A stretch of DNA of 54,646 bases, from positions 1 through 54,646 of IMG/VR virus record IMGVR_UViG_3300030222_000026; one strand, written 5' to 3'. The DNA is from a virus (lineage: Duplodnaviria; Caudoviricetes). Under the pieces are notes generated by a model, which saw only the letters and a list, made by a program, of their open reading frames with translations, did no database searches and had not been told where the DNA came from. Positions 1 through 54,646 of the stretch are shown piece after piece. The position numbers and the translations under genes were made by a program. Each line of letters begins with the position of its first letter. The first letter of the stretch is position 1.

Positions 1-381
1 TCAAACCCCCATCGGGAGAGCGTAGAAGCAGAGAAGGCGGCGGCTGCCCGGCACGATGCAGGCGTGGTAAGCGTCGTCCTTGGAGTCGCGCACCTTCGGA
101 GAGCCAAAAGGGATGAGCCATTCGTGCGGAGTCATCTCGTTGGCCAGCATGGGGTGCTGGTCAGGAGAGAGCGTGATCGCGTAACCCTGCGCCGTTACAC
201 GGACGGAGGAAAACGGGATCGGCGCGCAGTCGCGGTCGGAACAGCAGATGGGGTCGTACCAGTCGTGGGCGCGGGCGCTCGCGGTGAGAAGCCAGAGCGG
301 ACCAAAGAGGAGAAGGAACACGATGGCGGCGACGAAAAGGGCCAGGAGGAACGCCCTGAGGTGCTCGCGAGGGGTCGTCAT
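1..381 (-). CDS. Membrane-anchored or secreted Cys-rich hypothetical protein
   Basis: N-terminal hydrophobic helix ending ASARA, then HDWYDPICCSDRDCAP and C-terminal Cys residues; last gene of the lysis-side operon. Confidence 0.7.
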   Translation of the reverse strand: MTTPREHLRAFLLALFVAAIVFLLLFGPLWLLTASARAHDWYDPICCSDRDCAPIPFSSVRVTAQGYAITLSPDQHPMLANEMTPHEWLIPFGSPKVRDSKDDAYHACIVPGSRRLLCFYALPMGV

Positions 382-617
382 CGTGCACGCCCTTCAAGGC
401 AGTGGGTGTCGTGGATGGCGTTGTGGCGGGCCACCTGACGGAGAGTTTCGCTTGTGTCGGAGCGGCTGGCGCGGATCGGACGAGAGTTGTCGCAGTAGAA
501 CTGGACAGTGGTGGACTCGTCAGTCGCGGAGATAGGGGTCGTCGTCTGACACGCCGTCAGAGCCAGTGCGGCCAGAAGCAGCATCGGCGGCACGGCGTGC
601 CTCGCGTGTCCGGTCAT
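378..617 (-). CDS. o-spanin (Rz1-like outer-membrane lipoprotein)
   Basis: Lipobox LALTAC after a hydrophobic signal; overlaps the 3' end of the i-spanin in another frame; start taken at MTGHAR. Confidence 0.7.
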   Translation of the reverse strand: MTGHARHAVPPMLLLAALALTACQTTTPISATDESTTVQFYCDNSRPIRASRSDTSETLRQVARHNAIHDTHCLEGRAR

Positions 618-792
618 CGAGGTTCTCCTTCGTGCGAATGGATTGGCGAAGCATTTCGTCCATCGCCTTGCGGTAGCCCTCGGCGCGCTTCGAGGCGTTG
701 TGGGCCTTGAGGCCAAAGAAGGCCATCAGAGCGGCCATGACGCCCAGAATGGGCTGCCAGTAGACGGCGGCGAGTTCGAGAAGGAAACTCAT
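520..792 (-). CDS. i-spanin (Rz-like)
   Basis: Start MSFLLEL; one N-terminal TM helix, helical body, C-terminal DDDPYLRD; lies between the holin and the lipoprotein. Confidence 0.7.
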   Translation of the reverse strand: MSFLLELAAVYWQPILGVMAALMAFFGLKAHNASKRAEGYRKAMDEMLRQSIRTKENLDDRTREARRAADAASGRTGSDGVSDDDPYLRD

Positions 793-1040
793 TCGTGAGG
801 CTCCCTGTTGGCCGCACGGCCATCGCTGGTTATGGGGGTCGAAGCCCACGTCAGTCGGGTGGTGGTGCGCCAGGTGCGGAAGTAGAAGATCAGAGCCGCA
901 CCAAGAAGATTGACCGTCGTGAACACCTCCTCCTGATACGAAGGGGGAATGATGTCCCAGGTGTTCAGTAGGGTGACAGCCGTCAGGAACAAGACCGACA
1001 AGTTGATCTTGGACTTGTAGACGGGTTTCTCGGAAGCCAT
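789..1040 (-). CDS. Putative holin
   Basis: 83 aa (MASEKPVYKSK...), two hydrophobic segments, strong GGGAGG RBS, directly upstream of the spanins. Confidence 0.65.
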   Translation of the reverse strand: MASEKPVYKSKINLSVLFLTAVTLLNTWDIIPPSYQEEVFTTVNLLGAALIFYFRTWRTTTRLTWASTPITSDGRAANREPHE

Positions 1041-1179
1041 GAAGTCCCCTCCCCTCCCAGAAAGAGGGCCAGCGCTGGCGGTGTCTACGCTGCGCTGGCC
1101 CCAAGTGTCGCCGCCATCCTCGGGAGGAACAGGAAGACGACACCAGTCACGAGGGTCGGAAACGGACTGGATGTTCAAA

Positions 1180-1202
1180 AGATGTCACGTCTTGTGACAT
1201 CT
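1180..1202. promoter_or_regulatory. Palindromic operator-like site AGATGTCAC-GTCTT-GTGACATCT
   Basis: Perfect 9-5-9 palindrome upstream of the holin; same family as sites at 44781, 46617 and 53131. Confidence 0.65.
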
Positions 1203-1211
1203 GTAAAGGGG

Positions 1212-1670
1212 TCAGGAGAAGAAAACCACATCGGTATGGTGGGGCTTGCCATGCCACTGGACGCAAGGACCAGGGGGGGTGGCGAAGGTCAGGTCGCCCG
1301 TCTGAAGGCAAAGGAACTGGCGTGACAGTTCGGTGGGGATGGGGCGCTCCAGACAGATCAGCGGAAGGGCCAGGTCGGCGGGGTACACGACGAAATGGCC
1401 AAGGGAGCGGTAGGTGTGGGCGATGCGATGGAAGAGGAGAGGAAAGCGCGTGGCGATCTCGTGGTTCGAGGCGCGAACGAGAGAGCGGTAATCGTCCTCC
1501 GGTGTGTGGGCGTGGGAGAGACCGATGCAGGGAGTGCCGTCGAGGGTGCGGTGGAGATCGGTGGCAGAGGTGAGGCGCTCGAGCAGCGCGGGCAGGTCAT
1601 CCTTCGGCCAGCAGGGATAGGAGATGGGCGCAACGTTCGAAGGAGAGGAAGAGGTGGAGACATCCGTCAT
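1212..1670 (-). CDS. Hypothetical protein
   Basis: Start MTDVSTS overlaps the upstream stop (ATGA). Confidence 0.55.
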   Translation of the reverse strand: MTDVSTSSSPSNVAPISYPCWPKDDLPALLERLTSATDLHRTLDGTPCIGLSHAHTPEDDYRSLVRASNHEIATRFPLLFHRIAHTYRSLGHFVVYPADLALPLICLERPIPTELSRQFLCLQTGDLTFATPPGPCVQWHGKPHHTDVVFFS

Positions 1671-3007
1671 GTGCGGAACCCTCGCTTGATCTTGTTGGCA
1701 GGAAGGCCAGCGGCGAAGCCGCGCTGGCGAAGAACGGTCGAGGCCCAATCGGGAACGCGCGTCCAGCCGCCCCACCCACGGTCAAGGTCGAAACTCGAGG
1801 GGACTGCGGGTCGCATGTCCGCGTGGATGTGGCCGTCGTAAAAGCCAAGGCCGGTGAAGCCAGCGCCGACAAGAGCATCGACGAGTTGAGTACGCTCGGA
1901 CTCGGACATGTCACCAATCGGGATATCCAGAGCCGTGGAGGCACCGCCGTTGGTCGAGGTATGGTGAGAGCGGCGCGCGACCGTCACACGGTTGGGGTCG
2001 CCTCGCGAACGGATGGCATCCTGCTGCGCCTGGGTGCGAGAGCCAGAGGTGACAGGGATGTCGCGGCCAAGGATGGACGCCGCCATTCTGGCGGCGTTCG
2101 TCGCGGAAGGGTCGAGTCCCGAAAGGTCGACGCCGTCATGGGATGGGATAAGGCCGAAATCGCCAGCGGGGAGGCGGCGGGTGACGGTGGTATTGGGGTT
2201 GCCGCTGTTCTCCGGGCCAATGGAGGCGTCGGTGTTGGCATAGGCATTGGCGTAGGCGCTGCCGAAACCGGATTGAGGTGTCGGAATGGCGTCAGGGCCA
2301 AGGGTGGCCTTCTCGCCGGGAGAGACCTTCTGGGCGCCGTCAGTCGGGTCGGCCTTGCGTGCCGTCACGCGCGAATAGGCGGCGGCATAGGCGTCGCCAA
2401 AGGCTGAGCCATTGGAGGAAGGAGCGCCACGCCGCGCCGGAACCTGAACCATCCGGCGCGGGTCCGTAGGGTTTGCCGGTGGAGCCTTGGAGCCGGGAGA
2501 GAGTTTGGAGGCGAGGAGATCGGAAGAGACGTCGTCGCCAAGGGCGATGGTGTAGGACGGGACTTCGACGACAGGGTTCAGGCGGTAGCGGTTGTAGAAG
2601 TGATGGTCGCCCTCGACCATCGTCGGAGCGGTGGCCGCGAAGTTGGTGCCGCGCCGATTGGTGATGGCCGGGTTCTGGAAGAACGTCGCACCAGAGGTCG
2701 GGTCGGAGATGTTGCCAGAGGCGAAGGACGCAAGAGTTTCGTCGATAAGGCGGCGCGTTTCGCCAGAAGCCGAAGGCAGGTCTTGCCACGACTTGCGAGC
2801 GTACATGGGCTCGAACTGCCCCTTCTGCTCGATGACGCCCGTGACAGAGTTGGGAAAGCCGCCCGTGCGCGCGGCGGCGCGGTTCAGAACGGTGAAGAGA
2901 ACAGCCTGCTTGCCAAGGGAGGACTGGTTGCCAGCCTCCGCCTCGACAATGCGGGCCAGGGCATCACGGTCAGAACGAGAGATGGGAATGGCCATGCGGT
3001 CAGTCAT
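1667..3007 (-). CDS. Two-domain murein hydrolase: SleB/Hydrolase_2-like domain plus M15-type Zn peptidase
   Basis: LARIVEAEAG...VLNR...VIEQKGQFEP...DPTSGATFF...HHFY; C-terminal VTSGSR...SHH...ALDI...GLGFYDGHIHADMR; start at 3007 or 2995. Confidence 0.8.
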   Translation of the reverse strand: MTDRMAIPISRSDRDALARIVEAEAGNQSSLGKQAVLFTVLNRAAARTGGFPNSVTGVIEQKGQFEPMYARKSWQDLPSASGETRRLIDETLASFASGNISDPTSGATFFQNPAITNRRGTNFAATAPTMVEGDHHFYNRYRLNPVVEVPSYTIALGDDVSSDLLASKLSPGSKAPPANPTDPRRMVQVPARRGAPSSNGSAFGDAYAAAYSRVTARKADPTDGAQKVSPGEKATLGPDAIPTPQSGFGSAYANAYANTDASIGPENSGNPNTTVTRRLPAGDFGLIPSHDGVDLSGLDPSATNAARMAASILGRDIPVTSGSRTQAQQDAIRSRGDPNRVTVARRSHHTSTNGGASTALDIPIGDMSESERTQLVDALVGAGFTGLGFYDGHIHADMRPAVPSSFDLDRGWGGWTRVPDWASTVLRQRGFAAGLPANKIKRGFRT

Positions 3008-3350
3008 TGGAGAGGCCCTCACGTTCGCGCCAGCGGTGGGAGAAGACATCGCCCAGAGTGCGGACGGACGACATGGCCTGGTGGCCGAAGTGCATGAAGC
3101 CGCCGCTCCAGCCGTAGCCGACCTCGGGGCGACCATCGTGAAGTTCGATGGTGCCGAAGCCGAGGCCAATGACTTGGCCAGACATCACCCGCTCGCGGAG
3201 GAACTCAAGGGTCTTGAGGGCCTCTTCCTGATAGTAGCGAACGTCTTCGTCGCTCATGTCGACGGCATCGGAAAACGGAACGATCCGGTCGATGCCGTCA
3301 GGCGACGTGACAATGCGCGGGCCAGGAAACTTGGGGGTCTGCGCCGACAT
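3000..3350 (-). CDS. Hypothetical protein
   Basis: GGAGG RBS before MSAQTPK; in operon. Confidence 0.65.
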   Translation of the reverse strand: MSAQTPKFPGPRIVTSPDGIDRIVPFSDAVDMSDEDVRYYQEEALKTLEFLRERVMSGQVIGLGFGTIELHDGRPEVGYGWSGGFMHFGHQAMSSVRTLGDVFSHRWREREGLSND

Positions 3351-3407
3351 GTAAGCCTCCACGGTTGAGTGGAGAGCGTAAGCATAGGAAGGGCCAAGGG
3401 TCGTCCG

Positions 3408-3773
3408 TCAGGGGCGGAGCCCCTTCCGGTCGAGGTAGGCTTCGTAGAGGCGGATAAAGTCGCCAAGGCGGAGAAGGACGGTGGCGTCGTCCATGGATTG
3501 GCGAGAGCGCCGGTGGATCACTACGGGGGTCTCACCGGGGGCGGCATTGCGGATTGCCTGTGCGAGGAATTTCTCGGGCTCAAGGCGTTCCGTGCGCTTG
3601 GCCTCAATGGCCAGGGAGGGGGTACCGATGAGGTCTGGAGCGCCGACCCCGGGGTTCTCGATGAACTGCGTCGTGAGGCAGCGGCGGTGGACGGAAAGGC
3701 CAAGGGTGGAGGAGAGGTGGGCGCAGAGGTCGCGCTCGAACTGATCGCCCTTGGCCTTGGAGCGCTTGACCAT
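3408..3773 (-). CDS. Holliday junction resolvase-like PD-(D/E)XK nuclease
   Basis: SKAKGDQFER...PDL...IEAKR pattern. Confidence 0.75.
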   Translation of the reverse strand: MVKRSKAKGDQFERDLCAHLSSTLGLSVHRRCLTTQFIENPGVGAPDLIGTPSLAIEAKRTERLEPEKFLAQAIRNAAPGETPVVIHRRSRQSMDDATVLLRLGDFIRLYEAYLDRKGLRP

Positions 3774-4076
3774 TCATTCCTCCATGGCCATGCCGAGCTT
3801 GCGCTTGCACGACTGGCAATAGAACTGCCACTTCGGACGTGGGGTTTTGTCGCCACAGCATGAACAGGGCCTTGACCACATTTGGATTTCAGGGAGTTCG
3901 GCGGCGATGTATTTCGCACCTGTGAATTGGACGATCCGGTTCTTGTGTAGGACACGCTTGCAGGTGTCGGTGCATACACCGATCTCGCGGGCCATGGTGC
4001 TGTACGGGATCTTCATGGCCGAGGCGACACGCAAGAACTGGAGTTGCCCCTCTGAGATGTTCGCGCGGCGAGGCAT
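3774..4076 (-). CDS. GcrA-like HTH plus Zn-ribbon transcription regulator
   Basis: N-terminal HTH (YSTMAREIGVCTDTCKRVL), C-terminal CSCC...FYCQSC; GGAGG RBS. Confidence 0.55.
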   Translation of the reverse strand: MPRRANISEGQLQFLRVASAMKIPYSTMAREIGVCTDTCKRVLHKNRIVQFTGAKYIAAELPEIQMWSRPCSCCGDKTPRPKWQFYCQSCKRKLGMAMEE

Positions 4077-4366
4077 TCGAAATCCTCCAGAGATGGCGAA
4101 TGGCATGTGTTGTGCCACTCGGTGACATCCGTTCAACATCTTGTTGTCCAAAACAGCGTGATCGTCAATGGGCGAAGCCCCGCCCTAAAGCGGGGCGAAG
4201 CCCTCCCGGACGCCTGCTTTAGGCAGAGAGGGGGTCGATGCAGGGGCCTCCCCGGAGCGCCATGCGACGGCCACGGGAGGGGAGACGCGCCTCGGATGTC
4301 ACGGGTCGTGGAAAAGTTGCACACAGACGGCATTTAGATGTTGTTTTCGCTTGACGGATCTGTGTA

Positions 4367-4509
4367 AAATCTCAACCAACCCCCATTGGGGACGACGCCG
4401 CTTGCCTTACGGCGCGGCGTCTGAAGGGGCGGCACACGGAACGTTCCACTCTCCCCTCGAGTGTGCCGCACCGGGAACAGATTGAGGGCGTGGGGGTTGG
4501 TTGAGATTT
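4367..4509. repeat. 143-bp element bounded by a perfect 19-bp inverted repeat, with two internal hairpins
   Basis: AAATCTCAACCAACCCCCA (4367-4385) / TGGGGGTTGGTTGAGATTT (4491-4509); internal stems 4394-4401/4414-4421 and 4429-4437/4461-4469. Confidence 0.9.
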
Positions 4510-4514
4510 CAGCA

Positions 4515-4736
4515 ATGCACAATTTTAAGGCGAAATCCCGTGAAAAACAGAGGGAGCGTGAGCGAATTGCAGCGCTCAACCGCGCGCGCAATCCGGACGT
4601 TGCGGCGCTGGTGGACATCCTGCGCGAGGAAGGGGTCGACCCTCAGGTCAAGTACGTCGGGCCAGTGCGGGAGAGCACGAAGGCACGATTGGCGAGCCTT
4701 CGCTCTGATGAAAATTCCAGTGGATTATCGGACTAG
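4515..4736 (+). CDS. Hypothetical protein (73 aa), opposite to its neighbours
   Basis: MHNFKAKS...RARNPDVAALVDILREEG; no clear RBS. Confidence 0.5.
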   Translation: MHNFKAKSREKQRERERIAALNRARNPDVAALVDILREEGVDPQVKYVGPVRESTKARLASLRSDENSSGLSD

Positions 4737-5045
4737 ATCGGTTAATCCGCCTCCGATCACGAAATCGCCAAGGGCGGCAACGACGAAGGATACCAGCAGC
4801 CAGAACATGCGTTGTTGACGCTGCTCCAGCTTCTCGGACATGCGCTCGTGGGCGTCGCGCATCTCCACAATGCCCTTTCGCAGGGCCTCTTCCATCCTGT
4901 CAAACCTCTGGACGAGGTGATTGAAACGCTCGGCGGCGACGGCGGCGTCGACCTCAAGTTTGGAGAGGCGCTGTTCGACCGTGTCCACACGCTTGCCCAG
5001 GCGGTCCTCGCCCTCGTAGACAGACTTCTCGTGCTGTTCGGACAT
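4725..5045 (-). CDS. Coiled-coil protein with C-terminal TM helix (XhlA-like architecture)
   Basis: Heptad-rich body followed by MFWLLVSFVVAALG. Confidence 0.6.
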   Translation of the reverse strand: MSEQHEKSVYEGEDRLGKRVDTVEQRLSKLEVDAAVAAERFNHLVQRFDRMEEALRKGIVEMRDAHERMSEKLEQRQQRMFWLLVSFVVAALGDFVIGGGLTDLVR

Positions 5046-5058
5046 GAGGCCCCCCACA

Positions 5059-5087
5059 AAAAATGCCGCTCGAGTGGCGGCATTTTT
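5059..5087. terminator. Bidirectional intrinsic terminator after the primase gene
   Basis: AAAAATGCCGC-TCGAGTG-GCGGCATTTTT. Confidence 0.7.
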
Positions 5088-5128
5088 CGAAGTGGCAGGA
5101 TTTTAAGTCGTCCCGTGGCTCGCCCGCA

Positions 5129-7153
5129 TTACGGGCGCTTTTCGTACCTCTCAACCCACTCCTCGATGGTGCGGATCGACTTGCCAAGCGCCGCCGCAAT
5201 CTGCGGAACGCTCATGTTTTTCAGGTACATATCGACGAACCTGTCATAGATGGTCTTGAAGCTGAACAGGGATTGCTTCCCCGTACTCAGTTCGATGATC
5301 CGAGCGATGTAGTAGTGCTTCTCCATCAACTCGTCTTCATCGCGCGTCTTTCCCATGCTCACACGCATGAGCATCGTCACCTTCCAGTCGATGCGCCCAC
5401 CCGGCAATTCGTTGTAGATGCGGTCGTGAATGCTCGGAAGCTCCTCGGAACGCGCGTCATGCACACCCCCCTTCTCACGCGCCACATCCTCGTCCTCATA
5501 GAGCAGAGCCGTATAGAGTTGAGTTTCGACTGCATCCAACTGAGACGTCGAGCCCGCATAGGAGCCCAGACCACGGTCGCCCGGCTTGTTGCGGTGGTGG
5601 AGCAGGATGATGCTGATGCCCTTGTTTCGCAGCTTGATGAAGAACTGGTTCAGAGGCTTCCATTGCGAAGCGTCATTCTCGTCCAGTGTAGGGAAAGCCG
5701 AGCGGATCGTGTCGATCACGATGAGATCGGGCCGCACCTTCATGATCATCCGGTACAGCCGCTTCCGGTTCTCCTTGCTGTCCAGCGTCATCGGGACGTG
5801 GCGAGACATGGACGCATTGTAGGTCACAACGTTCTCGACATGGGTCGGTCGCAAGGGGCCGATCAGTTCTGAGTTGTCGTGGATGCGGTTGCGGATCGTT
5901 CGCTTCCCCTCCTCGTAGTTCAGATACAGAGTCCGGAAACGACGCATCACCCTGAACGGGCCAACCCTGCGACGGCCTGCGGCTGTCGCGTGTGTAATCA
6001 GTTGCACGAGAGTCGACTTCCCCTGCCCCGTGTAGCCGCTGATATGGACGATATTGTCCTTCGGGATGATCGGCTCAACGAGAAACTCCGGCTCATAATC
6101 AGCCAGCAGGTCGGAAACCTCAGACAGCGTGTGTAGGTCAAGATCATCTTCCTGCTCAGGCTCTCGAGGTGGCTCCTCCATCGCCGCTGTCGCCGGGTTT
6201 CGGTGTGGTATGTAGTTACCGCATTCATCAAATCGCTCGGGATGGTTCCGGCGCTCCATGTCCTCGACCGACCGGCAGGTCGCACGCCACTCCTCGTCCT
6301 CGAGGCGGTCGACGAAGAAGGTGTCCATGAAGTGCAGGACGCGCTCATCCAGCTTTTCGCCCCAATACCCCGCGCGAACCTGCTCGCTCGCGTACATTAA
6401 TACGCGCTGGTTGCGGTAGTTGCCCTGCCCTGTCGGGATTTTTAGCGTCGCAGAGTAGTTCTCTGCCACATACTGAGAAGTCCGTTCCCATTCGGAACGG
6501 TAGTCGATGACATCGACACCGGTCAGGTCAATCGGACCATCACTGGAAAGGCCAAGAGGGAGCGGGGCGGAGGCCGCGCCAAGATACTCTCGAGGCGTGG
6601 AGTCAAGCGGCCACCCCTCCCACACTGGCCATTCGTCCAGTTCGTCTAGACCGACATCGGTGTCGAAGATCCACTCGTACCCACGAGAAGGGGCGATGAC
6701 CGCATAAGAGCCATCGCCCCGGAAGTCGAGCCCATCGAACTTGGGCCAGTCATGCCCGCGTGAATTACTCCCGGCACGGGGGCGAAACTCCTGCCCGCCC
6801 GGATGCCTGAAAAAAAGGTGCATGCCGTTCTTGGTCTTGGCCCGGATGGGCGACCACACACCGCACCGAAGGCAGAAATCAATCGCCTCCTGATTATCGC
6901 AGTCGACGACAACAATTCCCGACAAGGTGCCCGTGATCAGGGCCAGCTTGACCTCGTCCGGTGGGATACCCTCCCTTTCGGCCAGACATTGCCAACTTTC
7001 GACATCCGCTTCAGTTGGCAACTCTGTCTGGAAACGACGCCACCTGACCATCGCCTTCTTGGTCTTCGGCGAGATCGGAATGACGGAAAAGCCCCGCTCC
7101 AGGTATTCGTGGGCTGCGTAATCAAGAACACCTACCGCTCTGGTTCTCTCCAT
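5129..7153 (-). CDS. Bifunctional primase-polymerase fused to an AAA_25/RepA-like helicase and a C-terminal HTH
   Basis: GIVVVDCD, KTKNGMHLFF, DFRGDGSYAVIAPS; Walker A GYTGQGKS, Walker B LIVID; VPQIAAALGKSIRTIEEW. Confidence 0.85.
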   Translation of the reverse strand: MERTRAVGVLDYAAHEYLERGFSVIPISPKTKKAMVRWRRFQTELPTEADVESWQCLAEREGIPPDEVKLALITGTLSGIVVVDCDNQEAIDFCLRCGVWSPIRAKTKNGMHLFFRHPGGQEFRPRAGSNSRGHDWPKFDGLDFRGDGSYAVIAPSRGYEWIFDTDVGLDELDEWPVWEGWPLDSTPREYLGAASAPLPLGLSSDGPIDLTGVDVIDYRSEWERTSQYVAENYSATLKIPTGQGNYRNQRVLMYASEQVRAGYWGEKLDERVLHFMDTFFVDRLEDEEWRATCRSVEDMERRNHPERFDECGNYIPHRNPATAAMEEPPREPEQEDDLDLHTLSEVSDLLADYEPEFLVEPIIPKDNIVHISGYTGQGKSTLVQLITHATAAGRRRVGPFRVMRRFRTLYLNYEEGKRTIRNRIHDNSELIGPLRPTHVENVVTYNASMSRHVPMTLDSKENRKRLYRMIMKVRPDLIVIDTIRSAFPTLDENDASQWKPLNQFFIKLRNKGISIILLHHRNKPGDRGLGSYAGSTSQLDAVETQLYTALLYEDEDVAREKGGVHDARSEELPSIHDRIYNELPGGRIDWKVTMLMRVSMGKTRDEDELMEKHYYIARIIELSTGKQSLFSFKTIYDRFVDMYLKNMSVPQIAAALGKSIRTIEEWVERYEKRP

Positions 7154-7341
7154 TTCACGTACCCGTTCAAGTCGATAGAGGGAAACTCCCCCTTAAGACG
7201 AGCAATATGCTTGCTCGCCATCCGCCCTCGATTGATCCAGCCATAGATAGCAGGGCGCGTGGTTCCAGTGACACGCGCGACCACGGATGGACCGCCGCAA
7301 TCGGCGATGAGAGCGCGAATGTCGAAGTAGAACATCCCCAT
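7132..7341 (-). CDS. Cro-like HTH protein
   Basis: LIADCGGPSVVARVTGTTRPAIYGW; first gene left of the divergent promoter. Confidence 0.7.
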   Translation of the reverse strand: MGMFYFDIRALIADCGGPSVVARVTGTTRPAIYGWINRGRMASKHIARLKGEFPSIDLNGYVKWREPER

Positions 7342-7355
7342 CTTCCCTTTTCGCG

Positions 7356-7402
7356 TTGACACCGCCGTAACGTCTTATATACACCTAATTGACATCCGAC
7401 AA
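7356..7402. promoter_or_regulatory. Overlapping divergent sigma70-like promoters
   Basis: Plus: TTGACA(7356)-N16-TATACA; minus: TTGTCG(7402)-N17-TATAAG; operator half-site TGACATCC at 7390. Confidence 0.55.
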
Positions 7403-7413
7403 CGGGAAAGGCC

Positions 7414-7920
7414 GTGGCCATGGAAGATGCGTTCGCCGAATTTGCGGATAAAATGTCGGGCCTGAAGGACGGGGATCAGCAGGGGAAGCTGTTCTCCAGA
7501 ACAGATGGCGATCTCGAGATCAAAGAGGGAATGTCAGTCGACGATCTCGCGGACATGTACGAGACGATCTGCGAGCGCTCGAAGATGCTGACGAAGGCGA
7601 AGTCCTACATCAAGGCGTACCTGATGGCTCTCGCCGATGCCAACGGAATACCCGGAGCACCGGGGACGGTTCATGTCACTGGCAACCGAAAGGATGTGGC
7701 CGTCACGAAGCAGGCCAAGTTGGCCTTCGATGACAACGCCGCACTGACCGACATGGCCAATGGGGCGAAGCTGCCCATCCAGCCGAAGCAGAGCTTCGGT
7801 CTGACGGACGCGAAAATCCGCTCCCTCAATGAAACGCTGAATGCCGACGACCTCGTCAAGATCGCGAAGTACGTCAGCGTGAAGGGTGAAAACGTCACCA
7901 TCTCCATCGAAAACAAGTGA
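7414..7920 (+). CDS. Hypothetical replication/recombination-module protein
   Basis: First gene of the Sak4/SSB/exonuclease operon. Confidence 0.7.
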   Translation: MAMEDAFAEFADKMSGLKDGDQQGKLFSRTDGDLEIKEGMSVDDLADMYETICERSKMLTKAKSYIKAYLMALADANGIPGAPGTVHVTGNRKDVAVTKQAKLAFDDNAALTDMANGAKLPIQPKQSFGLTDAKIRSLNETLNADDLVKIAKYVSVKGENVTISIENK

Positions 7921-7926
7921 GGCGTC

Positions 7927-8721
7927 ATGCCACCTGTCTTCAAGCCTCGAAACACAGAGGCAATCGGCCACGATGAGCCGACCAAGACACTCGTCGTGGC
8001 CCACCATGGGTTCGGAAAAACCACACAATGCGGATACATGCAGGACCACTTCGGGCCGGGCTTCATCATCAGTGGTGAAAGCGGGCTCAAGTCGATTGCC
8101 GACAAGAAGATCGACTACCTGCACTTCAACTCATGGGACGAGCGGGACGAGGAAGGAAACTCCAAGGACACATCCTTCAAGGGCATCGTCAAGTTGATGT
8201 CCACTCAGGAGTTCCGCGACGCGGGATACAAGTGGATTGCCATCGACAGCCTTACGGAGATGAGCGATCAGTGTTACCGGCACTTCGAAGCGCAGGAGAT
8301 GCGCGCGCGAATGCAAGACCCGGACAAGAAGAAGGACGGGTTCGCAGTCTGGAACAACTACAATTCGGCGATCATTGGTGCCCTCAAGTGGGTGCGAGAC
8401 CTGAACTATCACGTTCTGGTGACATGCCTTGCGGCGGAGGAAACCGACGAGAACGGGGCCGTTGAATACTGGCCATCCGTTCAAGGGCGGAAGATCGCGA
8501 AGCAAATCCCCGGCATGTTCGACAACGTCCTGTGTGGCGTGCGTGCGTCCGAAATGGACCCGGCAACGAACCGGCCCAGGATCAGCCGACAGTTCATCAC
8601 GGATGAGTTCATGGGGTGGCGCGGGAAGGTGCGCGACCCGTTCAAGCGCGTCGATATCGTGGAGAAGACATCGAACCTCTGCGACATCCTCGAGAAGATT
8701 TCCAAGCCCAAGGAGGACTGA
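7927..8721 (+). CDS. Sak4-like AAA_24 ssDNA-annealing ATPase
   Basis: AHHGFGKTT, WIAIDSLTE; adjacent to SSB and exonuclease. Confidence 0.8.
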   Translation: MPPVFKPRNTEAIGHDEPTKTLVVAHHGFGKTTQCGYMQDHFGPGFIISGESGLKSIADKKIDYLHFNSWDERDEEGNSKDTSFKGIVKLMSTQEFRDAGYKWIAIDSLTEMSDQCYRHFEAQEMRARMQDPDKKKDGFAVWNNYNSAIIGALKWVRDLNYHVLVTCLAAEETDENGAVEYWPSVQGRKIAKQIPGMFDNVLCGVRASEMDPATNRPRISRQFITDEFMGWRGKVRDPFKRVDIVEKTSNLCDILEKISKPKED

Positions 8722-8723
8722 CC

Positions 8724-9230
8724 ATGGCTCTCTCGAACCTCGATCTGACCAATGATGAACTCCAGTCGTCGCGCATTCTGCGACCCGGACGCTATCGCGT
8801 CATTTCGCGCGATGCGACCTACGAGGCGAAGGACGCACAGAGGGAAGCGGTCATCGTGACCTTCGACGACATGGACGGCCAAGGGTCCATCACGCACTAC
8901 TTCAATTACCGAAATCCGAATGAGGATGCGACCCGCATCGGACGAAGCCAACTCAAGACGTTCCTCACCCACGGGAAGCACCCGGACCCGAACAGGCCGA
9001 GCACAACCGCGAGCATGGTCGGGCTGAAACTGGTGATCACCGTCGAGAAGAATGGGACGTATGTGTCCAGCAAGTCCGGGAAGACCCTCGACAGGTATCA
9101 GGTCAGCCAGTTCCAGCCGTACACGGAAGATGGCTCTTTCGGCCCCACGGAAGCGCCACAAGCCAAGGCGGCGTCGGGAGGAGTGGTGCAGTCGGGCGTC
9201 GACAGCATGGACGATGAAATCCCATTCTGA
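8724..9230 (+). CDS. Single-stranded DNA-binding protein (DUF669-like)
   Basis: AGGAGG RBS, LRPGRY, acidic tail DDEIPF. Confidence 0.75.
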   Translation: MALSNLDLTNDELQSSRILRPGRYRVISRDATYEAKDAQREAVIVTFDDMDGQGSITHYFNYRNPNEDATRIGRSQLKTFLTHGKHPDPNRPSTTASMVGLKLVITVEKNGTYVSSKSGKTLDRYQVSQFQPYTEDGSFGPTEAPQAKAASGGVVQSGVDSMDDEIPF

Positions 9231-10042
9231 TGGTCGATCTCGCAGAGAAAATCCTGAAGGCCATCGACGATCAGGAGCGGGCCAAGCCAAGGGAAAAGGC
9301 TCGCTCCTACATCGGGGCCAGTATCGTTGGCGGGGAATGCAGCGCATTCCTCGCCTTTTGCTTGCGAGGCTTTCCGGACAACGAGATCGAGCCGCGCCTC
9401 AAGCGCATTTTCCAACTTGGCCACTACCTCGAGGATCGCGTGGTCGCGGACCTCAAGGCCGCTGGTATTTCAGTGGTCGAGCGCGACCCGATGACCGGAC
9501 GGCAATGGACCTACGAAGGGTTCGAGGGGCATGTGATAGGGCACGCTGACGGGATCATGGAGTTAGAGAACTCCGAGATCGCCGGAGTCGAGATCAAGAC
9601 GATGGGCCAACAGCCATTCGACAAATTCAAATCGGATGGCGTACTCGTGAGTCACCCGAAATATTTTGCTCAGGTCCAACTCATGATGGGACTCTCCGGA
9701 ATAGAGTCCTTCGTCGTGATCGCATATTGCAAGAACAACTCCGACTACCATGCCGAGGTGGTTCGGAAGGATGAACTGTATTTCTCGTACCTGACCGCCA
9801 AGATCGAGCGCGTCATGAGGGATGAAGACGTTCGTCGAGCGGCAGCCGACGCCAGTTCCTTCATGTGCCGCTTCTGCAACAAGAGTGAGGCGTGCTGGAG
9901 CGGGAAAACACCGGGGCCGAGATGCGCAAACTGCGCACACTCGATCCCTGGCCTGAATGCTGGCTGGTACTGCCGCCTGCACAAGCGCGATTGCCACGAT
10001 GTGTGTGGTGATTACCGTGCGTGGGAGCCAAGGTCAGCCTAA
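9230..10042 (+). CDS. Cas4-like RecB-family exonuclease
   Basis: N-terminal Cys (GGEC), GHADG..EIKT, QVQ, CRFC..C, plus an extra C-terminal Cys cluster. Confidence 0.8.
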   Translation: MVDLAEKILKAIDDQERAKPREKARSYIGASIVGGECSAFLAFCLRGFPDNEIEPRLKRIFQLGHYLEDRVVADLKAAGISVVERDPMTGRQWTYEGFEGHVIGHADGIMELENSEIAGVEIKTMGQQPFDKFKSDGVLVSHPKYFAQVQLMMGLSGIESFVVIAYCKNNSDYHAEVVRKDELYFSYLTAKIERVMRDEDVRRAAADASSFMCRFCNKSEACWSGKTPGPRCANCAHSIPGLNAGWYCRLHKRDCHDVCGDYRAWEPRSA

Positions 10043-10332
10043 TCACAAATAACGGTGTGACCGTAGTCGATACAATTCCTGGACCGCCCAGAGTTCGGCC
10101 CAATCCATGACGGCTCGACAGTGAAATGCCGAGGATATTGCTGCTGCGATTGCTGTCGCTGTCGCTCCAGCGGATCTCGGTAGTAAGGGTCAGGCTGCGG
10201 CGGTGGGGGTGGGACGTTGCGACCCGTCACGCTATTGAAGGCGCGGCTGTAATTGTCCCCAAACGAGGATTGGGCCAAGGCGGCGGCGCTCCCAAGAAGG
10301 AGCGCGACAATCGAAAGCGCTGCGATCTTCAT
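10039..10332 (-). CDS. Small secreted protein
   Basis: Signal peptide MKIAALSIVALLLGSAAALA-Q, poly-Pro, two C-terminal Cys; GGAGG RBS. Confidence 0.65.
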   Translation of the reverse strand: MKIAALSIVALLLGSAAALAQSSFGDNYSRAFNSVTGRNVPPPPPQPDPYYRDPLERQRQQSQQQYPRHFTVEPSWIGPNSGRSRNCIDYGHTVICD

Positions 10333-10389
10333 CAGAACCTCCCGTGATCTCCCAATTCTGGTGGCAGCGCCCACGGGATGCAATCCGGC

Positions 10390-13300
10390 CTATTCCGTAT
10401 CGCGTGTGTAGTCGATGAAGTCGAGCGTCGATGGGTCGATTTTCGCGGACTGACGTTGTCGGGTTCGCTCAGCCTCTCCCGCCGCCAAATCAACCATCAT
10501 CTCCCGGACGGGCTTCACACCGCCAAGGACGGGCACGCGCTCGGCAATGGAGCGAACGCCACGCCGCTCGGTGGAGTTGCTATCCGGGGTGCGGTCGAGA
10601 AGAGCATCAAGCCCCCCAGAGGCCACGTTGAACGCCCCAACGCCAGTGGAGACGGACGGCCCGAAGAGGGTCGAAGCCACCCTCACCTGGCCATAAGCCC
10701 CATTGTCCGTCTGAGACACGACGTCGTGGATCATCTCGAGGAGAAGGCCGAACCCTGCTGCGTGCGTGAAGCCTTCGACCACCCAACCGGCGTACATGTC
10801 GATGGTCTCATCGTCCATCGGCTCCGACATGAGCGGGTTCCAGTCAGAGAAACGACGCTCTCGAAGAGCAAAATCGGGATCATCCCGCTCGCCACCACGC
10901 CCCTGAACAATGTCCTTCACAGCCAGGGAGCCCATGCCTGCGGCAGGAGCGGCTGTGAGCAGCCACATGGCGCGGCGCAGATCGCCCGTCCCCTTCAGGT
11001 TGCTCGGAGGCTTCTTCCCAAGCATGTCGTAGAGGGCCAGCTTGACGTCATCGACGATGATCTCCTTGGACATCCTCATCATCATAAGGGGGAAGGACTT
11101 GAGTTGGAAGATCATCGCCCCGAGCGGCGTCTGACCCCAGATCGGAATGTCTGCCGGGTTCGGAGCGAAGATGGACTCGTCGGCAAACTTGATCACGGCA
11201 ACACGGGCGGCGTCGCTGTCGGCAATACCGATGGCCTCGTTCGTGTAACGCCCCTCGAGAACATCCGGACTGTCGATCATGGGGGCGCTCCGGTGGGTGA
11301 AGCCCTCCAACCCATAGTTCTTGAGTGTGCGGTAGGCGCGCTTGACCTTCGCGGGCTGCTGGTGGAACGGGACACCATCGACCCAGGCGTCGTGAGCCTT
11401 TTTCTGAGCCGCCTTGAACGTCTCAATGGCGACCGCACCAGCGAAACGACGGTTCACATCCGTCCAGGGAGTCAGGCCAGTTGCGTTGAAAAAGGCGTTG
11501 GTGAAGCGACCATCTGATGCTCCCCACATGTAGGCCAGCCTGTCGTGCAGGATCGACTCCCCCGCGACACCAATGTTCTCCAGCATCTCCCTGTAGACGG
11601 GATCGCTGGCGAAACGCCTGAGCGCCTTCGCATAAGCACTCATGTTGCCAGAGCGGATGAGCGGGAGGACGGGGTCGCCAAGTGAGGTCAGCGTCGTGAA
11701 GCCAAGGAGGGTCACGAGGTTGAAGTTCCGCATGCCACGCGAGAACTTCAGCATGCCCTCATGGTCGGACAGCGTCTTGCGGTTAGACACCTTCATCAAG
11801 CGCTCGATGAAATGGGCCGCGTCGTTGGTGATGAGGTGCGGGTCTCCATCGAAGTCCGAGAGCGCGGCGAGGATCGCCTCGACGCGACGCTCGTAGAACA
11901 ACGACGGCTCCCCATTGGCCTGATCGACTGGCTGGTACTTCATCAGGATATTGCGGGCGACCGGCTCTCCGAGCCCTGGGTCGGCAAGAGCCTCTTCCAC
12001 CTCCCGAATGACCTGAGCCGCCTCCTGCTCCTTCCCCTCGAAGGGCATGTTGAAGGTGTCGAGGAAGACGACCTCCTCCATGTTGCCGCTTTCGTCGCGC
12101 GCACGTTTGGTGGATTGAAACACCTTCTTGGTGGTCAGGAGTTGAACCGCACCTGCTGTGCCATCCTGCATGACCTTCAGGTAGTCATAAGCCCCATGGG
12201 AGCCGATGCCGAAAGTCTCGATCTGGTGGATGCGACGACCAGCCTGATCGTAATACTTCACCATGACGGCCTCGAGGTCGTCTTCGAGGAACTCTCGCAG
12301 GGCCATGCTGGTGTCGGAGTTGTCCAGGCGGATCGCGCGAGAGCCATCAAGGTTCTCGGCTGCCGAGTTTCTGGATGCCCCACGGCCCGGCACCATCAGC
12401 CCTTCACTCTCGTCGTCGAGGATTTTCAGGACAGTGCGGCGAGCAATCTCCTCAGTCTCCTCGCGGCCAAGGGGGTTGCCCTCGCGGAGCGAGGCATCAA
12501 GGAAGTGATCCCGGAGAAGAGACGTGAAGCGCTCGCGGTCCTCGGTCGACTTGTGGATCTTGTGAACGCTCCACAATTGCGGGAAGTAGTCCTTGATGAA
12601 CCCGATGCGGGGGTCGATGCGACGCATGGCATCGTGCGTCCTGGCCAGGTGATCCGCAATGGCCTGAGCCGCACGTTGCTCTTCAGAGGACATGGCGTTC
12701 CAGTTGCGCTTGTTGCGCTGAGGATCGACAGAGCCACGCTGCGACAGCCAGCGGAAAATTCGCTTATGGCTTTCAGGCTGGTCAGCCCCGAATTTCCTCG
12801 TGCCAGCCGCATCCGCTGTTGCGCGACGATACCAGCGATGGAGGGCGTGCTTCACGCTACCGCTCGAGTCAGGGAGCGTGCGCAGGATCTTCAGTGGCCC
12901 CTTGTCCTGAAGCCCACCATGCAGAAGACGGTTGGTGATCTGCGTCGAGCGCTGGAAGTAGGTGTCGAACTTCCCGGCGAGCCAGTGGGCATTGAAAACA
13001 CGGAGCGTGTTGGGGTTCGAGCGGAAGACGCCCTCGGCGAAGTTGCCAATGGCGCGGCCACCGGGGAGCATGTCGAGCATCCCGCGAACAAGGCCACGGT
13101 TGCCGTTGTTTTTCGTAAGGCGAATGACCGCCCTCTGGTCGGCATCCGAAGGCGCGCGCTTGCGGACGAAATTCCCGATAGCATGCTGGACATCGCGCAG
13201 AGGCTCCGCCTTCGAGATCGAGGAAAGGATGATCGTCGCCTTCGCGTCGTCAATGCCAGACGCATCGCCGTCGACCGTCCTGTTCAGGACAGGGCCAGAC

Positions 13301-16300
13301 GGGCGGATCGGGGTGCCGGTCGGGTGAGCGAACTCCTCAAAGAACTCCGGTTCAGCCGTGAGTTTGACATCGGATGGGTCGAAGAGAACCGTGCTGTCGA
13401 TAGCGTTGAACCCACGGTATCCAGACGCCCGGAACAGGTTCGACGCAGCGGTGCGGCTCGTGGCTTTGGAGAGACGCTCATAAAGCAGGTAGTTCGTCGG
13501 GAGCGTGTCGATCTCCTCAGCCTGATCGCGCACCATGGCGGCGAATGACTCGAGGGCCTTCGTCATCTTCTGAGGTGCTGTGCCCTTGTACCGTCCGGAC
13601 GCAACGGTTTCGAGGAGGAGCGAGACGATCTTCGGATACCCATCTTCACTCAGCGAAACCGGAGCGCCGAGGTCGAGGAGGCTCGTCGTCCGGGCAATGA
13701 CCGGAACAACGTAGTCGTCGTGGAGGACATCCTTTAAGTCCTCCATCAGGGCGGCTTCACGGTCGAGAGCGTCCGAGATAGACTTGGAGGCGGACGGCCC
13801 GGTGCCACTCGATGCCTTGTTCAGAAACTCCCTTGTCTCCTGAAGCAAGCGGATCTTTTCAGTGACTTCGCCTGTCACAACAGCGTCATCACGCAGGAGC
13901 GGAATGGAGTTCGAAGGGACTGCCTGAAGGTAGACGCCAGGGCCGAACTCCTTGTTCATCGAGACGATGGATGGAGAGTCTGTCTTCGCGGCCTTGGATT
14001 TTGCCGAAATCCGGTAGAACATGACAGGGGCGGTCTTCCCCGAAATGTCCTCTCCAGCGAACAGGCTCATCTCCCGCTTCCGGCTCGGGGGAGCGGACAT
14101 GACGTCATCAATCGCGAAGCGCGCTTGCCCCGGCGTCAGAATGTTGTTGGCCGGAAGATAGGCTCGAGGAACAAGATCGCCGCTGAAGGGGTTGCCATAC
14201 CAAGTCAGACGGGCGTTCGTTTTCGCGACGGGCTCCGACATCAGACCGTTGGCCATGTAGCCGACGCGGTCGATAATGCGGCTGATGAAATCATCAGGGG
14301 AAGAGGCATTGCCAGACGAGGGAGCCATCGGAGGAAGCGGGGCGGCCTCGTTCATACTGTTGTGAAGGCGGTGATGGACGGCCTTGCGAACCCACATGTC
14401 GGCAACGGAAATCGCTTCCTCCGGGTTCTCTCGTGCGATGTTCCGAGCCTCCTCCGGAAAGAACGAAGTGACCTGCTCGACCCAATTGTCCCCATCCAGT
14501 CGCGCGGCGATTTCCGAAAGCCGGTTGATCGCCTCCGCGCTGTCCCCATTCCTGCCGCTCAGACCGGAACCAATCTGCCGGAAGGTTTCGACGAAGCGCT
14601 TGTGCGCCTCGTTGCCAGTCGCGACGAAAAGGCCGTCGACGAATGGCTCGCTCTCGAAGCCAAGGAGGTTCTTCACACGTTCAGCATCGAGCGGATCGCC
14701 CTTGTCGGCAAGGTTCAGGAAGCGAAGGGCAGCCTTGCGGGCTGTATATTCCGTTCGCTTCTCCCGATGAGCGATGGAGATCAAGACCTGGCGCGTGCTC
14801 TGGTCGATATTGCCAGGGACGCCGCGCTCGGAGGATGCAAAAGTGTCGAAGGATTTCTCCCGCTCAATGGCGTCGAGAACGGTCGGCTCTGCAAAGGAGA
14901 TGATCGGATTGCCATTATTGCGAGAAGCCAATTCAAGGGCATAGGCATCGACATCCTCATCGCCAAGACGGAACGCCTCATCCACCGTGGCCACCAGATC
15001 GTCGATATCCTGAATGGAAGCGCCCTTCCGGAGTGGAGCACCATCCTTCATGTAAGGATTGATGATGACCTTCGTTCGCTTCGCTGTTTCCAGCGCCTCG
15101 GCATAACGATCCGCCTGATCCGTTTCATTGGCCTCGATGACACGTTCGAGTTCGGTTTCAGACATTGCCGTAGCCGAAGTCATAGACTGTGCATCGGAAG
15201 CTGGACGGATCGGTGCGGTCTTCCGTCCAGTGTTCTGGACCGCCACCTCATCGACCTTCTTGCGACGACGGGCGCGGACCTCGGCAGCACGCTCACGAAG
15301 GCTCTTCGAGGCCCTCTCCATGTGCTCGACTGTCGTGCGCCCCTCCTGAGCAAGCCTCACCTCGCGCTCGGAGCGACTCTCGGCACGCTTGAACTCCTCA
15401 ACGGTTTCCGAAGAGATCTCGATTGTAGCTTCGCTCCCGTCGATCTTGGCAATCGCGAAGCGTCCAATTTCGGGGCTGTCCTCGAAGCCAATGACACGAG
15501 CCACGAAGTCGTCGGTCTTGTGCAGGAAAGGGTCGCCGATCCGGACGTCATGGAACTTCTTCCGGTCGTTCCCGATGACGGCGACCTTCGCATCCTTCGC
15601 ATCCTTCGTGCGGTCAAGGTACTTCTTCTCGAGAGAGGCAGGGGTGTATTTCGCGCGAGCGCCATTGCGCTCGAAGGACGTATCGAGGGACTTGTGCGCA
15701 AGGTTTAGCCAGTCGGACAGAGAAGACCCCTCGGCGCGCTCACCAGACCCGACCTTCTTCTTCCCATACAGGAAAAGCTCCATCAGGCGGTCGGCGACCT
15801 CCTCGGGCCTCGCGCCGACCTTCAGGCTGTCAGAGTCAAGATCGCGCACGCTGGCGGCAGCATGGTCCAGGGCGTTCGAGTTCTTCTTGGTGAAGGGGTC
15901 TTTCGTAACCTCCTTGGCATCCGAAATACCAACGACCTCACGGCCCGCAAGAATACGGGCGATGTCGTGCGCCTTGTTCCGGCCATGAGCGGCGAGGCGG
16001 TTCTTGCCGCCAGCATGGTAGGCATAGAGAACACCAGCCTCGCCATACTGCGATTGCAGGGGAGTTCCGGCGCGCTCTGCCGCGCGCCTCATGATCGACG
16101 CCATCTGCTTCTTGGAGAACGTCGAGCCATAAAGATAGGAGAGGGTCTCCTTCGCTGCCTGAATGGCCTTGTCCGGGACATCCCGATTGGCAACGGCATC
16201 GTCCCAAAGCTCATCCAAATATTGGAGCCGTCGAGAGTGGTTCTTCAAAACTCGGACGTAGGACGCGCGCTCTTCCGGAGCGAGTTCGAGAAGCTCCTCC

Positions 16301-19300
16301 TCCGTGTAGTCACGGACCCAATTCTCGATAGGGCCAGTGCGGCGCTCCCCGTCCTTCTTCTCATCGGAGTTCAGACCAGGCTTGACCTTCTTGCCCGTGC
16401 GGCGATCTGTCGACGGTGACGGCGGAGTCGGAGTGTCGTCCACGTCATCCGTTGTATCTGCCGCGTCGGGAAGCGCGTCGCCAGCGCCAGAGGCAGAGTC
16501 GAGCTTGCGCGCCTCGATCTCCGCCATCTTGCGCTTTCGCTCGGGGAGCAACCTCGCGAAGTGCGGGACCAGATCAGGGTCGATGGAAGTCTTGGCGAAG
16601 AAACGGTCGAAGACCGCCTTGATGTAGTAGGTCGCCTTCTGCCAGATCGAGCGCTGAGCATCTCCCCGGACTTCACGAGTGGCCCACATTGCGAACTGGT
16701 TCGCGAGGAACTCGGCCGGGCTGTCGAGAGCGTTCAGAACGCCAACCGCACGCCCATTCACCGCCTCGATGGGAGAGCGCTTAAAGACATCCAGCGGAGA
16801 GAAGACGCCATTGGCGTCATAGTATTTTCCGAGCGACTCCATGACGGATGCCTTGTCGGCATCCGACATCACATGAACCCACGCCCAATGGAAGATCTCA
16901 TGGAACAGCGTCGCGGTCGGCGGCGTATCGCCCTTGGCAATACGCGACGTGTTGAAGGAGACCTGCCCAATGCGGTCGCCACGAAGCCCGCCAGTGGCCG
17001 TTTCCGCCGCCGCCTTCATGGACGCATCCTGAGCGAACCGGGGGAGTGCACGGGAGGCCAGTCGGTCGACGAACTCCTTCGCGGTCTTGACCTGCTCAGA
17101 GCCGAATGACGAAAAGATCAACTCGATCTCGGCAAGGGCAATGGTCCTGTCAGCCTCGGGCAGAGCAACCCCATAAGGAGCCAGTCGAGAACGCATCTCG
17201 GTGAGGCGCTGGACGAGGGCCAGTAGCTCACGCTGCGCGTCAAGCGAGGTCGGCCACTTCGACATGAACTTGTGAGCACCCTTCAGACGACGATGCGCCC
17301 CCAACTCGATGTTGGTCAGAAGGCGCTGGATCGTACGCCCATTCACACCCCCGCCACTTGCGCGAAGGCCGTCGATGTAGGCGACCGCATCACCGCTCTT
17401 GACCTGGAGGCCAGCGGCCACACGAAGCGTACTCCAGTCTTCCTCCGTGAGCTTCTCCGGCGAGAGTATCGCGGACTCGAAGTCCGCGAAATTCATCGCC
17501 GTGCGCTCCTCGTACCTGGTGATGGCAGGCGTCTGAGGTTTGCCTGACGACGCAGCCTTCTTCCCAACTGCGGTGTTCGGGGTGTCAGGATCAACGTAGG
17601 TGGCCGTCCAGTCCTCGAGATCCTGCTTCGTGCCAACAAGATCCTGAGCCGTACGCTTCGCGTCGATGTCGGACTTGCTGGCAAGAATTGTCAGGCTCGG
17701 GTCCTTTTTCAAGGTGAGGAGAAGGCGACGACCCTGATCGTCGACAAGATCAGGCATGTCGATGGGAGTATCAACGGATGCCATCTTGCGCTCGGCGCGC
17801 TTCACACGCGCGAGCATCTTCTCCACGCTGATCTTGCCAGCCGCGTAATCGTCGAGGGCCTTCTTCTGGATGTTGCGAACGCGGTTCTGCTCGGTCGGAG
17901 CGGCCCGGTTCACCTCGTCGAGAATGTGCTTAGGGGCCTTGGTGGGGGACTCCAGACCCATGGCCGAATAGACGTTCCGCCAGTTCTTGAAGACCTTCCC
18001 GTTGGGCGAAACCCACAACATGGAGCCGCTCGGGGAGACCTTAGGGCTGTCGACCGTCTTCGTCTGGCGCGTGGCGATGAACGCCGCAGGCAGATCCTTG
18101 CTCTGGGCGATCACATTCGCTTCGTCGCGCGTCGCCACATTCTGGTAGTTGGCCTCGCTCTCGGTCGGGGCCATGCCCCGATCCGTCGAATACTCTTCGC
18201 CCGTCTCTTTCGATGTGTAGGAACGGCCAGGGCGCATGAAGGACTGGATGTTCTTCTGCGTGTCCTCGGTCGCATAGATGGACTTGCGCTCGATGGAACT
18301 CTGCGCGGAGCGCGTGCGGCCAGTGTCCGAGACGGATGCCGCGCGCTCGACCGCCTTGGTCGCCCGGTCGCGAGCAATGATCTCCGGCATGTCCGGATTG
18401 TCCCGCATCGTCTCCATCGTGAGACGCTCAATCTTACGGGCCTTCTCGCGAGCCAGACGCTTCTCGGTCTGCTGGCGCTCGTACTCCGCCTTGCTCAACT
18501 TGATTGGCGCAGAGCCCTCCTCGACCCCCGCTTCCTTCGCAGAGCGCACGTAGCGCTCGATCTTGGCGTACTGCTTGGCGTCATCGGAAACGCCGAGTTC
18601 TTGCGCGACCGCGCGTGCGATCATCGACGGGTCGTCGCGGAAACTCGCACGGATTTCCTCCGGCATCTCGTCAAGGCGCTCAACCAGTCGCTCGGTCGTG
18701 GCGCGGACGTTCGTGGCGAAGTCCTCCTCCGCAACACGCTCAGGGGTTTCCTGAGCCAGATACTTGCGGATATCGCCCTGAGTGACCTTCCCATCCTTGC
18801 CAGTGGGCGTCACATCATCGAGGTCGACAAGGTTCGCATCGGCAAAACGACGAACCTGTTCGCGGGTGACACTGGATGTGGTCGCCTTGGGGGGCACCTC
18901 GGGAGGGATAACGCCAGTGGGGGCAGCCCCGGCCTCAGCTTCGGCACGCTCAAGCTCAGCGAGTCGGGCGACAAAATCGTCGAGCGTTCCAGCGTCATCA
19001 AGACCTTCATCGACAGGCGTGGAGTCAGGAACTTGTTCGGTGACTTGTTCGGTGGGCCGCTCATCTGGAGCGGTTACACCTTCCTGGGAACCCGTGCCTC
19101 GCGCCGCCTCAGTGGGCGCTTCAGTCGGCGCTTCAGCACCCTCCCCCTTGGCGGTCGTACGCGCGGCTTGTCCACGACGCGGCTCACCCCCCTTCTTCGC
19201 TTCCTTCTGCTGCTCGGCCTGCTGCGCCTTCTGCTGCTCGGCCCGCGCCTTTCGCTCCTCAAGTCTCTGGCGGATGAATGCGCCATAGTCCTCCGGGACA

Positions 19301-20589
19301 GTCTCCGTCAGGAGCGCGTCCAGCATGGCCATGTCTTCCTCGAAGACGCCAGCCCGCTTGCGGGCGCGCTCGAGAGCATCCAGCTTATTGCTGCCCTCAT
19401 CCTTGATGATCTGGGCAAGCTCGTTCTCGGTGCGCTGCTGGAACTCGAGGGCCATGCGAACGTTGGCGAGACGGCGCTTCACCTCGTCGAGATAGTCCGG
19501 GTCGGCGTCAGCCTCCTCGCCAAACTCGACCTGACGCCGGTATTCGTTGAGAAGCTCACGCAGCTTGGCCTGATGCTGTTTCAGCTTGAGACTGTCTGCC
19601 TCGCGGGCCTCGGCGGCAGCGCGTTCCGCCTCCATCTCCGCAGTCTGCTCGGGCGTCAGATCCTCCTGAGGGGCATCGGAACGCGAGGCCAGGACGGCAG
19701 GAGACGGGGGGCGCTGGTTCTGGACGACCTGCCTGACCTCGCCCAGCGTCATGTCCATCAGTTCAGTGGGGCGATAGCCAAGGTCGATGGCCTGGTCATA
19801 TGCCTTACTCGCCTGGGAGCGGCCAATCGCACCGCCCGCAGCGCCGAGGATCGAGCCGACACCGGCACCCATCAGAGCACCAAGGGTGACATCCTCAAGG
19901 ACAGCCATACCCGAGACGCCGTCCTGAAGCCCAAGCTCGGATCGCATCGACTGTTGACCAACAGAGGCAAGACCCTCCGCCGCGCCGCTGATCAGGCCCT
20001 CGACCTTCGCGCCGTGGAGCGCACCCTCCTTCAGGGCGCGACCAACGGTGAAAGACTCCCCAAGAGAGCGCGCGGCCAGGAGGCCCTTGCCCACTTTCGC
20101 CGATGCGCTAACAGCAGGGATGACGTTGAGCGGGTCGGTAATGACGCCCTCGGCAATTGAGGGTACGGCAGACAGGCCGCGCCCCCCCTCGGAGAACATG
20201 CCGGGGTATTTTTCGGAAACCTGCTGAAGGCGCGCGAGCGCCGCCTTGCGCTCTTCGGAGGAGTTGGCTGCGTCCGCGAGAGAGCCAGTCGCACCAACGA
20301 AGTTGCCAACGGAGTTGAAGGTGCGCCTGTTGAAATTGTCGAGAACGAGGTCGCGAAGCTCCTCGCGCGTCTTTCCCTCGGCATCAACCCCGAATGCGGT
20401 TCGAACGTCCTCGAAGAAACGAGGGTCGTTCATCAACTCATCAGGGATACGGGCGCGTTCTGTGTAATCGCCCGGATCAGATTGCACACTTTGGCTGGGC
20501 TGCTGCTCCCGGAGTCGGCGACGGTATTCGCTGACGGATACACCTGCGGCTTCGGCAGCGCGGGAAAGCGCAAGAAAATCTTCGGACAA
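10390..20589 (-). CDS. Giant internal virion / polyvalent protein (3399 aa)
   Basis: Last ejection-module gene; HEIFH zincin motif, ART-like FGPGVY segment, E3-binding-like motif, C-terminal region resembling podophage internal virion proteins. Confidence 0.8.
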   Translation of the reverse strand: MSEDFLALSRAAEAAGVSVSEYRRRLREQQPSQSVQSDPGDYTERARIPDELMNDPRFFEDVRTAFGVDAEGKTREELRDLVLDNFNRRTFNSVGNFVGATGSLADAANSSEERKAALARLQQVSEKYPGMFSEGGRGLSAVPSIAEGVITDPLNVIPAVSASAKVGKGLLAARSLGESFTVGRALKEGALHGAKVEGLISGAAEGLASVGQQSMRSELGLQDGVSGMAVLEDVTLGALMGAGVGSILGAAGGAIGRSQASKAYDQAIDLGYRPTELMDMTLGEVRQVVQNQRPPSPAVLASRSDAPQEDLTPEQTAEMEAERAAAEAREADSLKLKQHQAKLRELLNEYRRQVEFGEEADADPDYLDEVKRRLANVRMALEFQQRTENELAQIIKDEGSNKLDALERARKRAGVFEEDMAMLDALLTETVPEDYGAFIRQRLEERKARAEQQKAQQAEQQKEAKKGGEPRRGQAARTTAKGEGAEAPTEAPTEAARGTGSQEGVTAPDERPTEQVTEQVPDSTPVDEGLDDAGTLDDFVARLAELERAEAEAGAAPTGVIPPEVPPKATTSSVTREQVRRFADANLVDLDDVTPTGKDGKVTQGDIRKYLAQETPERVAEEDFATNVRATTERLVERLDEMPEEIRASFRDDPSMIARAVAQELGVSDDAKQYAKIERYVRSAKEAGVEEGSAPIKLSKAEYERQQTEKRLAREKARKIERLTMETMRDNPDMPEIIARDRATKAVERAASVSDTGRTRSAQSSIERKSIYATEDTQKNIQSFMRPGRSYTSKETGEEYSTDRGMAPTESEANYQNVATRDEANVIAQSKDLPAAFIATRQTKTVDSPKVSPSGSMLWVSPNGKVFKNWRNVYSAMGLESPTKAPKHILDEVNRAAPTEQNRVRNIQKKALDDYAAGKISVEKMLARVKRAERKMASVDTPIDMPDLVDDQGRRLLLTLKKDPSLTILASKSDIDAKRTAQDLVGTKQDLEDWTATYVDPDTPNTAVGKKAASSGKPQTPAITRYEERTAMNFADFESAILSPEKLTEEDWSTLRVAAGLQVKSGDAVAYIDGLRASGGGVNGRTIQRLLTNIELGAHRRLKGAHKFMSKWPTSLDAQRELLALVQRLTEMRSRLAPYGVALPEADRTIALAEIELIFSSFGSEQVKTAKEFVDRLASRALPRFAQDASMKAAAETATGGLRGDRIGQVSFNTSRIAKGDTPPTATLFHEIFHWAWVHVMSDADKASVMESLGKYYDANGVFSPLDVFKRSPIEAVNGRAVGVLNALDSPAEFLANQFAMWATREVRGDAQRSIWQKATYYIKAVFDRFFAKTSIDPDLVPHFARLLPERKRKMAEIEARKLDSASGAGDALPDAADTTDDVDDTPTPPSPSTDRRTGKKVKPGLNSDEKKDGERRTGPIENWVRDYTEEELLELAPEERASYVRVLKNHSRRLQYLDELWDDAVANRDVPDKAIQAAKETLSYLYGSTFSKKQMASIMRRAAERAGTPLQSQYGEAGVLYAYHAGGKNRLAAHGRNKAHDIARILAGREVVGISDAKEVTKDPFTKKNSNALDHAAASVRDLDSDSLKVGARPEEVADRLMELFLYGKKKVGSGERAEGSSLSDWLNLAHKSLDTSFERNGARAKYTPASLEKKYLDRTKDAKDAKVAVIGNDRKKFHDVRIGDPFLHKTDDFVARVIGFEDSPEIGRFAIAKIDGSEATIEISSETVEEFKRAESRSEREVRLAQEGRTTVEHMERASKSLRERAAEVRARRRKKVDEVAVQNTGRKTAPIRPASDAQSMTSATAMSETELERVIEANETDQADRYAEALETAKRTKVIINPYMKDGAPLRKGASIQDIDDLVATVDEAFRLGDEDVDAYALELASRNNGNPIISFAEPTVLDAIEREKSFDTFASSERGVPGNIDQSTRQVLISIAHREKRTEYTARKAALRFLNLADKGDPLDAERVKNLLGFESEPFVDGLFVATGNEAHKRFVETFRQIGSGLSGRNGDSAEAINRLSEIAARLDGDNWVEQVTSFFPEEARNIARENPEEAISVADMWVRKAVHHRLHNSMNEAAPLPPMAPSSGNASSPDDFISRIIDRVGYMANGLMSEPVAKTNARLTWYGNPFSGDLVPRAYLPANNILTPGQARFAIDDVMSAPPSRKREMSLFAGEDISGKTAPVMFYRISAKSKAAKTDSPSIVSMNKEFGPGVYLQAVPSNSIPLLRDDAVVTGEVTEKIRLLQETREFLNKASSGTGPSASKSISDALDREAALMEDLKDVLHDDYVVPVIARTTSLLDLGAPVSLSEDGYPKIVSLLLETVASGRYKGTAPQKMTKALESFAAMVRDQAEEIDTLPTNYLLYERLSKATSRTAASNLFRASGYRGFNAIDSTVLFDPSDVKLTAEPEFFEEFAHPTGTPIRPSGPVLNRTVDGDASGIDDAKATIILSSISKAEPLRDVQHAIGNFVRKRAPSDADQRAVIRLTKNNGNRGLVRGMLDMLPGGRAIGNFAEGVFRSNPNTLRVFNAHWLAGKFDTYFQRSTQITNRLLHGGLQDKGPLKILRTLPDSSGSVKHALHRWYRRATADAAGTRKFGADQPESHKRIFRWLSQRGSVDPQRNKRNWNAMSSEEQRAAQAIADHLARTHDAMRRIDPRIGFIKDYFPQLWSVHKIHKSTEDRERFTSLLRDHFLDASLREGNPLGREETEEIARRTVLKILDDESEGLMVPGRGASRNSAAENLDGSRAIRLDNSDTSMALREFLEDDLEAVMVKYYDQAGRRIHQIETFGIGSHGAYDYLKVMQDGTAGAVQLLTTKKVFQSTKRARDESGNMEEVVFLDTFNMPFEGKEQEAAQVIREVEEALADPGLGEPVARNILMKYQPVDQANGEPSLFYERRVEAILAALSDFDGDPHLITNDAAHFIERLMKVSNRKTLSDHEGMLKFSRGMRNFNLVTLLGFTTLTSLGDPVLPLIRSGNMSAYAKALRRFASDPVYREMLENIGVAGESILHDRLAYMWGASDGRFTNAFFNATGLTPWTDVNRRFAGAVAIETFKAAQKKAHDAWVDGVPFHQQPAKVKRAYRTLKNYGLEGFTHRSAPMIDSPDVLEGRYTNEAIGIADSDAARVAVIKFADESIFAPNPADIPIWGQTPLGAMIFQLKSFPLMMMRMSKEIIVDDVKLALYDMLGKKPPSNLKGTGDLRRAMWLLTAAPAAGMGSLAVKDIVQGRGGERDDPDFALRERRFSDWNPLMSEPMDDETIDMYAGWVVEGFTHAAGFGLLLEMIHDVVSQTDNGAYGQVRVASTLFGPSVSTGVGAFNVASGGLDALLDRTPDSNSTERRGVRSIAERVPVLGGVKPVREMMVDLAAGEAERTRQRQSAKIDPSTLDFIDYTRDTE

Positions 20590-20651
20590 CGGGAGGCTCC
20601 ATCGTTGTGTGATTTTGATGGAGGCTAGGTACGAGACAGAGTCCTGTCGTC

Positions 20652-22781
20652 CTATTGGTTCCTTCCACCCCCGCCGCGACGCTCGATCCGTTCGCGATCA
20701 GGAGTGGCGCGAAACCAGCCGCCAAGAGGGATTGCATCCTGCCTCTCAGCCCCGCCGCCACGCTTGTCCATCCGGTCCTGTCGACGCGCGTCGATATCGG
20801 CCTCCCGCTGACGGACGGCTTCCGCATCGCGCGCTTCAAGGGCTTTTCTGATTGCGACCTCTTTCGCGTCAGCCGCCTCACGGAGACGCTGGATCTGCTG
20901 CTCCGCATTGGTCATGGTGGTGGACACAATGCGGTTGAAGCGATCATCGTCCCAGACGCCGCCGACCTCGGACTGCCACATGTTGCGGTGCTTGCGAGCA
21001 AAGCTGGCGTTGTCCAGATAGGCTTCGAGTTCACGCTCCATGCTGTCAGCCATTTTGCGAAGCTGATCCACCGCCTCGGGCGTCGCCGTCGCTGTCCTGG
21101 TCGATTGGGAAACCATGTCGCCCATCATGGAGACAAGGTTGGAACTGATGGCCTCAAGACCGTTGATGTAGGCGTCGGCGGGCATGTTGCTCTTGGGGAG
21201 TGTGTCACGCTGGCGCATCAGGCGAGACTTGGTCTCTCCGATCTTGCGGAGACCTGCCGTGGTGCTGATGTGATTGTAGATCCCCGCAACATCCTGCGGT
21301 TCGATGCCAGCGTCGCTGAGAGACTGCTCGGTGATGGCACCGAGAATGCGCATGCGCGCGCCGGAGTCGGAGACGATATCGAAATCATTCGCCAGGCTCG
21401 GGAGAACTTGGGCAACGGCGGGGCCGTAGTCGCCAGAGAGGGCGTCACCCTTGGCAACCGCCTCGGAGATGCCAAGGACAATACCCTTCGCCCGCTCGCC
21501 AAGCTCCGAGAGGCGCGTGTCGACGAAGCCGTCGCGGAAAGCGGAATAGCCAACGCGCGCCTTGTTCTCGCGGGCCGCAACAATCTCGTTGATCGTGGCC
21601 TCCACCTGATCGGGGCGGAAATCGTCGAGAGACAGATTGGGGTTCTCAAGGCGAAGACGGTTCGCGAGGGCTGCACGAACTTCAGCAAAACTCTGCCCAC
21701 GCGTGCCAAAGACCATGTCAGGGTCATTGACAAGGCTCGACGCGGCGGATTTGAGGATGTCGCTCTGTTTTCCGAGGTTGGCACTCATGAGCCTCGCACG
21801 CTCGCCAGCCTCATAGGCGCGCAGTTGGCGCATCTGCTCCGGAGACAGTTCGCGGCCAGGTTGGTAGGGGTCGGTGCGACCAGACCCCACCCACACCTTG
21901 GCATTCTCCCGCTCTGCGTCCAGATCGGCGTCAGCATATCCCTCCGCCTCCTGCTCACGCTGCTTGAGGGTCCAATCGCGGTCCTCTGCCTTCTGCTCGG
22001 CGGTTCGGCGAGCCTCCGCCTGCTTGGCCTCGAGGCTCCTGATCAGACCCGTGCGCTTGAGTTCGAACTGGTTCGCTGCCTCCCCAAGAGGCAAAAGCGG
22101 CTTGTAAGCGCGAAGTCCTTCAAGGTCGCCGCTCTCGTAAAGATCGTTGAGAGTGGCGCGCTCCGACTCGAAATTGGTGGCTGCGGATTTCAGCCGCTCA
22201 GCCTGAAGCGTCGCCTCCACCTGAGACTGGATGCCCTGAATGACGCCGCTCGGAGCGTTGGGCAGGACTGACTTGATGTCGAAGCTCGGGTCCACACGCA
22301 TGCGATTGATGATCGAGGGGGTATAGTCGTTGACCAGCTTCATGCGCTGCCGCTCGCGGATCGGAGACAGACCCTTCGGGTACATGCGGTGGAACATGTC
22401 TCGGATCTCCGGTGTGTCCCCCATCTGGCCGATGATCGTGTCGCGAATGGCCAGGTCGTTGTCTTCCTGGAGGACCATATTGTCGACCATGGACGCAATC
22501 GAGTTCTGAAGCGACGTTTGCTGCTGGGCGAACTGCGCACGCTCAAGGTTCAGAGCGCGCTCGCGTTCGCGTTGGGCTCTTTCGTATTGGTGGCGGAGGA
22601 TCTGCTCAGACGTCACAGAGCCAGGGCGACCGCCCGTCACGCGGTTGAGTTGGTCGACCCACATGTCCCAGGTCGCGTCAGGGTTCGACTTGCGCCAAGC
22701 CTCGAAGGCTTGCGCGTTGTTGACGCGACGCGCCTGCGACTGCTGGAAGGCCGTGTTGTAGTTGGCCCAGAAGGAAGACAT
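20652..22781 (-). CDS. Internal virion (ejection) protein
   Basis: Helical, Q/R/A-rich; position in the module. Confidence 0.6.
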   Translation of the reverse strand: MSSFWANYNTAFQQSQARRVNNAQAFEAWRKSNPDATWDMWVDQLNRVTGGRPGSVTSEQILRHQYERAQRERERALNLERAQFAQQQTSLQNSIASMVDNMVLQEDNDLAIRDTIIGQMGDTPEIRDMFHRMYPKGLSPIRERQRMKLVNDYTPSIINRMRVDPSFDIKSVLPNAPSGVIQGIQSQVEATLQAERLKSAATNFESERATLNDLYESGDLEGLRAYKPLLPLGEAANQFELKRTGLIRSLEAKQAEARRTAEQKAEDRDWTLKQREQEAEGYADADLDAERENAKVWVGSGRTDPYQPGRELSPEQMRQLRAYEAGERARLMSANLGKQSDILKSAASSLVNDPDMVFGTRGQSFAEVRAALANRLRLENPNLSLDDFRPDQVEATINEIVAARENKARVGYSAFRDGFVDTRLSELGERAKGIVLGISEAVAKGDALSGDYGPAVAQVLPSLANDFDIVSDSGARMRILGAITEQSLSDAGIEPQDVAGIYNHISTTAGLRKIGETKSRLMRQRDTLPKSNMPADAYINGLEAISSNLVSMMGDMVSQSTRTATATPEAVDQLRKMADSMERELEAYLDNASFARKHRNMWQSEVGGVWDDDRFNRIVSTTMTNAEQQIQRLREAADAKEVAIRKALEARDAEAVRQREADIDARRQDRMDKRGGGAERQDAIPLGGWFRATPDRERIERRGGGGRNQ

Positions 22782-22795
22782 GGGAACCGCCCTCC

Positions 22796-24325
22796 TCAGA
22801 TGTCACCGTAGGACCGCCTGTAGGGCGGTCGTGCCACGGGGGTGGGTGCGTAGGCGGGCGTGCCGACAGGGCCAGATGGGCGGGACCAGTTGCTGCCCCA
22901 TCCACCCTCGGAGAGAAACCCATCGAGAGCGCCGCCAACGCCACCGAGAGTGCCGACACCCGCATTCATCATGTTGGAGGCATTCTGCGCCCAACTTTCC
23001 GGATTGTAATGGCCAGGGATGTTGGATTGGAGGCTCGCGGCATTGCTGAGGTAGCCTTGCGGGCTGGAAATATTCCACGCCGCAGGGCCGACTGCGCGTG
23101 TGCCAGCGTCATAGACAAACGCTTCCGCGACGGAGGGGGCCATATAGTTGGACATCCCGGAGCCAATGCCGCCCTGCGTGAAGGTCGCCGAGTTGACGGA
23201 GACAGGGGCACGGAAGTTGTTCGCGGACTGAACCCCGCGCGCCGACATGCCTGTCCCGATGGGAACCGGGGCCGAATAATCGTTCGCGGACCCGACGCCC
23301 GTATTGGCCTGTAGCATGGCTTCGATGGGTGCGAAGCGCATGTTCATGATTTCGTTCGCCGAACGGTCGCGGGCCTGGGCCATCGCGTTCCAGCCCATCA
23401 TCTCGTTCTCATTCAGGCCAGTGATGTAGGACATCGCCTGCTGGATCGCACCAAGACGCGCACGCTCATATTCGGGGGCCATGCGCGCGCCGACATCAGC
23501 CCGCGCCGACTGGCCAATCGAAGAGTTCTCGAGGCCGCGCGTCATCAAGGACGCCTCGTTCTGAGAGGCAATACGGTCAACGGCACGGTCGACATCCTGC
23601 ACGTTCAGAGCCTCGTAGCGTGAGAGCATCTGCTCGAAGTCCTCACGGCCAAGGAGGTCGGGGGCAACAAGTGGGCCGAGAGTCTCGTAGGCAGACTCGA
23701 TCTCGGTGCTCATGTTGTCGAGACGGCGAATGATGTCGTCGCGGAAAGCCAGATCGTCGAAGCGCTCCTGAGAGGCCACGGTCTGAGCGCGGTAGAGTTC
23801 CTCGACTGCAAATTCACGCTCCAGACGGGCCGTGAGATCCTCCTCCGCCCGACGACGGAGATCCTCATCCCGCTCCCCCTCGGCAACCGCTCGGGCCTGC
23901 TCGAGTTGCGCAATCGCGAAATCACGCTCCTCCTCGGCAAGCTGAGTGTTGCGCAGGTATTGCTCAAGCATGAATTTCTGCTGCTTGGCCGCGTCCTTGT
24001 CGGCCCGGACCTGCCGGTCGATCTCGTAGGCACGCTCCCGCTTGGCCTGCTCGAGACGCTGCTCGTAACGGTCATTGCGGAGTTCGTATTCCTGGCGGGC
24101 GAACTCGGCATTCTCCTCGCGGATCATGCGGTTGTAGCGTTCCTGCTCCCGCTCGCGGCGAAGCTGGTCAAGGCCAAGGCCATAGTTGAGCACAGCCATG
24201 TCACGCTGATCGCGAAGAGCCTTTCGCCTCAACTGAAGCTCCTGCATCGCGATAGCGTTCGACTGGCTCGCCGCCGCGAACTGAAGCCCCGCACCAGCGA
24301 GGCCAAGGATTGCGCCAAAAGGCAT
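22796..24325 (-). CDS. Internal virion / pilot protein
   Basis: Gly/Ala hydrophobic N-terminus (GAILGLAGAGL), coiled coil, Gly-rich C-terminus. Confidence 0.6.
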   Translation of the reverse strand: MPFGAILGLAGAGLQFAAASQSNAIAMQELQLRRKALRDQRDMAVLNYGLGLDQLRREREQERYNRMIREENAEFARQEYELRNDRYEQRLEQAKRERAYEIDRQVRADKDAAKQQKFMLEQYLRNTQLAEEERDFAIAQLEQARAVAEGERDEDLRRRAEEDLTARLEREFAVEELYRAQTVASQERFDDLAFRDDIIRRLDNMSTEIESAYETLGPLVAPDLLGREDFEQMLSRYEALNVQDVDRAVDRIASQNEASLMTRGLENSSIGQSARADVGARMAPEYERARLGAIQQAMSYITGLNENEMMGWNAMAQARDRSANEIMNMRFAPIEAMLQANTGVGSANDYSAPVPIGTGMSARGVQSANNFRAPVSVNSATFTQGGIGSGMSNYMAPSVAEAFVYDAGTRAVGPAAWNISSPQGYLSNAASLQSNIPGHYNPESWAQNASNMMNAGVGTLGGVGGALDGFLSEGGWGSNWSRPSGPVGTPAYAPTPVARPPYRRSYGDI

Positions 24326-24331
24326 GTCAGG

Positions 24332-26125
24332 TCAGAGCCTCAAGATGTTGCCAGAGAAACCGGAGCGCAGGTTCGAGAGTTCCTCCTCCTCCTCGATGCC
24401 AGCCAGAAGAGCCAGATACTCCTCCGGGCTTAGGGAACCGTTGGAGACACCCTGCAAGAGTTGCTCGGCAGTCTGTGTGGCTGCCTGCGTCGGCGTAGAC
24501 GATGCAAGAAGGTCGTTCTGAAGGCGAGCACGCTCCGTGGCCAAGCGGTCCCTGTACTGAGCAAGCTCGTCCGTCGCCGAAGTCGCGCCATACTGGTCAA
24601 TGAGAGCCTGAAGTTCCGACGCGCGAGCGTCATACTGATTGAAGTCCGACACGTCGTAGAAGGGCGTCCCGCTGAGCGCTTCAAGCTCGGACTGAAGATC
24701 CGACTCGATACCAGTGCGATAATCAGCCAGATCGTCCAGACGGCCACGGGTGGCGTTCAGGGCGCTCTCGAGATCAAAGCCGATCTGCTGAGCGTCCATG
24801 CCAGAGAAGCGGCCAAGGTTGCCCTGAAGAGACTGAAGGTCGGACAGAGCCGAGTTGAAGGCGTCTTCCTCGTAGAGGTTGGCCGAGTTCACACCGGAAA
24901 GAAGATCGTCGATCTGTGTATCGTAGCCAGACAGCGTGTTCTGGCGCTGAGCCAAAAGCTGGTCGATGGCCGACTGCGCACCCGTCAGGCGCTCGACCTC
25001 GTTGCCGAAGTCGAAGTCAAGTTCGGACGTGAAGTCGTTCAGGTCGTTCAGCCCCTCACGTGTCTGACGCTTCAGACTGTTCAGACGCCCGAGGTCGTAC
25101 ATGTCGACGGTGTCGAGCGTGTCCTCGAGGTTCATGGCAGCCTGACGCGCGGCATCCTGAGACATCTGGATGCGACGAAGCTCGGCCTGCCGGTCAGATC
25201 GAAGACCGGACAGGCGATCTTCGAGAGACTGGTAGTTGTTGAGCGAGTTCGTGAAGTCGAAGTCCAGTTCGGAGTCAAAACGGGACGCATCAAGCTGACG
25301 CTGGTCGATGGCCCGCTGGAGGTCCGTGATCCCCTGCTCGTCTGCAATTGTCAGGCCGGAGAACTGGTCGTCCAGCGTGTCATAGCCAGAACGGAGATTG
25401 TCCCGGTAGCCGGAAATCCGGTCGAGTTCGGTCTGACGACGACCGCGCAGATCGTCCAAACCCGAACGCGCCTGCGTCTCACGCTGCTGGAGCGTCGTGA
25501 AACCGCCAGGGTAGAGTTGGTCAAGAATGTTCGAGGTAAAGGTCGAGCGGCGCGTGTTGATGTCGCCAAGCGTCGAGGACAGGGCGTTCATCTGACCAAC
25601 GTCACGGATCGAGAGGTTCTCGAGTTGATTGTTGACGTTGTTCAGTTCACCGAGAAGGCCAGTGCGGAACGCGCCGACGCGCCCCTCCTCTTGGGTCCGG
25701 TCCTCGCGCAGACGCGATAGGTCGCCAGCGTAGTCGGTCAGACCAGAGGTGATCGAGTTCTTGATGCGATTATCGACCTGCGTCAGCGTCGGGCTCTCGA
25801 CAGTGACAGCGCCATATGGAGACTGAACGGAGGAACTCCATTCTGGAGCAGGCGTGTCGAACGACATGAGGTTCATCTGGTTCTGAAGACCAGTGAGTTC
25901 ATCCTCGAAGGAGCCGAAGCGGTCGACATCGCGGATGGTGAGGTCGTCCAAGCGCCCACCAAAGTCGTTCACACGGTTCAGGTTCGTGCGCAGGAGGTCG
26001 TTGTGCCCCTGAACCTGGCGATTGTAGGCATTCGCTCGCTGCTGGCGATTGGCGGCCTCCGCTGCGGCAAATTCGGCACGCTCTTGCGTGTAATCGGGTT
26101 CAGGCGGGGGAGTCTTCGATCCCAT
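24332..26125 (-). CDS. Coiled-coil virion protein with internal repeats
   Basis: MGSKTPPPEPDY start; repeated L(T/S)I(R/A)D and F(D/T)SELDFDF. Confidence 0.6.
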   Translation of the reverse strand: MGSKTPPPEPDYTQERAEFAAAEAANRQQRANAYNRQVQGHNDLLRTNLNRVNDFGGRLDDLTIRDVDRFGSFEDELTGLQNQMNLMSFDTPAPEWSSSVQSPYGAVTVESPTLTQVDNRIKNSITSGLTDYAGDLSRLREDRTQEEGRVGAFRTGLLGELNNVNNQLENLSIRDVGQMNALSSTLGDINTRRSTFTSNILDQLYPGGFTTLQQRETQARSGLDDLRGRRQTELDRISGYRDNLRSGYDTLDDQFSGLTIADEQGITDLQRAIDQRQLDASRFDSELDFDFTNSLNNYQSLEDRLSGLRSDRQAELRRIQMSQDAARQAAMNLEDTLDTVDMYDLGRLNSLKRQTREGLNDLNDFTSELDFDFGNEVERLTGAQSAIDQLLAQRQNTLSGYDTQIDDLLSGVNSANLYEEDAFNSALSDLQSLQGNLGRFSGMDAQQIGFDLESALNATRGRLDDLADYRTGIESDLQSELEALSGTPFYDVSDFNQYDARASELQALIDQYGATSATDELAQYRDRLATERARLQNDLLASSTPTQAATQTAEQLLQGVSNGSLSPEEYLALLAGIEEEEELSNLRSGFSGNILRL

Positions 26126-26137
26126 CGGGAAGCTCCA

Positions 26138-26551
26138 TCAGTCGAGAAACGGACACTCCCGACGAAGCATTCCGTAGACAATCAGGTCGTCCTCTCCCAT
26201 GGGGCCACACTCGGGAAGGCAGCCGTGCTCACGGAAGCCCATCCCTTCGGCCAGCTTGCGGGCGCGGCGGTTGAGCTTGGGGGTGAGCGTATAGATGTAG
26301 CGCTTACCCAAGGTGTCGAAGAGAACCTCGGAGACCTTCCGGCAGTTGGCAGGTGTGCACCAGCGCGGGGATGCCGAATAGATGCCAAGGCCCGTAGAGT
26401 GCTCTTTCACATCGTGAAGGCTGATGCCGCAAATGAGTTCGCCGTCCTTGTTGACGAAGCCGAAGGCCATCTGGCCATCCTGCGGCGTCTCGTTGAGATT
26501 TTCCGCCACCCAATTGGCGACGAAGCCCGATGTGTCGCGGATCAGTTCCAT
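26138..26551 (-). CDS. GNAT-family acetyltransferase-like protein
   Basis: NRRARKLAEGMGFREHG motif; sits between tail and ejection genes as in other podoviruses. Confidence 0.7.
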   Translation of the reverse strand: MELIRDTSGFVANWVAENLNETPQDGQMAFGFVNKDGELICGISLHDVKEHSTGLGIYSASPRWCTPANCRKVSEVLFDTLGKRYIYTLTPKLNRRARKLAEGMGFREHGCLPECGPMGEDDLIVYGMLRRECPFLD

Positions 26552-26553
26552 CG

Positions 26554-28095
26554 TCACTCCAGAATTTCGACCGAGAAGGAGACCGACAAGGTGTTGGCCG
26601 AAGACGCCGAGGAGACTTCGACCGCCAGAATTTTGGAGGCCATCGTGCTGTCGATCTCGATCAGGGTCGAAAGGGGCTGGTCGAGAACGGTCGACGAGAC
26701 CGCATAGACAGCGCCAACGAGGGTGCCCGCAACCTTCACCTGGATCTGACAAGAGCCAGAGGCCAATTGCGCGGAAATGCCAGTGAGGCGAATGCGCGTC
26801 TTGTAGGTGTTCGTCACCGTGTAGGTGCCGTTGGTGACAGCGCCGGATTGCTGAAGGAAGTAATTCATGGTGCCCCGAACCTCGGGCATCTGACCCTCCG
26901 GGATCAGGCCCGAAGAGTCGAGAGACGGGACACCGTTCGCCGCCCCCTTCTGGGTCACGGGGATCAGGCCGGAAAGGTCAACGTTGGACAGTTCGAGGTT
27001 CGTGCCCGTGCCATTGACGCGCAGATATTGAAGCGCATTCGTCGCATTGAAGGGCGGGATAGACGACTCCGGAGAGGTCGCGATGTACTGAATGCCATCA
27101 TAGAAGCGAAGCACATTCGGCGTGACAGATGTATCCAGCCAGAGATCGCCAGTGGACGGGTCCAGGGGCTCAGTACCATTCACAGCAAGAACCGCCTTCC
27201 CACCAAGGTCGGTGACAAGGTTCGCGATCTTGGATTGGGGGATTTCGTCGTCGTCGATCCCGATCTTCAAATAGTCGATCTTGCCGGTGGCCGAATTGAC
27301 GTAGTTCTCCTCCGTCATCAGGCCCGTGATCGCGGTTTCGCCAGTGGCCTCGATGAGGAGCGTCGTCACCGTGTCCGTGTTCAGGACAGGCGAAGTGAAG
27401 GTGATCGTGTTGGTCCCAGGCTGCGTGGTGTAGTCGTAGGCCCCGCCCTCGCGCTGAAGAACGCCATTCTTGTAGACGTACAATTCATAGGCATTGGACG
27501 GGAAAACAAAGGCGAAGACCGACTGGCTCGACGCCGGAGTCGTGTCAACTCGCGTCGTCAGGATCGTGCTCTCCGCGCGAACCTTAAAGAAGGTGACGCT
27601 GTCATTGAGAGCGGGCGGAACGCTGAAAATCACCTGGTTGGTTCCAAGCGTATAGTCGAAAGCGCCACCCTCCCGCTGAAGAACGCCATTCAGAAAAACG
27701 AGAACCTCGTCCTCGGACGTGAAGGTGTAATCGAATGTGTCTTCGGAGTTGTCACCCGTGTAGTCCGTGCGGGATGTGATGACCGGAAGGATGACCGTTC
27801 CAGAGGAAACGCCGGGCTCGCCACGAAGAGCATCCAGCGAAACCAGGGTCTGCCATCCATCGCTGTCGTTCGTGTAGGTGCCAACGCGGTACTGAATGCC
27901 AGCGGAGGCGTCGTTGCGCAGTTCGAGAATGCCGGAGACTTCGCCACTCTCGTTGAAGATCAGAGCCATCAACTCCTTCAGCGTCTTGTTGCCACGCTCG
28001 CTGGCAACAAGGTAGCGAATGATGCTCTCGAACTCTTCGTTGATGCGAACCGAAGAGGCGTAGTTGCCAGGGTTGATCTGCTGGATGCGGGCCAT
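26554..28095 (-). CDS. Tail structural protein with tandem beta-domains
   Basis: Two NGVLQREGGA(F/Y)DYT repeats; KGAANGVPSLD; GDLWLDT. Confidence 0.65.
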   Translation of the reverse strand: MARIQQINPGNYASSVRINEEFESIIRYLVASERGNKTLKELMALIFNESGEVSGILELRNDASAGIQYRVGTYTNDSDGWQTLVSLDALRGEPGVSSGTVILPVITSRTDYTGDNSEDTFDYTFTSEDEVLVFLNGVLQREGGAFDYTLGTNQVIFSVPPALNDSVTFFKVRAESTILTTRVDTTPASSQSVFAFVFPSNAYELYVYKNGVLQREGGAYDYTTQPGTNTITFTSPVLNTDTVTTLLIEATGETAITGLMTEENYVNSATGKIDYLKIGIDDDEIPQSKIANLVTDLGGKAVLAVNGTEPLDPSTGDLWLDTSVTPNVLRFYDGIQYIATSPESSIPPFNATNALQYLRVNGTGTNLELSNVDLSGLIPVTQKGAANGVPSLDSSGLIPEGQMPEVRGTMNYFLQQSGAVTNGTYTVTNTYKTRIRLTGISAQLASGSCQIQVKVAGTLVGAVYAVSSTVLDQPLSTLIEIDSTMASKILAVEVSSASSANTLSVSFSVEILE

Positions 28096-29633
28096 CACGT
28101 CCTCTTGATGTGTACGCCGAAGCCAGAAAAGAAGAAGAGGCCCCTGCCCTCCGTCACCTCGAACTCGAAGCGAACACCCCGGTAGCGACACTGGAATGGG
28201 CGCTCGAATTGGTCGAACAATGGGACACGCGCAATGGTCCCGTCGTCCCCACTCGCCTCGACCCAGAACTCGTCAGAGAAAATCTGGCGGTCGTTCTCGT
28301 CGCAGGCGACGACCTTCATGCGCCCCTGGCCAGCCGCCTGAATTGTCAGGGCGCGCGTCTCCTTGTAGTTCGAAATCGAACCGTGCCAGAGCAGAGGCGT
28401 GCAGAAGCGAAGCGGGGCCTGCTCCTCGGAAAGCTCATAAGCTTCATCGTTGACGATGTAGGGTCCGTCGATGGTCCCGATGACCACCTTGTCGGAGAGG
28501 GCGAAGCCGCAGGTTCCGTTCAGAAAGCGGGTCATGGACCACTTCGGGGAGAAGCTCTGCTGGTTCGGGTTCATCGAGAGCGTCAGACGCGTCGTGAAGC
28601 CCGTCGTCTCGTTCGGAAAGAAGATGTGATAATGCGAGTTGTCCTGATCCCAGACAGCGGAAATGGTCTGAGGATCGTCCACGGAGTCGACAAGCTGGCG
28701 GTAGAGGCGTTGGACGCGATCCGACATGGATTGAGAGAAGACAAGAATGCCATTCTGCTTCGAACGGGCAACCGAATGGACGCCATTACGGGAACAGAAA
28801 AGAAGATCCGTGCCAGCCGACTGGATCGTGTTGTGAGAGATGCAGCCAACGTTGACGTTGGCTGAAGCGTCAATGGTCCAGTTTCGGATGTCCGGGTCGG
28901 TTTCGTAGAGGATCATCCGGTTCTCGGTGAAAATGGCCAGGCGGGAGACCTCGAACGGGGCGATGCCCGTGATCGTCTCAGCGCGCGGAATGAGGTTCTG
29001 AATGTCGATGAAGCCAGCGCGTGTGACCTCGGTCGAGGTCGCGTCAGTGTCCTTGTCGTAGAAGACAAGGCTGTTGGTGCGGGAGAAGTGGATCTCCGTT
29101 GGGCGCAGGGGAATACCGGCAATGATGACGCGGTTCTGGACCGTCGTGCAGAAAGCCGGGACATAGGAGCCAAGGTTGGTCGTGGGCTGCGCCTCGCGAA
29201 AGAGGAGCCCGTTGTAGGTGTACGGCATCAGCGCCTTGGCCGTGTAAAGCTGAACGCCGTTGAAGGTCGTCGACGAGACGACCGCATTCGAAGGCCAGAC
29301 TTCCGGGGTTTCATGGTTGCGGGTCGAGCGGAAACCGAGACCGGCATTCGTACGATAAACCCAGGCAGCTTCGGGGCCATCCGCGTTGAACAGGATCAGA
29401 TGGACGATCCGGTCGTAGTTCTCGACCCCGTCAATCATCTTGAGGCGACTGTAGCCCGCGTCGCGGACGATCTGGCCGTATTCGTCCGCATACCCACCGG
29501 AAAGCGTCGTGAGAGGCTGACTGTTGCCGCGATCACGGGCCAGGGGGGAGAGGGTCGTGTCGAGGCCAACGAAACCCTCATAGGCGGAAACAGACTCGTT
29601 GCGGATCGACGTCGGACGCAGAGGGTTACTCAT
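28095..29633 (-). CDS. Tail nozzle / head-closure protein (tubular B-like)
   Basis: 512 aa, beta-rich, GCISHNTI motif, follows the adaptor. Confidence 0.65.
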   Translation of the reverse strand: MSNPLRPTSIRNESVSAYEGFVGLDTTLSPLARDRGNSQPLTTLSGGYADEYGQIVRDAGYSRLKMIDGVENYDRIVHLILFNADGPEAAWVYRTNAGLGFRSTRNHETPEVWPSNAVVSSTTFNGVQLYTAKALMPYTYNGLLFREAQPTTNLGSYVPAFCTTVQNRVIIAGIPLRPTEIHFSRTNSLVFYDKDTDATSTEVTRAGFIDIQNLIPRAETITGIAPFEVSRLAIFTENRMILYETDPDIRNWTIDASANVNVGCISHNTIQSAGTDLLFCSRNGVHSVARSKQNGILVFSQSMSDRVQRLYRQLVDSVDDPQTISAVWDQDNSHYHIFFPNETTGFTTRLTLSMNPNQQSFSPKWSMTRFLNGTCGFALSDKVVIGTIDGPYIVNDEAYELSEEQAPLRFCTPLLWHGSISNYKETRALTIQAAGQGRMKVVACDENDRQIFSDEFWVEASGDDGTIARVPLFDQFERPFQCRYRGVRFEFEVTEGRGLFFFSGFGVHIKRT

Positions 29634-30070
29634 GTCTTCGTCCCGTTGATTGTCGAACGCCCCTCGCTCCGGTCGACAGGCCGAACCTCAATGCGCGTGT
29701 TGCCATTGAGGCGGTTCCAGAGGAGTTGGTTCAGCATGCGGTGGTACTTGGGCTGGAAAAGACCAATTCGTTCGCTGCCTTGTTGCTCCGCGAAACGCGC
29801 CAACAGGCCATAGGTCATGACCATATCGGGGATCGGGCACTCCTCCGTCGCCGATGTGAGATAGTCGAGGGGTGGGTTGTTCTCCCAATACGGATGGGAA
29901 TTGACGTCCTCGATCACGGAGTTGGCCAGCAGAAGGAACGTGTGGGTCAAGGTGCCGTCCATGACCTCGGCATGAGAGACACCCCACAGGTTCATCGCGT
30001 TGGCGATGACCTGCGCCATCGGAGAGTACTGCCCTCCGGCAAGCGTGTGGGGTTCCGTCTGCTCGGACAT
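29630..30070 (-). CDS. Head-tail adaptor-like protein
   Basis: Small helical protein between capsid and nozzle. Confidence 0.5.
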   Translation of the reverse strand: MSEQTEPHTLAGGQYSPMAQVIANAMNLWGVSHAEVMDGTLTHTFLLLANSVIEDVNSHPYWENNPPLDYLTSATEECPIPDMVMTYGLLARFAEQQGSERIGLFQPKYHRMLNQLLWNRLNGNTRIEVRPVDRSEGRSTINGTKT

Positions 30071-30074
30071 CGGC

Positions 30075-30338
30075 TCACTTCTTTCGGATGACGCGGCCTG
30101 TCACGACATGATGGTGCCGCGAAAAACGGTCGGCCTCATCAGCGGGAACCTCGAAGTGAAGGCGACCGTCGTTCGAGCGGGACGGGCGAATGCCGATGAT
30201 CTGGAACTGATGGCTCTCGCGCTCCTTCGAGACGAAGTCGATGGAAGACGGTTCCGAAGACGCGGCGCGCGCCTTGCGCTGGCGCTTCGGGGCCTCTTCG
30301 GTCTGAGCCGAGGCAATGATTTCTTCGATCTCAGTCAT
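30075..30338 (-). CDS. Hypothetical protein
   Basis: GGAGG RBS; in operon. Confidence 0.6.
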   Translation of the reverse strand: MTEIEEIIASAQTEEAPKRQRKARAASSEPSSIDFVSKERESHQFQIIGIRPSRSNDGRLHFEVPADEADRFSRHHHVVTGRVIRKK

Positions 30339-30600
30339 GGTTCAGAACCACCTCTTCTCGCGAAACAAGATGGACAGACGATCCATCCAACTCGCTCGCC
30401 AGGTTGCGCAGCGCGCGCTGCGCCTCGGAAAGACGACCCCGCTGCCAGAGCATGAGGGCCAATGGGGGAGCCTCCGGGGACGCCGCCTCGGCGAGAGCCT
30501 CCGGCGTCGTCACGAAGACGATGTCCGTCAGTGGAGTGCCAAGCCGCATGGCGAGCAACTTGCGGATCGCGTACTTGCGGCTGTTCGTGATGACGATCAC
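30331..30600 (-). CDS. Hypothetical protein
   Basis: GGGGAG RBS before GTG at 30600; overlaps the next start. Confidence 0.5.
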   Translation of the reverse strand: MIVITNSRKYAIRKLLAMRLGTPLTDIVFVTTPEALAEAASPEAPPLALMLWQRGRLSEAQRALRNLASELDGSSVHLVSREEVVLNHD

Positions 30601-30614
30601 CAGAACTCCCCTGT

Positions 30615-30651
30615 GAAAGAGGCAGGGGGCGGGCCAGATCCCGCCCCCTGC
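30615..30651 (-). terminator. Terminator after the major capsid gene
   Basis: 12-bp GC stem (GCAGGGGGCGGG/CCCGCCCCCTGC) plus CTCTTT. Confidence 0.65.
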
Positions 30652-30660
30652 GGCCACCCG

Positions 30661-31842
30661 TCAGGTACGGGTCGACCAGTTCTTGATGTAGGCGTGGACC
30701 TTGTCCTGAAGCAGTTCCAGACCGCACTCGGTCAGGTACTCGTGCTTCACGCCGTCCTCGTCGTTCGCCTGCCGGTTCTCGAGAAGCTGCGTGTCGCGGC
30801 CCTCGAGATAGCGGTAGGTGACATACGGGAAGTCGACGACGATCATCGCCTCGCGCATGCCAGGAACCTGACGGAACTGCGGATGCAGATGGACCATCAG
30901 GTCGCCCGCGAACGTGTTGTAGCGGGTCAGGTTCACGCCATAAGCACCCTGGACGGTGTCCGGGGACCAGCGGTCCTTGCCGTACATCTGGAGGTGATGC
31001 GCGACCTTGTCACCAACGAAGGCGATCTTCTGGGACGAACCGTACTTGAAGATCGTCTGGATGAGTTGTTCGTCGAACTGCTCTTCCGACATCGAGCCAT
31101 CTCCGTCGATGTCGGAGTTGCAGTCGATGACGTTGGTGAGTTGGGTCAGCAGACCGCCAGTGTAGCGGGTCGGCTGCGCCGTGGTGCCATTGGCCTCGTG
31201 CTTGACGCCGAAGAAAAACGCACGCTCGATGTCCGACATGTGGAGCTTGAGGGCCTTGGTCATGGCCTCCTCCTCCTTCGGACCCGTGCGAAGGTACGTC
31301 GATTGCAGAGTGCCACTGACCGAGAAGGCATAGCGGAAGATCTGCGTGTAGTTCGACGCAACCGTCGCATCGAACGTCACCGCAGTCGGAGACGTGCCAC
31401 CTTCCTGAGCCGCATAGCCAGCGACGAAGAGTTCGTCGTTGTCCGTGATGGTGTAGGAGGTGCCGCCGATGTTGCGGGTGACAGTGAGCGTGGTCGCCGT
31501 GGTGTCAGCCGTGACGTGCATGACTTCGCCAGTCGCCGAGTTGACGATCAGAGCGCCAGCGATGGCGTACTTGTTGTCGTCAGACGCGTCGATGGTGAGA
31601 GAGCCAGTGCTGTCGTCGTAGCCAGCGCCGTTGTTGATGGTGAGAACGCGCTCGGGAAGCTCGTCCCGGAAGTTCTTGAACTCCGGGTCGTCGGTGGACT
31701 CGTTCGAGCCCATGGCCAGGAGGGCGTTCAGTGGAGCGTTGCCGTTCGGCTCAAGGAGCGTGAACAGTTCGCGGTAGTTCTTGGGGCGGAAGTCCGTGTT
31801 GAACTCACCAGTGCCACGGAGCCCCTGAATTGCAGCAGGCAT
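30661..31842 (-). CDS. Major capsid protein (DUF5309/SU10-like)
   Basis: 393 aa; NYTQIFR, DIERAFFFG, TGGL, EYLTECGLE; strong codon bias; follows the scaffold. Confidence 0.85.
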   Translation of the reverse strand: MPAAIQGLRGTGEFNTDFRPKNYRELFTLLEPNGNAPLNALLAMGSNESTDDPEFKNFRDELPERVLTINNGAGYDDSTGSLTIDASDDNKYAIAGALIVNSATGEVMHVTADTTATTLTVTRNIGGTSYTITDNDELFVAGYAAQEGGTSPTAVTFDATVASNYTQIFRYAFSVSGTLQSTYLRTGPKEEEAMTKALKLHMSDIERAFFFGVKHEANGTTAQPTRYTGGLLTQLTNVIDCNSDIDGDGSMSEEQFDEQLIQTIFKYGSSQKIAFVGDKVAHHLQMYGKDRWSPDTVQGAYGVNLTRYNTFAGDLMVHLHPQFRQVPGMREAMIVVDFPYVTYRYLEGRDTQLLENRQANDEDGVKHEYLTECGLELLQDKVHAYIKNWSTRT

Positions 31843-31983
31843 GTGCCCACTCCTTCCGATTGAAGGTGGATTACAGGGTTTTGTGCTCTGGCGAAGGCAA
31901 TCGCTTCTCTCGCCGGATCAGTGGACAGCCGCAGCGGCCCTATGGCGGAAATAGCAAGAGGGGTGAAATCTATCGTCCCACCC

Positions 31984-32014
31984 AAAAAAAGAGGGGAGAC
32001 CCGGAGGTCTCCCC
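31984..32014 (-). terminator. Terminator between scaffold and capsid genes
   Basis: GGGGAGACC-TCCG-GGTCTCCCC then TC and T7 on the minus strand. Confidence 0.75.
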
Positions 32015-32053
32015 CAAGTCAGGACAGGGCGGTGTCCTGACGTTAGACGAATG

Positions 32054-33100
32054 TTAGACGCCCGCGCGCTTGGCCATGACGGACTGAGTCAGGCGGTCAA
32101 GGGGGGTCTCCTCGGACGGGCCAGAGGTTGCGCCGCCAGCGGTCGGCGTCGCGCCAATGCCACCAGAGGTGAAGGCTTGGCGGCGCTTCGCGATCTCGCG
32201 AATGCGCTCCATCTCGGGGCTGGCCAGCGTGTTGGCGAAGTCCTTCATGACCTTGGCCGTCAGGTTGATGTCGATGAAGTCGTCCTTCGTGTAGCCACGC
32301 TCGGCGGCAAACATCATGAAATCATTCGCGGCCTCGTCAGGGAGCTTCAGGGCAGCCTGCACACGGTCGAGGTTGTTGGCGATCTGCTGGCTGACGAGAG
32401 CCTGCTGGTTCTGCCCCTGCTGACGCTGAGACGCAGCCGTAGCCTGGGTCATGCCCTGAGCCGCGCCCATCATCCGCTGCATCATCTGCATCATCTGCTG
32501 CATCTGTTGCTGCGTGCGCTGGACGTTCGTGAACATATCCTCATAGCCAGGGGGGAGCGAGTTGAGCGCGTTCTCCTCCGCCCAACGCTGAAGCGCCTGA
32601 ACGTCGGTGGGTGCCGTCTCGGCCCGCTTTTCCTGGGCGCGCTCTGCGTCCGCGCCGAACTGAGGCTGAGGAGACTGGCCGCGCGCAAGATCGAGGAGCT
32701 TGCGCGCCACTGTCTTGGGGTTCTCGTTCGGATTGTTGCGAAGGTAGGCCCCGACAACGTCGAGAACCGGCTTCATCTGGGCGTTCTGGTAGTTCAGGGC
32801 GCGGTAACGGTCGAAGGTCGAGAGGATCTGCTGAGGCGTCAGCTTCTCGGTGTTGCCGTCCGGACGCTTGATCTCGTAGATGATGGCGTCCTCCGCCATC
32901 TTGTCCCCCTCGGTGTCAGGGGAGCCCTGCGCCTCGGCGTTGCCAACAGTCGTGTCAGGAGCGGGTTTGGACGTGTCCAGGTTGGGCTGTGCATCAGGTT
33001 GGGCTGAGGCATCTGCCGGAGCCGCGCCATCAGACGCCCCCAAGGCAGCCGCAGCGACCTGCTGAATGAGGCGGTCCTGATTTTCGACGGGCTTGTTCAT
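32054..33100 (-). CDS. Capsid scaffolding protein
   Basis: Disordered acidic N-terminus, Q/M-rich coil, directly upstream of the capsid gene. Confidence 0.65.
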   Translation of the reverse strand: MNKPVENQDRLIQQVAAAALGASDGAAPADASAQPDAQPNLDTSKPAPDTTVGNAEAQGSPDTEGDKMAEDAIIYEIKRPDGNTEKLTPQQILSTFDRYRALNYQNAQMKPVLDVVGAYLRNNPNENPKTVARKLLDLARGQSPQPQFGADAERAQEKRAETAPTDVQALQRWAEENALNSLPPGYEDMFTNVQRTQQQMQQMMQMMQRMMGAAQGMTQATAASQRQQGQNQQALVSQQIANNLDRVQAALKLPDEAANDFMMFAAERGYTKDDFIDINLTAKVMKDFANTLASPEMERIREIAKRRQAFTSGGIGATPTAGGATSGPSEETPLDRLTQSVMAKRAGV

Positions 33101-33372
33101 CGTGAGCCTTCCTTCGGTCCATTGAGCCTGGCTTCCGTCTCCTCCCGGTCAATCAGGCGGTCGGGAAGACGGAGGAGATTGCGCGCCGCGAACAATACGC
33201 CCCTCGTGTAGTTGCGTTCGTCCTCCGGGAGGTTCGGGTTCATCAGAAGGCGATCCGTGACCCGCTCGATCTCGAGGGCCATGGCCTCGCACATGAGCGC
33301 CCACCCCTTGGAGTCACGAACGGCGCGGATCTCCTCAACACGGCGCGCAGGAGGAAGACGGAGACCGCTCAC
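33097..33372 (-). CDS. Hypothetical protein
   Basis: GTG start overlaps the upstream stop; helical. Confidence 0.6.
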   Translation of the reverse strand: MSGLRLPPARRVEEIRAVRDSKGWALMCEAMALEIERVTDRLLMNPNLPEDERNYTRGVLFAARNLLRLPDRLIDREETEARLNGPKEGSR

Positions 33373-33479
33373 CCTTTCTTGCCCCCCATGGCCTTCTTCG
33401 TGGCCGACTTGCGATCCTGCTCGATGCGGGCGCGACCGTACTTGTCATTGCCGCTCGGCTTCTTGCCACCCTTCTTCAT
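33369..33479 (-). CDS. 36-aa Lys-rich peptide (not in ORF track)
   Basis: MKKGGKKPSGNDKYGRARIEQDRKSATKKAMGGKKG; AGGAGG RBS; 4-bp overlaps on both sides. Confidence 0.6.
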   Translation of the reverse strand: MKKGGKKPSGNDKYGRARIEQDRKSATKKAMGGKKG

Positions 33480-34351
33480 CGGGACGTCCTCCTGAAAAAA
33501 CCGGAAAGCCACATGGCCAGGCGCATGAAGATGCGCGCAATGTAACTCTGCTGGAGTTCCCGCGAAGAGTCGTCCTGCTCGACGGGGCGGCTCTCGATGG
33601 CCTGCTTGAGCGCGTCACGCTCTTCCATTACCTCGGAGAGCTTGCTGGCCATCGCCCTGCGGCGCTTGGCGTGCATCGACTGAAGGCGGTTGAGCGTGAG
33701 CCTGTCGAAGCGGCCAGTGATGGGGAGGTCGGCAGCCTTCTGGAAGCGCTTGATGGCCGCACGGGTCTTCGGGCCAACGATGCCATCGAGAGGGCCAAAT
33801 TCATAGCCTGCCTCCTTCAGGAGGATCTGGCTGTCGAGGGCTTCGCTGTCGGGGCCGAAATCCCAATCGCCCTGAATGGCCAGGGTGGGGAGGCCGCGCG
33901 CCTTGGCCTCCGGAATGACGTCGAAGCAGGGACATGCTTTCAGGTGTTCGTGGGCCTCGATTATGCCGTCACCGTCCCGATCAGGAGAAAGATCGCGATG
34001 ACCGCAGATCACGGAGCCAGGATATTCGGAGGTGAGGCTCTCCAGCAGGTTCCAGAGAGTGGAAACCTGCTCGGGCGTCCGCGTGTCGGACGGCTTCCCA
34101 TTGTCGTCGAGGCCGCCTTCGAGACATACGCCGATGGATGTGGAGTTGTAGCCGGAAACATGCGCGCCGATCTGGTCGAGGTCGCGGCCCTTCTCGAGAG
34201 TGCCATTCCTACGAATGACATAGTGATAGCCGATACCGCTCCAGCCGCGCGCCTTGTGCCAGCGGTCGATGTCGGCAGCGCTCGAGGTCTGGGAGGGCCG
34301 GATGGCCGAGACATGGACGACGATGTAGGAGGTCGTCTTGCGCTTCGGCAT
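33476..34351 (-). CDS. N-acetylmuramoyl-L-alanine amidase (T7 lysozyme-like) with peptidoglycan-binding domain
   Basis: IVVH, GIGYHYVI, GAHVSGYN, GHRDL, KACPCF; DGIVGPKTRAAIKRFQ. Confidence 0.9.
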   Translation of the reverse strand: MPKRKTTSYIVVHVSAIRPSQTSSAADIDRWHKARGWSGIGYHYVIRRNGTLEKGRDLDQIGAHVSGYNSTSIGVCLEGGLDDNGKPSDTRTPEQVSTLWNLLESLTSEYPGSVICGHRDLSPDRDGDGIIEAHEHLKACPCFDVIPEAKARGLPTLAIQGDWDFGPDSEALDSQILLKEAGYEFGPLDGIVGPKTRAAIKRFQKAADLPITGRFDRLTLNRLQSMHAKRRRAMASKLSEVMEERDALKQAIESRPVEQDDSSRELQQSYIARIFMRLAMWLSGFFRRTSR

Positions 34352-34352
34352 G

Positions 34353-34571
34353 TCAGGACTCCTTCCTCGAACGAGCGGAAGGTTTTGAGGGCCGCGAGGG
34401 CTCCTTCTTGGCTTCACTCTCGGCCTGGAGCGCGGAGCGCATGGAGGCGATCTCGCGGTCCTTCATGGAGAGTTGCGCCGCAAGCGTGTTGTTCGAAAGA
34501 ACGAGTTCGCCAATCAGGCTCTTGGCCTGGGCCAACTGATAGGTCAGTTGGCGATATTCTGCGTCTTCCAT
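34353..34571 (-). CDS. Small coiled-coil protein
   Basis: GGAG RBS, heptad pattern. Confidence 0.6.
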   Translation of the reverse strand: MEDAEYRQLTYQLAQAKSLIGELVLSNNTLAAQLSMKDREIASMRSALQAESEAKKEPSRPSKPSARSRKES

Positions 34572-34628
34572 GGGAACTCCATCTGTTGAGATGGAGGGAG
34601 AATTGCGCAGAGTGTGACGGCTGTCGTC

Positions 34629-35141
34629 CTAGAGGGAGGCCGCAATCAACCAAAGTTCGTCGATGCGGGTTTTCGACAGGCCGAGGGCCGCGCCGATCTG
34701 TGCGATCAGTGGATGGTCGCGTTCGTAGGACGTCGCGTACTCCCATTCGATGAGGGCAGCCTCACGCTCGACGGGGTCAGTGATCAATTCAATCTGCTCG
34801 ACAACTTGAGCCTGAGTGATGGACTCCTGCGTGAGCAGGGCCAGGCGGAGTTGGCGGGCGGTGATCTCCGGGTAAACCACTGGAGCGACATAGGGAACCC
34901 ACGAGTTCGTGTCGAAATCCCATGTGTCCAGGGCGCAGTTGGGCGGGCCGGGAACCTCGATGCCGCCTTCGGGGGGCGTTACATCGGGCGTGACCGTTTC
35001 GATGAGGTCAGGCTGAGGAATTTCTTCGCCGGTGTCAGGGTCGGTGATGGGGTCTTGCGGCGTGCGGACGGTGTAGGCGGGAGCCGGGGCGAAGCCGCCA
35101 AGATAAACGCCGTTCGCGTCGATGTAGTATTTTGTAATCAT
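34629..35141 (-). CDS. Tail fibre assembly chaperone-like protein
   Basis: YYIDANGVYLGGF; ITARQLRLAL...IEWEYA...IDELW; follows the fibre gene. Confidence 0.7.
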   Translation of the reverse strand: MITKYYIDANGVYLGGFAPAPAYTVRTPQDPITDPDTGEEIPQPDLIETVTPDVTPPEGGIEVPGPPNCALDTWDFDTNSWVPYVAPVVYPEITARQLRLALLTQESITQAQVVEQIELITDPVEREAALIEWEYATSYERDHPLIAQIGAALGLSKTRIDELWLIAASL

Positions 35142-37552
35142 GCGAAAGCCCTTATGATAATCTTCCATTTTGATGCAATAATACTGCCATAACCGCCCGT
35201 CGTCCAATTGATGATGTCGATTGGGTATGTATCAGAGCCAATTCTGACAACAATATTCGTGCTATCAAATTGGATCGCGAGCCCTCTTGCTGGCCCTTCC
35301 CACAACGAACTCACACCAGGGTTCACAAAGACCTCGTCACCGACAGAATATCCAGAGTCAGCGGAGGTGCACTTGATGGATGCGAGCACTAGCTTCGGCA
35401 CCGCTCCGAGCCCATGCGCGAGCGTCAGGCTCCCGCCGCTGGTGATGGTCTGTTCAGCGCTCTCATAGGATTTCGTGAAGGGGACGGTATCCAGCCCCAA
35501 GCTCGCCAGAAAACCCTCCTTGGTGTTCTTGCGGACGAAGCTGTCGGTGGAGCTATAGAAGATCGTGTCCGAGTTCCGCGTCGTCTGGGTGTGAGTCATC
35601 CAGACGTGCGTGCCTTGCAGATAGCGCCCCGAGATATCCCCCTCGCCGTCCCGCCGAACGAGTGTGTGCGGGTTTTCGGCGACAGAGATAGGCTGGTTCC
35701 CCTCATGCCAGACGGGGTTGTTGTCTACTTCAAGGCCGCCGTAAACAAGGACGATAGAGCCGCTTCCAGGATCAATGCGAACGTTTCCATTGTCTGAAAC
35801 AAGATACAAATCACTGTTGTTAACGGAGCCGAACCCGACATAGCCGAGGCGGGAAATCGAGCCGCCGAGAACCGTCGACCACAAGAACTCAATGTATGGG
35901 TTCGCAAGAGCCGCGCTAGCCGCTCCAGCGTCGATTAGCTGGAGAATATCAGCCCCAGATGTATTCTGAATACGGACGTCACCTCCGGCGAGGTCAAGGC
36001 GAATATTCGCGCCCTCTACATTCAAATCTGAAAATGTGCCAGAGGAGGGAGCCGACTCTCCAATCGCAGTTCCATCGACGGTGCCGCCATTGATGTTGAC
36101 CGCGCCCAACGTCGCCATTCCACTCACAACGATATTCCCATCGACATCAAGCCTTTCAGTGGGAGAGGTCTTGCCAATGGCAAGGTTTCCGCCATTGATG
36201 TAGCTGTCGCCTTGTCCTCGAAAGAACACCTTGGCATTTCCGTCGCCATCGTAAAGGAGTAGGCCCCCGTCATCTGTGCTGCCGGTGTCGCCCATGTAGA
36301 CATATCGCGACTTGTCAGGGCGCGTGATACCTAGTCCAGCGTTTTGATTTTGTTGTACTTCTAACCCGAATTGCGGCGCACCGCTCACCCCAATACCAAA
36401 CCTCCCCGTGCTGGCATCCCATCGAGCGCCTACCGTTGATCCGTCGTCTCGATAAAGAAGAATGTCACCACCAAGCGTCGCGCCACCACTTACCGCAATG
36501 GTGTCAAAGGTTGATGCCCCGAGCGCGCGAACTCCGCCATCAATCCTAAGGTGGACAGGAAAAGTGCCCGAGGCGTTCCTGGCTCGAATGTTCCACTCGC
36601 GATTATTGCCATCGTAGTAAGTCTGTAAGTGACTACCGTCATCGTATGAGCCGCTGTACGGCTCGATTTCGAAATAACCGCCAGTGACCGTGGGGCCGTA
36701 AGCCGAGAGGAAGTCCGAGGCATGCTCGCCGTCGAGCGTGTCAGCGTCGAGGCCGGAAGACGCCCCATCGTTGCCAGAGTGCCAGATCGTGTGGCCGTCG
36801 TAGGTCGAATTGGTGATCGTCACGCCGTCGATGCCGCCGCCCGTGATCGCAGCCGTCGCCACGTTGCTCATCGAAATCCACGAGGAGCCCGTGTAGACGC
36901 GCATCTCTGGCATCGTCGTGTTGAAGTAGAGCGCGCCAGCGGTCAGAGGGTCGCCATCGTTGTCGAGAGCAGGGTCGCTCGCCTTGGGGCCAAGGTAGCG
37001 GTCGTCGAAGTCATCGTACGATGACGCAGCAGCAAGGGCTGAAGCCGCCGCATTCGTCTCGCTACCAAGAGCGGCAGAGGCAGACGAAGACGCAACATTC
37101 GCATGGCCAAGGGCCGTGGAGGCAGAGCCAGAGGCGTTCGAAGCGTAGGTCTGCGCGTCGTCGCGGTGAGATTGCGCGGAGTCGCGGTAGGAAAGAGCCA
37201 GGTCGCGCGCCGCCTCGGCGGCGGCTTGGGCATCCTCGGCAGCCAACTGAGCCGCCTCGGAGGCAGTCACGAAGGCTTGGAAATCCGTCGAAGTGACATC
37301 CTCCCATCCCGCGTTCGGGTCGACAAAGTCGCCAACCCTGACCTGAAGGAGGCCGGGGGTGGAGGGGGACTCGCGGAACTCGAAAAGTTCGGAGCGAAAC
37401 TCACCGTCGCTTGGGTCGAAAAGGTCTCCAAGGAGATCGGCAAGGGAGCGACCGCCAATCTCGGCAGCCTCAAGGTAGGTGTCGAGGACGTGGTTGCCCG
37501 TGTTCTCGGACAGGAAACGGAGTTGCTTACCCCGAACCTTCGTTTCCGTCAT
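35138..37552 (-). CDS. Tail fibre protein
   Basis: Ala/Ser coil, FDDRYLG...GALYFNT, WHSGNDG..SGLDADTLDG, LAHGLGAVP. Confidence 0.85.
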   Translation of the reverse strand: MTETKVRGKQLRFLSENTGNHVLDTYLEAAEIGGRSLADLLGDLFDPSDGEFRSELFEFRESPSTPGLLQVRVGDFVDPNAGWEDVTSTDFQAFVTASEAAQLAAEDAQAAAEAARDLALSYRDSAQSHRDDAQTYASNASGSASTALGHANVASSSASAALGSETNAAASALAAASSYDDFDDRYLGPKASDPALDNDGDPLTAGALYFNTTMPEMRVYTGSSWISMSNVATAAITGGGIDGVTITNSTYDGHTIWHSGNDGASSGLDADTLDGEHASDFLSAYGPTVTGGYFEIEPYSGSYDDGSHLQTYYDGNNREWNIRARNASGTFPVHLRIDGGVRALGASTFDTIAVSGGATLGGDILLYRDDGSTVGARWDASTGRFGIGVSGAPQFGLEVQQNQNAGLGITRPDKSRYVYMGDTGSTDDGGLLLYDGDGNAKVFFRGQGDSYINGGNLAIGKTSPTERLDVDGNIVVSGMATLGAVNINGGTVDGTAIGESAPSSGTFSDLNVEGANIRLDLAGGDVRIQNTSGADILQLIDAGAASAALANPYIEFLWSTVLGGSISRLGYVGFGSVNNSDLYLVSDNGNVRIDPGSGSIVLVYGGLEVDNNPVWHEGNQPISVAENPHTLVRRDGEGDISGRYLQGTHVWMTHTQTTRNSDTIFYSSTDSFVRKNTKEGFLASLGLDTVPFTKSYESAEQTITSGGSLTLAHGLGAVPKLVLASIKCTSADSGYSVGDEVFVNPGVSSLWEGPARGLAIQFDSTNIVVRIGSDTYPIDIINWTTGGYGSIIASKWKIIIRAFA

Positions 37553-37937
37553 GGGAGGCAGCCTCTCGACGCATGATTGCCTTCACCTTCGCGGATGTGA
37601 AGGAAGCGAAGGTCTTCTCGATGTTCGTGTCGACTAGCGCCACGAGGTTTTTCAGGTCGTCCTCGCGAGCCGCCAGAAGGGCGGCGTGACGGTCAGCCTG
37701 GAGACGCTCGAGGTCGTCGATGCGGGACACAATGGCTTCAAGGGAGTGCGAGGTGTCACAGGAAAGGGTAGAGAGGCGGTCGCGCAAACGACGGACATTC
37801 TCAGAAAGAGAACGCTCCGAAGAAGCCAGGTGGCCACGGATCTCCGCCGAAAGATCCCGGCGAAGCGTCGTGGCAACGGAACTCAGGTGCTTCGCGACAG
37901 AGGCGTCGATAAGAGCCTCGAGTTCGTCGTCGGTCAT
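37527..37937 (-). CDS. Hypothetical coiled-coil protein
   Basis: Overlaps the portal stop. Confidence 0.55.
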   Translation of the reverse strand: MTDDELEALIDASVAKHLSSVATTLRRDLSAEIRGHLASSERSLSENVRRLRDRLSTLSCDTSHSLEAIVSRIDDLERLQADRHAALLAAREDDLKNLVALVDTNIEKTFASFTSAKVKAIMRREAASHDGNEGSG

Positions 37938-39853
37938 TGCGGCCTCGCAGGGATCAGGTTTCCGCGCTCAACCTGGCGCTCAACCTCTTCGGCAGGCTTC
38001 ACGGTGGCGCGGCCAGAGGAAATGCCGCGCTCCTTCTCCATCAAGGCCAACTGTTGAGAGGGGGTGAGGCCCTGCTGGAGTTCGTCCTTCGAGATGCGGA
38101 AGCGGTCAAGGTCGGTTACGCCCATCGAGCGGATAGCCTCCTCGGCAATGCGACCGATGTTGTATTCCATCATCAGACCCGTCTGGGAGAGAACCTGAAG
38201 CATGTCGATCCAGGTCTGCGCATTGCGCGTGGGCTCGATGGGAAGCGTGCCGTCGATGACAAGGTAGTCGATGTCCCCCTGAAGATCCTTCGTGACATCG
38301 AAGTCGAGGTAGCCATCCTCAACCATCGAGGCTAGCTGGGTGGGCATCGAGTCCTCGGAAATGCGGATGGAGCCCTGATAGGAAAGCGCATCCTGAATGT
38401 TCTGGACCATCATGCGGACCTGAGGGCGGATCGTGGTCGCGGACGTGATGCGGGACAGGACGCCAAGCCGCTGGGAGCCAAGCTGGGTCAAGCGCTGGAT
38501 TTCCGTGGCCGTACGAACGTCGGCGGTCGGCATGCCCTGCTGCGCGTCAGAGGCAGCGGACGTGCGCTGCTTCAGATCGGAGAGAAGCTGGATGTCCTGC
38601 CAATGGCCACGGGTGATGTCCGGAATGTCAGCGATAAAGACGCCCTCGCCGGGCTCTGAGCCCTGGAGCGTCCGGACAACGCCGTAAGGGTTGCGGTCGA
38701 TGAGGTCGGGGACGGAAACGCGCGTCGGATCAACGAAGATCAGGTTCGACATCGCAGCCTGAACGTTGTCCACACGACTGCGAAGAAGCCAGGTGGCGAT
38801 CTCGTGCAGCGGCATCAGGATGTCGTAGAGAGACTGGCCGAAGGTCTTGTGGACGTCCTGGAAAAGAGAGCCGATGACGACAGGGAATTGGCGTCCGTAC
38901 GGGTTCGCCTGACAGCGGATGACAACGTCTTCGTCGATGATCGTGACGACAAGGTACATGGACTGGATGGCAGGCATGCCGATCTGCCAGCCCTGAACGA
39001 CAAGCCAAACCTCGTCGACGACCCGGTTCGATCCGATTTGCCAGTGACGGGTCGTCTCGCCGGTCTGAGCCGGGTTCTGGGGGTTGATCGTGAGACCTTG
39101 GCCCTGCTCCTGCGTGAAATGATGCGCCTTCCAGGCCGCGCGGTTCGGAGTTGTCGAGCGGCGGCGGAGCGCTGGGTACTTCGCCAGCTTGGGGTAAAGG
39201 CCAGTGCGGACAAGAGCCTCGTAGGAGACGTAATCGGCGAAGCCGATGAAGTTCATATCCTCCCAATCGCCCCAATTGACGCGCGGATCAGGGAAGAAAC
39301 GGCGAGGATTGAAGTTGATGATGCGGTTCTGGTTGGCGGTGGAGTCCCACAGGATCTTGGTGGGGGCGCAGCCGTAGCGAATGCCGTCCAGGAGTTGTTG
39401 GGCAACGCGAGCCTCACCAGCCGTGCGGCGCATCTGCTGGTGCAGAATGCGCTCGATGATCAGAGAGGGCATGCGCGACTTGCGGTTCAAGCCCTCAAGC
39501 TGGAACATGGGGTTACGGCCAGTGAGGGCCGCCATCATGTAGGTGAGGACCGTGTCGCTGATCGCGCGGGTGTCCGGGATCACCGCCTTCTCGGTGAAGT
39601 CGGTCGCGTCCGGATCGACATAAACGTCATGCGCGCGGTCGGCAGCGTCCCACGAGGCGTAGCGCTTCGAGATCTGAGCAGCCGACATCTCCATGCAGGC
39701 ACGGACATAGTCGACGATGGAGCGCTCCTGCTCGTCCGTCAGAAGATCGGAAATGTCCTGATACGAGGCCAGAGCATCAAAATGCTCGGAGAGGTCGGCG
39801 ATCATCTCGCTGGGAGAGGTGATCACGTCGCGCTTGTAGGCTGGCTCCGTCAT
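37934..39853 (-). CDS. Portal protein
   Basis: 639 aa after TerL; QQG...RTATE motif. Confidence 0.8.
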   Translation of the reverse strand: MTEPAYKRDVITSPSEMIADLSEHFDALASYQDISDLLTDEQERSIVDYVRACMEMSAAQISKRYASWDAADRAHDVYVDPDATDFTEKAVIPDTRAISDTVLTYMMAALTGRNPMFQLEGLNRKSRMPSLIIERILHQQMRRTAGEARVAQQLLDGIRYGCAPTKILWDSTANQNRIINFNPRRFFPDPRVNWGDWEDMNFIGFADYVSYEALVRTGLYPKLAKYPALRRRSTTPNRAAWKAHHFTQEQGQGLTINPQNPAQTGETTRHWQIGSNRVVDEVWLVVQGWQIGMPAIQSMYLVVTIIDEDVVIRCQANPYGRQFPVVIGSLFQDVHKTFGQSLYDILMPLHEIATWLLRSRVDNVQAAMSNLIFVDPTRVSVPDLIDRNPYGVVRTLQGSEPGEGVFIADIPDITRGHWQDIQLLSDLKQRTSAASDAQQGMPTADVRTATEIQRLTQLGSQRLGVLSRITSATTIRPQVRMMVQNIQDALSYQGSIRISEDSMPTQLASMVEDGYLDFDVTKDLQGDIDYLVIDGTLPIEPTRNAQTWIDMLQVLSQTGLMMEYNIGRIAEEAIRSMGVTDLDRFRISKDELQQGLTPSQQLALMEKERGISSGRATVKPAEEVERQVERGNLIPARPQ

Positions 39854-39913
39854 GATGGTCCCTGCCGTGAAAAGTCAGACGCGTTATCGCGCGGCAGGGA
39901 AAGAGCGGTCGTC

Positions 39914-41494
39914 CTAATGGCCAAGGGGACGCGGGGCCTTGCCCCGCGCGATCATGCCGTTGAGAGAAGGCGAGCGGCGGATGTCCTTGTCTTTCGAGGC
40001 CAGGGGGTCGGAAGAAGTGGCGAGGAGCGAGTTCAGGGAATTGCCCATACTGGTCGAGTCGATCAGTTGGTCGGCGGAAATGCCAACGCGGGAAAGAATG
40101 TCGACGCCCATGATGAACGCGTCGACCATGTCGTCGTGAACGCCTGACGGGAATTGGGCAAGCTCGCGGAGGAAGTCATCGAGCCAGGGGGCCTCCTGCG
40201 GGATGAAGACGCGGCCACCCTCGATGAGAGGGAGAGTGACATTGACGCGGGCGATCTTGTCGCGGTTCGCGAGGTTGTAGGGGATTACCGACATGCCAGA
40301 AGTGTTGCGGAGTTCCTGGATCAGGGATTGGCCGGAAGCGCGGTTTTCGATGTAAAGGCCGCGAAGCCCCTTTCCGCGAAGCGCAGCGGTGCGGGAAATG
40401 GCGATGCGCTTCATCGTGGGGAAATCCCACTTGCCACGCTGAATGTCCAGAACATGAATGTCACCCTGCCGGGTCAGGCCCATGGTGCAGAGAACGGAGT
40501 AGTCAGAGTTCGAGGTGGCCTGGTAGGCCGTGTCGGCGGTGATGATGAGAGACGTGTAGTCGTCCTGAGGGACGTCGTACTGCTGAAACCAGTCGATGCG
40601 GATCAGATTGCCGCCCATGATCTGGGGGTTCTGCTGGTAAAGAGCCTCGAAGTCGCGCTCGGATTTCTCTCGCTCGCGGTTCAGATCGGTCAGGGAAAAA
40701 CGCTCAGGCCACAGGGCGCGGTATTGGACGGGTTCGGTGTTGGGGACTTCAGAGATGGCCGGGAAGTTGATGTGGTGCCACAGACCCTCCTCCCACTCAG
40801 GGGTCTGCATGATGCGACCAGCAAGGTCATCAGGGTGCCAGCGAGTCAAAATCACGATCTGGATCGGGGCGGCACCGGAGAACTCGGGTTCGCGGCGATT
40901 GGAAAGAGAGCCCGTGTAAAAGTCCCAGACACGGTCGCGGATCAGCTTCGACTCCGCGTCGACGCGGGATTTGACCGGGTCGTCAATCAAGAGGCAGTTG
41001 GCCGCACGGCCAGTGGTCGTGCCGTTCAGGCCGATGGAATAGTAGTTGCCGTTGTCGGTGGTGACGAAGGTGTCAGCCGCGCGCTTGTCGGAGGCAATGC
41101 GAGAGTCAGGGAAAATGTTGCGGTACATGGGCTCGTTCATGACGGTGCGGACAGAACGGCCAAAGCCCTTCGCGAGGATCGCATTGTAGGAAACCGACAT
41201 GACGTGGCGACGAGGGTCACGGCCAAGGAAATAGGCCGGGAAGTTGATGGTGCCCCAACTGGACTTCGCGTGGCGCGGCGGCATCGTGACCAGAAGGTTG
41301 CGGGTCGGTTCAGACCGGGAGCCGACGAAAAGCGCGCGCTTCTCCAGGAGATCGAGAGCGTTGATCAGTTCGACCTGAAAGTCAGGGAGAGTGAAGTGCG
41401 GGTACATCGTGCGAACGAAGTCGAGGTACGACTCGGAAGCGCGGCGGTACTTCAGAAGTTGCTCGATGGCCGCACGGCGCGCGTCATCATTCAT
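39914..41494 (-). CDS. terL: Terminase large subunit
   Basis: MPPRHAKS, LLIDDP, TRWHPDDLAG, ALYQQ, TADTA, HDDMVDA. Confidence 0.92.
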   Translation of the reverse strand: MNDDARRAAIEQLLKYRRASESYLDFVRTMYPHFTLPDFQVELINALDLLEKRALFVGSRSEPTRNLLVTMPPRHAKSSWGTINFPAYFLGRDPRRHVMSVSYNAILAKGFGRSVRTVMNEPMYRNIFPDSRIASDKRAADTFVTTDNGNYYSIGLNGTTTGRAANCLLIDDPVKSRVDAESKLIRDRVWDFYTGSLSNRREPEFSGAAPIQIVILTRWHPDDLAGRIMQTPEWEEGLWHHINFPAISEVPNTEPVQYRALWPERFSLTDLNREREKSERDFEALYQQNPQIMGGNLIRIDWFQQYDVPQDDYTSLIITADTAYQATSNSDYSVLCTMGLTRQGDIHVLDIQRGKWDFPTMKRIAISRTAALRGKGLRGLYIENRASGQSLIQELRNTSGMSVIPYNLANRDKIARVNVTLPLIEGGRVFIPQEAPWLDDFLRELAQFPSGVHDDMVDAFIMGVDILSRVGISADQLIDSTSMGNSLNSLLATSSDPLASKDKDIRRSPSLNGMIARGKAPRPLGH

Positions 41495-41723
41495 GGGGAG
41501 AGCCACGTAGCTTGTAGCGGAGAAGACGGGCAGCCGTGATCTCGGCTGCCGCCGAGCGGTCGTGGATCGTGTCGGCCATGATGCGCATGAGGTGGTCCAT
41601 CAGCGCAGCCTTTCGCTTCTCGGAGGGGACAGAGGACAGATCGAGTTGAGCCATCGCACGGCCAAGGGAGGACGGCGTCAAGGACGCCGCCAGGGCGTCC
41701 TTCTGGAGATTGCGGACAACCAT
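41487..41723 (-). CDS. Hypothetical protein
   Basis: TGATG overlap upstream and overlap with the terL start. Confidence 0.55.
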   Translation of the reverse strand: MVVRNLQKDALAASLTPSSLGRAMAQLDLSSVPSEKRKAALMDHLMRIMADTIHDRSAAAEITAARLLRYKLRGSPHE

Positions 41724-42760
41724 CAGGAGGTCTCCTTGTCGGAGGGGCCAGAGGGAGGAGTGGCCTCAAGGTCGAGGCAGGGGGCGGCGTCGGCGTCTGG
41801 CTCGTTGTGCGGGACAAAGTCGCCAATGACCTCATCGTGATTGACTGCCTCCGGGGAAAGGTGTCGCGGGAGATCGTGCTCACCCGCCTTCGGGGAAGAG
41901 AGGTAGTCGGAGAGAAGCGACTCGAGGTCGGAGCGCGACATGCTCGCAATCTCCTGGGGGTCGTGCTCGATGGTCTTCTGCTTCGTGTCGGGAAGGCGGC
42001 GGGCCGCGAGGTTGGCATCCGCCTTGTAGCGGGTGTCGGCGGAAACCAGCAGGCGATCCAGAAGGCCAAGGAACAGGCGCGTGCGAGAGAGAGACCACTC
42101 GTCACGACCAGACAGGGCCTCGGATACAGCGTGGGCCTTGGTCGAAATGACCTTCAGATAGCGCTCCCGAAGGGCGTCCTCCTGCTCCTTGGTCAAGGGT
42201 AGCTTCTCCTGCAAATAGTCGACGAGATCAGTGCGGCGCATCAGAAACTCCAAAGACGGGATGAGGGTATTGGAGACAGATGACGCAGGTCGTCCGGGGT
42301 ACGGGTGCGTCAGACACCACCAACGGAACTCAAGAGTCTCCGGTTGGAGCGCCGTAGGGTCAAAGGCCAGGGCGAAGGCGTGGAGGCGCACGATCTCGCG
42401 GCAGTGGTAAGAGCAGAACTCGTACCGGGAGTTCGGGCCGCAAATCCAGAACTTGCGGCGACAGCAGCCGCAGCGGTGCGTGCGCCAGTTGGCCTCGAGA
42501 TCGGGCAGGCGTCCGGTGCGCTCCTCGTCCAGACGTATCCACTCACCCGATAGCAGTTGGGGGTAATAGCCCTCGCGGAAGCGACGCCGGTTGGGCGTGT
42601 TGATGCTCTTCGGGGGGCGGTATCGCCCACTGGCCACGCGAGCCCAATACTCGCGGACGAGCATGGGCGCAGGGCCGCGAGGGAAGAAGCGGCGGAAGTT
42701 GTAGATGATGGAGTTGTAGAGCTTCGAGCGTTGCTCAGGTGTGCGATGGCGACGACGCAT
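41723..42760 (-). CDS. Putative terminase small subunit with N-terminal Zn-finger region
   Basis: Position before TerL; CGCC...FCSYHC; helical core; start uncertain (42817, 42760 or 42241). Confidence 0.45.
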   Translation of the reverse strand: MRRRHRTPEQRSKLYNSIIYNFRRFFPRGPAPMLVREYWARVASGRYRPPKSINTPNRRRFREGYYPQLLSGEWIRLDEERTGRLPDLEANWRTHRCGCCRRKFWICGPNSRYEFCSYHCREIVRLHAFALAFDPTALQPETLEFRWWCLTHPYPGRPASSVSNTLIPSLEFLMRRTDLVDYLQEKLPLTKEQEDALRERYLKVISTKAHAVSEALSGRDEWSLSRTRLFLGLLDRLLVSADTRYKADANLAARRLPDTKQKTIEHDPQEIASMSRSDLESLLSDYLSSPKAGEHDLPRHLSPEAVNHDEVIGDFVPHNEPDADAAPCLDLEATPPSGPSDKETS

Positions 42761-42994
42761 TGGCTCCCAAAACCCCGATTTAGACCACGAGTGAGCACCG
42801 CGTAGGGAGTGGAACAACCAGGTGCGCGGGACTCCAACGGCGGGTCGAAGACCCGCCCCCCCAGGCGGTATACATCTACCACATATGAGGGGGTGGGGGT
42901 CGTCTCAACGGCAAAAAATTGACACAGCAGAGGCATAAATCACTGAAATTGCTAGTGAAAAACTCCCCTCTCAAGGGAGTGTCTCGTAGTGTTT

Positions 42995-43018
42995 ACGCGC
43001 GTGAATAGGGAGTCTTAG
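42995..43018 (+). promoter_or_regulatory. Early-region motif copy A (ACGCGCGTGAATAGGGAGTCTTAG)
   Basis: Aligns without gaps to the copies at 44264 and 47460. Confidence 0.6.
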
Positions 43019-43075
43019 GGGGCGAGCCGAGCCAGTCGGGACCGGCTCATGACATGACACACAAGGAGTTTACAC

Positions 43076-43540
43076 ATGTCCAAGCGCAAGACGCCCACCA
43101 ATCCATTCACCGTCGCGTCCGTGGAGATTTCTCGCCTCGGCATGGGCGGGCGCGTCGCGAAAGTCATCTCGCAGCCCGTCTACGCCTACTCGGGCAAAAT
43201 CGTCGCCCACCTCGCTGGCAAGCTGCGCGAAGTGACGCCCACGGGCGACACGACCGCCACCGTCGACCTGCTCGCGAAGCCCGTGTTCGAGTTCCCCGAG
43301 CGCCCCAAGCGCGCGGAGGTCGCGGACAAGCTGGCGGAGGTCGGCGCGGTCAAGCTCGTGCCCGCGAAGGCGGCTGCGCCCGCGTCTTCGCCGAAGGCGA
43401 AGGCCGCGCCCAAGGCTTCGCCGAAGGCGAAGGCGAAGGCCGCCCCTGCGGACACCGTGGGCGCGGCGGTCGCTGCCATCATGGGCAACGCCCACCTCAC
43501 GCTCGACCAGAAGCTGGAGGCGCTCGCCGCGCTGCGGTGA
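43076..43540 (+). CDS. First early protein, with histone H1-like PKAKAA repeats
   Basis: AAGGAG RBS; K/A/P-rich segment. Confidence 0.75.
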   Translation: MSKRKTPTNPFTVASVEISRLGMGGRVAKVISQPVYAYSGKIVAHLAGKLREVTPTGDTTATVDLLAKPVFEFPERPKRAEVADKLAEVGAVKLVPAKAAAPASSPKAKAAPKASPKAKAKAAPADTVGAAVAAIMGNAHLTLDQKLEALAALR

Positions 43541-43567
43541 GCGTCCCTGCCACCACCACCACAACAA

Positions 43568-43598
43568 CGCCTCGCTCGCAAGAGCGGGGCGTTTTTTT
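43568..43598 (+). terminator. Intrinsic terminator
   Basis: CGCCTCGCTC-GCAA-GAGCGGGGCG-T7. Confidence 0.8.
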
Positions 43599-43622
43599 AT
43601 GCCTCACACACGGAGATTACCC

Positions 43623-43757
43623 ATGTTCGAAACCCTCGCGCACCTCGTCGACACGAACGATTTATCCGCTGCACGAGCGGCCCTTGGCGACGATCCCGTC
43701 GCCATGACGTTCGACGACGACGATCACGCCGCCGACGACGACACCATCGACGAGTGA
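43623..43757 (+). CDS. 44-aa acidic peptide (not in ORF track)
   Basis: GGAG RBS; MFETLAHLVDTNDLSAARAALGDDPVAMTFDDDDHAADDDTIDE. Confidence 0.55.
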   Translation: MFETLAHLVDTNDLSAARAALGDDPVAMTFDDDDHAADDDTIDE

Positions 43758-44044
43758 CCATCGGATCGGGCCGCACGCTGTGCGGCCTTTTCCCGTGTTC
43801 ATTGGCGAGCACGACGACACGAAAGGAACCGCATGGAATATGACGTTGAAAGGCCCGCATCCTACGTCTTGAGAGCGGCGACGATCATCGGCATGAACCG
43901 GTTTTTTGACCACGTTGACGACGTGATCCAGGCCGGGGTGCGCAGTGGGGAGGCGCTCGACTACGAGCAGGCGCTTCTCCGAGCGGCCAAGAGATGCCAC
44001 GCCATCCTAGACGCACAAGTCACATCGTGACCATCGGATCGGGC
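43754..44044 (+). repeat. 18-bp direct repeat GTGACCATCGGATCGGGC, each copy followed by a hairpin
   Basis: Copies at 43754-43771 and 44027-44044, each containing the stop codon of the preceding gene. Confidence 0.85.
43833..44030 (+). CDS. Hypothetical protein
   Basis: GAAAGGA RBS. Confidence 0.6.
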   Translation: MEYDVERPASYVLRAATIIGMNRFFDHVDDVIQAGVRSGEALDYEQALLRAAKRCHAILDAQVTS

Positions 44045-44111
44045 AGGCCGCAAGGCTTGCCCTTTCTCGTGCTCATGAACGGCACGACACCAGACACAAG
44101 GAGATCACGCC

Positions 44112-44258
44112 ATGACCGACGAGCGCCGCGAAACCCTCAACGCCTTGGCCCAAGCCCTCCGTCAGGAAGCCGCATTCTGGCGTCAGGAGGGTGATCACAA
44201 CCGCGCCGATGACTGCCTCAAGCGCGCTCGGATCGCCGAGAAGCGCCTCGCCGCCTGA
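44112..44258 (+). CDS. 48-aa hypothetical protein (not in ORF track)
   Basis: AAGGAG RBS; MTDERRETLNALAQALRQEAAFW... Confidence 0.6.
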   Translation: MTDERRETLNALAQALRQEAAFWRQEGDHNRADDCLKRARIAEKRLAA

Positions 44259-44263
44259 TCACA

Positions 44264-44325
44264 ACGCGTGTTGAAAAGGAGTCTTAGAGATCGCAAGGCG
44301 GGGCCATTTGGCCTCGCCTTTTTTT
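44264..44325 (+). promoter_or_regulatory. Early-region motif copy B followed by a terminator-like hairpin
   Basis: ACGCGTGTTGAAAAGGAGTCTTAG; stem 44295-44320 with T-tract. Confidence 0.6.
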
Positions 44326-44352
44326 CGTCCACGACACACAAGGATCACAACC

Positions 44353-44712
44353 ATGACGACACCGAATGCCTACGTGCTTCTGCACGCCGACCGCACCATG
44401 TCCCCGCTGATCGTGGATTACACCATAGCCAACGCCCTTGAAGTGATCAAGGAACTGAGGACGCTCACGACCGACGTCAGCGATCCCGACGCGTGGCTTG
44501 CGCCCGTCCTTGTCACGATCTCGGCGCGCGCCGCAAGCCCGACCGAGCCGATCAAGGTGCGGAGGCTCACACGGCAGGATCGCAAGCTGATCCGTACTGA
44601 TCCGTACGCCTTCGCGCGTACGGAGGGGCTCGACCTCATCGTCTACGACGTGAAGGAGGGGGTCTACAATATGTGCCTCTGCGGCCAGCCTGCGGAGAGC
44701 GAAGCGGCCTGA
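44353..44712 (+). CDS. Hypothetical protein
   Basis: ACACAAGGA RBS before MTTPNAY. Confidence 0.65.
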   Translation: MTTPNAYVLLHADRTMSPLIVDYTIANALEVIKELRTLTTDVSDPDAWLAPVLVTISARAASPTEPIKVRRLTRQDRKLIRTDPYAFARTEGLDLIVYDVKEGVYNMCLCGQPAESEAA

Positions 44713-44740
44713 TCACGACCGATCACACGGCCAGGGGGAG

Positions 44741-44769
44741 AGGCGACGGCATGAGCCGTCGCCTTTTTT
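44741..44769 (+). terminator. Intrinsic terminator
   Basis: AGGCGACGGC-ATGA-GCCGTCGCCT-TTTTT. Confidence 0.8.
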
Positions 44770-44780
44770 CATTGACTCAA

Positions 44781-44803
44781 GGGTGTCGCATAGTGTGACA
44801 TCC
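44781..44803. promoter_or_regulatory. Operator-like site GGGTGTCGC-ATAGT-GTGACATCC
   Basis: Imperfect palindrome repeated at 46617 and 53131. Confidence 0.7.
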
Positions 44804-44837
44804 GGAAGACATCCACCACCACACGAAAGGACACCAC

Positions 44838-45101
44838 ATGGCCCTCACCACGGCGGCGGCCAGCCGCAAGGATCGCTCGATGAGCGACCACGAACTCAGG
44901 CGGTTTCAGCACCGCCATTACGCTGCCATCGCCGCCATCCTGCGGCGTATGCAGGAAGACGGCCTCGTCCCTGTGCCCATCTGCAACAGGGTCACGCAGC
45001 ACTTCGCCAACGAGTTCGAGCGGGCGAACGAGAAGTTCGACCGATCCCGTTTCATCCTCGGCACCGTGAGTGGCGATCACCTGCCCGAAGACTTCGCCTG
45101 A
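44838..45101 (+). CDS. Hypothetical protein
   Basis: GAAAGGA RBS; RHYAAIA...FANEFERANEKFDRSRF. Confidence 0.7.
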   Translation: MALTTAAASRKDRSMSDHELRRFQHRHYAAIAAILRRMQEDGLVPVPICNRVTQHFANEFERANEKFDRSRFILGTVSGDHLPEDFA

Positions 45102-45118
45102 CACAAGGAACCACCACC

Positions 45119-45472
45119 ATGCTGCTCATCACCAGCGACCAGAACCTGCGTCTCGACCGCAACGGGGAGGCCCTTGCAGCCCGCCGCAAGGACGCGCTCG
45201 ATCTCACCCCTCCTCTCAAGCTGTTCACGCCCTGGGGTGGCGCGACGTGGCTGTTGGTCAGCCGCGACCCGGACCACCACAACATTCTCTTCGGCCTCTG
45301 CGATCTCGGCCTTGGTTACCCCGAACTCGGCGACGTCGACCTCGACGAACTCAAGGCCCTGCAAGGGCCATGGGGGCTCAGGGTGGAGCGAGACATCCAC
45401 TGGACGGCGCGCAAGCGTCCGCTCCGCCACTTCTACGACGAGGCCATGGCCAACGGGAGGATCGTGGCGTGA
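45119..45472 (+). CDS. DUF2958-like protein
   Basis: KLFTPWGGATWLL...FGLCDLGLGYPELG..LDEL...VERD signature. Confidence 0.8.
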   Translation: MLLITSDQNLRLDRNGEALAARRKDALDLTPPLKLFTPWGGATWLLVSRDPDHHNILFGLCDLGLGYPELGDVDLDELKALQGPWGLRVERDIHWTARKRPLRHFYDEAMANGRIVA

Positions 45473-45558
45473 AGGACGTCGACGAGATTGCCGCCAATGC
45501 CCTCGGCATCGCCTTCATCCTGATCATCTGGCTGACCGTGTGGGAGGTGCTGCCATGA
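45469..45558 (+). CDS. 29-aa single-TM peptide
   Basis: GGAGG RBS, GTGA overlap, ALGIAFILIIWLTVW. Confidence 0.5.
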   Translation: MKDVDEIAANALGIAFILIIWLTVWEVLP

Positions 45559-45827
45559 CCCTGTTCGAGCGCATGGGGAGATCGCTGGCCGACTTCAAGC
45601 GGGGCCTGAAAACTCCGGCTCCGCCTAACCCGGAGCCACCGATCACATTCACGAAGACGTGTGAGTGGTGCAGGTATTTCGCCACCCCGCTGACGTGCCG
45701 CCGATATCCGAAGCACACCGCCGCCCCCTCGCCCTCCCACGTGTGCGGAGAGTGGGATCATGGACGTCACGCGGCGAAACAGCTTGACGATCACATGTTG
45801 TGGAAATGGAGGCAATTCGGGACGTGA
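45555..45827 (+). CDS. Cys-rich putative metal-binding protein
   Basis: CEWC...CRRYP...CGEW; GGAGG RBS. Confidence 0.65.
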   Translation: MTLFERMGRSLADFKRGLKTPAPPNPEPPITFTKTCEWCRYFATPLTCRRYPKHTAAPSPSHVCGEWDHGRHAAKQLDDHMLWKWRQFGT

Positions 45828-46162
45828 CCGACCGCCTCAACAAGACGCTGGCCCTGCTCAACAGGGCCACGTCGGAGGGCGAAGCCCTCGCCGCTTGGCG
45901 AGCGGCTCGCCGGATCAAGCCGGATGGGGAGTTGTTCGTTTCTCCGTCCACTCAATCCACCATGAGCAACGAAGACATCGGGAGGATCGCCAGACACATC
46001 AACTACTTGAACACACTACTCAGCATGGAGAAGCGCACGGTCATTCTCGAGCGAAGGAAAGCGCGACAAGCACGGGAGCGTGGAGTTGTCATGGCAATTG
46101 TTGCCTTCGCAATTGGCATGATCTTCGGCTGGCACGCAGCCGTGCTTGCCATCTCCTCATGA
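45806..46162 (+). CDS. Membrane-anchored protein with DUF2786-like N-terminus
   Basis: LNKTLALL..EGEALAA; C-terminal TM; start uncertain. Confidence 0.55.
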   Translation: MEAIRDVTDRLNKTLALLNRATSEGEALAAWRAARRIKPDGELFVSPSTQSTMSNEDIGRIARHINYLNTLLSMEKRTVILERRKARQARERGVVMAIVAFAIGMIFGWHAAVLAISS

Positions 46163-46178
46163 CACAAGGAACACCACC

Positions 46179-46490
46179 ATGAACACCGAGTTTTGCAGGA
46201 TCGAGCGACATCAGGGGCATCAGGCCCTCGCCATGCTCGAAGATCGGGACGATGAGGGTGGGAACCTCTTCGTCCACATTCGAACCGATGCAGGAGGGGC
46301 CACGCTCTCGCTCTCCTTCGGAGGGTGGCCCCCGGAAGAGCGCGATCTGGCCATCGAGGCCATGAAGCGGGTCAACCTGAGTGCTTGGGTCGTCATCGCC
46401 CTGACGGGCGACTACGAGCGCATCACGGAGATCTTTGACCCCATTAAGGACATCTTCAATGGCGTCAAGCTGGAGGGTTCCAATGCCTGA
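46179..46490 (+). CDS. Hypothetical protein
   Basis: GACACAAGGA RBS before MNTEF. Confidence 0.65.
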   Translation: MNTEFCRIERHQGHQALAMLEDRDDEGGNLFVHIRTDAGGATLSLSFGGWPPEERDLAIEAMKRVNLSAWVVIALTGDYERITEIFDPIKDIFNGVKLEGSNA

Positions 46491-46599
46491 CCTACCCAAG
46501 ATGCGGGTCGGCGACCTGCTCCACAGCCTACCCACCAAGAATGCCGACAGGCTGAGGCTGCTCTGCCTGTTCATCGTGATCGTGGCCCTCTTCACATAG
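46483..46599 (+). CDS. 38-aa peptide with C-terminal TM
   Basis: GGAGG RBS; MPDLPK...LLCLFIVIVALFT. Confidence 0.45.
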   Translation: MPDLPKMRVGDLLHSLPTKNADRLRLLCLFIVIVALFT

Positions 46600-46616
46600 A
46601 GGCCACCACGCTTGCG

Positions 46617-46639
46617 GGGTGTCGCACAATGTGACATCC
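46617..46639. promoter_or_regulatory. Operator-like site GGGTGTCGC-ACAAT-GTGACATCC
   Basis: Member of the repeated operator family. Confidence 0.7.
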
Positions 46640-46679
46640 TGTTGACGTCTACCACCACCACAGAAACGGAGACACAAGG

Positions 46680-47438
46680 ATGACCACCATCAATTTCGTG
46701 AACGTTCCCACCTCTTGCGATGCCGACACCATCGACGCCGACTCCAGGGCGTTCGGCGACGCCCTCATCAAGGCGTTCGTCGCCTTCGTCGACAATCGCC
46801 TCGATGCCGACCCGGAATTGGGGGAAGTGGAGCATCTGGAGACTGCTCGGCACATAACGAGGGGTCCGGATGGAGACTCCCAGATGCAGAGCACCCACCT
46901 GATACAGCAGGTGGCCAATGGCCTCTGCGACAACGACCCCCGCCTGATGTTCGTGCTGCTCAACCTGATCGGGCTGCGTCGGATCGCGCTGACCCACAAG
47001 ACGGGGGCGGCGCACGCCTTCATCAACTCGTTGATCGCCGCCACGGTGAAGACGAGGGTTGCGCCTCCGAAGATCCTCGAGATCGCCTACGACGTCGCGG
47101 TCAGAAAACTGGAATACAAGGTCGAGTTCCGTGGCGAAGACGGCTTCGTCGTCTTCGAGGACGGACGGGAGTTCAAGGTGGCCGGGGGGCGGAATGGCAC
47201 CGACTTCCCCGAGCCGGTTTCGCTCGAAGATGAAGCGGAGCACGAGGTCAGGGCGATCAGGCTGACACTCGATGACGTCAACGAGTTCGCCACCTTGGTC
47301 GAGCAGGCCGAGGCCGGGGGTGGCGACACCATCTCGTGGCGGGGCATGGACGTCCCGCTCGAGGTCGCCACCAAGCTGATTGCCATGGCCAAGGCGGCTG
47401 AGGAGGCGGGCGGGGAGCCCAAGGCCACCGTCCACTAA
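46680..47438 (+). CDS. Hypothetical acidic protein
   Basis: 252-aa ORF with codon usage like its neighbours. Confidence 0.7.
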   Translation: MTTINFVNVPTSCDADTIDADSRAFGDALIKAFVAFVDNRLDADPELGEVEHLETARHITRGPDGDSQMQSTHLIQQVANGLCDNDPRLMFVLLNLIGLRRIALTHKTGAAHAFINSLIAATVKTRVAPPKILEIAYDVAVRKLEYKVEFRGEDGFVVFEDGREFKVAGGRNGTDFPEPVSLEDEAEHEVRAIRLTLDDVNEFATLVEQAEAGGGDTISWRGMDVPLEVATKLIAMAKAAEEAGGEPKATVH

Positions 47439-47519
47439 GACTTCCCACTGACACGCACAATGCGTGTTGAAAGGGAGTCTTAGAGAAAGCCGAGGCCGTC
47501 TTTTGGCCTCGGCTCTTTT
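47435..47519. promoter_or_regulatory. Back-to-back early-motif pair (copies D on minus, C on plus) and terminator-like hairpin
   Basis: CTAAGACTTCCCACTGACACGCA-CAA-TGCGTGTTGAAAGGGAGTCTTAG; stem 47488-47514. Confidence 0.65.
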
Positions 47520-47546
47520 CTCAACCGACACAAGGACACCACCACC

Positions 47547-49376
47547 ATGGAATACCGAGCCAGAGCGGAGGCGCTCGTGGCGGCGTACTGTCGTGGCCAC
47601 ACGTCAGAGCACGCCCGAACCTTCAACGACCATCGCCGCAGCCGAGTGCGCAAGCTGGTCATGGACGCAACCGAGGATTGGGACCGTGATGGCCTCCTTC
47701 ACGAGGCTGATAACCACGGCCACGGCCACAGGTTCTCTTCGTACAAGGGAACCTTCAGCACACTGCGTGACACCATGGATAACTCCATGATGGTCGCTGT
47801 CGTGCTTGGCCTTGCCGATGAGGAGATCATCCGGAAGCTGCTTCGGGGCCATAAGCCCCTCTCGGCACCTTATGCGGCGATCAGTTCGTTGGTCACTCAC
47901 ATGAACCAACTCAACCTGATCATATGGCGTGAGGCACTCCTGATTGGAACGCGGGCACATCCGAACGATACGTCGGAAGACCTGAAGAAGAGGTCGGAGA
48001 GAGTCGCTCGAGTAATTGCGAACGCGAAGTGGGACTCCGGCATCGACACCGAAGACTTCCAGGAGTTCGTCATCAACCATGCGATGACGATGGCGACCGC
48101 CCTCGCGGAGGGCGGTCTCGACCCCAAGTCCGTGCACGACATGGACACCACCACCACCACCGAGAAGGACACCACCATGACCGACACCAACATCGACTCC
48201 ATCACCTCCGGTCTCGAAGCCATCGGCGACGGCGAGCGCGCCGTGGTCGATGCCTTGCTTCAGAAGTTCAACGTGCCGCAGATCGACGACATCGAGTCGA
48301 AGTTTCAGACGCTCAGGGAAAAGGCCAAGGAGGCGGCGTCGGGGCCGACCGGCGTGAAGATCGAGGTCAAGCTGGAGGATGCCTATGGCACCAACAAGGT
48401 CGGCGATCTGCCTGATGGCAAGGTCGACTATCGCAAGGCCAGCGACGTCTTCGGCATCACCGGGAAGGGTGTGTCGATGTTCGATTTCGATGTGCCCGTG
48501 TGGACGTGGGATGCGGAGCACCCGATGGTGCCGGAGGTTGACGATCACTATCGGTTCGAGCCGTCCTCGCTCCTGCGTGCGCTCATGGCCGTCGTCATGA
48601 ACAAGATGGCGTGGATTTACGGTCATACCGGGACCGGCAAGTCCACGCTCGTCGAGCAGATCTGCGCCCGCCTCAAGTTCCCGATGATCCGTGTCAACTT
48701 CGACTCCGAAATCACCCGCATGGACCTGACCGGGAGGGATACCCTCACCATCGACGCCTCGACGGGAACGCAGATCACCGAGTTCGTGGAGGGTCTGCTG
48801 CCGCAGGCGCTCCAGATGCCCTGCGTGATGCTGGCCGACGAACTCGACGCCATCCGGCCCGACGTCGCCTACGTGTATCAGCGGGTTCTCGAAGGCAACG
48901 GCATGGTGCTCAACGAGAACGGTGGGCAGGTGATCAAGCCGCATCCGTGGTTCCGCCTCATGGCAACCGGCAACAGCCGTGGCAACGGCGACACCAGCGG
49001 CATGTACAACGCCGTCAGGCCGCAGTCCATGGCCATGCTGGACCGCTTCGGCGTGTGGATCGAGGTCGACTACATGGCCATCCACGAACTGAAGAGGCTG
49101 CTCAAGTCCAAGTTTTCGGCGCTCAACAACGACGAGATCGACCTGATCTCCAAGTATGCCAACGAACACTGGACGGCCTTCAAGGGCGGCGATCTTCGCC
49201 AGCCGCTCTCGCCTCGTGGTGTTCAGGCGGTTGCCGAACAGTACACCTTCTTCAAGGGGCTGATGGCGCAGGACAAGGCCATCGAGCAGGCGATCCGCTG
49301 CGCCGTGGCCGACAGGGCCGAGGAGTCCGACGCGCAGGTCATCGCCGGGCTGATGCAGCGGGTCAAGAAGTCCTGA
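47547..49376 (+). CDS. MoxR/CbbQ/CobS-like AAA+ ATPase with N-terminal extension (probable internal start at 48177)
   Basis: GHTGTGKS, LADELD, ATGN, MLDRF, SPR. Confidence 0.85.
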   Translation: MEYRARAEALVAAYCRGHTSEHARTFNDHRRSRVRKLVMDATEDWDRDGLLHEADNHGHGHRFSSYKGTFSTLRDTMDNSMMVAVVLGLADEEIIRKLLRGHKPLSAPYAAISSLVTHMNQLNLIIWREALLIGTRAHPNDTSEDLKKRSERVARVIANAKWDSGIDTEDFQEFVINHAMTMATALAEGGLDPKSVHDMDTTTTTEKDTTMTDTNIDSITSGLEAIGDGERAVVDALLQKFNVPQIDDIESKFQTLREKAKEAASGPTGVKIEVKLEDAYGTNKVGDLPDGKVDYRKASDVFGITGKGVSMFDFDVPVWTWDAEHPMVPEVDDHYRFEPSSLLRALMAVVMNKMAWIYGHTGTGKSTLVEQICARLKFPMIRVNFDSEITRMDLTGRDTLTIDASTGTQITEFVEGLLPQALQMPCVMLADELDAIRPDVAYVYQRVLEGNGMVLNENGGQVIKPHPWFRLMATGNSRGNGDTSGMYNAVRPQSMAMLDRFGVWIEVDYMAIHELKRLLKSKFSALNNDEIDLISKYANEHWTAFKGGDLRQPLSPRGVQAVAEQYTFFKGLMAQDKAIEQAIRCAVADRAEESDAQVIAGLMQRVKKS

Positions 49377-49479
49377 AAAGTTCACATGGCCAGGAGGGAC
49401 GAGGCGCTTGCGCGCCTCGTTTCCACCATTCGTGCGGGAGCGGTGAGGCTTCCGCTTCTCTTGAGTGAAAGGACACACC

Positions 49480-51552
49480 ATGACTGACAAACCAATCGAC
49501 GCAATCGACGCCGACGCCCCCGGCGTCAAGCCCTTGATCTTCAAGGACGAGATGACGCGTGTGACCCGCACGTTGAGCCGTGACGCTGGACTCAATGTGA
49601 TCGTGTCTGGAACGCGGGCCTTCACGAATGGAAAGACCGTCGTGCTGCCCGACGTCGACGACACGGTGAACATCTCCCAGAACGCCGCCAACGTGGCGCG
49701 TGGTTACGTTGACCACGAGGCGGCGCACAATCGGTACACCGATATGGAGGGCGACTGGATCGCCAAGGCGAGAGCCCACGGTGGTGACTACGCTGAAGCC
49801 GTGCTTCAGGCCATTGAGGACGTGCGGATCGAGGGTCGGCAGGTCGCCGACTATCCGGGCAGCAAGGTGAACCTGTCGGCCACGGCCAACGCCACGTATC
49901 GGGTGCTGAACGAGGGCATCGAAGCGGGGGAGTACGACCTGTCGGATCAGCGGGCCATGTTTCCTGCGAGCGTCACGGCCAGGGGGCGGCAGAAGATCGG
50001 GCACGACCTCCTCGCAGAGGAGGTCGAGAAGATGGCGTCGCATCTCGACGGCGAGAATGCGTCGAAGCTGGAGACGCTGACCGACGAGATCGCCAGTCTG
50101 GCGTCGACCGAGGATGCCTTCCATCTGATGCGGCGGTTCGTCGACGAGGATGGCCAGATGCGGGATGAGCCGCTGAGCCGGGAGGCCGAGGGCCAGATGC
50201 CGGTGAAGGAGGGTAACGATGATGGCCAAGGCGAAGGCGAAGGGGGCAGCCAGAAGGGCGAAAGCGAGGGCGAGAGCCGCATGGGCGAAAGCGCCAAGGG
50301 GGCTGGCGGCGTGATGTCGAAGGCTGCCTCCGAGGCGGTATCGAGGGCGCTTGGAACAAGGCGTGAGTACGACGGAGTCCCCTACCTGTCGGATTGGGAA
50401 CTCGATATGTGGATCAGCCCCCGCAATGTGGAGGAAGTGTCGAAGGGCGTGGGAGAGGGCGCGAAGTTCGTGAGCGGCACTGTTCATGGGTGCTTTCTCG
50501 GGGCCAAACAGAACGAGGGGCGCAAGAGGTACAACGGGAAGAAGCGGAGGATCGGGCCGCACCTCAACGCCATCAAGAGCGCGTTCGAGCGCTACCTCAT
50601 GTCGAAGATGCAGCGGGGGTGGGAGCACGCCCTCGAGCAGGGACTCATCGACCCAAGACGGCTTGCCCAGGTGCCCACGGGGGCCAGCAACGTGTACCGG
50701 CGGCGCGACCCGGTTCAGGAGTTGGATACCTGCGTATCCATCATCGTGGACATGAGCGGCTCGATGTCGGGGCGTGAGATCGCGATGGCGCAGGAGGCGT
50801 GCATCGCGATCAGCGAGGCGATGCACCGACTCGGCATCCCGTTCGAGATTGTGGGACACACGACAATGGGGGATGACTGCTCGAGTGTGGCGAACGAGAT
50901 CCGTGGGCATGAGCATCTCAACAAGAAGTCGCATTACTCCATCGACGAGTACGAGGATATGCCCATCGGTGTGGGGCCGAAGGTCTATGGACTCTACGAC
51001 CTCGAGAAGTTGGCTCAGAATGTCGCCGGAAAGAGCCTGTCGAAGATCAGGAGGAAGGAGGAGAAGATCAGGAGGAAGGAGGACTGGATACCGGACGTCT
51101 ACGCCGACCCGAACGTCTACCAGACGCTCTTCGTCACGAGGTTTTGGACCCAGAACATTTACGAGTTCAAGGGGTTCGACGACCGGCTGTTCGACGTGGA
51201 GCCATACATCGGCGTGATGGACCAGATGGCGGGCGGCGGCACGATTGAGGCCGACACGATCCTGAAGGTGTACCAGCGGCAACTGCGCCGCAAGGAGAAG
51301 AAGCGCGTCATCGTCGTGTTGTCGGACGGCCAGCCGGGTGGCTACGGGCTGGCCGACGAGGAAGAGCGGACCAAGGATGTGTGTCGGTACGTTGAGAGTG
51401 ACAAGAATTGTCACCTCATGCAGATCGGCATCGGGAGTCCTGCGGGCAAACGGTACTACTCCAATGTCCATGTGATCAACAATACGAACGAACTTGCGCC
51501 CGTGCTGTTCGCCAATCTCAAGAACATCCTGCGCGTCCAGAAGGCAAGCTGA
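49480..51552 (+). CDS. vWA-domain protein with N-terminal HExxH zincin-like region (CobT-like)
   Basis: AFTNG, HEAAH, IEDVRIE; MIDAS DMSGSM; VLSDG. Confidence 0.85.
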   Translation: MTDKPIDAIDADAPGVKPLIFKDEMTRVTRTLSRDAGLNVIVSGTRAFTNGKTVVLPDVDDTVNISQNAANVARGYVDHEAAHNRYTDMEGDWIAKARAHGGDYAEAVLQAIEDVRIEGRQVADYPGSKVNLSATANATYRVLNEGIEAGEYDLSDQRAMFPASVTARGRQKIGHDLLAEEVEKMASHLDGENASKLETLTDEIASLASTEDAFHLMRRFVDEDGQMRDEPLSREAEGQMPVKEGNDDGQGEGEGGSQKGESEGESRMGESAKGAGGVMSKAASEAVSRALGTRREYDGVPYLSDWELDMWISPRNVEEVSKGVGEGAKFVSGTVHGCFLGAKQNEGRKRYNGKKRRIGPHLNAIKSAFERYLMSKMQRGWEHALEQGLIDPRRLAQVPTGASNVYRRRDPVQELDTCVSIIVDMSGSMSGREIAMAQEACIAISEAMHRLGIPFEIVGHTTMGDDCSSVANEIRGHEHLNKKSHYSIDEYEDMPIGVGPKVYGLYDLEKLAQNVAGKSLSKIRRKEEKIRRKEDWIPDVYADPNVYQTLFVTRFWTQNIYEFKGFDDRLFDVEPYIGVMDQMAGGGTIEADTILKVYQRQLRRKEKKRVIVVLSDGQPGGYGLADEEERTKDVCRYVESDKNCHLMQIGIGSPAGKRYYSNVHVINNTNELAPVLFANLKNILRVQKAS

Positions 51553-51722
51553 TGGCCGTGCGAATACATCGGAGGTGGGGGCTGAGAGGCCCCCTCTCCT
51601 TCCAGATACGTGTGGCCAGGGAGGTGAAGCGACGGAAGATTTCGAGTGACGATGTGGAGCGGGTGCGAGAGGTCGCATCCGAACTTCGAGTTTATGAGAA
51701 GCGGAGCAAGCGAAATGTCTGA
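51552..51722 (+). CDS. Small basic protein
   Basis: TGATG overlap; Arg-rich. Confidence 0.4.
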   Translation: MAVRIHRRWGLRGPLSFQIRVAREVKRRKISSDDVERVREVASELRVYEKRSKRNV

Positions 51723-52347
51723 TGGAAACGACGAGATAGAGAAGAAGATTGGCAAGGCCGGGGTGGATGACCTCGGTGTGCCGAAGAAGAAGCCGACCTA
51801 CACGTCGCCCTATGGCAGTGGGTACGGTGGATACAGTGGGTACGGGCGTGGGTACGGCGGCGGAAGCGGTTATCCCAATCCGTACGGAAGGCGCACGTCG
51901 ATCTTCGATGACTTCGAGGATGACGAGTGGGAGCGCTACGCTCCCCCGCAAAAAAAGGGCGGCCACCCCACCACGAGCAGCCGCCCCGACACAAGGATGT
52001 ACACCACCACCGAAAGGACACCGGCAAGGGGTACGCTGTCACATATAGTGACGCTCGATGCTCCTGTCCAGTACTCGGTCGGCGTGAAGTTGCATCATGG
52101 GATCGTTTTCGAGCCCGAGGATATCGCCGACATGGAGCGGCGGATCATGCGGGCGATCTCTCAGGCGTGCGACGATCTCCATCTCGTGTTCAACATGGAG
52201 GCGCGCGACGACATGAAGGTGTTCGTTCGCGATCTCGTGCGGGACATGGCCTACTACGAGGGCGGCGTCACACCCGGCTTCTGCAAGGTGCTCGAGAACG
52301 GCAAGGACTGGCCGTTCGAGAGTGAAGAAACGGCCAAGGGGGAGTGA
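51715..52347 (+). CDS. Hypothetical protein with Gly/Tyr low-complexity tract
   Basis: YGSGYGGYSGYGRGYGGGSGY. Confidence 0.6.
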   Translation: MSDGNDEIEKKIGKAGVDDLGVPKKKPTYTSPYGSGYGGYSGYGRGYGGGSGYPNPYGRRTSIFDDFEDDEWERYAPPQKKGGHPTTSSRPDTRMYTTTERTPARGTLSHIVTLDAPVQYSVGVKLHHGIVFEPEDIADMERRIMRAISQACDDLHLVFNMEARDDMKVFVRDLVRDMAYYEGGVTPGFCKVLENGKDWPFESEETAKGE

Positions 52348-52409
52348 CCCACGGGCGTGGGCCGCTGGCTCACGCCCACCACCACACCACCACACGAAAG
52401 GACGAAGAT

Positions 52410-53057
52410 ATGGACGTGAATGAGCAGAGCGACCCCGTCAAGGCGGGGTTCGCCGCAACCAATGACCTGTTCAAGAGGGATGACGAGAGGGGGGACTTCT
52501 CGTGGATGGTCGAGGGCAGGTCCATCCAGTGCAAGCGGGCATGGGGATTGCGCCAACAACTGATCGACATCGGGAACCTCATCGGCCAGAAGGTTGGGGC
52601 CGACGAGACTGTGACGATCCCGATGATCGCGCTCGGCATCTGCGATGCAGCCGTTGCGAGTGCCCTCCTTCATGAGAGGGAGATCACGCAGACGCAACTG
52701 GATTGGTTCATGGAATACCAGGAGCGGGCGCGCCGGAAGATCAACCACCTCAGAGCCGGTGGCGACCCGAACGAGTTCCGGATCAGGGAGCCCTTCACCC
52801 GAAAGAGCGGGTCAAGGATGGTGACGCAGCGGGGCGCGGCATTCTCCGACATTGTCGAGACACTGACGCAGCGTCACAATGATGAAAACAGCCAGGAGGG
52901 GGAGGCCCCGAGGAAGGTCGACGAGGCCGAACTCAAGGCCGCATCCGTCCTCATGGAACGATGGTTCGAAGAAGCGGCCATCGACGCGCTGGAAGGCCGG
53001 GCAACCCCGGCCACACGACTGGTTCGCGCCATCATGGGGCTTTACCCAGAGGCGTGA
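52410..53057 (+). CDS. Hypothetical protein
   Basis: GAAAGGA RBS before MDVNEQ. Confidence 0.65.
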   Translation: MDVNEQSDPVKAGFAATNDLFKRDDERGDFSWMVEGRSIQCKRAWGLRQQLIDIGNLIGQKVGADETVTIPMIALGICDAAVASALLHEREITQTQLDWFMEYQERARRKINHLRAGGDPNEFRIREPFTRKSGSRMVTQRGAAFSDIVETLTQRHNDENSQEGEAPRKVDEAELKAASVLMERWFEEAAIDALEGRATPATRLVRAIMGLYPEA

Positions 53058-53117
53058 CAGGCCAAGGAGGGTAAGCCCCTTGGCAAGCCGACGTCGTGGA
53101 CAATACGGATGTCATGT

Positions 53118-53153
53118 TTGACACTCGTCAGGGTGTCGCATATTGTGACATCC
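53118..53153 (+). promoter_or_regulatory. Sigma70-like promoter overlapped by an operator
   Basis: TTGACA-N17-TATTGT; the -10 lies inside GGGTGTCGC-ATATT-GTGACATCC. Confidence 0.7.
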
Positions 53154-53193
53154 TGTTGTCGCCGACGCCCAACATGGAAAGAGAAGAGAGGCG

Positions 53194-53691
53194 ATGACGA
53201 AGAAGGAGACGGATGGACAGGGCGCGAACATGGAAAGTCCAGCGGTTGCGCAACTTCTGTTGGCGCTCGGTCGTGTCGAGGGGATGATGATGACCCTCAA
53301 GGATCGCGTCGATGCCCTCGAGAACGAGAAGGTCGTGAAGCCCTATCGTCGTAACGAGGAAGATCGTCAGGGCGATCCGGAGATCGTGCTGGCGGGGCTC
53401 ACGCCCCGGCAGCATGCAACACTGCAAATGGTGATGAACGGGAGAAGCACGCAGGAAATGGCGAAGCGTCTCGGCGTCACCGAGTCAACGGTCAAGGTGC
53501 ACGTACGCCTCATCGGCAAGAAGTGCGGCGTCAAGCTGAGGCGGCAGATCGCAATGTTTCTGCGGCCAGCGTTCGAAAAAATGCCCGCACGAAAATACCT
53601 CGCCATGTCCGGTGGACTCCCGAAGGATTGGGACGAAACCTGGGGCCAAGGCGGGGAGGCGTTCGACTACATCGTGAGGCAGGAGCCGTGA
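53194..53691 (+). CDS. LuxR-type HTH regulator
   Basis: LTPRQ...GRSTQEMAKRLGVTESTVKVHVRLIGKKCGV. Confidence 0.85.
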   Translation: MTKKETDGQGANMESPAVAQLLLALGRVEGMMMTLKDRVDALENEKVVKPYRRNEEDRQGDPEIVLAGLTPRQHATLQMVMNGRSTQEMAKRLGVTESTVKVHVRLIGKKCGVKLRRQIAMFLRPAFEKMPARKYLAMSGGLPKDWDETWGQGGEAFDYIVRQEP

Positions 53692-53707
53692 GTAGTAGGA
53701 GGGTACA

Positions 53708-54646
53708 GTGCTCGACATCACAGCGAGAGGCGACAGGCTCTACATCACGGGAACGGTCAACGGGGAGCGGGTGCGACGCTCGACCGGGCTGAAGGTGGGT
53801 CAGGAGGCGGAAGCACGCCGCCTCCTGACGGAGAACATGGGGCCACGGGTGAGCGAGTGTGCGGATGAGTACATTCGCTCGCAGAGAGTCGGAACGACAT
53901 CACAGACGTACATCAGGAGGTTCGTGGACAGGTTCGGGCCAGTCAGGCTCGGCAAGATCGACGTGGCCAGGGTGTACGCCTTCTTCTCGACACGGAAGAA
54001 AGCGCCCGAAACCGTTCGGCGTGAGATCGGCGCGGTTCAGGCAATGCTTAATTGGTCCGCTCGGGCGAATGGGGTCGAGCGGACATTCAATATCCAGAAG
54101 CCAAGGGCTGGAGAGCCACGGCTCAGGTTCCTCGAGCAACACGAAGTGCAGGCTATGATCGAGAACGCATCGTCGTTCTTTCGACCGTTCGTCGTGGGGC
54201 TGTTCTATTCGGGAATGCGACGAGGCGAACTCGCCGGGCTCGTCGGGCGTGACATGGTGAACGGACAGTTCATCGTGGCAACGGCCAAGGGGCGGGGCGG
54301 AAGGGTCAGGCACCGGAGCGTGCCCGTGCACCCGGAGATCGAGAGTGTGCTGCCGACAAGGCCGGGGCCGCACGATCCGCTGTTCGTCAATGAGTACGGG
54401 GAGGCATGGGTCCATGACCTGACGAGGATCAACAAGCTATGGAAGGAAACGGCCAGTCGGGCGGGAGTGGAAGACTGCGTGCCGCATGACGCACGACGGA
54501 CGTTCGCCAGCCGCCTGCTGGAAAGCGGCGTGGATATCAGGACCATTGCGGCGCTTCTCGGGCACGAGGATCTGTCGATGCTCATGCGGTACGCGCAGGT
54601 CCGGGGACAAAGGAAAGTCGATGTGATGAGTTCGCTCGTCTATTGA
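53708..54646 (+). CDS. int: Tyrosine recombinase / phage integrase
   Basis: GMRRGE, HDARR, LLGH, RY catalytic residues; N-terminal arm-binding-like RRSTG. Confidence 0.9.
   Translation: MLDITARGDRLYITGTVNGERVRRSTGLKVGQEAEARRLLTENMGPRVSECADEYIRSQRVGTTSQTYIRRFVDRFGPVRLGKIDVARVYAFFSTRKKAPETVRREIGAVQAMLNWSARANGVERTFNIQKPRAGEPRLRFLEQHEVQAMIENASSFFRPFVVGLFYSGMRRGELAGLVGRDMVNGQFIVATAKGRGGRVRHRSVPVHPEIESVLPTRPGPHDPLFVNEYGEAWVHDLTRINKLWKETASRAGVEDCVPHDARRTFASRLLESGVDIRTIAALLGHEDLSMLMRYAQVRGQRKVDVMSSLVY

Follow-up and report, generated by a model that had tools for sequence, protein, structure and literature searches.

A recurring heptamer, GGACGAC, precedes several genes of the phage genome studied here, and close behind it inverted repeats cover the ribosome-binding site (RBS) of the next gene. 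The question raised by this arrangement is whether GGACGAC is a promoter whose own transcripts leave out the 5′ arm of the repeat, and thereby expose an RBS that stays hidden in RNA read through from upstream. A sequence-only reading had proposed such a bypass at four sites. The window, i.e., the whole stretch of DNA that was analyzed, is 54,646 nt long (IMG/VR record IMGVR_UViG_3300030222_000026, positions 1–54,646).

The Window and Its Relatives

The window spans the entire genome of a CRP-810-type temperate phage. Its portal and capsid proteins are 67% and 78% identical, respectively, to those of Roseobacter phage CRP-810, and 22 of its 56 proteins are matched, in conserved order, in all four full relatives, which places it in the CRP-810-type family. 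The genome has a GC content of 61% and is that of a provirus, encoding an integrase and an HTH protein of the GerE type; the minus strand carries the structural and lysis genes. One relative, G002, is rated 100% complete and has terminal repeats; it has no integrase match and no GerE or sigma-r4 match. When 8 kb of the window were compared with the phage collection at the nucleotide level, no match was obtained, and the portal of the closest relative in the metagenome scan did not exceed 78% identity. Among public sequencing runs, none, of RNA or otherwise, was listed for positions 31001–41000 of the window. Single-protein scans, with the 709-aa protein against viral contigs and with the portal against genome contigs, returned no matches and were replaced by alignment queries. 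Rfam, run on the whole window at the gathering score, gave 0 matches, and a tRNA scan gave 0 genes. Pfam, PHROG and PDB sequence comparisons did not support the idea that the giant protein contains a virion RNA polymerase of the N4-like or crAss-like kind, and the 116-aa gene that opens the “lysin operon” showed no holin-like features.

GGACGAC Is Followed by a −10-like Hexamer at a Fixed Distance

Counted as a bare 7-mer on both strands of the window, GGACGAC is not enriched (23 copies vs. 16 ± 3.9, with 23 reached in 4 of 100 shuffles). On the gene strand it is enriched, with 19 copies against 8.9 expected in the window, 16 against 3.2 in G002 and 11 against 2.1 in G003, and it is enriched outside gene bodies both in the window (5 vs. 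0.63 expected, P = 5 × 10−4) and in each of five genomes (P from 2 × 10−7 to 6 × 10−3). The motif is kept before the portal and giant-protein genes across relatives ranging from 38 to 65% GC. Among portal loci with upstream sequence, 16 of 18 in viral contigs had GGACGAC no more than about 100 nt upstream and the remaining two had GGACGAT instead, while all 10 in genome contigs had one or the other; at the giant-protein junction, GGACGAC was present in 9/9 orthologues.

A TAnnnT hexamer resembling a −10 element lies 18–19 nt after the motif. An offset scan of 16 intergenic sites gave a sole peak at +19/+20, where nAnnnT occurred in 13 sites and TAnnnT in 9, and all nine giant-junction orthologues had TAnnnT at +19 or +20. 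The strict combination of GGACGAC and the −10 pattern was found three times in the window, compared to 0.11 expected. Two elements about 17 bp apart, the second of them TAnnnT, conform to a sigma-70-type promoter, and with ACGACn taken as the −35 hexamer the spacer is 17–18 nt. There is no TTGACA-like −35: the hexamer at a 17-nt spacer is ACGACn, in which the GAC core alone matches, and a strict sigma-70 scan recovered none of the GGACGAC sites. The fixed spacing, the bias to the gene strand and to intergenic positions and the retention across the family bear out, in silico, the earlier assignment of GGACGAC as a promoter element. A literature search on GGACGAC as a phage promoter gave, among the matches listed, only irrelevant macrophage and primer papers, and the words promoter, terminator and RNA polymerase are absent from the main text of the CRP-810 paper (PMC11288001).

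The relatives also provided an estimate of the transcription start. Of 70 de-duplicated sites with a −10-like hexamer, nine sites in relatives are followed, exactly 6 nt past the hexamer, by the start codon (ATG or GTG) of an ORF of at least 60 codons, and the neighboring gaps score 0–1. The sites with this geometry include the portal genes of CRP-810, G002 and L010, and further cases occur in L043, L044, L048 and L050. A gap of 6 nt suggests leaderless mRNAs, which would put the start 31–32 nt past the motif. Starts in the window were therefore predicted as the end of the −10 hexamer plus 7 nt, as taken from these leaderless genes (Table 1). A purine is found at the predicted +1 in 5/6 window sites; the −10 candidates are weak at three sites (GATAAC at 39908, AATTCT at 34623 and AAAAAT at 5107). 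The promoter at 35199 is predicted to yield a leaderless transcript of its 179-aa ORF. The design of the portal leader differs by lineage: it is leaderless in most, has a Shine–Dalgarno (SD) sequence with a hairpin in the window and the G003 lineage, and has an SD leader with no hairpin in G001, L046 and L049.

Inverted Repeats Cover the SD Downstream of the Motif

The four inverted repeats named in the sequence-only reading are present on the minus (gene) strand, and in each of them the 3′ arm contains the SD (Table 1). Along the minus strand, the order at these four sites is an anti-SD 5′ arm, a loop, a 3′ arm with GGAG or AGGGA, 5–7 nt, and the start codon. A fifth hairpin hiding an SD, absent from that reading, was found at 42248–42275. 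In line with the claim that transcription would start within or after the 5′ arm, the start predicted independently from the leaderless genes of the relatives falls there at all five hairpins. None of the five has a T run after the stem, as an intrinsic terminator would, and at these junctions the stretch from the upstream gene to the hairpin contained no terminator-like site with a T run.

Table 1. Motifs, hairpins and terminators of the window, with predicted transcription starts. Arms are given 5′ to 3′ on the minus strand, and repeats as they read on the plus strand.
Feature	Position	Strand	Elements	Predicted start	kcal/mol
GGACGAC, 1 nt past TGA stop of RusA-like resolvase gene	3400–3406	−	−10 TACGCT 3375–3380		
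Hairpin before 116-aa gene and 446-aa endolysin-like gene	3357–3374	−	5′ arm CUCCAC 3374–3369; 3′ arm GUGGAG 3362–3357; ATG 3350; repeat (+) CTCCAC 3357–3362/GTGGAG 3369–3374	3368 (first nt past 5′ arm)	−8.1
GGACGAC downstream of primase gene	5107–5113	−	−10 candidate AAAAAT 5082–5087, inside terminator 5′ arm		
Terminator hairpin	5058–5087	−	5′ arm 5087–5077; loop 5076–5070; 3′ arm and T run 5069–5058; then ATG 5045	5075 (in loop)	−14.3 (z −4.9)
GGACGAC, overlapping TAG stop of 709-aa gene	20646–20652	−	−10 TAGCCT 20622–20627		
Hairpin before 3399-aa giant protein gene; orthologous hairpins in relatives	20597–20623	−	5′ arm CUCCAUC 20623–20617; 3′ arm GAUGGAG 20603–20597; TTG 20589; repeat (+) CTCCATC 20597–20603/GATGGAG 20617–20623	20615	−8.1
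GGACGAT, “capsid copy”	31972–31978	−	TATTTC at +19 to +24; leader of ~99 nt to capsid ATG 31842		
Intrinsic terminator between 348-aa gene and capsid promoter copy	31992–32015	−	10-bp stem and T run		−21.2
GGACGAC, overlapping TAG stop of 179-aa ORF	34623–34629	−	−10 candidate AATTCT 34599–34604		
Hairpin before 72-aa gene and amidase operon	34577–34596	−	5′ arm CUCCAUCU 34596–34589; 3′ arm AGAUGGAG 34584–34577; ATG 34571; repeat (+) CTCCATCT 34577–34584/AGATGGAG 34589–34596	34592 (within 5′ arm)	−10.0
GGACGAC before 179-aa ORF	35199–35205	−	TATTGC at +19 to +24; ATG 35168 exactly 6 nt past hexamer		
GGACGAC, overlapping TAG stop of large terminase gene; portal promoter	39908–39914	−	poor −10 candidate GATAAC 39883–39888		
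Portal hairpin	39859–39900	−	5′ arm UCCCUGCCG 39900–39892; SD-holding 3′ arm CGGCAGGGA 39867–39859; ATG 39853; repeat (+) TCCCTGCCG 39859–39867/CGGCAGGGA 39892–39900	about 39876	−20.4
GGACGAC (−35 region) before 172-aa ORF	42289–42295	−	strict GGACGAC-N19-TACCCT match 42264–42295; ATG 42241		
Fifth SD-hiding hairpin	42248–42275	−	5′ arm CTCCAA 42275–42270; 3′ arm TTGGAG 42253–42248	about 42257	−5.0 (weakest)

A perfect stem of at least 6 bp with its 3′ arm over the SD zone was found at 5/5 SD-led starts associated with the motif, compared to 4/51 other starts in the window (Fisher p = 3 × 10−5). When the terminator, capsid and leaderless sites were also counted as motif-associated, the comparison was 5/8 vs. 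4/48. Against shuffled sequences, the hairpins taken alone had z values of −2.6 to −5.6 (−3.6 to −5.6 for the 3357, 20597, 34577 and 39859 hairpins); whole leaders gave modest values of −1.0 to −2.4, and the long fold of the 42289 site gave −0.09.

In the predictions for long leaders, the minimum free energy structure contained the expected hairpin at each of the four sites, and over all five the predicted probability that the SD is unpaired was 0.001–0.024, vs. 0.32–0.56 in the short leaders. The expectation that shortening the leader would free the SD thus stood in part, since some of the SD remained paired at the 3357 and 20597 hairpins. The short-leader values were 0.38–0.42 at the 3357 site, 0.47 at the 20597 site, where an alternative hairpin of −8.8 kcal/mol formed over GAUGG and the UUG start, and 0.32 at the 42289 site. 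SD pairing is common in the window, with 10/56 genes below a predicted unpaired probability of 0.05 in long context. Over five genomes, 7/24 promoter-associated starts fell below this value vs. 13/258 others (Fisher p = 5 × 10−4, with non-independent sites). The variant GCACGAC at 22828–22834 was considered as a sixth switch and rejected; in the long fold as in the short one, its SD is engaged by coding sequence further downstream.

Predicted Promoters Inside and beside Terminators

A GC-rich stem followed by a T run, which marks intrinsic terminators, is present at 5058–5087 and 31992–32015. As had been suggested, the start predicted for the 5107 promoter falls inside the first of these; since it lies in the loop, RNA initiated at this promoter would lack the 5′ arm. 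The long fold of this region had a z of −3.3, and the terminator hairpin was gone from the short fold. The capsid copy, described earlier as lying just past a terminator, is a one-mismatch GGACGAT just downstream of the second. Terminator-embedded promoters downstream of the capsid gene are also found in CRP-810 and G003, and G002 has the same layout there, with a strong hairpin not followed by a T run.

Predicted SD Occlusion in Relatives

Outside the window, the SD was predicted to be hidden in 6/22 SD-led promoter-proximal genes with short leaders, and the giant-protein junction accounts for five of those six. The suggestion that the arrangement is used genome-wide therefore applies to the window, with 5/5 SD-led promoter-proximal genes, and does not extend to the family. 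Among the nine giant-junction orthologues, the unpaired probability of the SD was at most 0.016 in seven of the long leaders and at least 0.47 in all nine short leaders. SD occlusion at this junction recurs in relatives of 44–59% GC. The arms themselves vary: they read CTCCATC/GATGGAG in the window and CTCCAGT/ACTGGAG in most relatives, and L041 has a different arm with G-U pairs. The 5′ arms also vary in offset, from +13 to +36, and occupy non-homologous positions that a sequence alignment would not bring into register. A portal hairpin is found again in the G003 lineage, where its arms (ACCACC/GGTGGT) are unrelated.

A Proposed Mechanism and Its Alternatives

We consider it likely, with a probability of roughly 60%, that GGACGAC promoters bypass SD-hiding hairpins, in an altered form of the logic of T4 gene e; the in silico support for this reading is good. 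The mechanism that we infer, from start sites and in vivo RNA folds to the effect on translation, its timing and a GGACGAC-reading protein, would run as follows. A family-specific promoter, GGACGAC-N18/19-TAnnnT, would serve the minus-strand structural and lysis genes, with transcription starting 7 nt past the −10 hexamer, or 31–32 nt past the motif. At five promoters of the window, the spacer, the −10 element or the start region itself contains an anti-SD arm of 6–9 nt, which would pair with the SD of the next gene downstream. RNA read through from upstream would contain both arms, leaving the RBS occluded; RNA from the local promoter would lack the 5′ arm wholly or mostly, leaving the RBS exposed. 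The same principle may operate at 5058–5087, where read-through RNA would terminate and promoter-initiated RNA continue, and at 35199, where the start would coincide with the ATG of a leaderless mRNA and read-through RNA would find no SD.

The alternative that survives best, though we regard it as unlikely, accepts both promoter and hairpins and dispenses with an isoform switch: the hairpins would, in all transcripts, tune translation of the first gene or uncouple it, for stoichiometry or for coupling by melting, or would serve RNA stability or processing. The residual SD pairing in the short folds of the 3357 and 20597 sites favors it, as does the likely origin of most read-through RNA. Because this RNA would come mostly from promoters of the GGACGAC class (portal, hydrolase operon and giant gene), the early-versus-late rationale known from T4 applies clearly to the 5107 and 3400 sites alone, which lie downstream of the primase and RusA genes, and at 3/5 sites it is doubtful what selective advantage a block on read-through translation would bring. 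Coupling is conceivable at the portal, where the 5′ arm begins only 13 nt past the TerL stop and a terminating ribosome possibly reaches it, and at the 42289 site, where the upstream frame is open through the hairpin, so that ribosomes could melt it. However, the 5′ arms of the 3357, 20597 and 34577 hairpins begin 28–33 nt past the upstream stop codon, a distance which, from ribosome footprints, is beyond the reach of a terminating ribosome and too long for such coupling. The stems, only 6–9 bp, also argue against processing, as RNase III substrates have far longer ones, and the predicted start would leave the arm out of the primary transcript, which could then not be protected by it at the 5′ end. 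Furthermore, the arm is at or upstream of the predicted start in 9/9 giant-junction orthologues, despite a 23-nt shift in position; a bypass predicts this placement, whereas tuning needs no such thing.

It is very improbable that GGACGAC is instead an asymmetric protein-binding site at gene ends, like a stoperator at which a repressor blocks elongation in lysogens, with the hairpins unrelated to it. The motif does abut or overlap the upstream stop (−1 to +4 nt in 15/16 intergenic sites), in a single orientation relative to transcription and in a provirus with an integrase and a GerE-type protein, but a fixed spacing to TAnnnT and to leaderless start codons is unexpected for a roadblock, and G002 has the most copies (16) yet matches none of integrase, GerE and sigma-r4. 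It is hardly credible that the inverted repeats arose by chance, through the abundance of CTCC and GGAG near the gene starts of a GC-rich genome: stems over the SD zone at other window starts, SD pairing in the long folds of other genes and the weak fifth hairpin speak for it, but the 5/5 vs. 4/51 contrast, the z values of the hairpins alone and the SD occlusion with different arms at the giant junction of less GC-rich relatives speak against it.

Beyond the bypass reading, we suggest more tentatively, as a possibility on the doubtful side, that CRP-810-type phages gate translation by promoter in a modular way, such that each GGACGAC-N18-TAnnnT promoter of the structural and lysis module would let the first gene be expressed from that promoter's transcripts only. 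Three interchangeable designs would serve this end: leaderless initiation at +1, a hairpin that occludes the SD and has its 5′ arm in the promoter, and a start inside a terminator. The motif would have as its reader a factor shared by phages with records labeled Alpha-, Beta- and Gammaproteobacteria. One candidate reader is a 69-aa Cro/YdaS-like protein, which is conserved throughout the five genomes. The GerE/sigma-region-4-like protein (53194–53691) was rejected as a universal reader, being absent from G001, G002 and G003.

If correct, this would be the first promoter described, and the first transcription map predicted, for the globally distributed CRP-810-type marine phages, and the coupling of translation to the transcript 5′ end seen in T4 would be a general, independently evolved design applicable to a whole structural module. 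The starts are predicted to within a few nucleotides, and CRP-810 is available as a cultured phage–host pair. Gene callers that depend on an SD will put the start of leaderless portal genes in the wrong place.

Comparison with Known Systems

Stoperators of cluster A mycobacteriophages are sites, such as those of L5 gp71, at which the repressor blocks elongation in lysogens. GGACGAC resembles them in its many asymmetric copies, in one orientation, at or overlapping stops in short gaps of a temperate phage; it differs in its fixed distances to a −10 hexamer and to start codons, and in being abundant in a relative with no integrase match. T4 middle promoters combine a MotA box at about −30 with a sigma-70 −10. 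They share with the GGACGAC promoters a non-canonical box in the −35 region joined to a housekeeping-type −10 hexamer, which by analogy suggests that an accessory factor reads the box; the box sequence is another one, and no MotA/AsiA-like genes were identified here. Lambda cI transcribed from PRM is one example of the leaderless mRNAs of bacteria and phages. The leaderless genes of the relatives and the 35199 site have, likewise, an ATG exactly at the predicted +1 and no upstream SD, but here this is apparently one of three interchangeable designs on the same promoter type.

The closest parallel, and the one invoked from the start, is found in T4, where, in the passages of PMC3014915 that concern them, the genes e, soc, 49 and I-TevI have RBS-sequestering helices that are bypassed by late promoters. 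As described there, an upstream arm present in the longer transcripts pairs with the SD, the start codon or both, and the promoter lies inside the DNA encoding the 5′ arm, giving transcripts without that arm; both features are predicted here. The likeness extends to T4 lysozyme, in that the 3357–3374 hairpin precedes a peptidoglycan-hydrolase operon downstream of replication genes. In contrast to T4, the window phage belongs to an unrelated temperate family, its promoters combine a −35-region heptamer with a TAnnnT hexamer where the T4 late element is TATAAATA, and its upstream transcripts would come mostly from the same promoter class. A few scattered genes have the arrangement in T4; in the window, it is found at 5/5 SD-led promoter-proximal genes.

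Phage and Genome Layout

The 54,646-base window, a whole virus record, is classed by IMG/VR as a provirus with a completeness rating of 94%. Its genes fall into three blocks, one on the plus strand and two on the minus strand (see table). Among isolates, Roseobacter phage CRP-810 is the closest; it shares gene order with the window and has a portal protein of 67% identity. In PMC11288001, which describes CRP-810 and its CHUG host as a cultured pair, a family of 251 uncultured genomes is defined by this phage; the terms promoter, terminator and RNA polymerase do not occur in the main text. Portal relatives of 57–66% identity on genome contigs (L043–L055) carry the labels Kistimonas, Endozoicomonas, Poseidonocella, Brevundimonas, Rhodospirillales and several MAGs. 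The family may extend far beyond the marine Alphaproteobacteria; the MAG labels may mislead. The 3399-residue giant protein had no sequence match in PHROG or PDB, and none in Pfam beyond a short E3_binding match; its counterpart in CRP-810 consists of internal virion protein D and large hypothetical proteins.

Coordinates of genes and regulatory features in the window
Feature	Position	Strand	Remarks
Plus-strand block	43076–54646	+	Tyrosine integrase at its end; CobS/CobT-like ATPases within
Tyrosine integrase	53708–54646	+	
GerE/LuxR-type HTH protein, 165 aa	53194–53691	+	Also matches sigma-70 region 4; adjoins integrase
GTGTCGCAnAnTGTGACATCC, 21 nt	44783–44803, 46619–46639, 53133–53153	+	
CACAAGGA, 8 copies	within 43060–51997	+	
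Long minus-strand block	10390–42760	−	Includes tail-fibre protein
Open frame, 345 codons	41723–42760	−	Holds motif at 42289
Fifth hairpin	42248–42275	−	CTCCAA 42275–42270/TTGGAG 42253–42248; inferred start 42257; ahead of ATG 42241
Large terminase	39914–41494	−	
Hairpin 4	39859–39900	−	5′ arm 39900–39892; inferred start 39876
Portal	37934–39853	−	
Predicted leaderless case	35166–35205	−	Motif 35199–35205, ATG 35168; only one in window
Hairpin 3	34577–34596	−	5′ arm 34596–34589; inferred start 34592, within the arm
Amidase	33476–34351	−	
Capsid terminator	31992–32015	−	
Capsid motif copy, GGACGAT	31972–31978	−	One mismatch; inferred start about 31941
Major capsid	30661–31842	−	
Variant GCACGAC	22828–22834	−	TACGGT at +18; precedes 709-aa gene
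Hairpin 2	20597–20623	−	5′ arm 20623–20617; inferred start 20615
Giant protein, 3399 aa	10390–20589	−	TTG start
Divergent intergenic region	7341–7420		
69-aa protein	7132–7341	−	Head of primase operon
Primase	5129–7153	−	Second minus-strand stretch
Terminator	5058–5087	−	5′ arm 5087–5077; inferred start 5075, in the loop
RusA-like resolvase	3408–3773	−	Second minus-strand stretch
Hairpin 1	3357–3374	−	5′ arm 3374–3369; inferred start 3368
Endolysin-like protein, 446 aa	1667–3007	−	Second minus-strand stretch

GGACGAC as a Probable Promoter Element

To our knowledge, which rests on a limited literature search, the GGACGAC motif has not been described. Counted on both strands of the window, the bare heptamer is not enriched (23 copies against 16 ± 3.9); when copies on the gene strand or outside gene bodies are counted, each of the five full genomes examined shows enrichment. 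In most cases the motif adjoins the stop codon of the preceding gene, and orthologous junctions keep it across phages of 38–65% GC. Of the viral-contig loci that have sequence upstream of the portal, 16 of 18 have the motif there and the remaining two have GGACGAT; on genome contigs it precedes the portal, as GGACGAC or GGACGAT, at 10/10 such loci, labeled Poseidonocella, Kistimonas, Endozoicomonas, Rhodospirillales and others. The junction that precedes the giant or internal-virion gene has the motif in all nine orthologues.

At +19 or +20 the motif is followed by a TAnnnT-type hexamer, with nAnnnT at 13 and TAnnnT at 9 of 16 intergenic sites; at other offsets the same sites gave mostly 0–3 matches, with a single minor peak of 5 at +14. 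The window has three copies of the strict motif plus −10 pattern (0.11 expected), and three of its −10 candidates are weak. Taking ACGACn as the −35 hexamer gives a canonical spacer of 17–18 nt, the match to TTGACA being limited to the GAC core. A repressor site serving lysogeny only would be an alternative explanation of the motif, but the full relative G002, which is rated complete with terminal repeats and has the highest motif count, has no integrase, GerE or sigma region 4 match, which argues against it.

Inferred Start Sites and Predicted Leaderless Genes

In a set of 70 de-duplicated motif sites, all with a −10-like hexamer, nine are followed by an ORF of at least 60 codons whose ATG or GTG lies exactly 6 nt past the hexamer; neighboring gaps occur 0–1 times. 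The genes with this spacing have no Shine-Dalgarno (SD) sequence, and leaderless mRNA is the natural reading of the geometry, which would place the start of transcription at hexamer end +7, or 31–32 nt past the motif. The portal has this arrangement in CRP-810, G002 and the loci L010, L043, L044, L048 and L050, and is predicted from it to be leaderless in most lineages of the CRP-810-type family. Such starts may be put in the wrong place by gene callers that rely on an SD.

According to the sequence-only reading, every start lies inside or past the 5′ arm of its hairpin. This holds with the start derived from the predicted leaderless genes, independently of the hairpins. Both terminators that it had named are real: the one at 5058–5087 forms in the long RNA fold (z −3.3) and is absent from the short one, and the capsid copy of the motif lies just past the other. 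Downstream of the capsid gene, CRP-810 and the full relative G003 have the −10 hexamer within the 5′ arm of a terminator, the same layout as at 5107 in the window; in G002 it lies in the 5′ arm of a strong hairpin without a T run.

Hairpins over the Shine-Dalgarno Sequence

Inspection of the sequence confirmed the four inverted repeats (hairpins 1–4) exactly where they had been proposed. On the coding strand, each consists of an anti-SD arm, a loop and an SD-containing arm, followed after 5–7 nt by the start codon. The isolated hairpins have folding energies of −8.1, −8.1, −10.0 and −20.4 kcal/mol (z −3.6 to −5.6), and each is contained in the minimum-energy fold of its ≈100-nt leader. A fifth hairpin, overlooked in the earlier reading, is the weakest at −5.0 kcal/mol. 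Perfect stems of at least 6 bp cover the SD zone at 5/5 motif-associated SD-led starts in the window, compared to 4/51 others (p = 3 × 10−5); SD pairing is common in this GC-rich window, being predicted in 10/56 genes. Predicted SD accessibility is 0.001–0.024 in the long, read-through leaders and 0.32–0.56 in the short leaders from the local starts. The short leaders of hairpins 1 and 2 are predicted to open only in part, and in the short-leader fold of the giant gene the UUG start is covered by a different hairpin.

These sequence features suggest that the hairpins would occlude the ribosome-binding site in read-through RNA and be bypassed by the local promoter, a reading to which we assign a probability of about 0.6.

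The fifth hairpin and the in-frame internal ATG at 42241 lie within the single open frame at 41723–42760, which may represent a pair of genes or one gene with long and short isoforms; its N-terminal half includes a Cys-rich, zinc-ribbon-like stretch. The GCACGAC variant has an 8-bp repeat, ACCGCCCT/AGGGCGGT, over the SD zone of the following gene. It was rejected as a further switch, because in the long fold as well as the short one the SD is paired with coding sequence further downstream.

Hairpins in Related Phages

At the giant-protein junction, the probability that the SD is unpaired is at most 0.016 in the long leader for 7 of 9 orthologues and at least 0.47 in the short leader for all nine. 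The arms are CTCCATC/GATGGAG in the window and CTCCAGT/ACTGGAG in most relatives, a difference of two compensated pairs, and locus L041 has a different arm with G-U pairs; simple inheritance does not account for the arms. The position of the 5′ arm varies from +13 to +36 past the motif, abutting or overlapping the −10 hexamer, at or before the inferred start. The portal hairpin of the G003 lineage (ACCACC/GGTGGT) is unrelated to that of the window but shares its geometry; the SD leader of the portal is open in G001, L046 and L049.

The sequence-only interpretation is partly supported. The start–arm geometry and the promoter signal favor it, and its claim of genome-wide use describes every SD-led promoter-proximal gene in the window; outside the window, however, the SD is hidden in only 6 of 22 such genes, mostly at the giant junction.

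Candidate Regulators and Plus-Strand Signals

The GerE-like gene was found in the window and CRP-810, and its absence from G001–G003 rules out its product as a universal reader of the motif; it is probably linked to lysogeny. The 69-aa protein, kept in all four full relatives and with only sub-threshold Cro, YdaS and HTH matches, is a candidate regulator.

Each of the three copies of GTGTCGCAnAnTGTGACATCC (0 expected) precedes a plus-strand early gene, one being the GerE-like gene, which makes it a candidate operator or early-promoter box. All eight copies of CACAAGGA (1.35 expected) are on the plus strand, seven directly upstream of start codons; it is an RBS context common to the early genes and differs from the SDs on the minus strand, which are of the GGAG type. 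The divergent intergenic region that separates the primase operon from the AAA/nuclease operon of the plus strand has words resembling TTGACA and TATATA on each strand; a strict sigma-70 scan made no call there.

Comparison with Known Systems

The proposed bypassed helix would work in the same way as those of the T4 genes e, soc, 49 and I-TevI, as described in section 29 of PMC3014915. The T4 rationale, which sets early read-through against late starts, plausibly fits the sites at 5107 and 3400, which are downstream of primase and RusA. The promoters upstream of the portal, the giant gene and the hydrolase operon are of the same class, and there the benefit may instead be that yield is tied to each gene's own promoter. 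This phage belongs to a family unrelated to T4, and its promoter is likewise unrelated. The proposed device would be present here on every SD-led promoter-proximal gene of the genome, and the same promoter type would also have leaderless and terminator-embedded versions.

Follow-up and report, generated by a model that had tools for sequence, protein, structure and literature searches.

A giant protein of a marine temperate podovirus almost certainly carries a peripheral-subunit-binding domain, which might dock it on host 2-oxoacid dehydrogenase components

What might a docking domain of the 2-oxoacid dehydrogenase complexes be doing inside a giant phage protein? To our knowledge, peripheral-subunit-binding domains (PSBDs) have been described essentially only within E2 and E3-binding-protein chains. 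An earlier note on this DNA had nevertheless pointed to a PSBD-like motif in a giant virion protein, and had suggested that the protein might dock on or titrate host E3 and E1 subunits, or else that the fold has been reused. We followed up this proposal in the window, i.e. the whole stretch of 54,646 nucleotides that was analysed. The motif proved to be real, and the word "giant" was apt, as the peptide VTREQVRRFADANLVDLDDVTPTGKDGKVTQGDIRKYL is encoded on the minus strand at window 18757-18870 and makes up aa 574-611 of a 3399-aa ORF; where the motif had been placed, the plus strand holds only a stop-containing frame. The features needed for the argument are as follows.

10390-20589, minus strand: giant ORF carrying the PSBD (3399 aa, TTG start), equivalent of CRP-810 gp36, gp35 and gp34 together
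19705-20472, minus strand: conserved N-terminal block, aa 40-295 (tblastn, family BLAST, 30% identity to CRP-810 gp36)
18865-18939, minus strand: Pro/Ala/Thr-rich linker directly upstream of the PSBD, aa 551-575 (translation)
18748-18864, minus strand: PSBD fold, aa 576-614 (Pfam, AF2, Foldseek, PDB sequence matches)
aa 579-608 of the giant ORF, minus strand: Pfam E3_binding match
16480-17322, minus strand: HExxH...E block, putative zincin-like metallopeptidase, HEIFH at aa 1230-1234
13390-14058, minus strand: degenerate ART-PolyVal-like block, aa ~2178-2400 (alignment block)
10393-13152, minus strand: most conserved C-terminal region, aa 2480-3399 (BLAST map)

We are nearly certain that aa 576-614 of the giant ORF form a bona fide peripheral-subunit-binding domain. 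The earlier note had proposed a search with Pfam E3_binding (PF02817) and would have given up the motif had no significant profile hit been obtained; the hit is there, since the excised 53 aa score 33.5 bits (E 5e-8) and the full-length giant protein scores 26.7 bits (E 6.5e-6), against a curated gathering cutoff of 23.7 bits. No other Pfam family exceeds its cutoff in the whole-protein search, and a six-frame E3_binding search of the record finds a single site, with 32.7 bits. When the domain was compared with PDB sequences at E<=1, each of the 20 matches was to a PSBD, from either E2 or protein X, with 1zwv at the top (E 3e-4). The relationship also holds in the opposite direction, since a profile made of phage copies only recovers authentic E2 PSBDs of three bacterial genomes, seven of them at E 4.6e-13 to 4e-4, while the eighth host E2 PSBD reaches just E 0.065. 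The alignment of phage and host PSBDs is gapless apart from one host row, which has a gap of a single residue.

One could still argue that a short helical motif mimics the PSBD pattern without any homology. The domain is just ~35 aa long and the Foldseek E-values of its model are weak (8.6e-3 at best), although this weakness follows from the small size of the domain. Against chance resemblance stand the curated Pfam cutoff being exceeded, the reciprocity of the profile match, and the fact that diverged homologues pass Pfam on their own (27.8 bits for P0003 and 34.7 bits for L003), while P0004 and P0007 are E3_binding-positive in precomputed Pfam data; moreover, the best reversed decoy scored 2.7 bits, as compared to up to 18.2 bits for real targets. 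Judged by these sequence comparisons, chance resemblance is so improbable that it may be taken as effectively refuted.

The predicted fold agrees with this assignment. In the AF2 model, helix 1 spans aa 576-585 and helix 2 spans aa 604-614 (model residues 17-26 and 45-55), with 3-10 turns and a core pLDDT of 86-91, and the linker is modelled at pLDDT 68-72 without secondary structure. Foldseek ranks 1-20 for this model are all PSBDs, most at an rmsd of 0.6-1.6 A and with TM values, normalised to the target, of up to 0.85; since the AF2 input alignment contained host PSBDs, the fold does not count as evidence separate from the homology. In BFVD, the same model met with no credible PSBD-like fold among viral structures (best E 1.0).

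The phage copy thus resembles the PSBDs of E2 and E3-binding-protein chains in having ~35 aa, two helices, a 3-10 turn and a loop, and in passing the family profile. The window copy retains the helix-I Arg, the conserved Ala, the loop T-G with its Gly and both Asp residues. The Pro/Ala/Thr linker described before the motif is likewise present in the translation, the sequence just upstream of the PSBD being EAEAGAAPTGVIPPEVPPKATTSS, and it is itself preceded by a longer Ala/Pro/Thr/Glu-rich low-complexity stretch. Ala/Pro-type linkers, as in E2, flank the window PSBD on both sides, and we counted this in favor of docking to E3 or E1. On the other hand, the loop Arg is replaced by Lys, "PTG" stands for "GTG" (P occurs in 21 of 289 background PSBDs), the profile score lies under those of most host PSBDs, and the domain sits inside a 3399-aa protein, where it is neither preceded by a lipoyl domain nor followed by a 2-oxoacid_dh core. 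Neither Biotin_lipoyl nor 2-oxoacid_dh could be found in the giant ORF even at E<=10, whereas a true E2 used as a control (P0028) shows both.

Within the giant ORF, whose database version (P0002) has 3347 aa, the PSBD follows the conserved N-terminal block and precedes the HExxH block, and it is borne on Pro/Ala/Thr-rich linkers. CRP-810 gp36, which bears the depositor's label "internal virion protein D", is 30% identical to the giant ORF over aa 31-307 of the latter; no Pfam or PHROG family supports a T7 gp16-type identity of this N-terminal block. In the HExxH block, both His residues, the Glu and a downstream Glu are invariant in 31 sequences. Its AF2 model (pLDDT 78.6) has zincins at the top of a VIA-align comparison, yet at Z 6.0-5.2, which is below the noise guide of the tool, and Foldseek gave no meaningful match with it; a zincin-like metallopeptidase module is therefore treated here as a lead. 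Further downstream, the ART-like block reads FYRIS where the family has FYHGTP. ART-PolyVal is detected in 4 of 12 homologues, and neither it nor another polyvalent-protein Pfam family is detected in the giant ORF itself (P0001). For the C-terminal region, the nearest Atlas clusters are viral hypothetical proteins (0.98-0.99). The Atlas LPD/ART-PolyVal rows for the N-terminal part (0.77-0.84) and LPD38/39 rows for the C-terminal part (0.94-0.95, with the query under the recognition mark of the tool) serve as leads. A PHROGs search of the whole giant protein returned one weak match of unknown function (E 0.006) and nothing else.

The source phage is marine and temperate. Its record encodes an SU10-type capsid and portal, TerL, Prim-Pol, an AAA_24 ATPase and an integrase, and its sole match in the phage collection is Roseobacter phage CRP-810 (OR671924), with which the module order agrees; by gene content, then, it is a CRP-810-type temperate podovirus. 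No host gene lies within the window, and neither Pyr_redox_dim (E3) nor Transketolase_C (E1-beta) has a match in the record, so that a canonical partner of the PSBD would be that of the host. Related (pro)phage sequences sit in assemblies labelled Novosphingobium, Kistimonas and Poseidonocella; they came from alignment-based scans, whereas single-sequence scans of viral contigs and genome contigs yielded no relatives. The accessible text of PMC11288001 reports SAR11 as a host for CRP-810-type relatives, and the Poseidonocella prophage named there is a homologue as well.

Does the giant protein reach the host cytoplasm? Its gene adjoins those of capsid, portal and terminase, and we counted this structural-module context, together with ART-PolyVal in homologues, in favor of delivery. 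Polyvalent proteins have been predicted to be injected with phage DNA, according to the accessible text of Iyer et al. (2017, PMC5512222). By analogy, from gene position and protein family, we infer that the giant protein is probably a virion component that leaves the particle along with the DNA. The term "mass spectrometry" is absent from the accessible text of PMC11288001, which we counted against assuming that the giant protein is packaged.

The distribution of the module among giant proteins bears on its age and use. When iterated, the family profile settles on 26 giants that have the module at aa ~470-690, and a profile made of diverged modules only matches that of authentic PSBDs with an hhalign probability of 95.4% (E 2e-8). 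Eight modules at the homologous position had gone unrecognised; tested singly against Pfam, seven of them have no E3_binding match and the one of P0018 has a partial match (19.2 bits), hence their homology rests on the profile-profile test and not on single-sequence Pfam searches. In a FastTree phylogeny of 70 rows, all PSBD or PSBD-derived modules are confined to one clade (SH-like 95); the module is present at the same position in 22 of its 26 rows, as compared to 0 of 44 rows outside. Such a pattern fits a single PSBD capture followed by long retention, and retention in so many rows of the clade argues for some function of the module. Among the 58 family members which are complete from the N-terminal block to HExxH, 21 carry it; in the other 37 it is undetected, and this we counted against docking to E3 or E1.

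We then come to the helix-I Arg and the Arg of the loop "GR", which we take to be the E3/E1 binding-surface residues. Of 24 distinct modules, 20 have R or K at the helix-I position, where the window copy has R580, and 17 have R or K at the loop position, where the window copy has K601; in the 289 background PSBDs, R occupies the former in 208 and the latter in 159. However, in the clear giant copies the loop Arg of "G-R-[IV]" is always replaced (0 of 6 have R), by K in the window and by K, F, M, F or V in the five others, and this replacement was counted against E3/E1 docking. Against Pfam, the phage PSBDs reach 27-35 bits, as compared to 46-69 bits for seven host E2 PSBDs and 33.7 bits for an eighth. 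The diverged modules have all lost (16 of 16) an Asp which is invariant in 289 of 289 authentic PSBDs and they carry a loop insertion of 1-2 residues; of the two canonical basic positions, col 8 is R or K in 16 of 16 and col 29 in 13 of 16. Much of the carrier clade would thus seem, by sequence, to be drifting from the canonical PSBD, and a partner other than E3 or E1 would explain this, too. Net charge, considered as an argument against binding, was dropped: its median in the background is 0, the giants fall between -2 and +2, and the 289-PSBD background is biased, having been chosen with the phage profile.

E3 is dihydrolipoyl dehydrogenase, and in some complexes it competes with E1 for a single PSBD site. 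The reading that we favor, while judging it possible rather than probable, is that the PSBD tethers the ejected giant protein to host E3 or E1. In this scenario, the giant protein would enter the cytoplasm along with the phage DNA, and its linker-borne PSBD would act as it does in E2, docking on the two-fold axis of the host E3 dimer, or on E1. By docking, the giant protein, or a fragment cut free by the HExxH module within it, would be tethered to components of the 2-oxoacid dehydrogenases; the use of this would lie in localising the other modules of the protein or directing them to substrates, and not in stoichiometric titration. When the window PSBD was co-folded with two chains of the Poseidonocella E3 P0026, a dihydrolipoyl dehydrogenase with a 29-sequence alignment, the scores were 0.08 and 0.01 against a mark of 0.32; this E3 was a stand-in for that of the cognate host, and the scores bear neither way on docking.

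The earlier note had also allowed for titration; in such a case, a free PSBD would displace E3 or E1 from host E2 cores and halt the flux through pyruvate and 2-oxoglutarate dehydrogenases (PDH/OGDH). Titration shares with tethering the evidence on domain identity. Nevertheless, there is one PSBD per giant protein, a virion probably brings in few copies of it while a cell has many E3 and E1 subunits, nothing in the data points to a later high-level expression of the free domain, and the window copy is weaker than canonical PSBDs. Since a handful of copies from the virion could not tie up a host enzyme that is abundant, we consider titration very unlikely, and tethering or targeting the more plausible of the two.

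It is less easy to decide whether the fold has simply been reused, with a captured PSBD kept as an adaptor for another partner, such as a phage core, portal or capsid protein in assembly, or some host protein that has nothing to do with 2-oxoacid dehydrogenases. The loss of the loop Arg in the six clear copies, the lost Asp and loop insertion of the diverged modules, and Pfam scores lower than those of host PSBDs would all agree with it, and a partner conserved among phages would explain the fixed position of the module across phages with different hosts. At the same time, the window copy keeps near-canonical PSBD signatures along with the helix-I Arg, and even diverged forms keep both canonical basic positions. 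Also E3 and E1 are themselves conserved across hosts, and hence conservation of the module does not separate docking from fold reuse. We regard such reuse as somewhat unlikely. A structural spacer, i.e. a tiny domain which folds autonomously and very fast, lies within long flexible linkers and serves as a mechanical or refolding element without any specific partner, seems improbable. The giant protein would, under this reading, have to pass the tail channel unfolded. The module indeed lies inside a long, low-complexity, linker-rich variable region, its sequence varies highly across the clade, and several solved PSBD entries among the matches have titles on ultrafast or downhill folding. Yet a mere spacer would be expected neither to keep its surface basic positions nor to hold a fixed position throughout most of the clade, and 44 of the 70 tree rows manage without a detectable module.

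Very large podovirus virion proteins which enter the host with the DNA are known, namely the N4-like virion RNA polymerase and T7 gp14-16, and the likeness of the giant protein to them is one of analogy; Pfam and PHROGs find in it neither an RNA polymerase nor a gp16-type family. N4 gp50 also bears a zincin-like module, according to the accessible text of PMC5512222. The polyvalent proteins of that text resemble the giant protein, as giant multi-module proteins among late virion genes whose zincin peptidase modules its HExxH...E block recalls. The combination of PSBD, HExxH...E and ART-like blocks in one ORF is a further likeness, as is ART-PolyVal in some homologues; unlike them, the giant ORF has an ART-like block which is degenerate and matches no Pfam polyvalent family. 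With respect to CRP-810, the giant ORF aligns to gp36 (30%) and gp35/gp34 (35%), three genes there corresponding to the single ORF in the window, and the phage-only profile finds no PSBD in CRP-810 ORFs of at least 300 aa.

No description of a PSBD in a phage protein turned up in the literature searched. The words E3-binding, dehydrogenase, peripheral and lipoamide are absent from the main text of PMC5512222, and the accessible text of PMC11288001 does not discuss PSBDs. A PSBD in a phage lineage yields a concrete and cheap hypothesis, that of a 40-residue domain against E3 and E1, and it addresses the question of how incoming virion proteins locate their targets in central metabolism. Should binding be absent, the PSBD fold would have been recruited for another partner, and this would bear on how far E3_binding annotation may be trusted outside E2 chains. 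In its fullest form, which we hold to be somewhat unlikely, the proposal is that, in one clade of marine temperate podoviruses, a giant polyvalent virion protein brings in a captured E2 docking domain; this domain would plug into host E3 or E1 and, during DNA entry, aim a peptidase/ART effector at the pyruvate/2-oxoglutarate dehydrogenase node. If tethering is true, it would be a case of subunit mimicry of a core metabolic machine, of which we found no phage description in the literature searched. If binding is true, the PSBD would be a new targeting module in the repertoire of polyvalent proteins, and would offer phages a new way of interfering, in abundant marine bacteria, with the PDH/OGDH node.

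The E3-binding-like motif proposed in the earlier note is present, encoded by the minus strand; read on the plus strand, these positions give a frame with a stop. Translation of 18757-18870 (minus strand) yields VTREQVRRFADANLVDLDDVTPTGKDGKVTQGDIRKYL, which corresponds to aa 574-611 within one 3399-aa ORF (10390..20589, minus strand), named P0001. The suggested Pro/Ala/Thr linker was borne out as well: EAEAGAAPTGVIPPEVPPKATTSS stands immediately upstream of the motif and is itself preceded by a longer Ala/Pro/Thr/Glu-rich stretch. The longest version of the ORF begins at TTG (start region 20434-20589, minus strand), and its true start is uncertain because the database version of this protein, P0002 (3347 aa), is 52 residues shorter.

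The HMM search against Pfam E3_binding (PF02817, curated cutoff 23.7 bits), the peripheral-subunit-binding domain (PSBD) of E2 subunits, agreed with the assignment: the match at aa 579-608 scored 26.7 bits (E 6.5e-6) in the whole giant protein and 33.5 bits (E 5e-8) in the excised 53 residues, with no other Pfam family above cutoff in either. A six-frame search found this single site in the whole record (32.7 bits). Sequence matches in the PDB at E<=1 numbered 20, every one a PSBD from an E2 chain or protein X, with human BCKD E2 (1zwv, E 3e-4) on top. A profile made of phage copies only recovered seven authentic E2 PSBDs of three bacterial genomes at E 4.6e-13 to 4e-4, and an eighth at E 0.065 only; the alignment of phage and host PSBDs is gapless except for a single one-residue gap in one host row. 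The AF2 model, built from a 12-row alignment of phage and host PSBDs, shows one helix at model residues 17-26 and another at 45-55, separated by 3-10 turns, with a core pLDDT of 86-91. Foldseek against the PDB returned PSBDs at ranks 1-20 and in nine of the next ten rows (the remaining one is an E3-E2 integrative model), superposing with rmsd mostly 0.6-1.6 A and TM up to 0.85 (target-normalised); with so tiny a domain the E-values stay weak (best 8.6e-3), and the fold does not count as evidence separate from the sequence, since the input alignment contained host PSBDs. Judged by profile and modelled fold, the module belongs to the PSBD family, and a chance resemblance is hardly credible. Lipoyl and 2-oxoacid_dh domains were sought in P0001 with Pfam and none was found, the PSBD being present alone; thus the giant protein is not an E2 or E3-binding protein.

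The binding positions presumably correspond to G. stearothermophilus R135, R139 and R156, in agreement with the register of the 2pdd alignment. The window carries the following residues:
R580: helix-I Arg
K601: Arg position of the loop 'G-R-[IV]'
D606: Asp before helix 2

Among 289 distinct background PSBDs, a set biased because the phage profile was used to select it, the helix-I position is R in 208, the loop position R in 159 and K in 32, and the third is D in all 289. The six clear giant copies have the helix-I R in four cases, the loop R in none (K, K, F, M, F, V) and the Asp in all six. Across 24 distinct family modules, the helix-I and loop positions hold R/K in 20 and 17, respectively, and D is found in 7/8 clear and 0/16 diverged modules, the latter being altered relatives at the same position. 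Phage copies score 27-35 bits with Pfam, compared with 46-69 bits for seven of eight host PSBDs and 33.7 for one. From its residues, and from Pfam scores lower than those of most host PSBDs, the window copy reads as a near-canonical but weakened PSBD.

Clear PSBDs occupy the same relative position in the giant-family relatives P0003 (27.8 bits), P0004 and P0007 (both precomputed Pfam matches), P0137, and L003 (34.7 bits), a locus of a metagenome-assembled genome labelled Novosphingobium whose ORF is P0036. In viral contigs, where the best 80 of 181 relatives from an alignment-based scan were examined, PSBDs were seen in L062 (29.5 bits), L096 (29.6 bits) and L071 (19.8 bits); L076 matched only weakly (15.1 bits). 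An iterated family profile converged on 26 giants and linked clear PSBDs to the diverged form (consensus roughly 'RGRALAeGlDWR..tPs.ks..GRITkG'). As a drift control, a profile of diverged modules alone was compared with the authentic PSBD profile and matched it (hhalign probability 95.4%, E 2e-8, 43 columns, 2-residue loop insertion); it scored 76 of 167 targets (PSBD-bearing representatives and other ORFs from host loci) above the best reversed decoy (2.7 bits), the highest real target reaching 18.2 bits.

The module is present in 21 of the 58 members complete from N-block to HExxH, always at aa 473-685. On a FastTree tree of the C-terminal 850 aa, whose 70 rows are members of >=2900 aa with an HExxH-type motif (shorter pieces, including P0003, excluded), all carriers fall in one clade (SH-like support 95) of 26 rows: 7 have the clear form, 15 the diverged form and 4 no detected module. 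In the remaining 44 rows no module was detected. The diverged forms nest within the clade, whose early branches have clear PSBDs, the window copy among them. On a tree rooted at the midpoint only, this would most simply be read as one capture followed by long retention with progressive divergence. An exhaustive profile search with a limit of E<=1e-3 gave 4246 proteins; among the 150 matches listed, the giant family is represented only by P0003, P0004, P0137 and P0036, and the other proteins have <=1103 aa. A fold search of BFVD found no PSBD-like viral structure, and, supplementary files aside, the literature searched describes no phage protein with a PSBD.

Other PSBD and E3 proteins were met alongside. 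In four metagenomic representatives (P0027, P0029, P0030, P0039) the PSBD is repeated four times in tandem (Pfam E 1e-30 to 1e-44), with neither a lipoyl nor an E2 catalytic domain; P0028, with three PSBDs, is a true E2. Some of the four may be fragments, their contigs being short (1.5-7.4 kb). PSBD-only repeat proteins may represent a separate class. At L021 (G002:C135, Poseidonocella genome), a second E3 gene adjoins a 429-aa E2 gene, and its open frame continues through an Ala/Pro-rich stretch for about 200 aa ahead of the FAD-binding motif; the E3 may be N-terminally extended, or the frame may overlap the gene upstream.

The record is an IMG/VR provirus, 94% complete, with no host genes in the window. 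Besides a Prim-Pol/AAA_25 protein and AAA_24, it encodes the following features:
1667-3169, minus strand: 500-aa protein with a Hydrolase_2 (SleB-type cell-wall hydrolase) domain, likely a lysis or entry enzyme
13390-14058, minus strand: block aligned with the ART-PolyVal region of giant-protein homologues
16480-17322, minus strand: HExxH...E block (middle conserved part, from the family alignment), HEIFH at 16888-16902
44783-45472, plus strand: DUF2958 protein (E 2e-29)
47547-49376, plus strand: AAA_5 ATPase, early region
49465-51552, plus strand: CobT/VWA protein, forming with the neighbouring AAA_5 ATPase a CobS/CobT-like (MoxR-VWA type) pair
53194-53691, plus strand: LuxR/GerE-type regulator, adjoining the integrase
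53708-54646, plus strand: tyrosine integrase at the 3' end, reaching the last position of the record

Genes for a major capsid protein and a portal, both SU10-type, and for a large terminase lie upstream of the giant ORF and share its strand. Within the phage collection, the sole relative was Roseobacter phage CRP-810, in which three genes correspond to our single ORF: gp36 ('internal virion protein D'; 30% identity to aa 31-307), gp35 and gp34 (35% identity). CRP-810 integrates at tRNA-Thr, whereas no tRNA gene was found in the window, and the Hydrolase_2 gene here stands at a distance from the giant gene, in contrast to the lysis genes of that phage. PMC11288001 describes a new CRP-810 family of 251 UViGs, most with an integrase, and prophages in SAR11, Poseidonocella and Sphingomonadaceae; the paper has no virion proteomics.

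Family comparison delimits three conserved parts of the giant protein (aa ~40-295, ~1110-1355 and ~1900/2500-3375), with the PSBD in the variable region between the first and second. In the HExxH...E block, H, E, H and the downstream E are invariant in 31 family sequences; a wide structural search with its AF2 model (pLDDT 78.6) placed zincin metallopeptidases on top at Z 6.0, 5.3 and 5.2, under the noise guide, which gives a lead towards a zincin-type metallopeptidase. It may be a self-processing peptidase, as is typical for polyvalent proteins. ART-PolyVal was detected in 4 of 12 homologues; the window block has FYRIS where the family motif is FYHGTP, gives no Pfam detection of ART-PolyVal, and is probably a degenerate ADP-ribosyltransferase module. 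Atlas neighbours of the giant protein are viral, the named leads being LPD and ART-PolyVal clusters. These features fit the polyvalent proteins described in the main text of Iyer et al. 2017 (PMC5512222), where those encoded among virion genes are predicted to be injected with DNA, and where E3-binding, dehydrogenase, peripheral and lipoamide are not mentioned. The carrier looks like a virion protein of the polyvalent type, from a CRP-810-type phage.

The record lacks any Pyr_redox_dim or Transketolase_C domain, and a canonical partner would therefore be the host's. What the domain is, its linkers, where it sits in the giant protein and its retention across the clade are established; beyond this, we propose that the giant protein would be packaged into the virion and ejected, that flexible linkers would carry the PSBD into the cytoplasm, and that it would dock there on host E3 or E1, as within E2 complexes. 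Such docking is plausible, if somewhat short of an even chance. That the same fold serves a different partner is rather unlikely, and a role as a fast-folding structural spacer is improbable.

A stoichiometric inhibitor is more doubtful still, as an abundant enzyme cannot be saturated by the few copies borne in a virion. For the same reason, tethering or targeting is favoured over titration as the predicted role of the PSBD: catalytic modules (the putative peptidase, or ART in relatives) aimed at the host complex would work even at low copy number.
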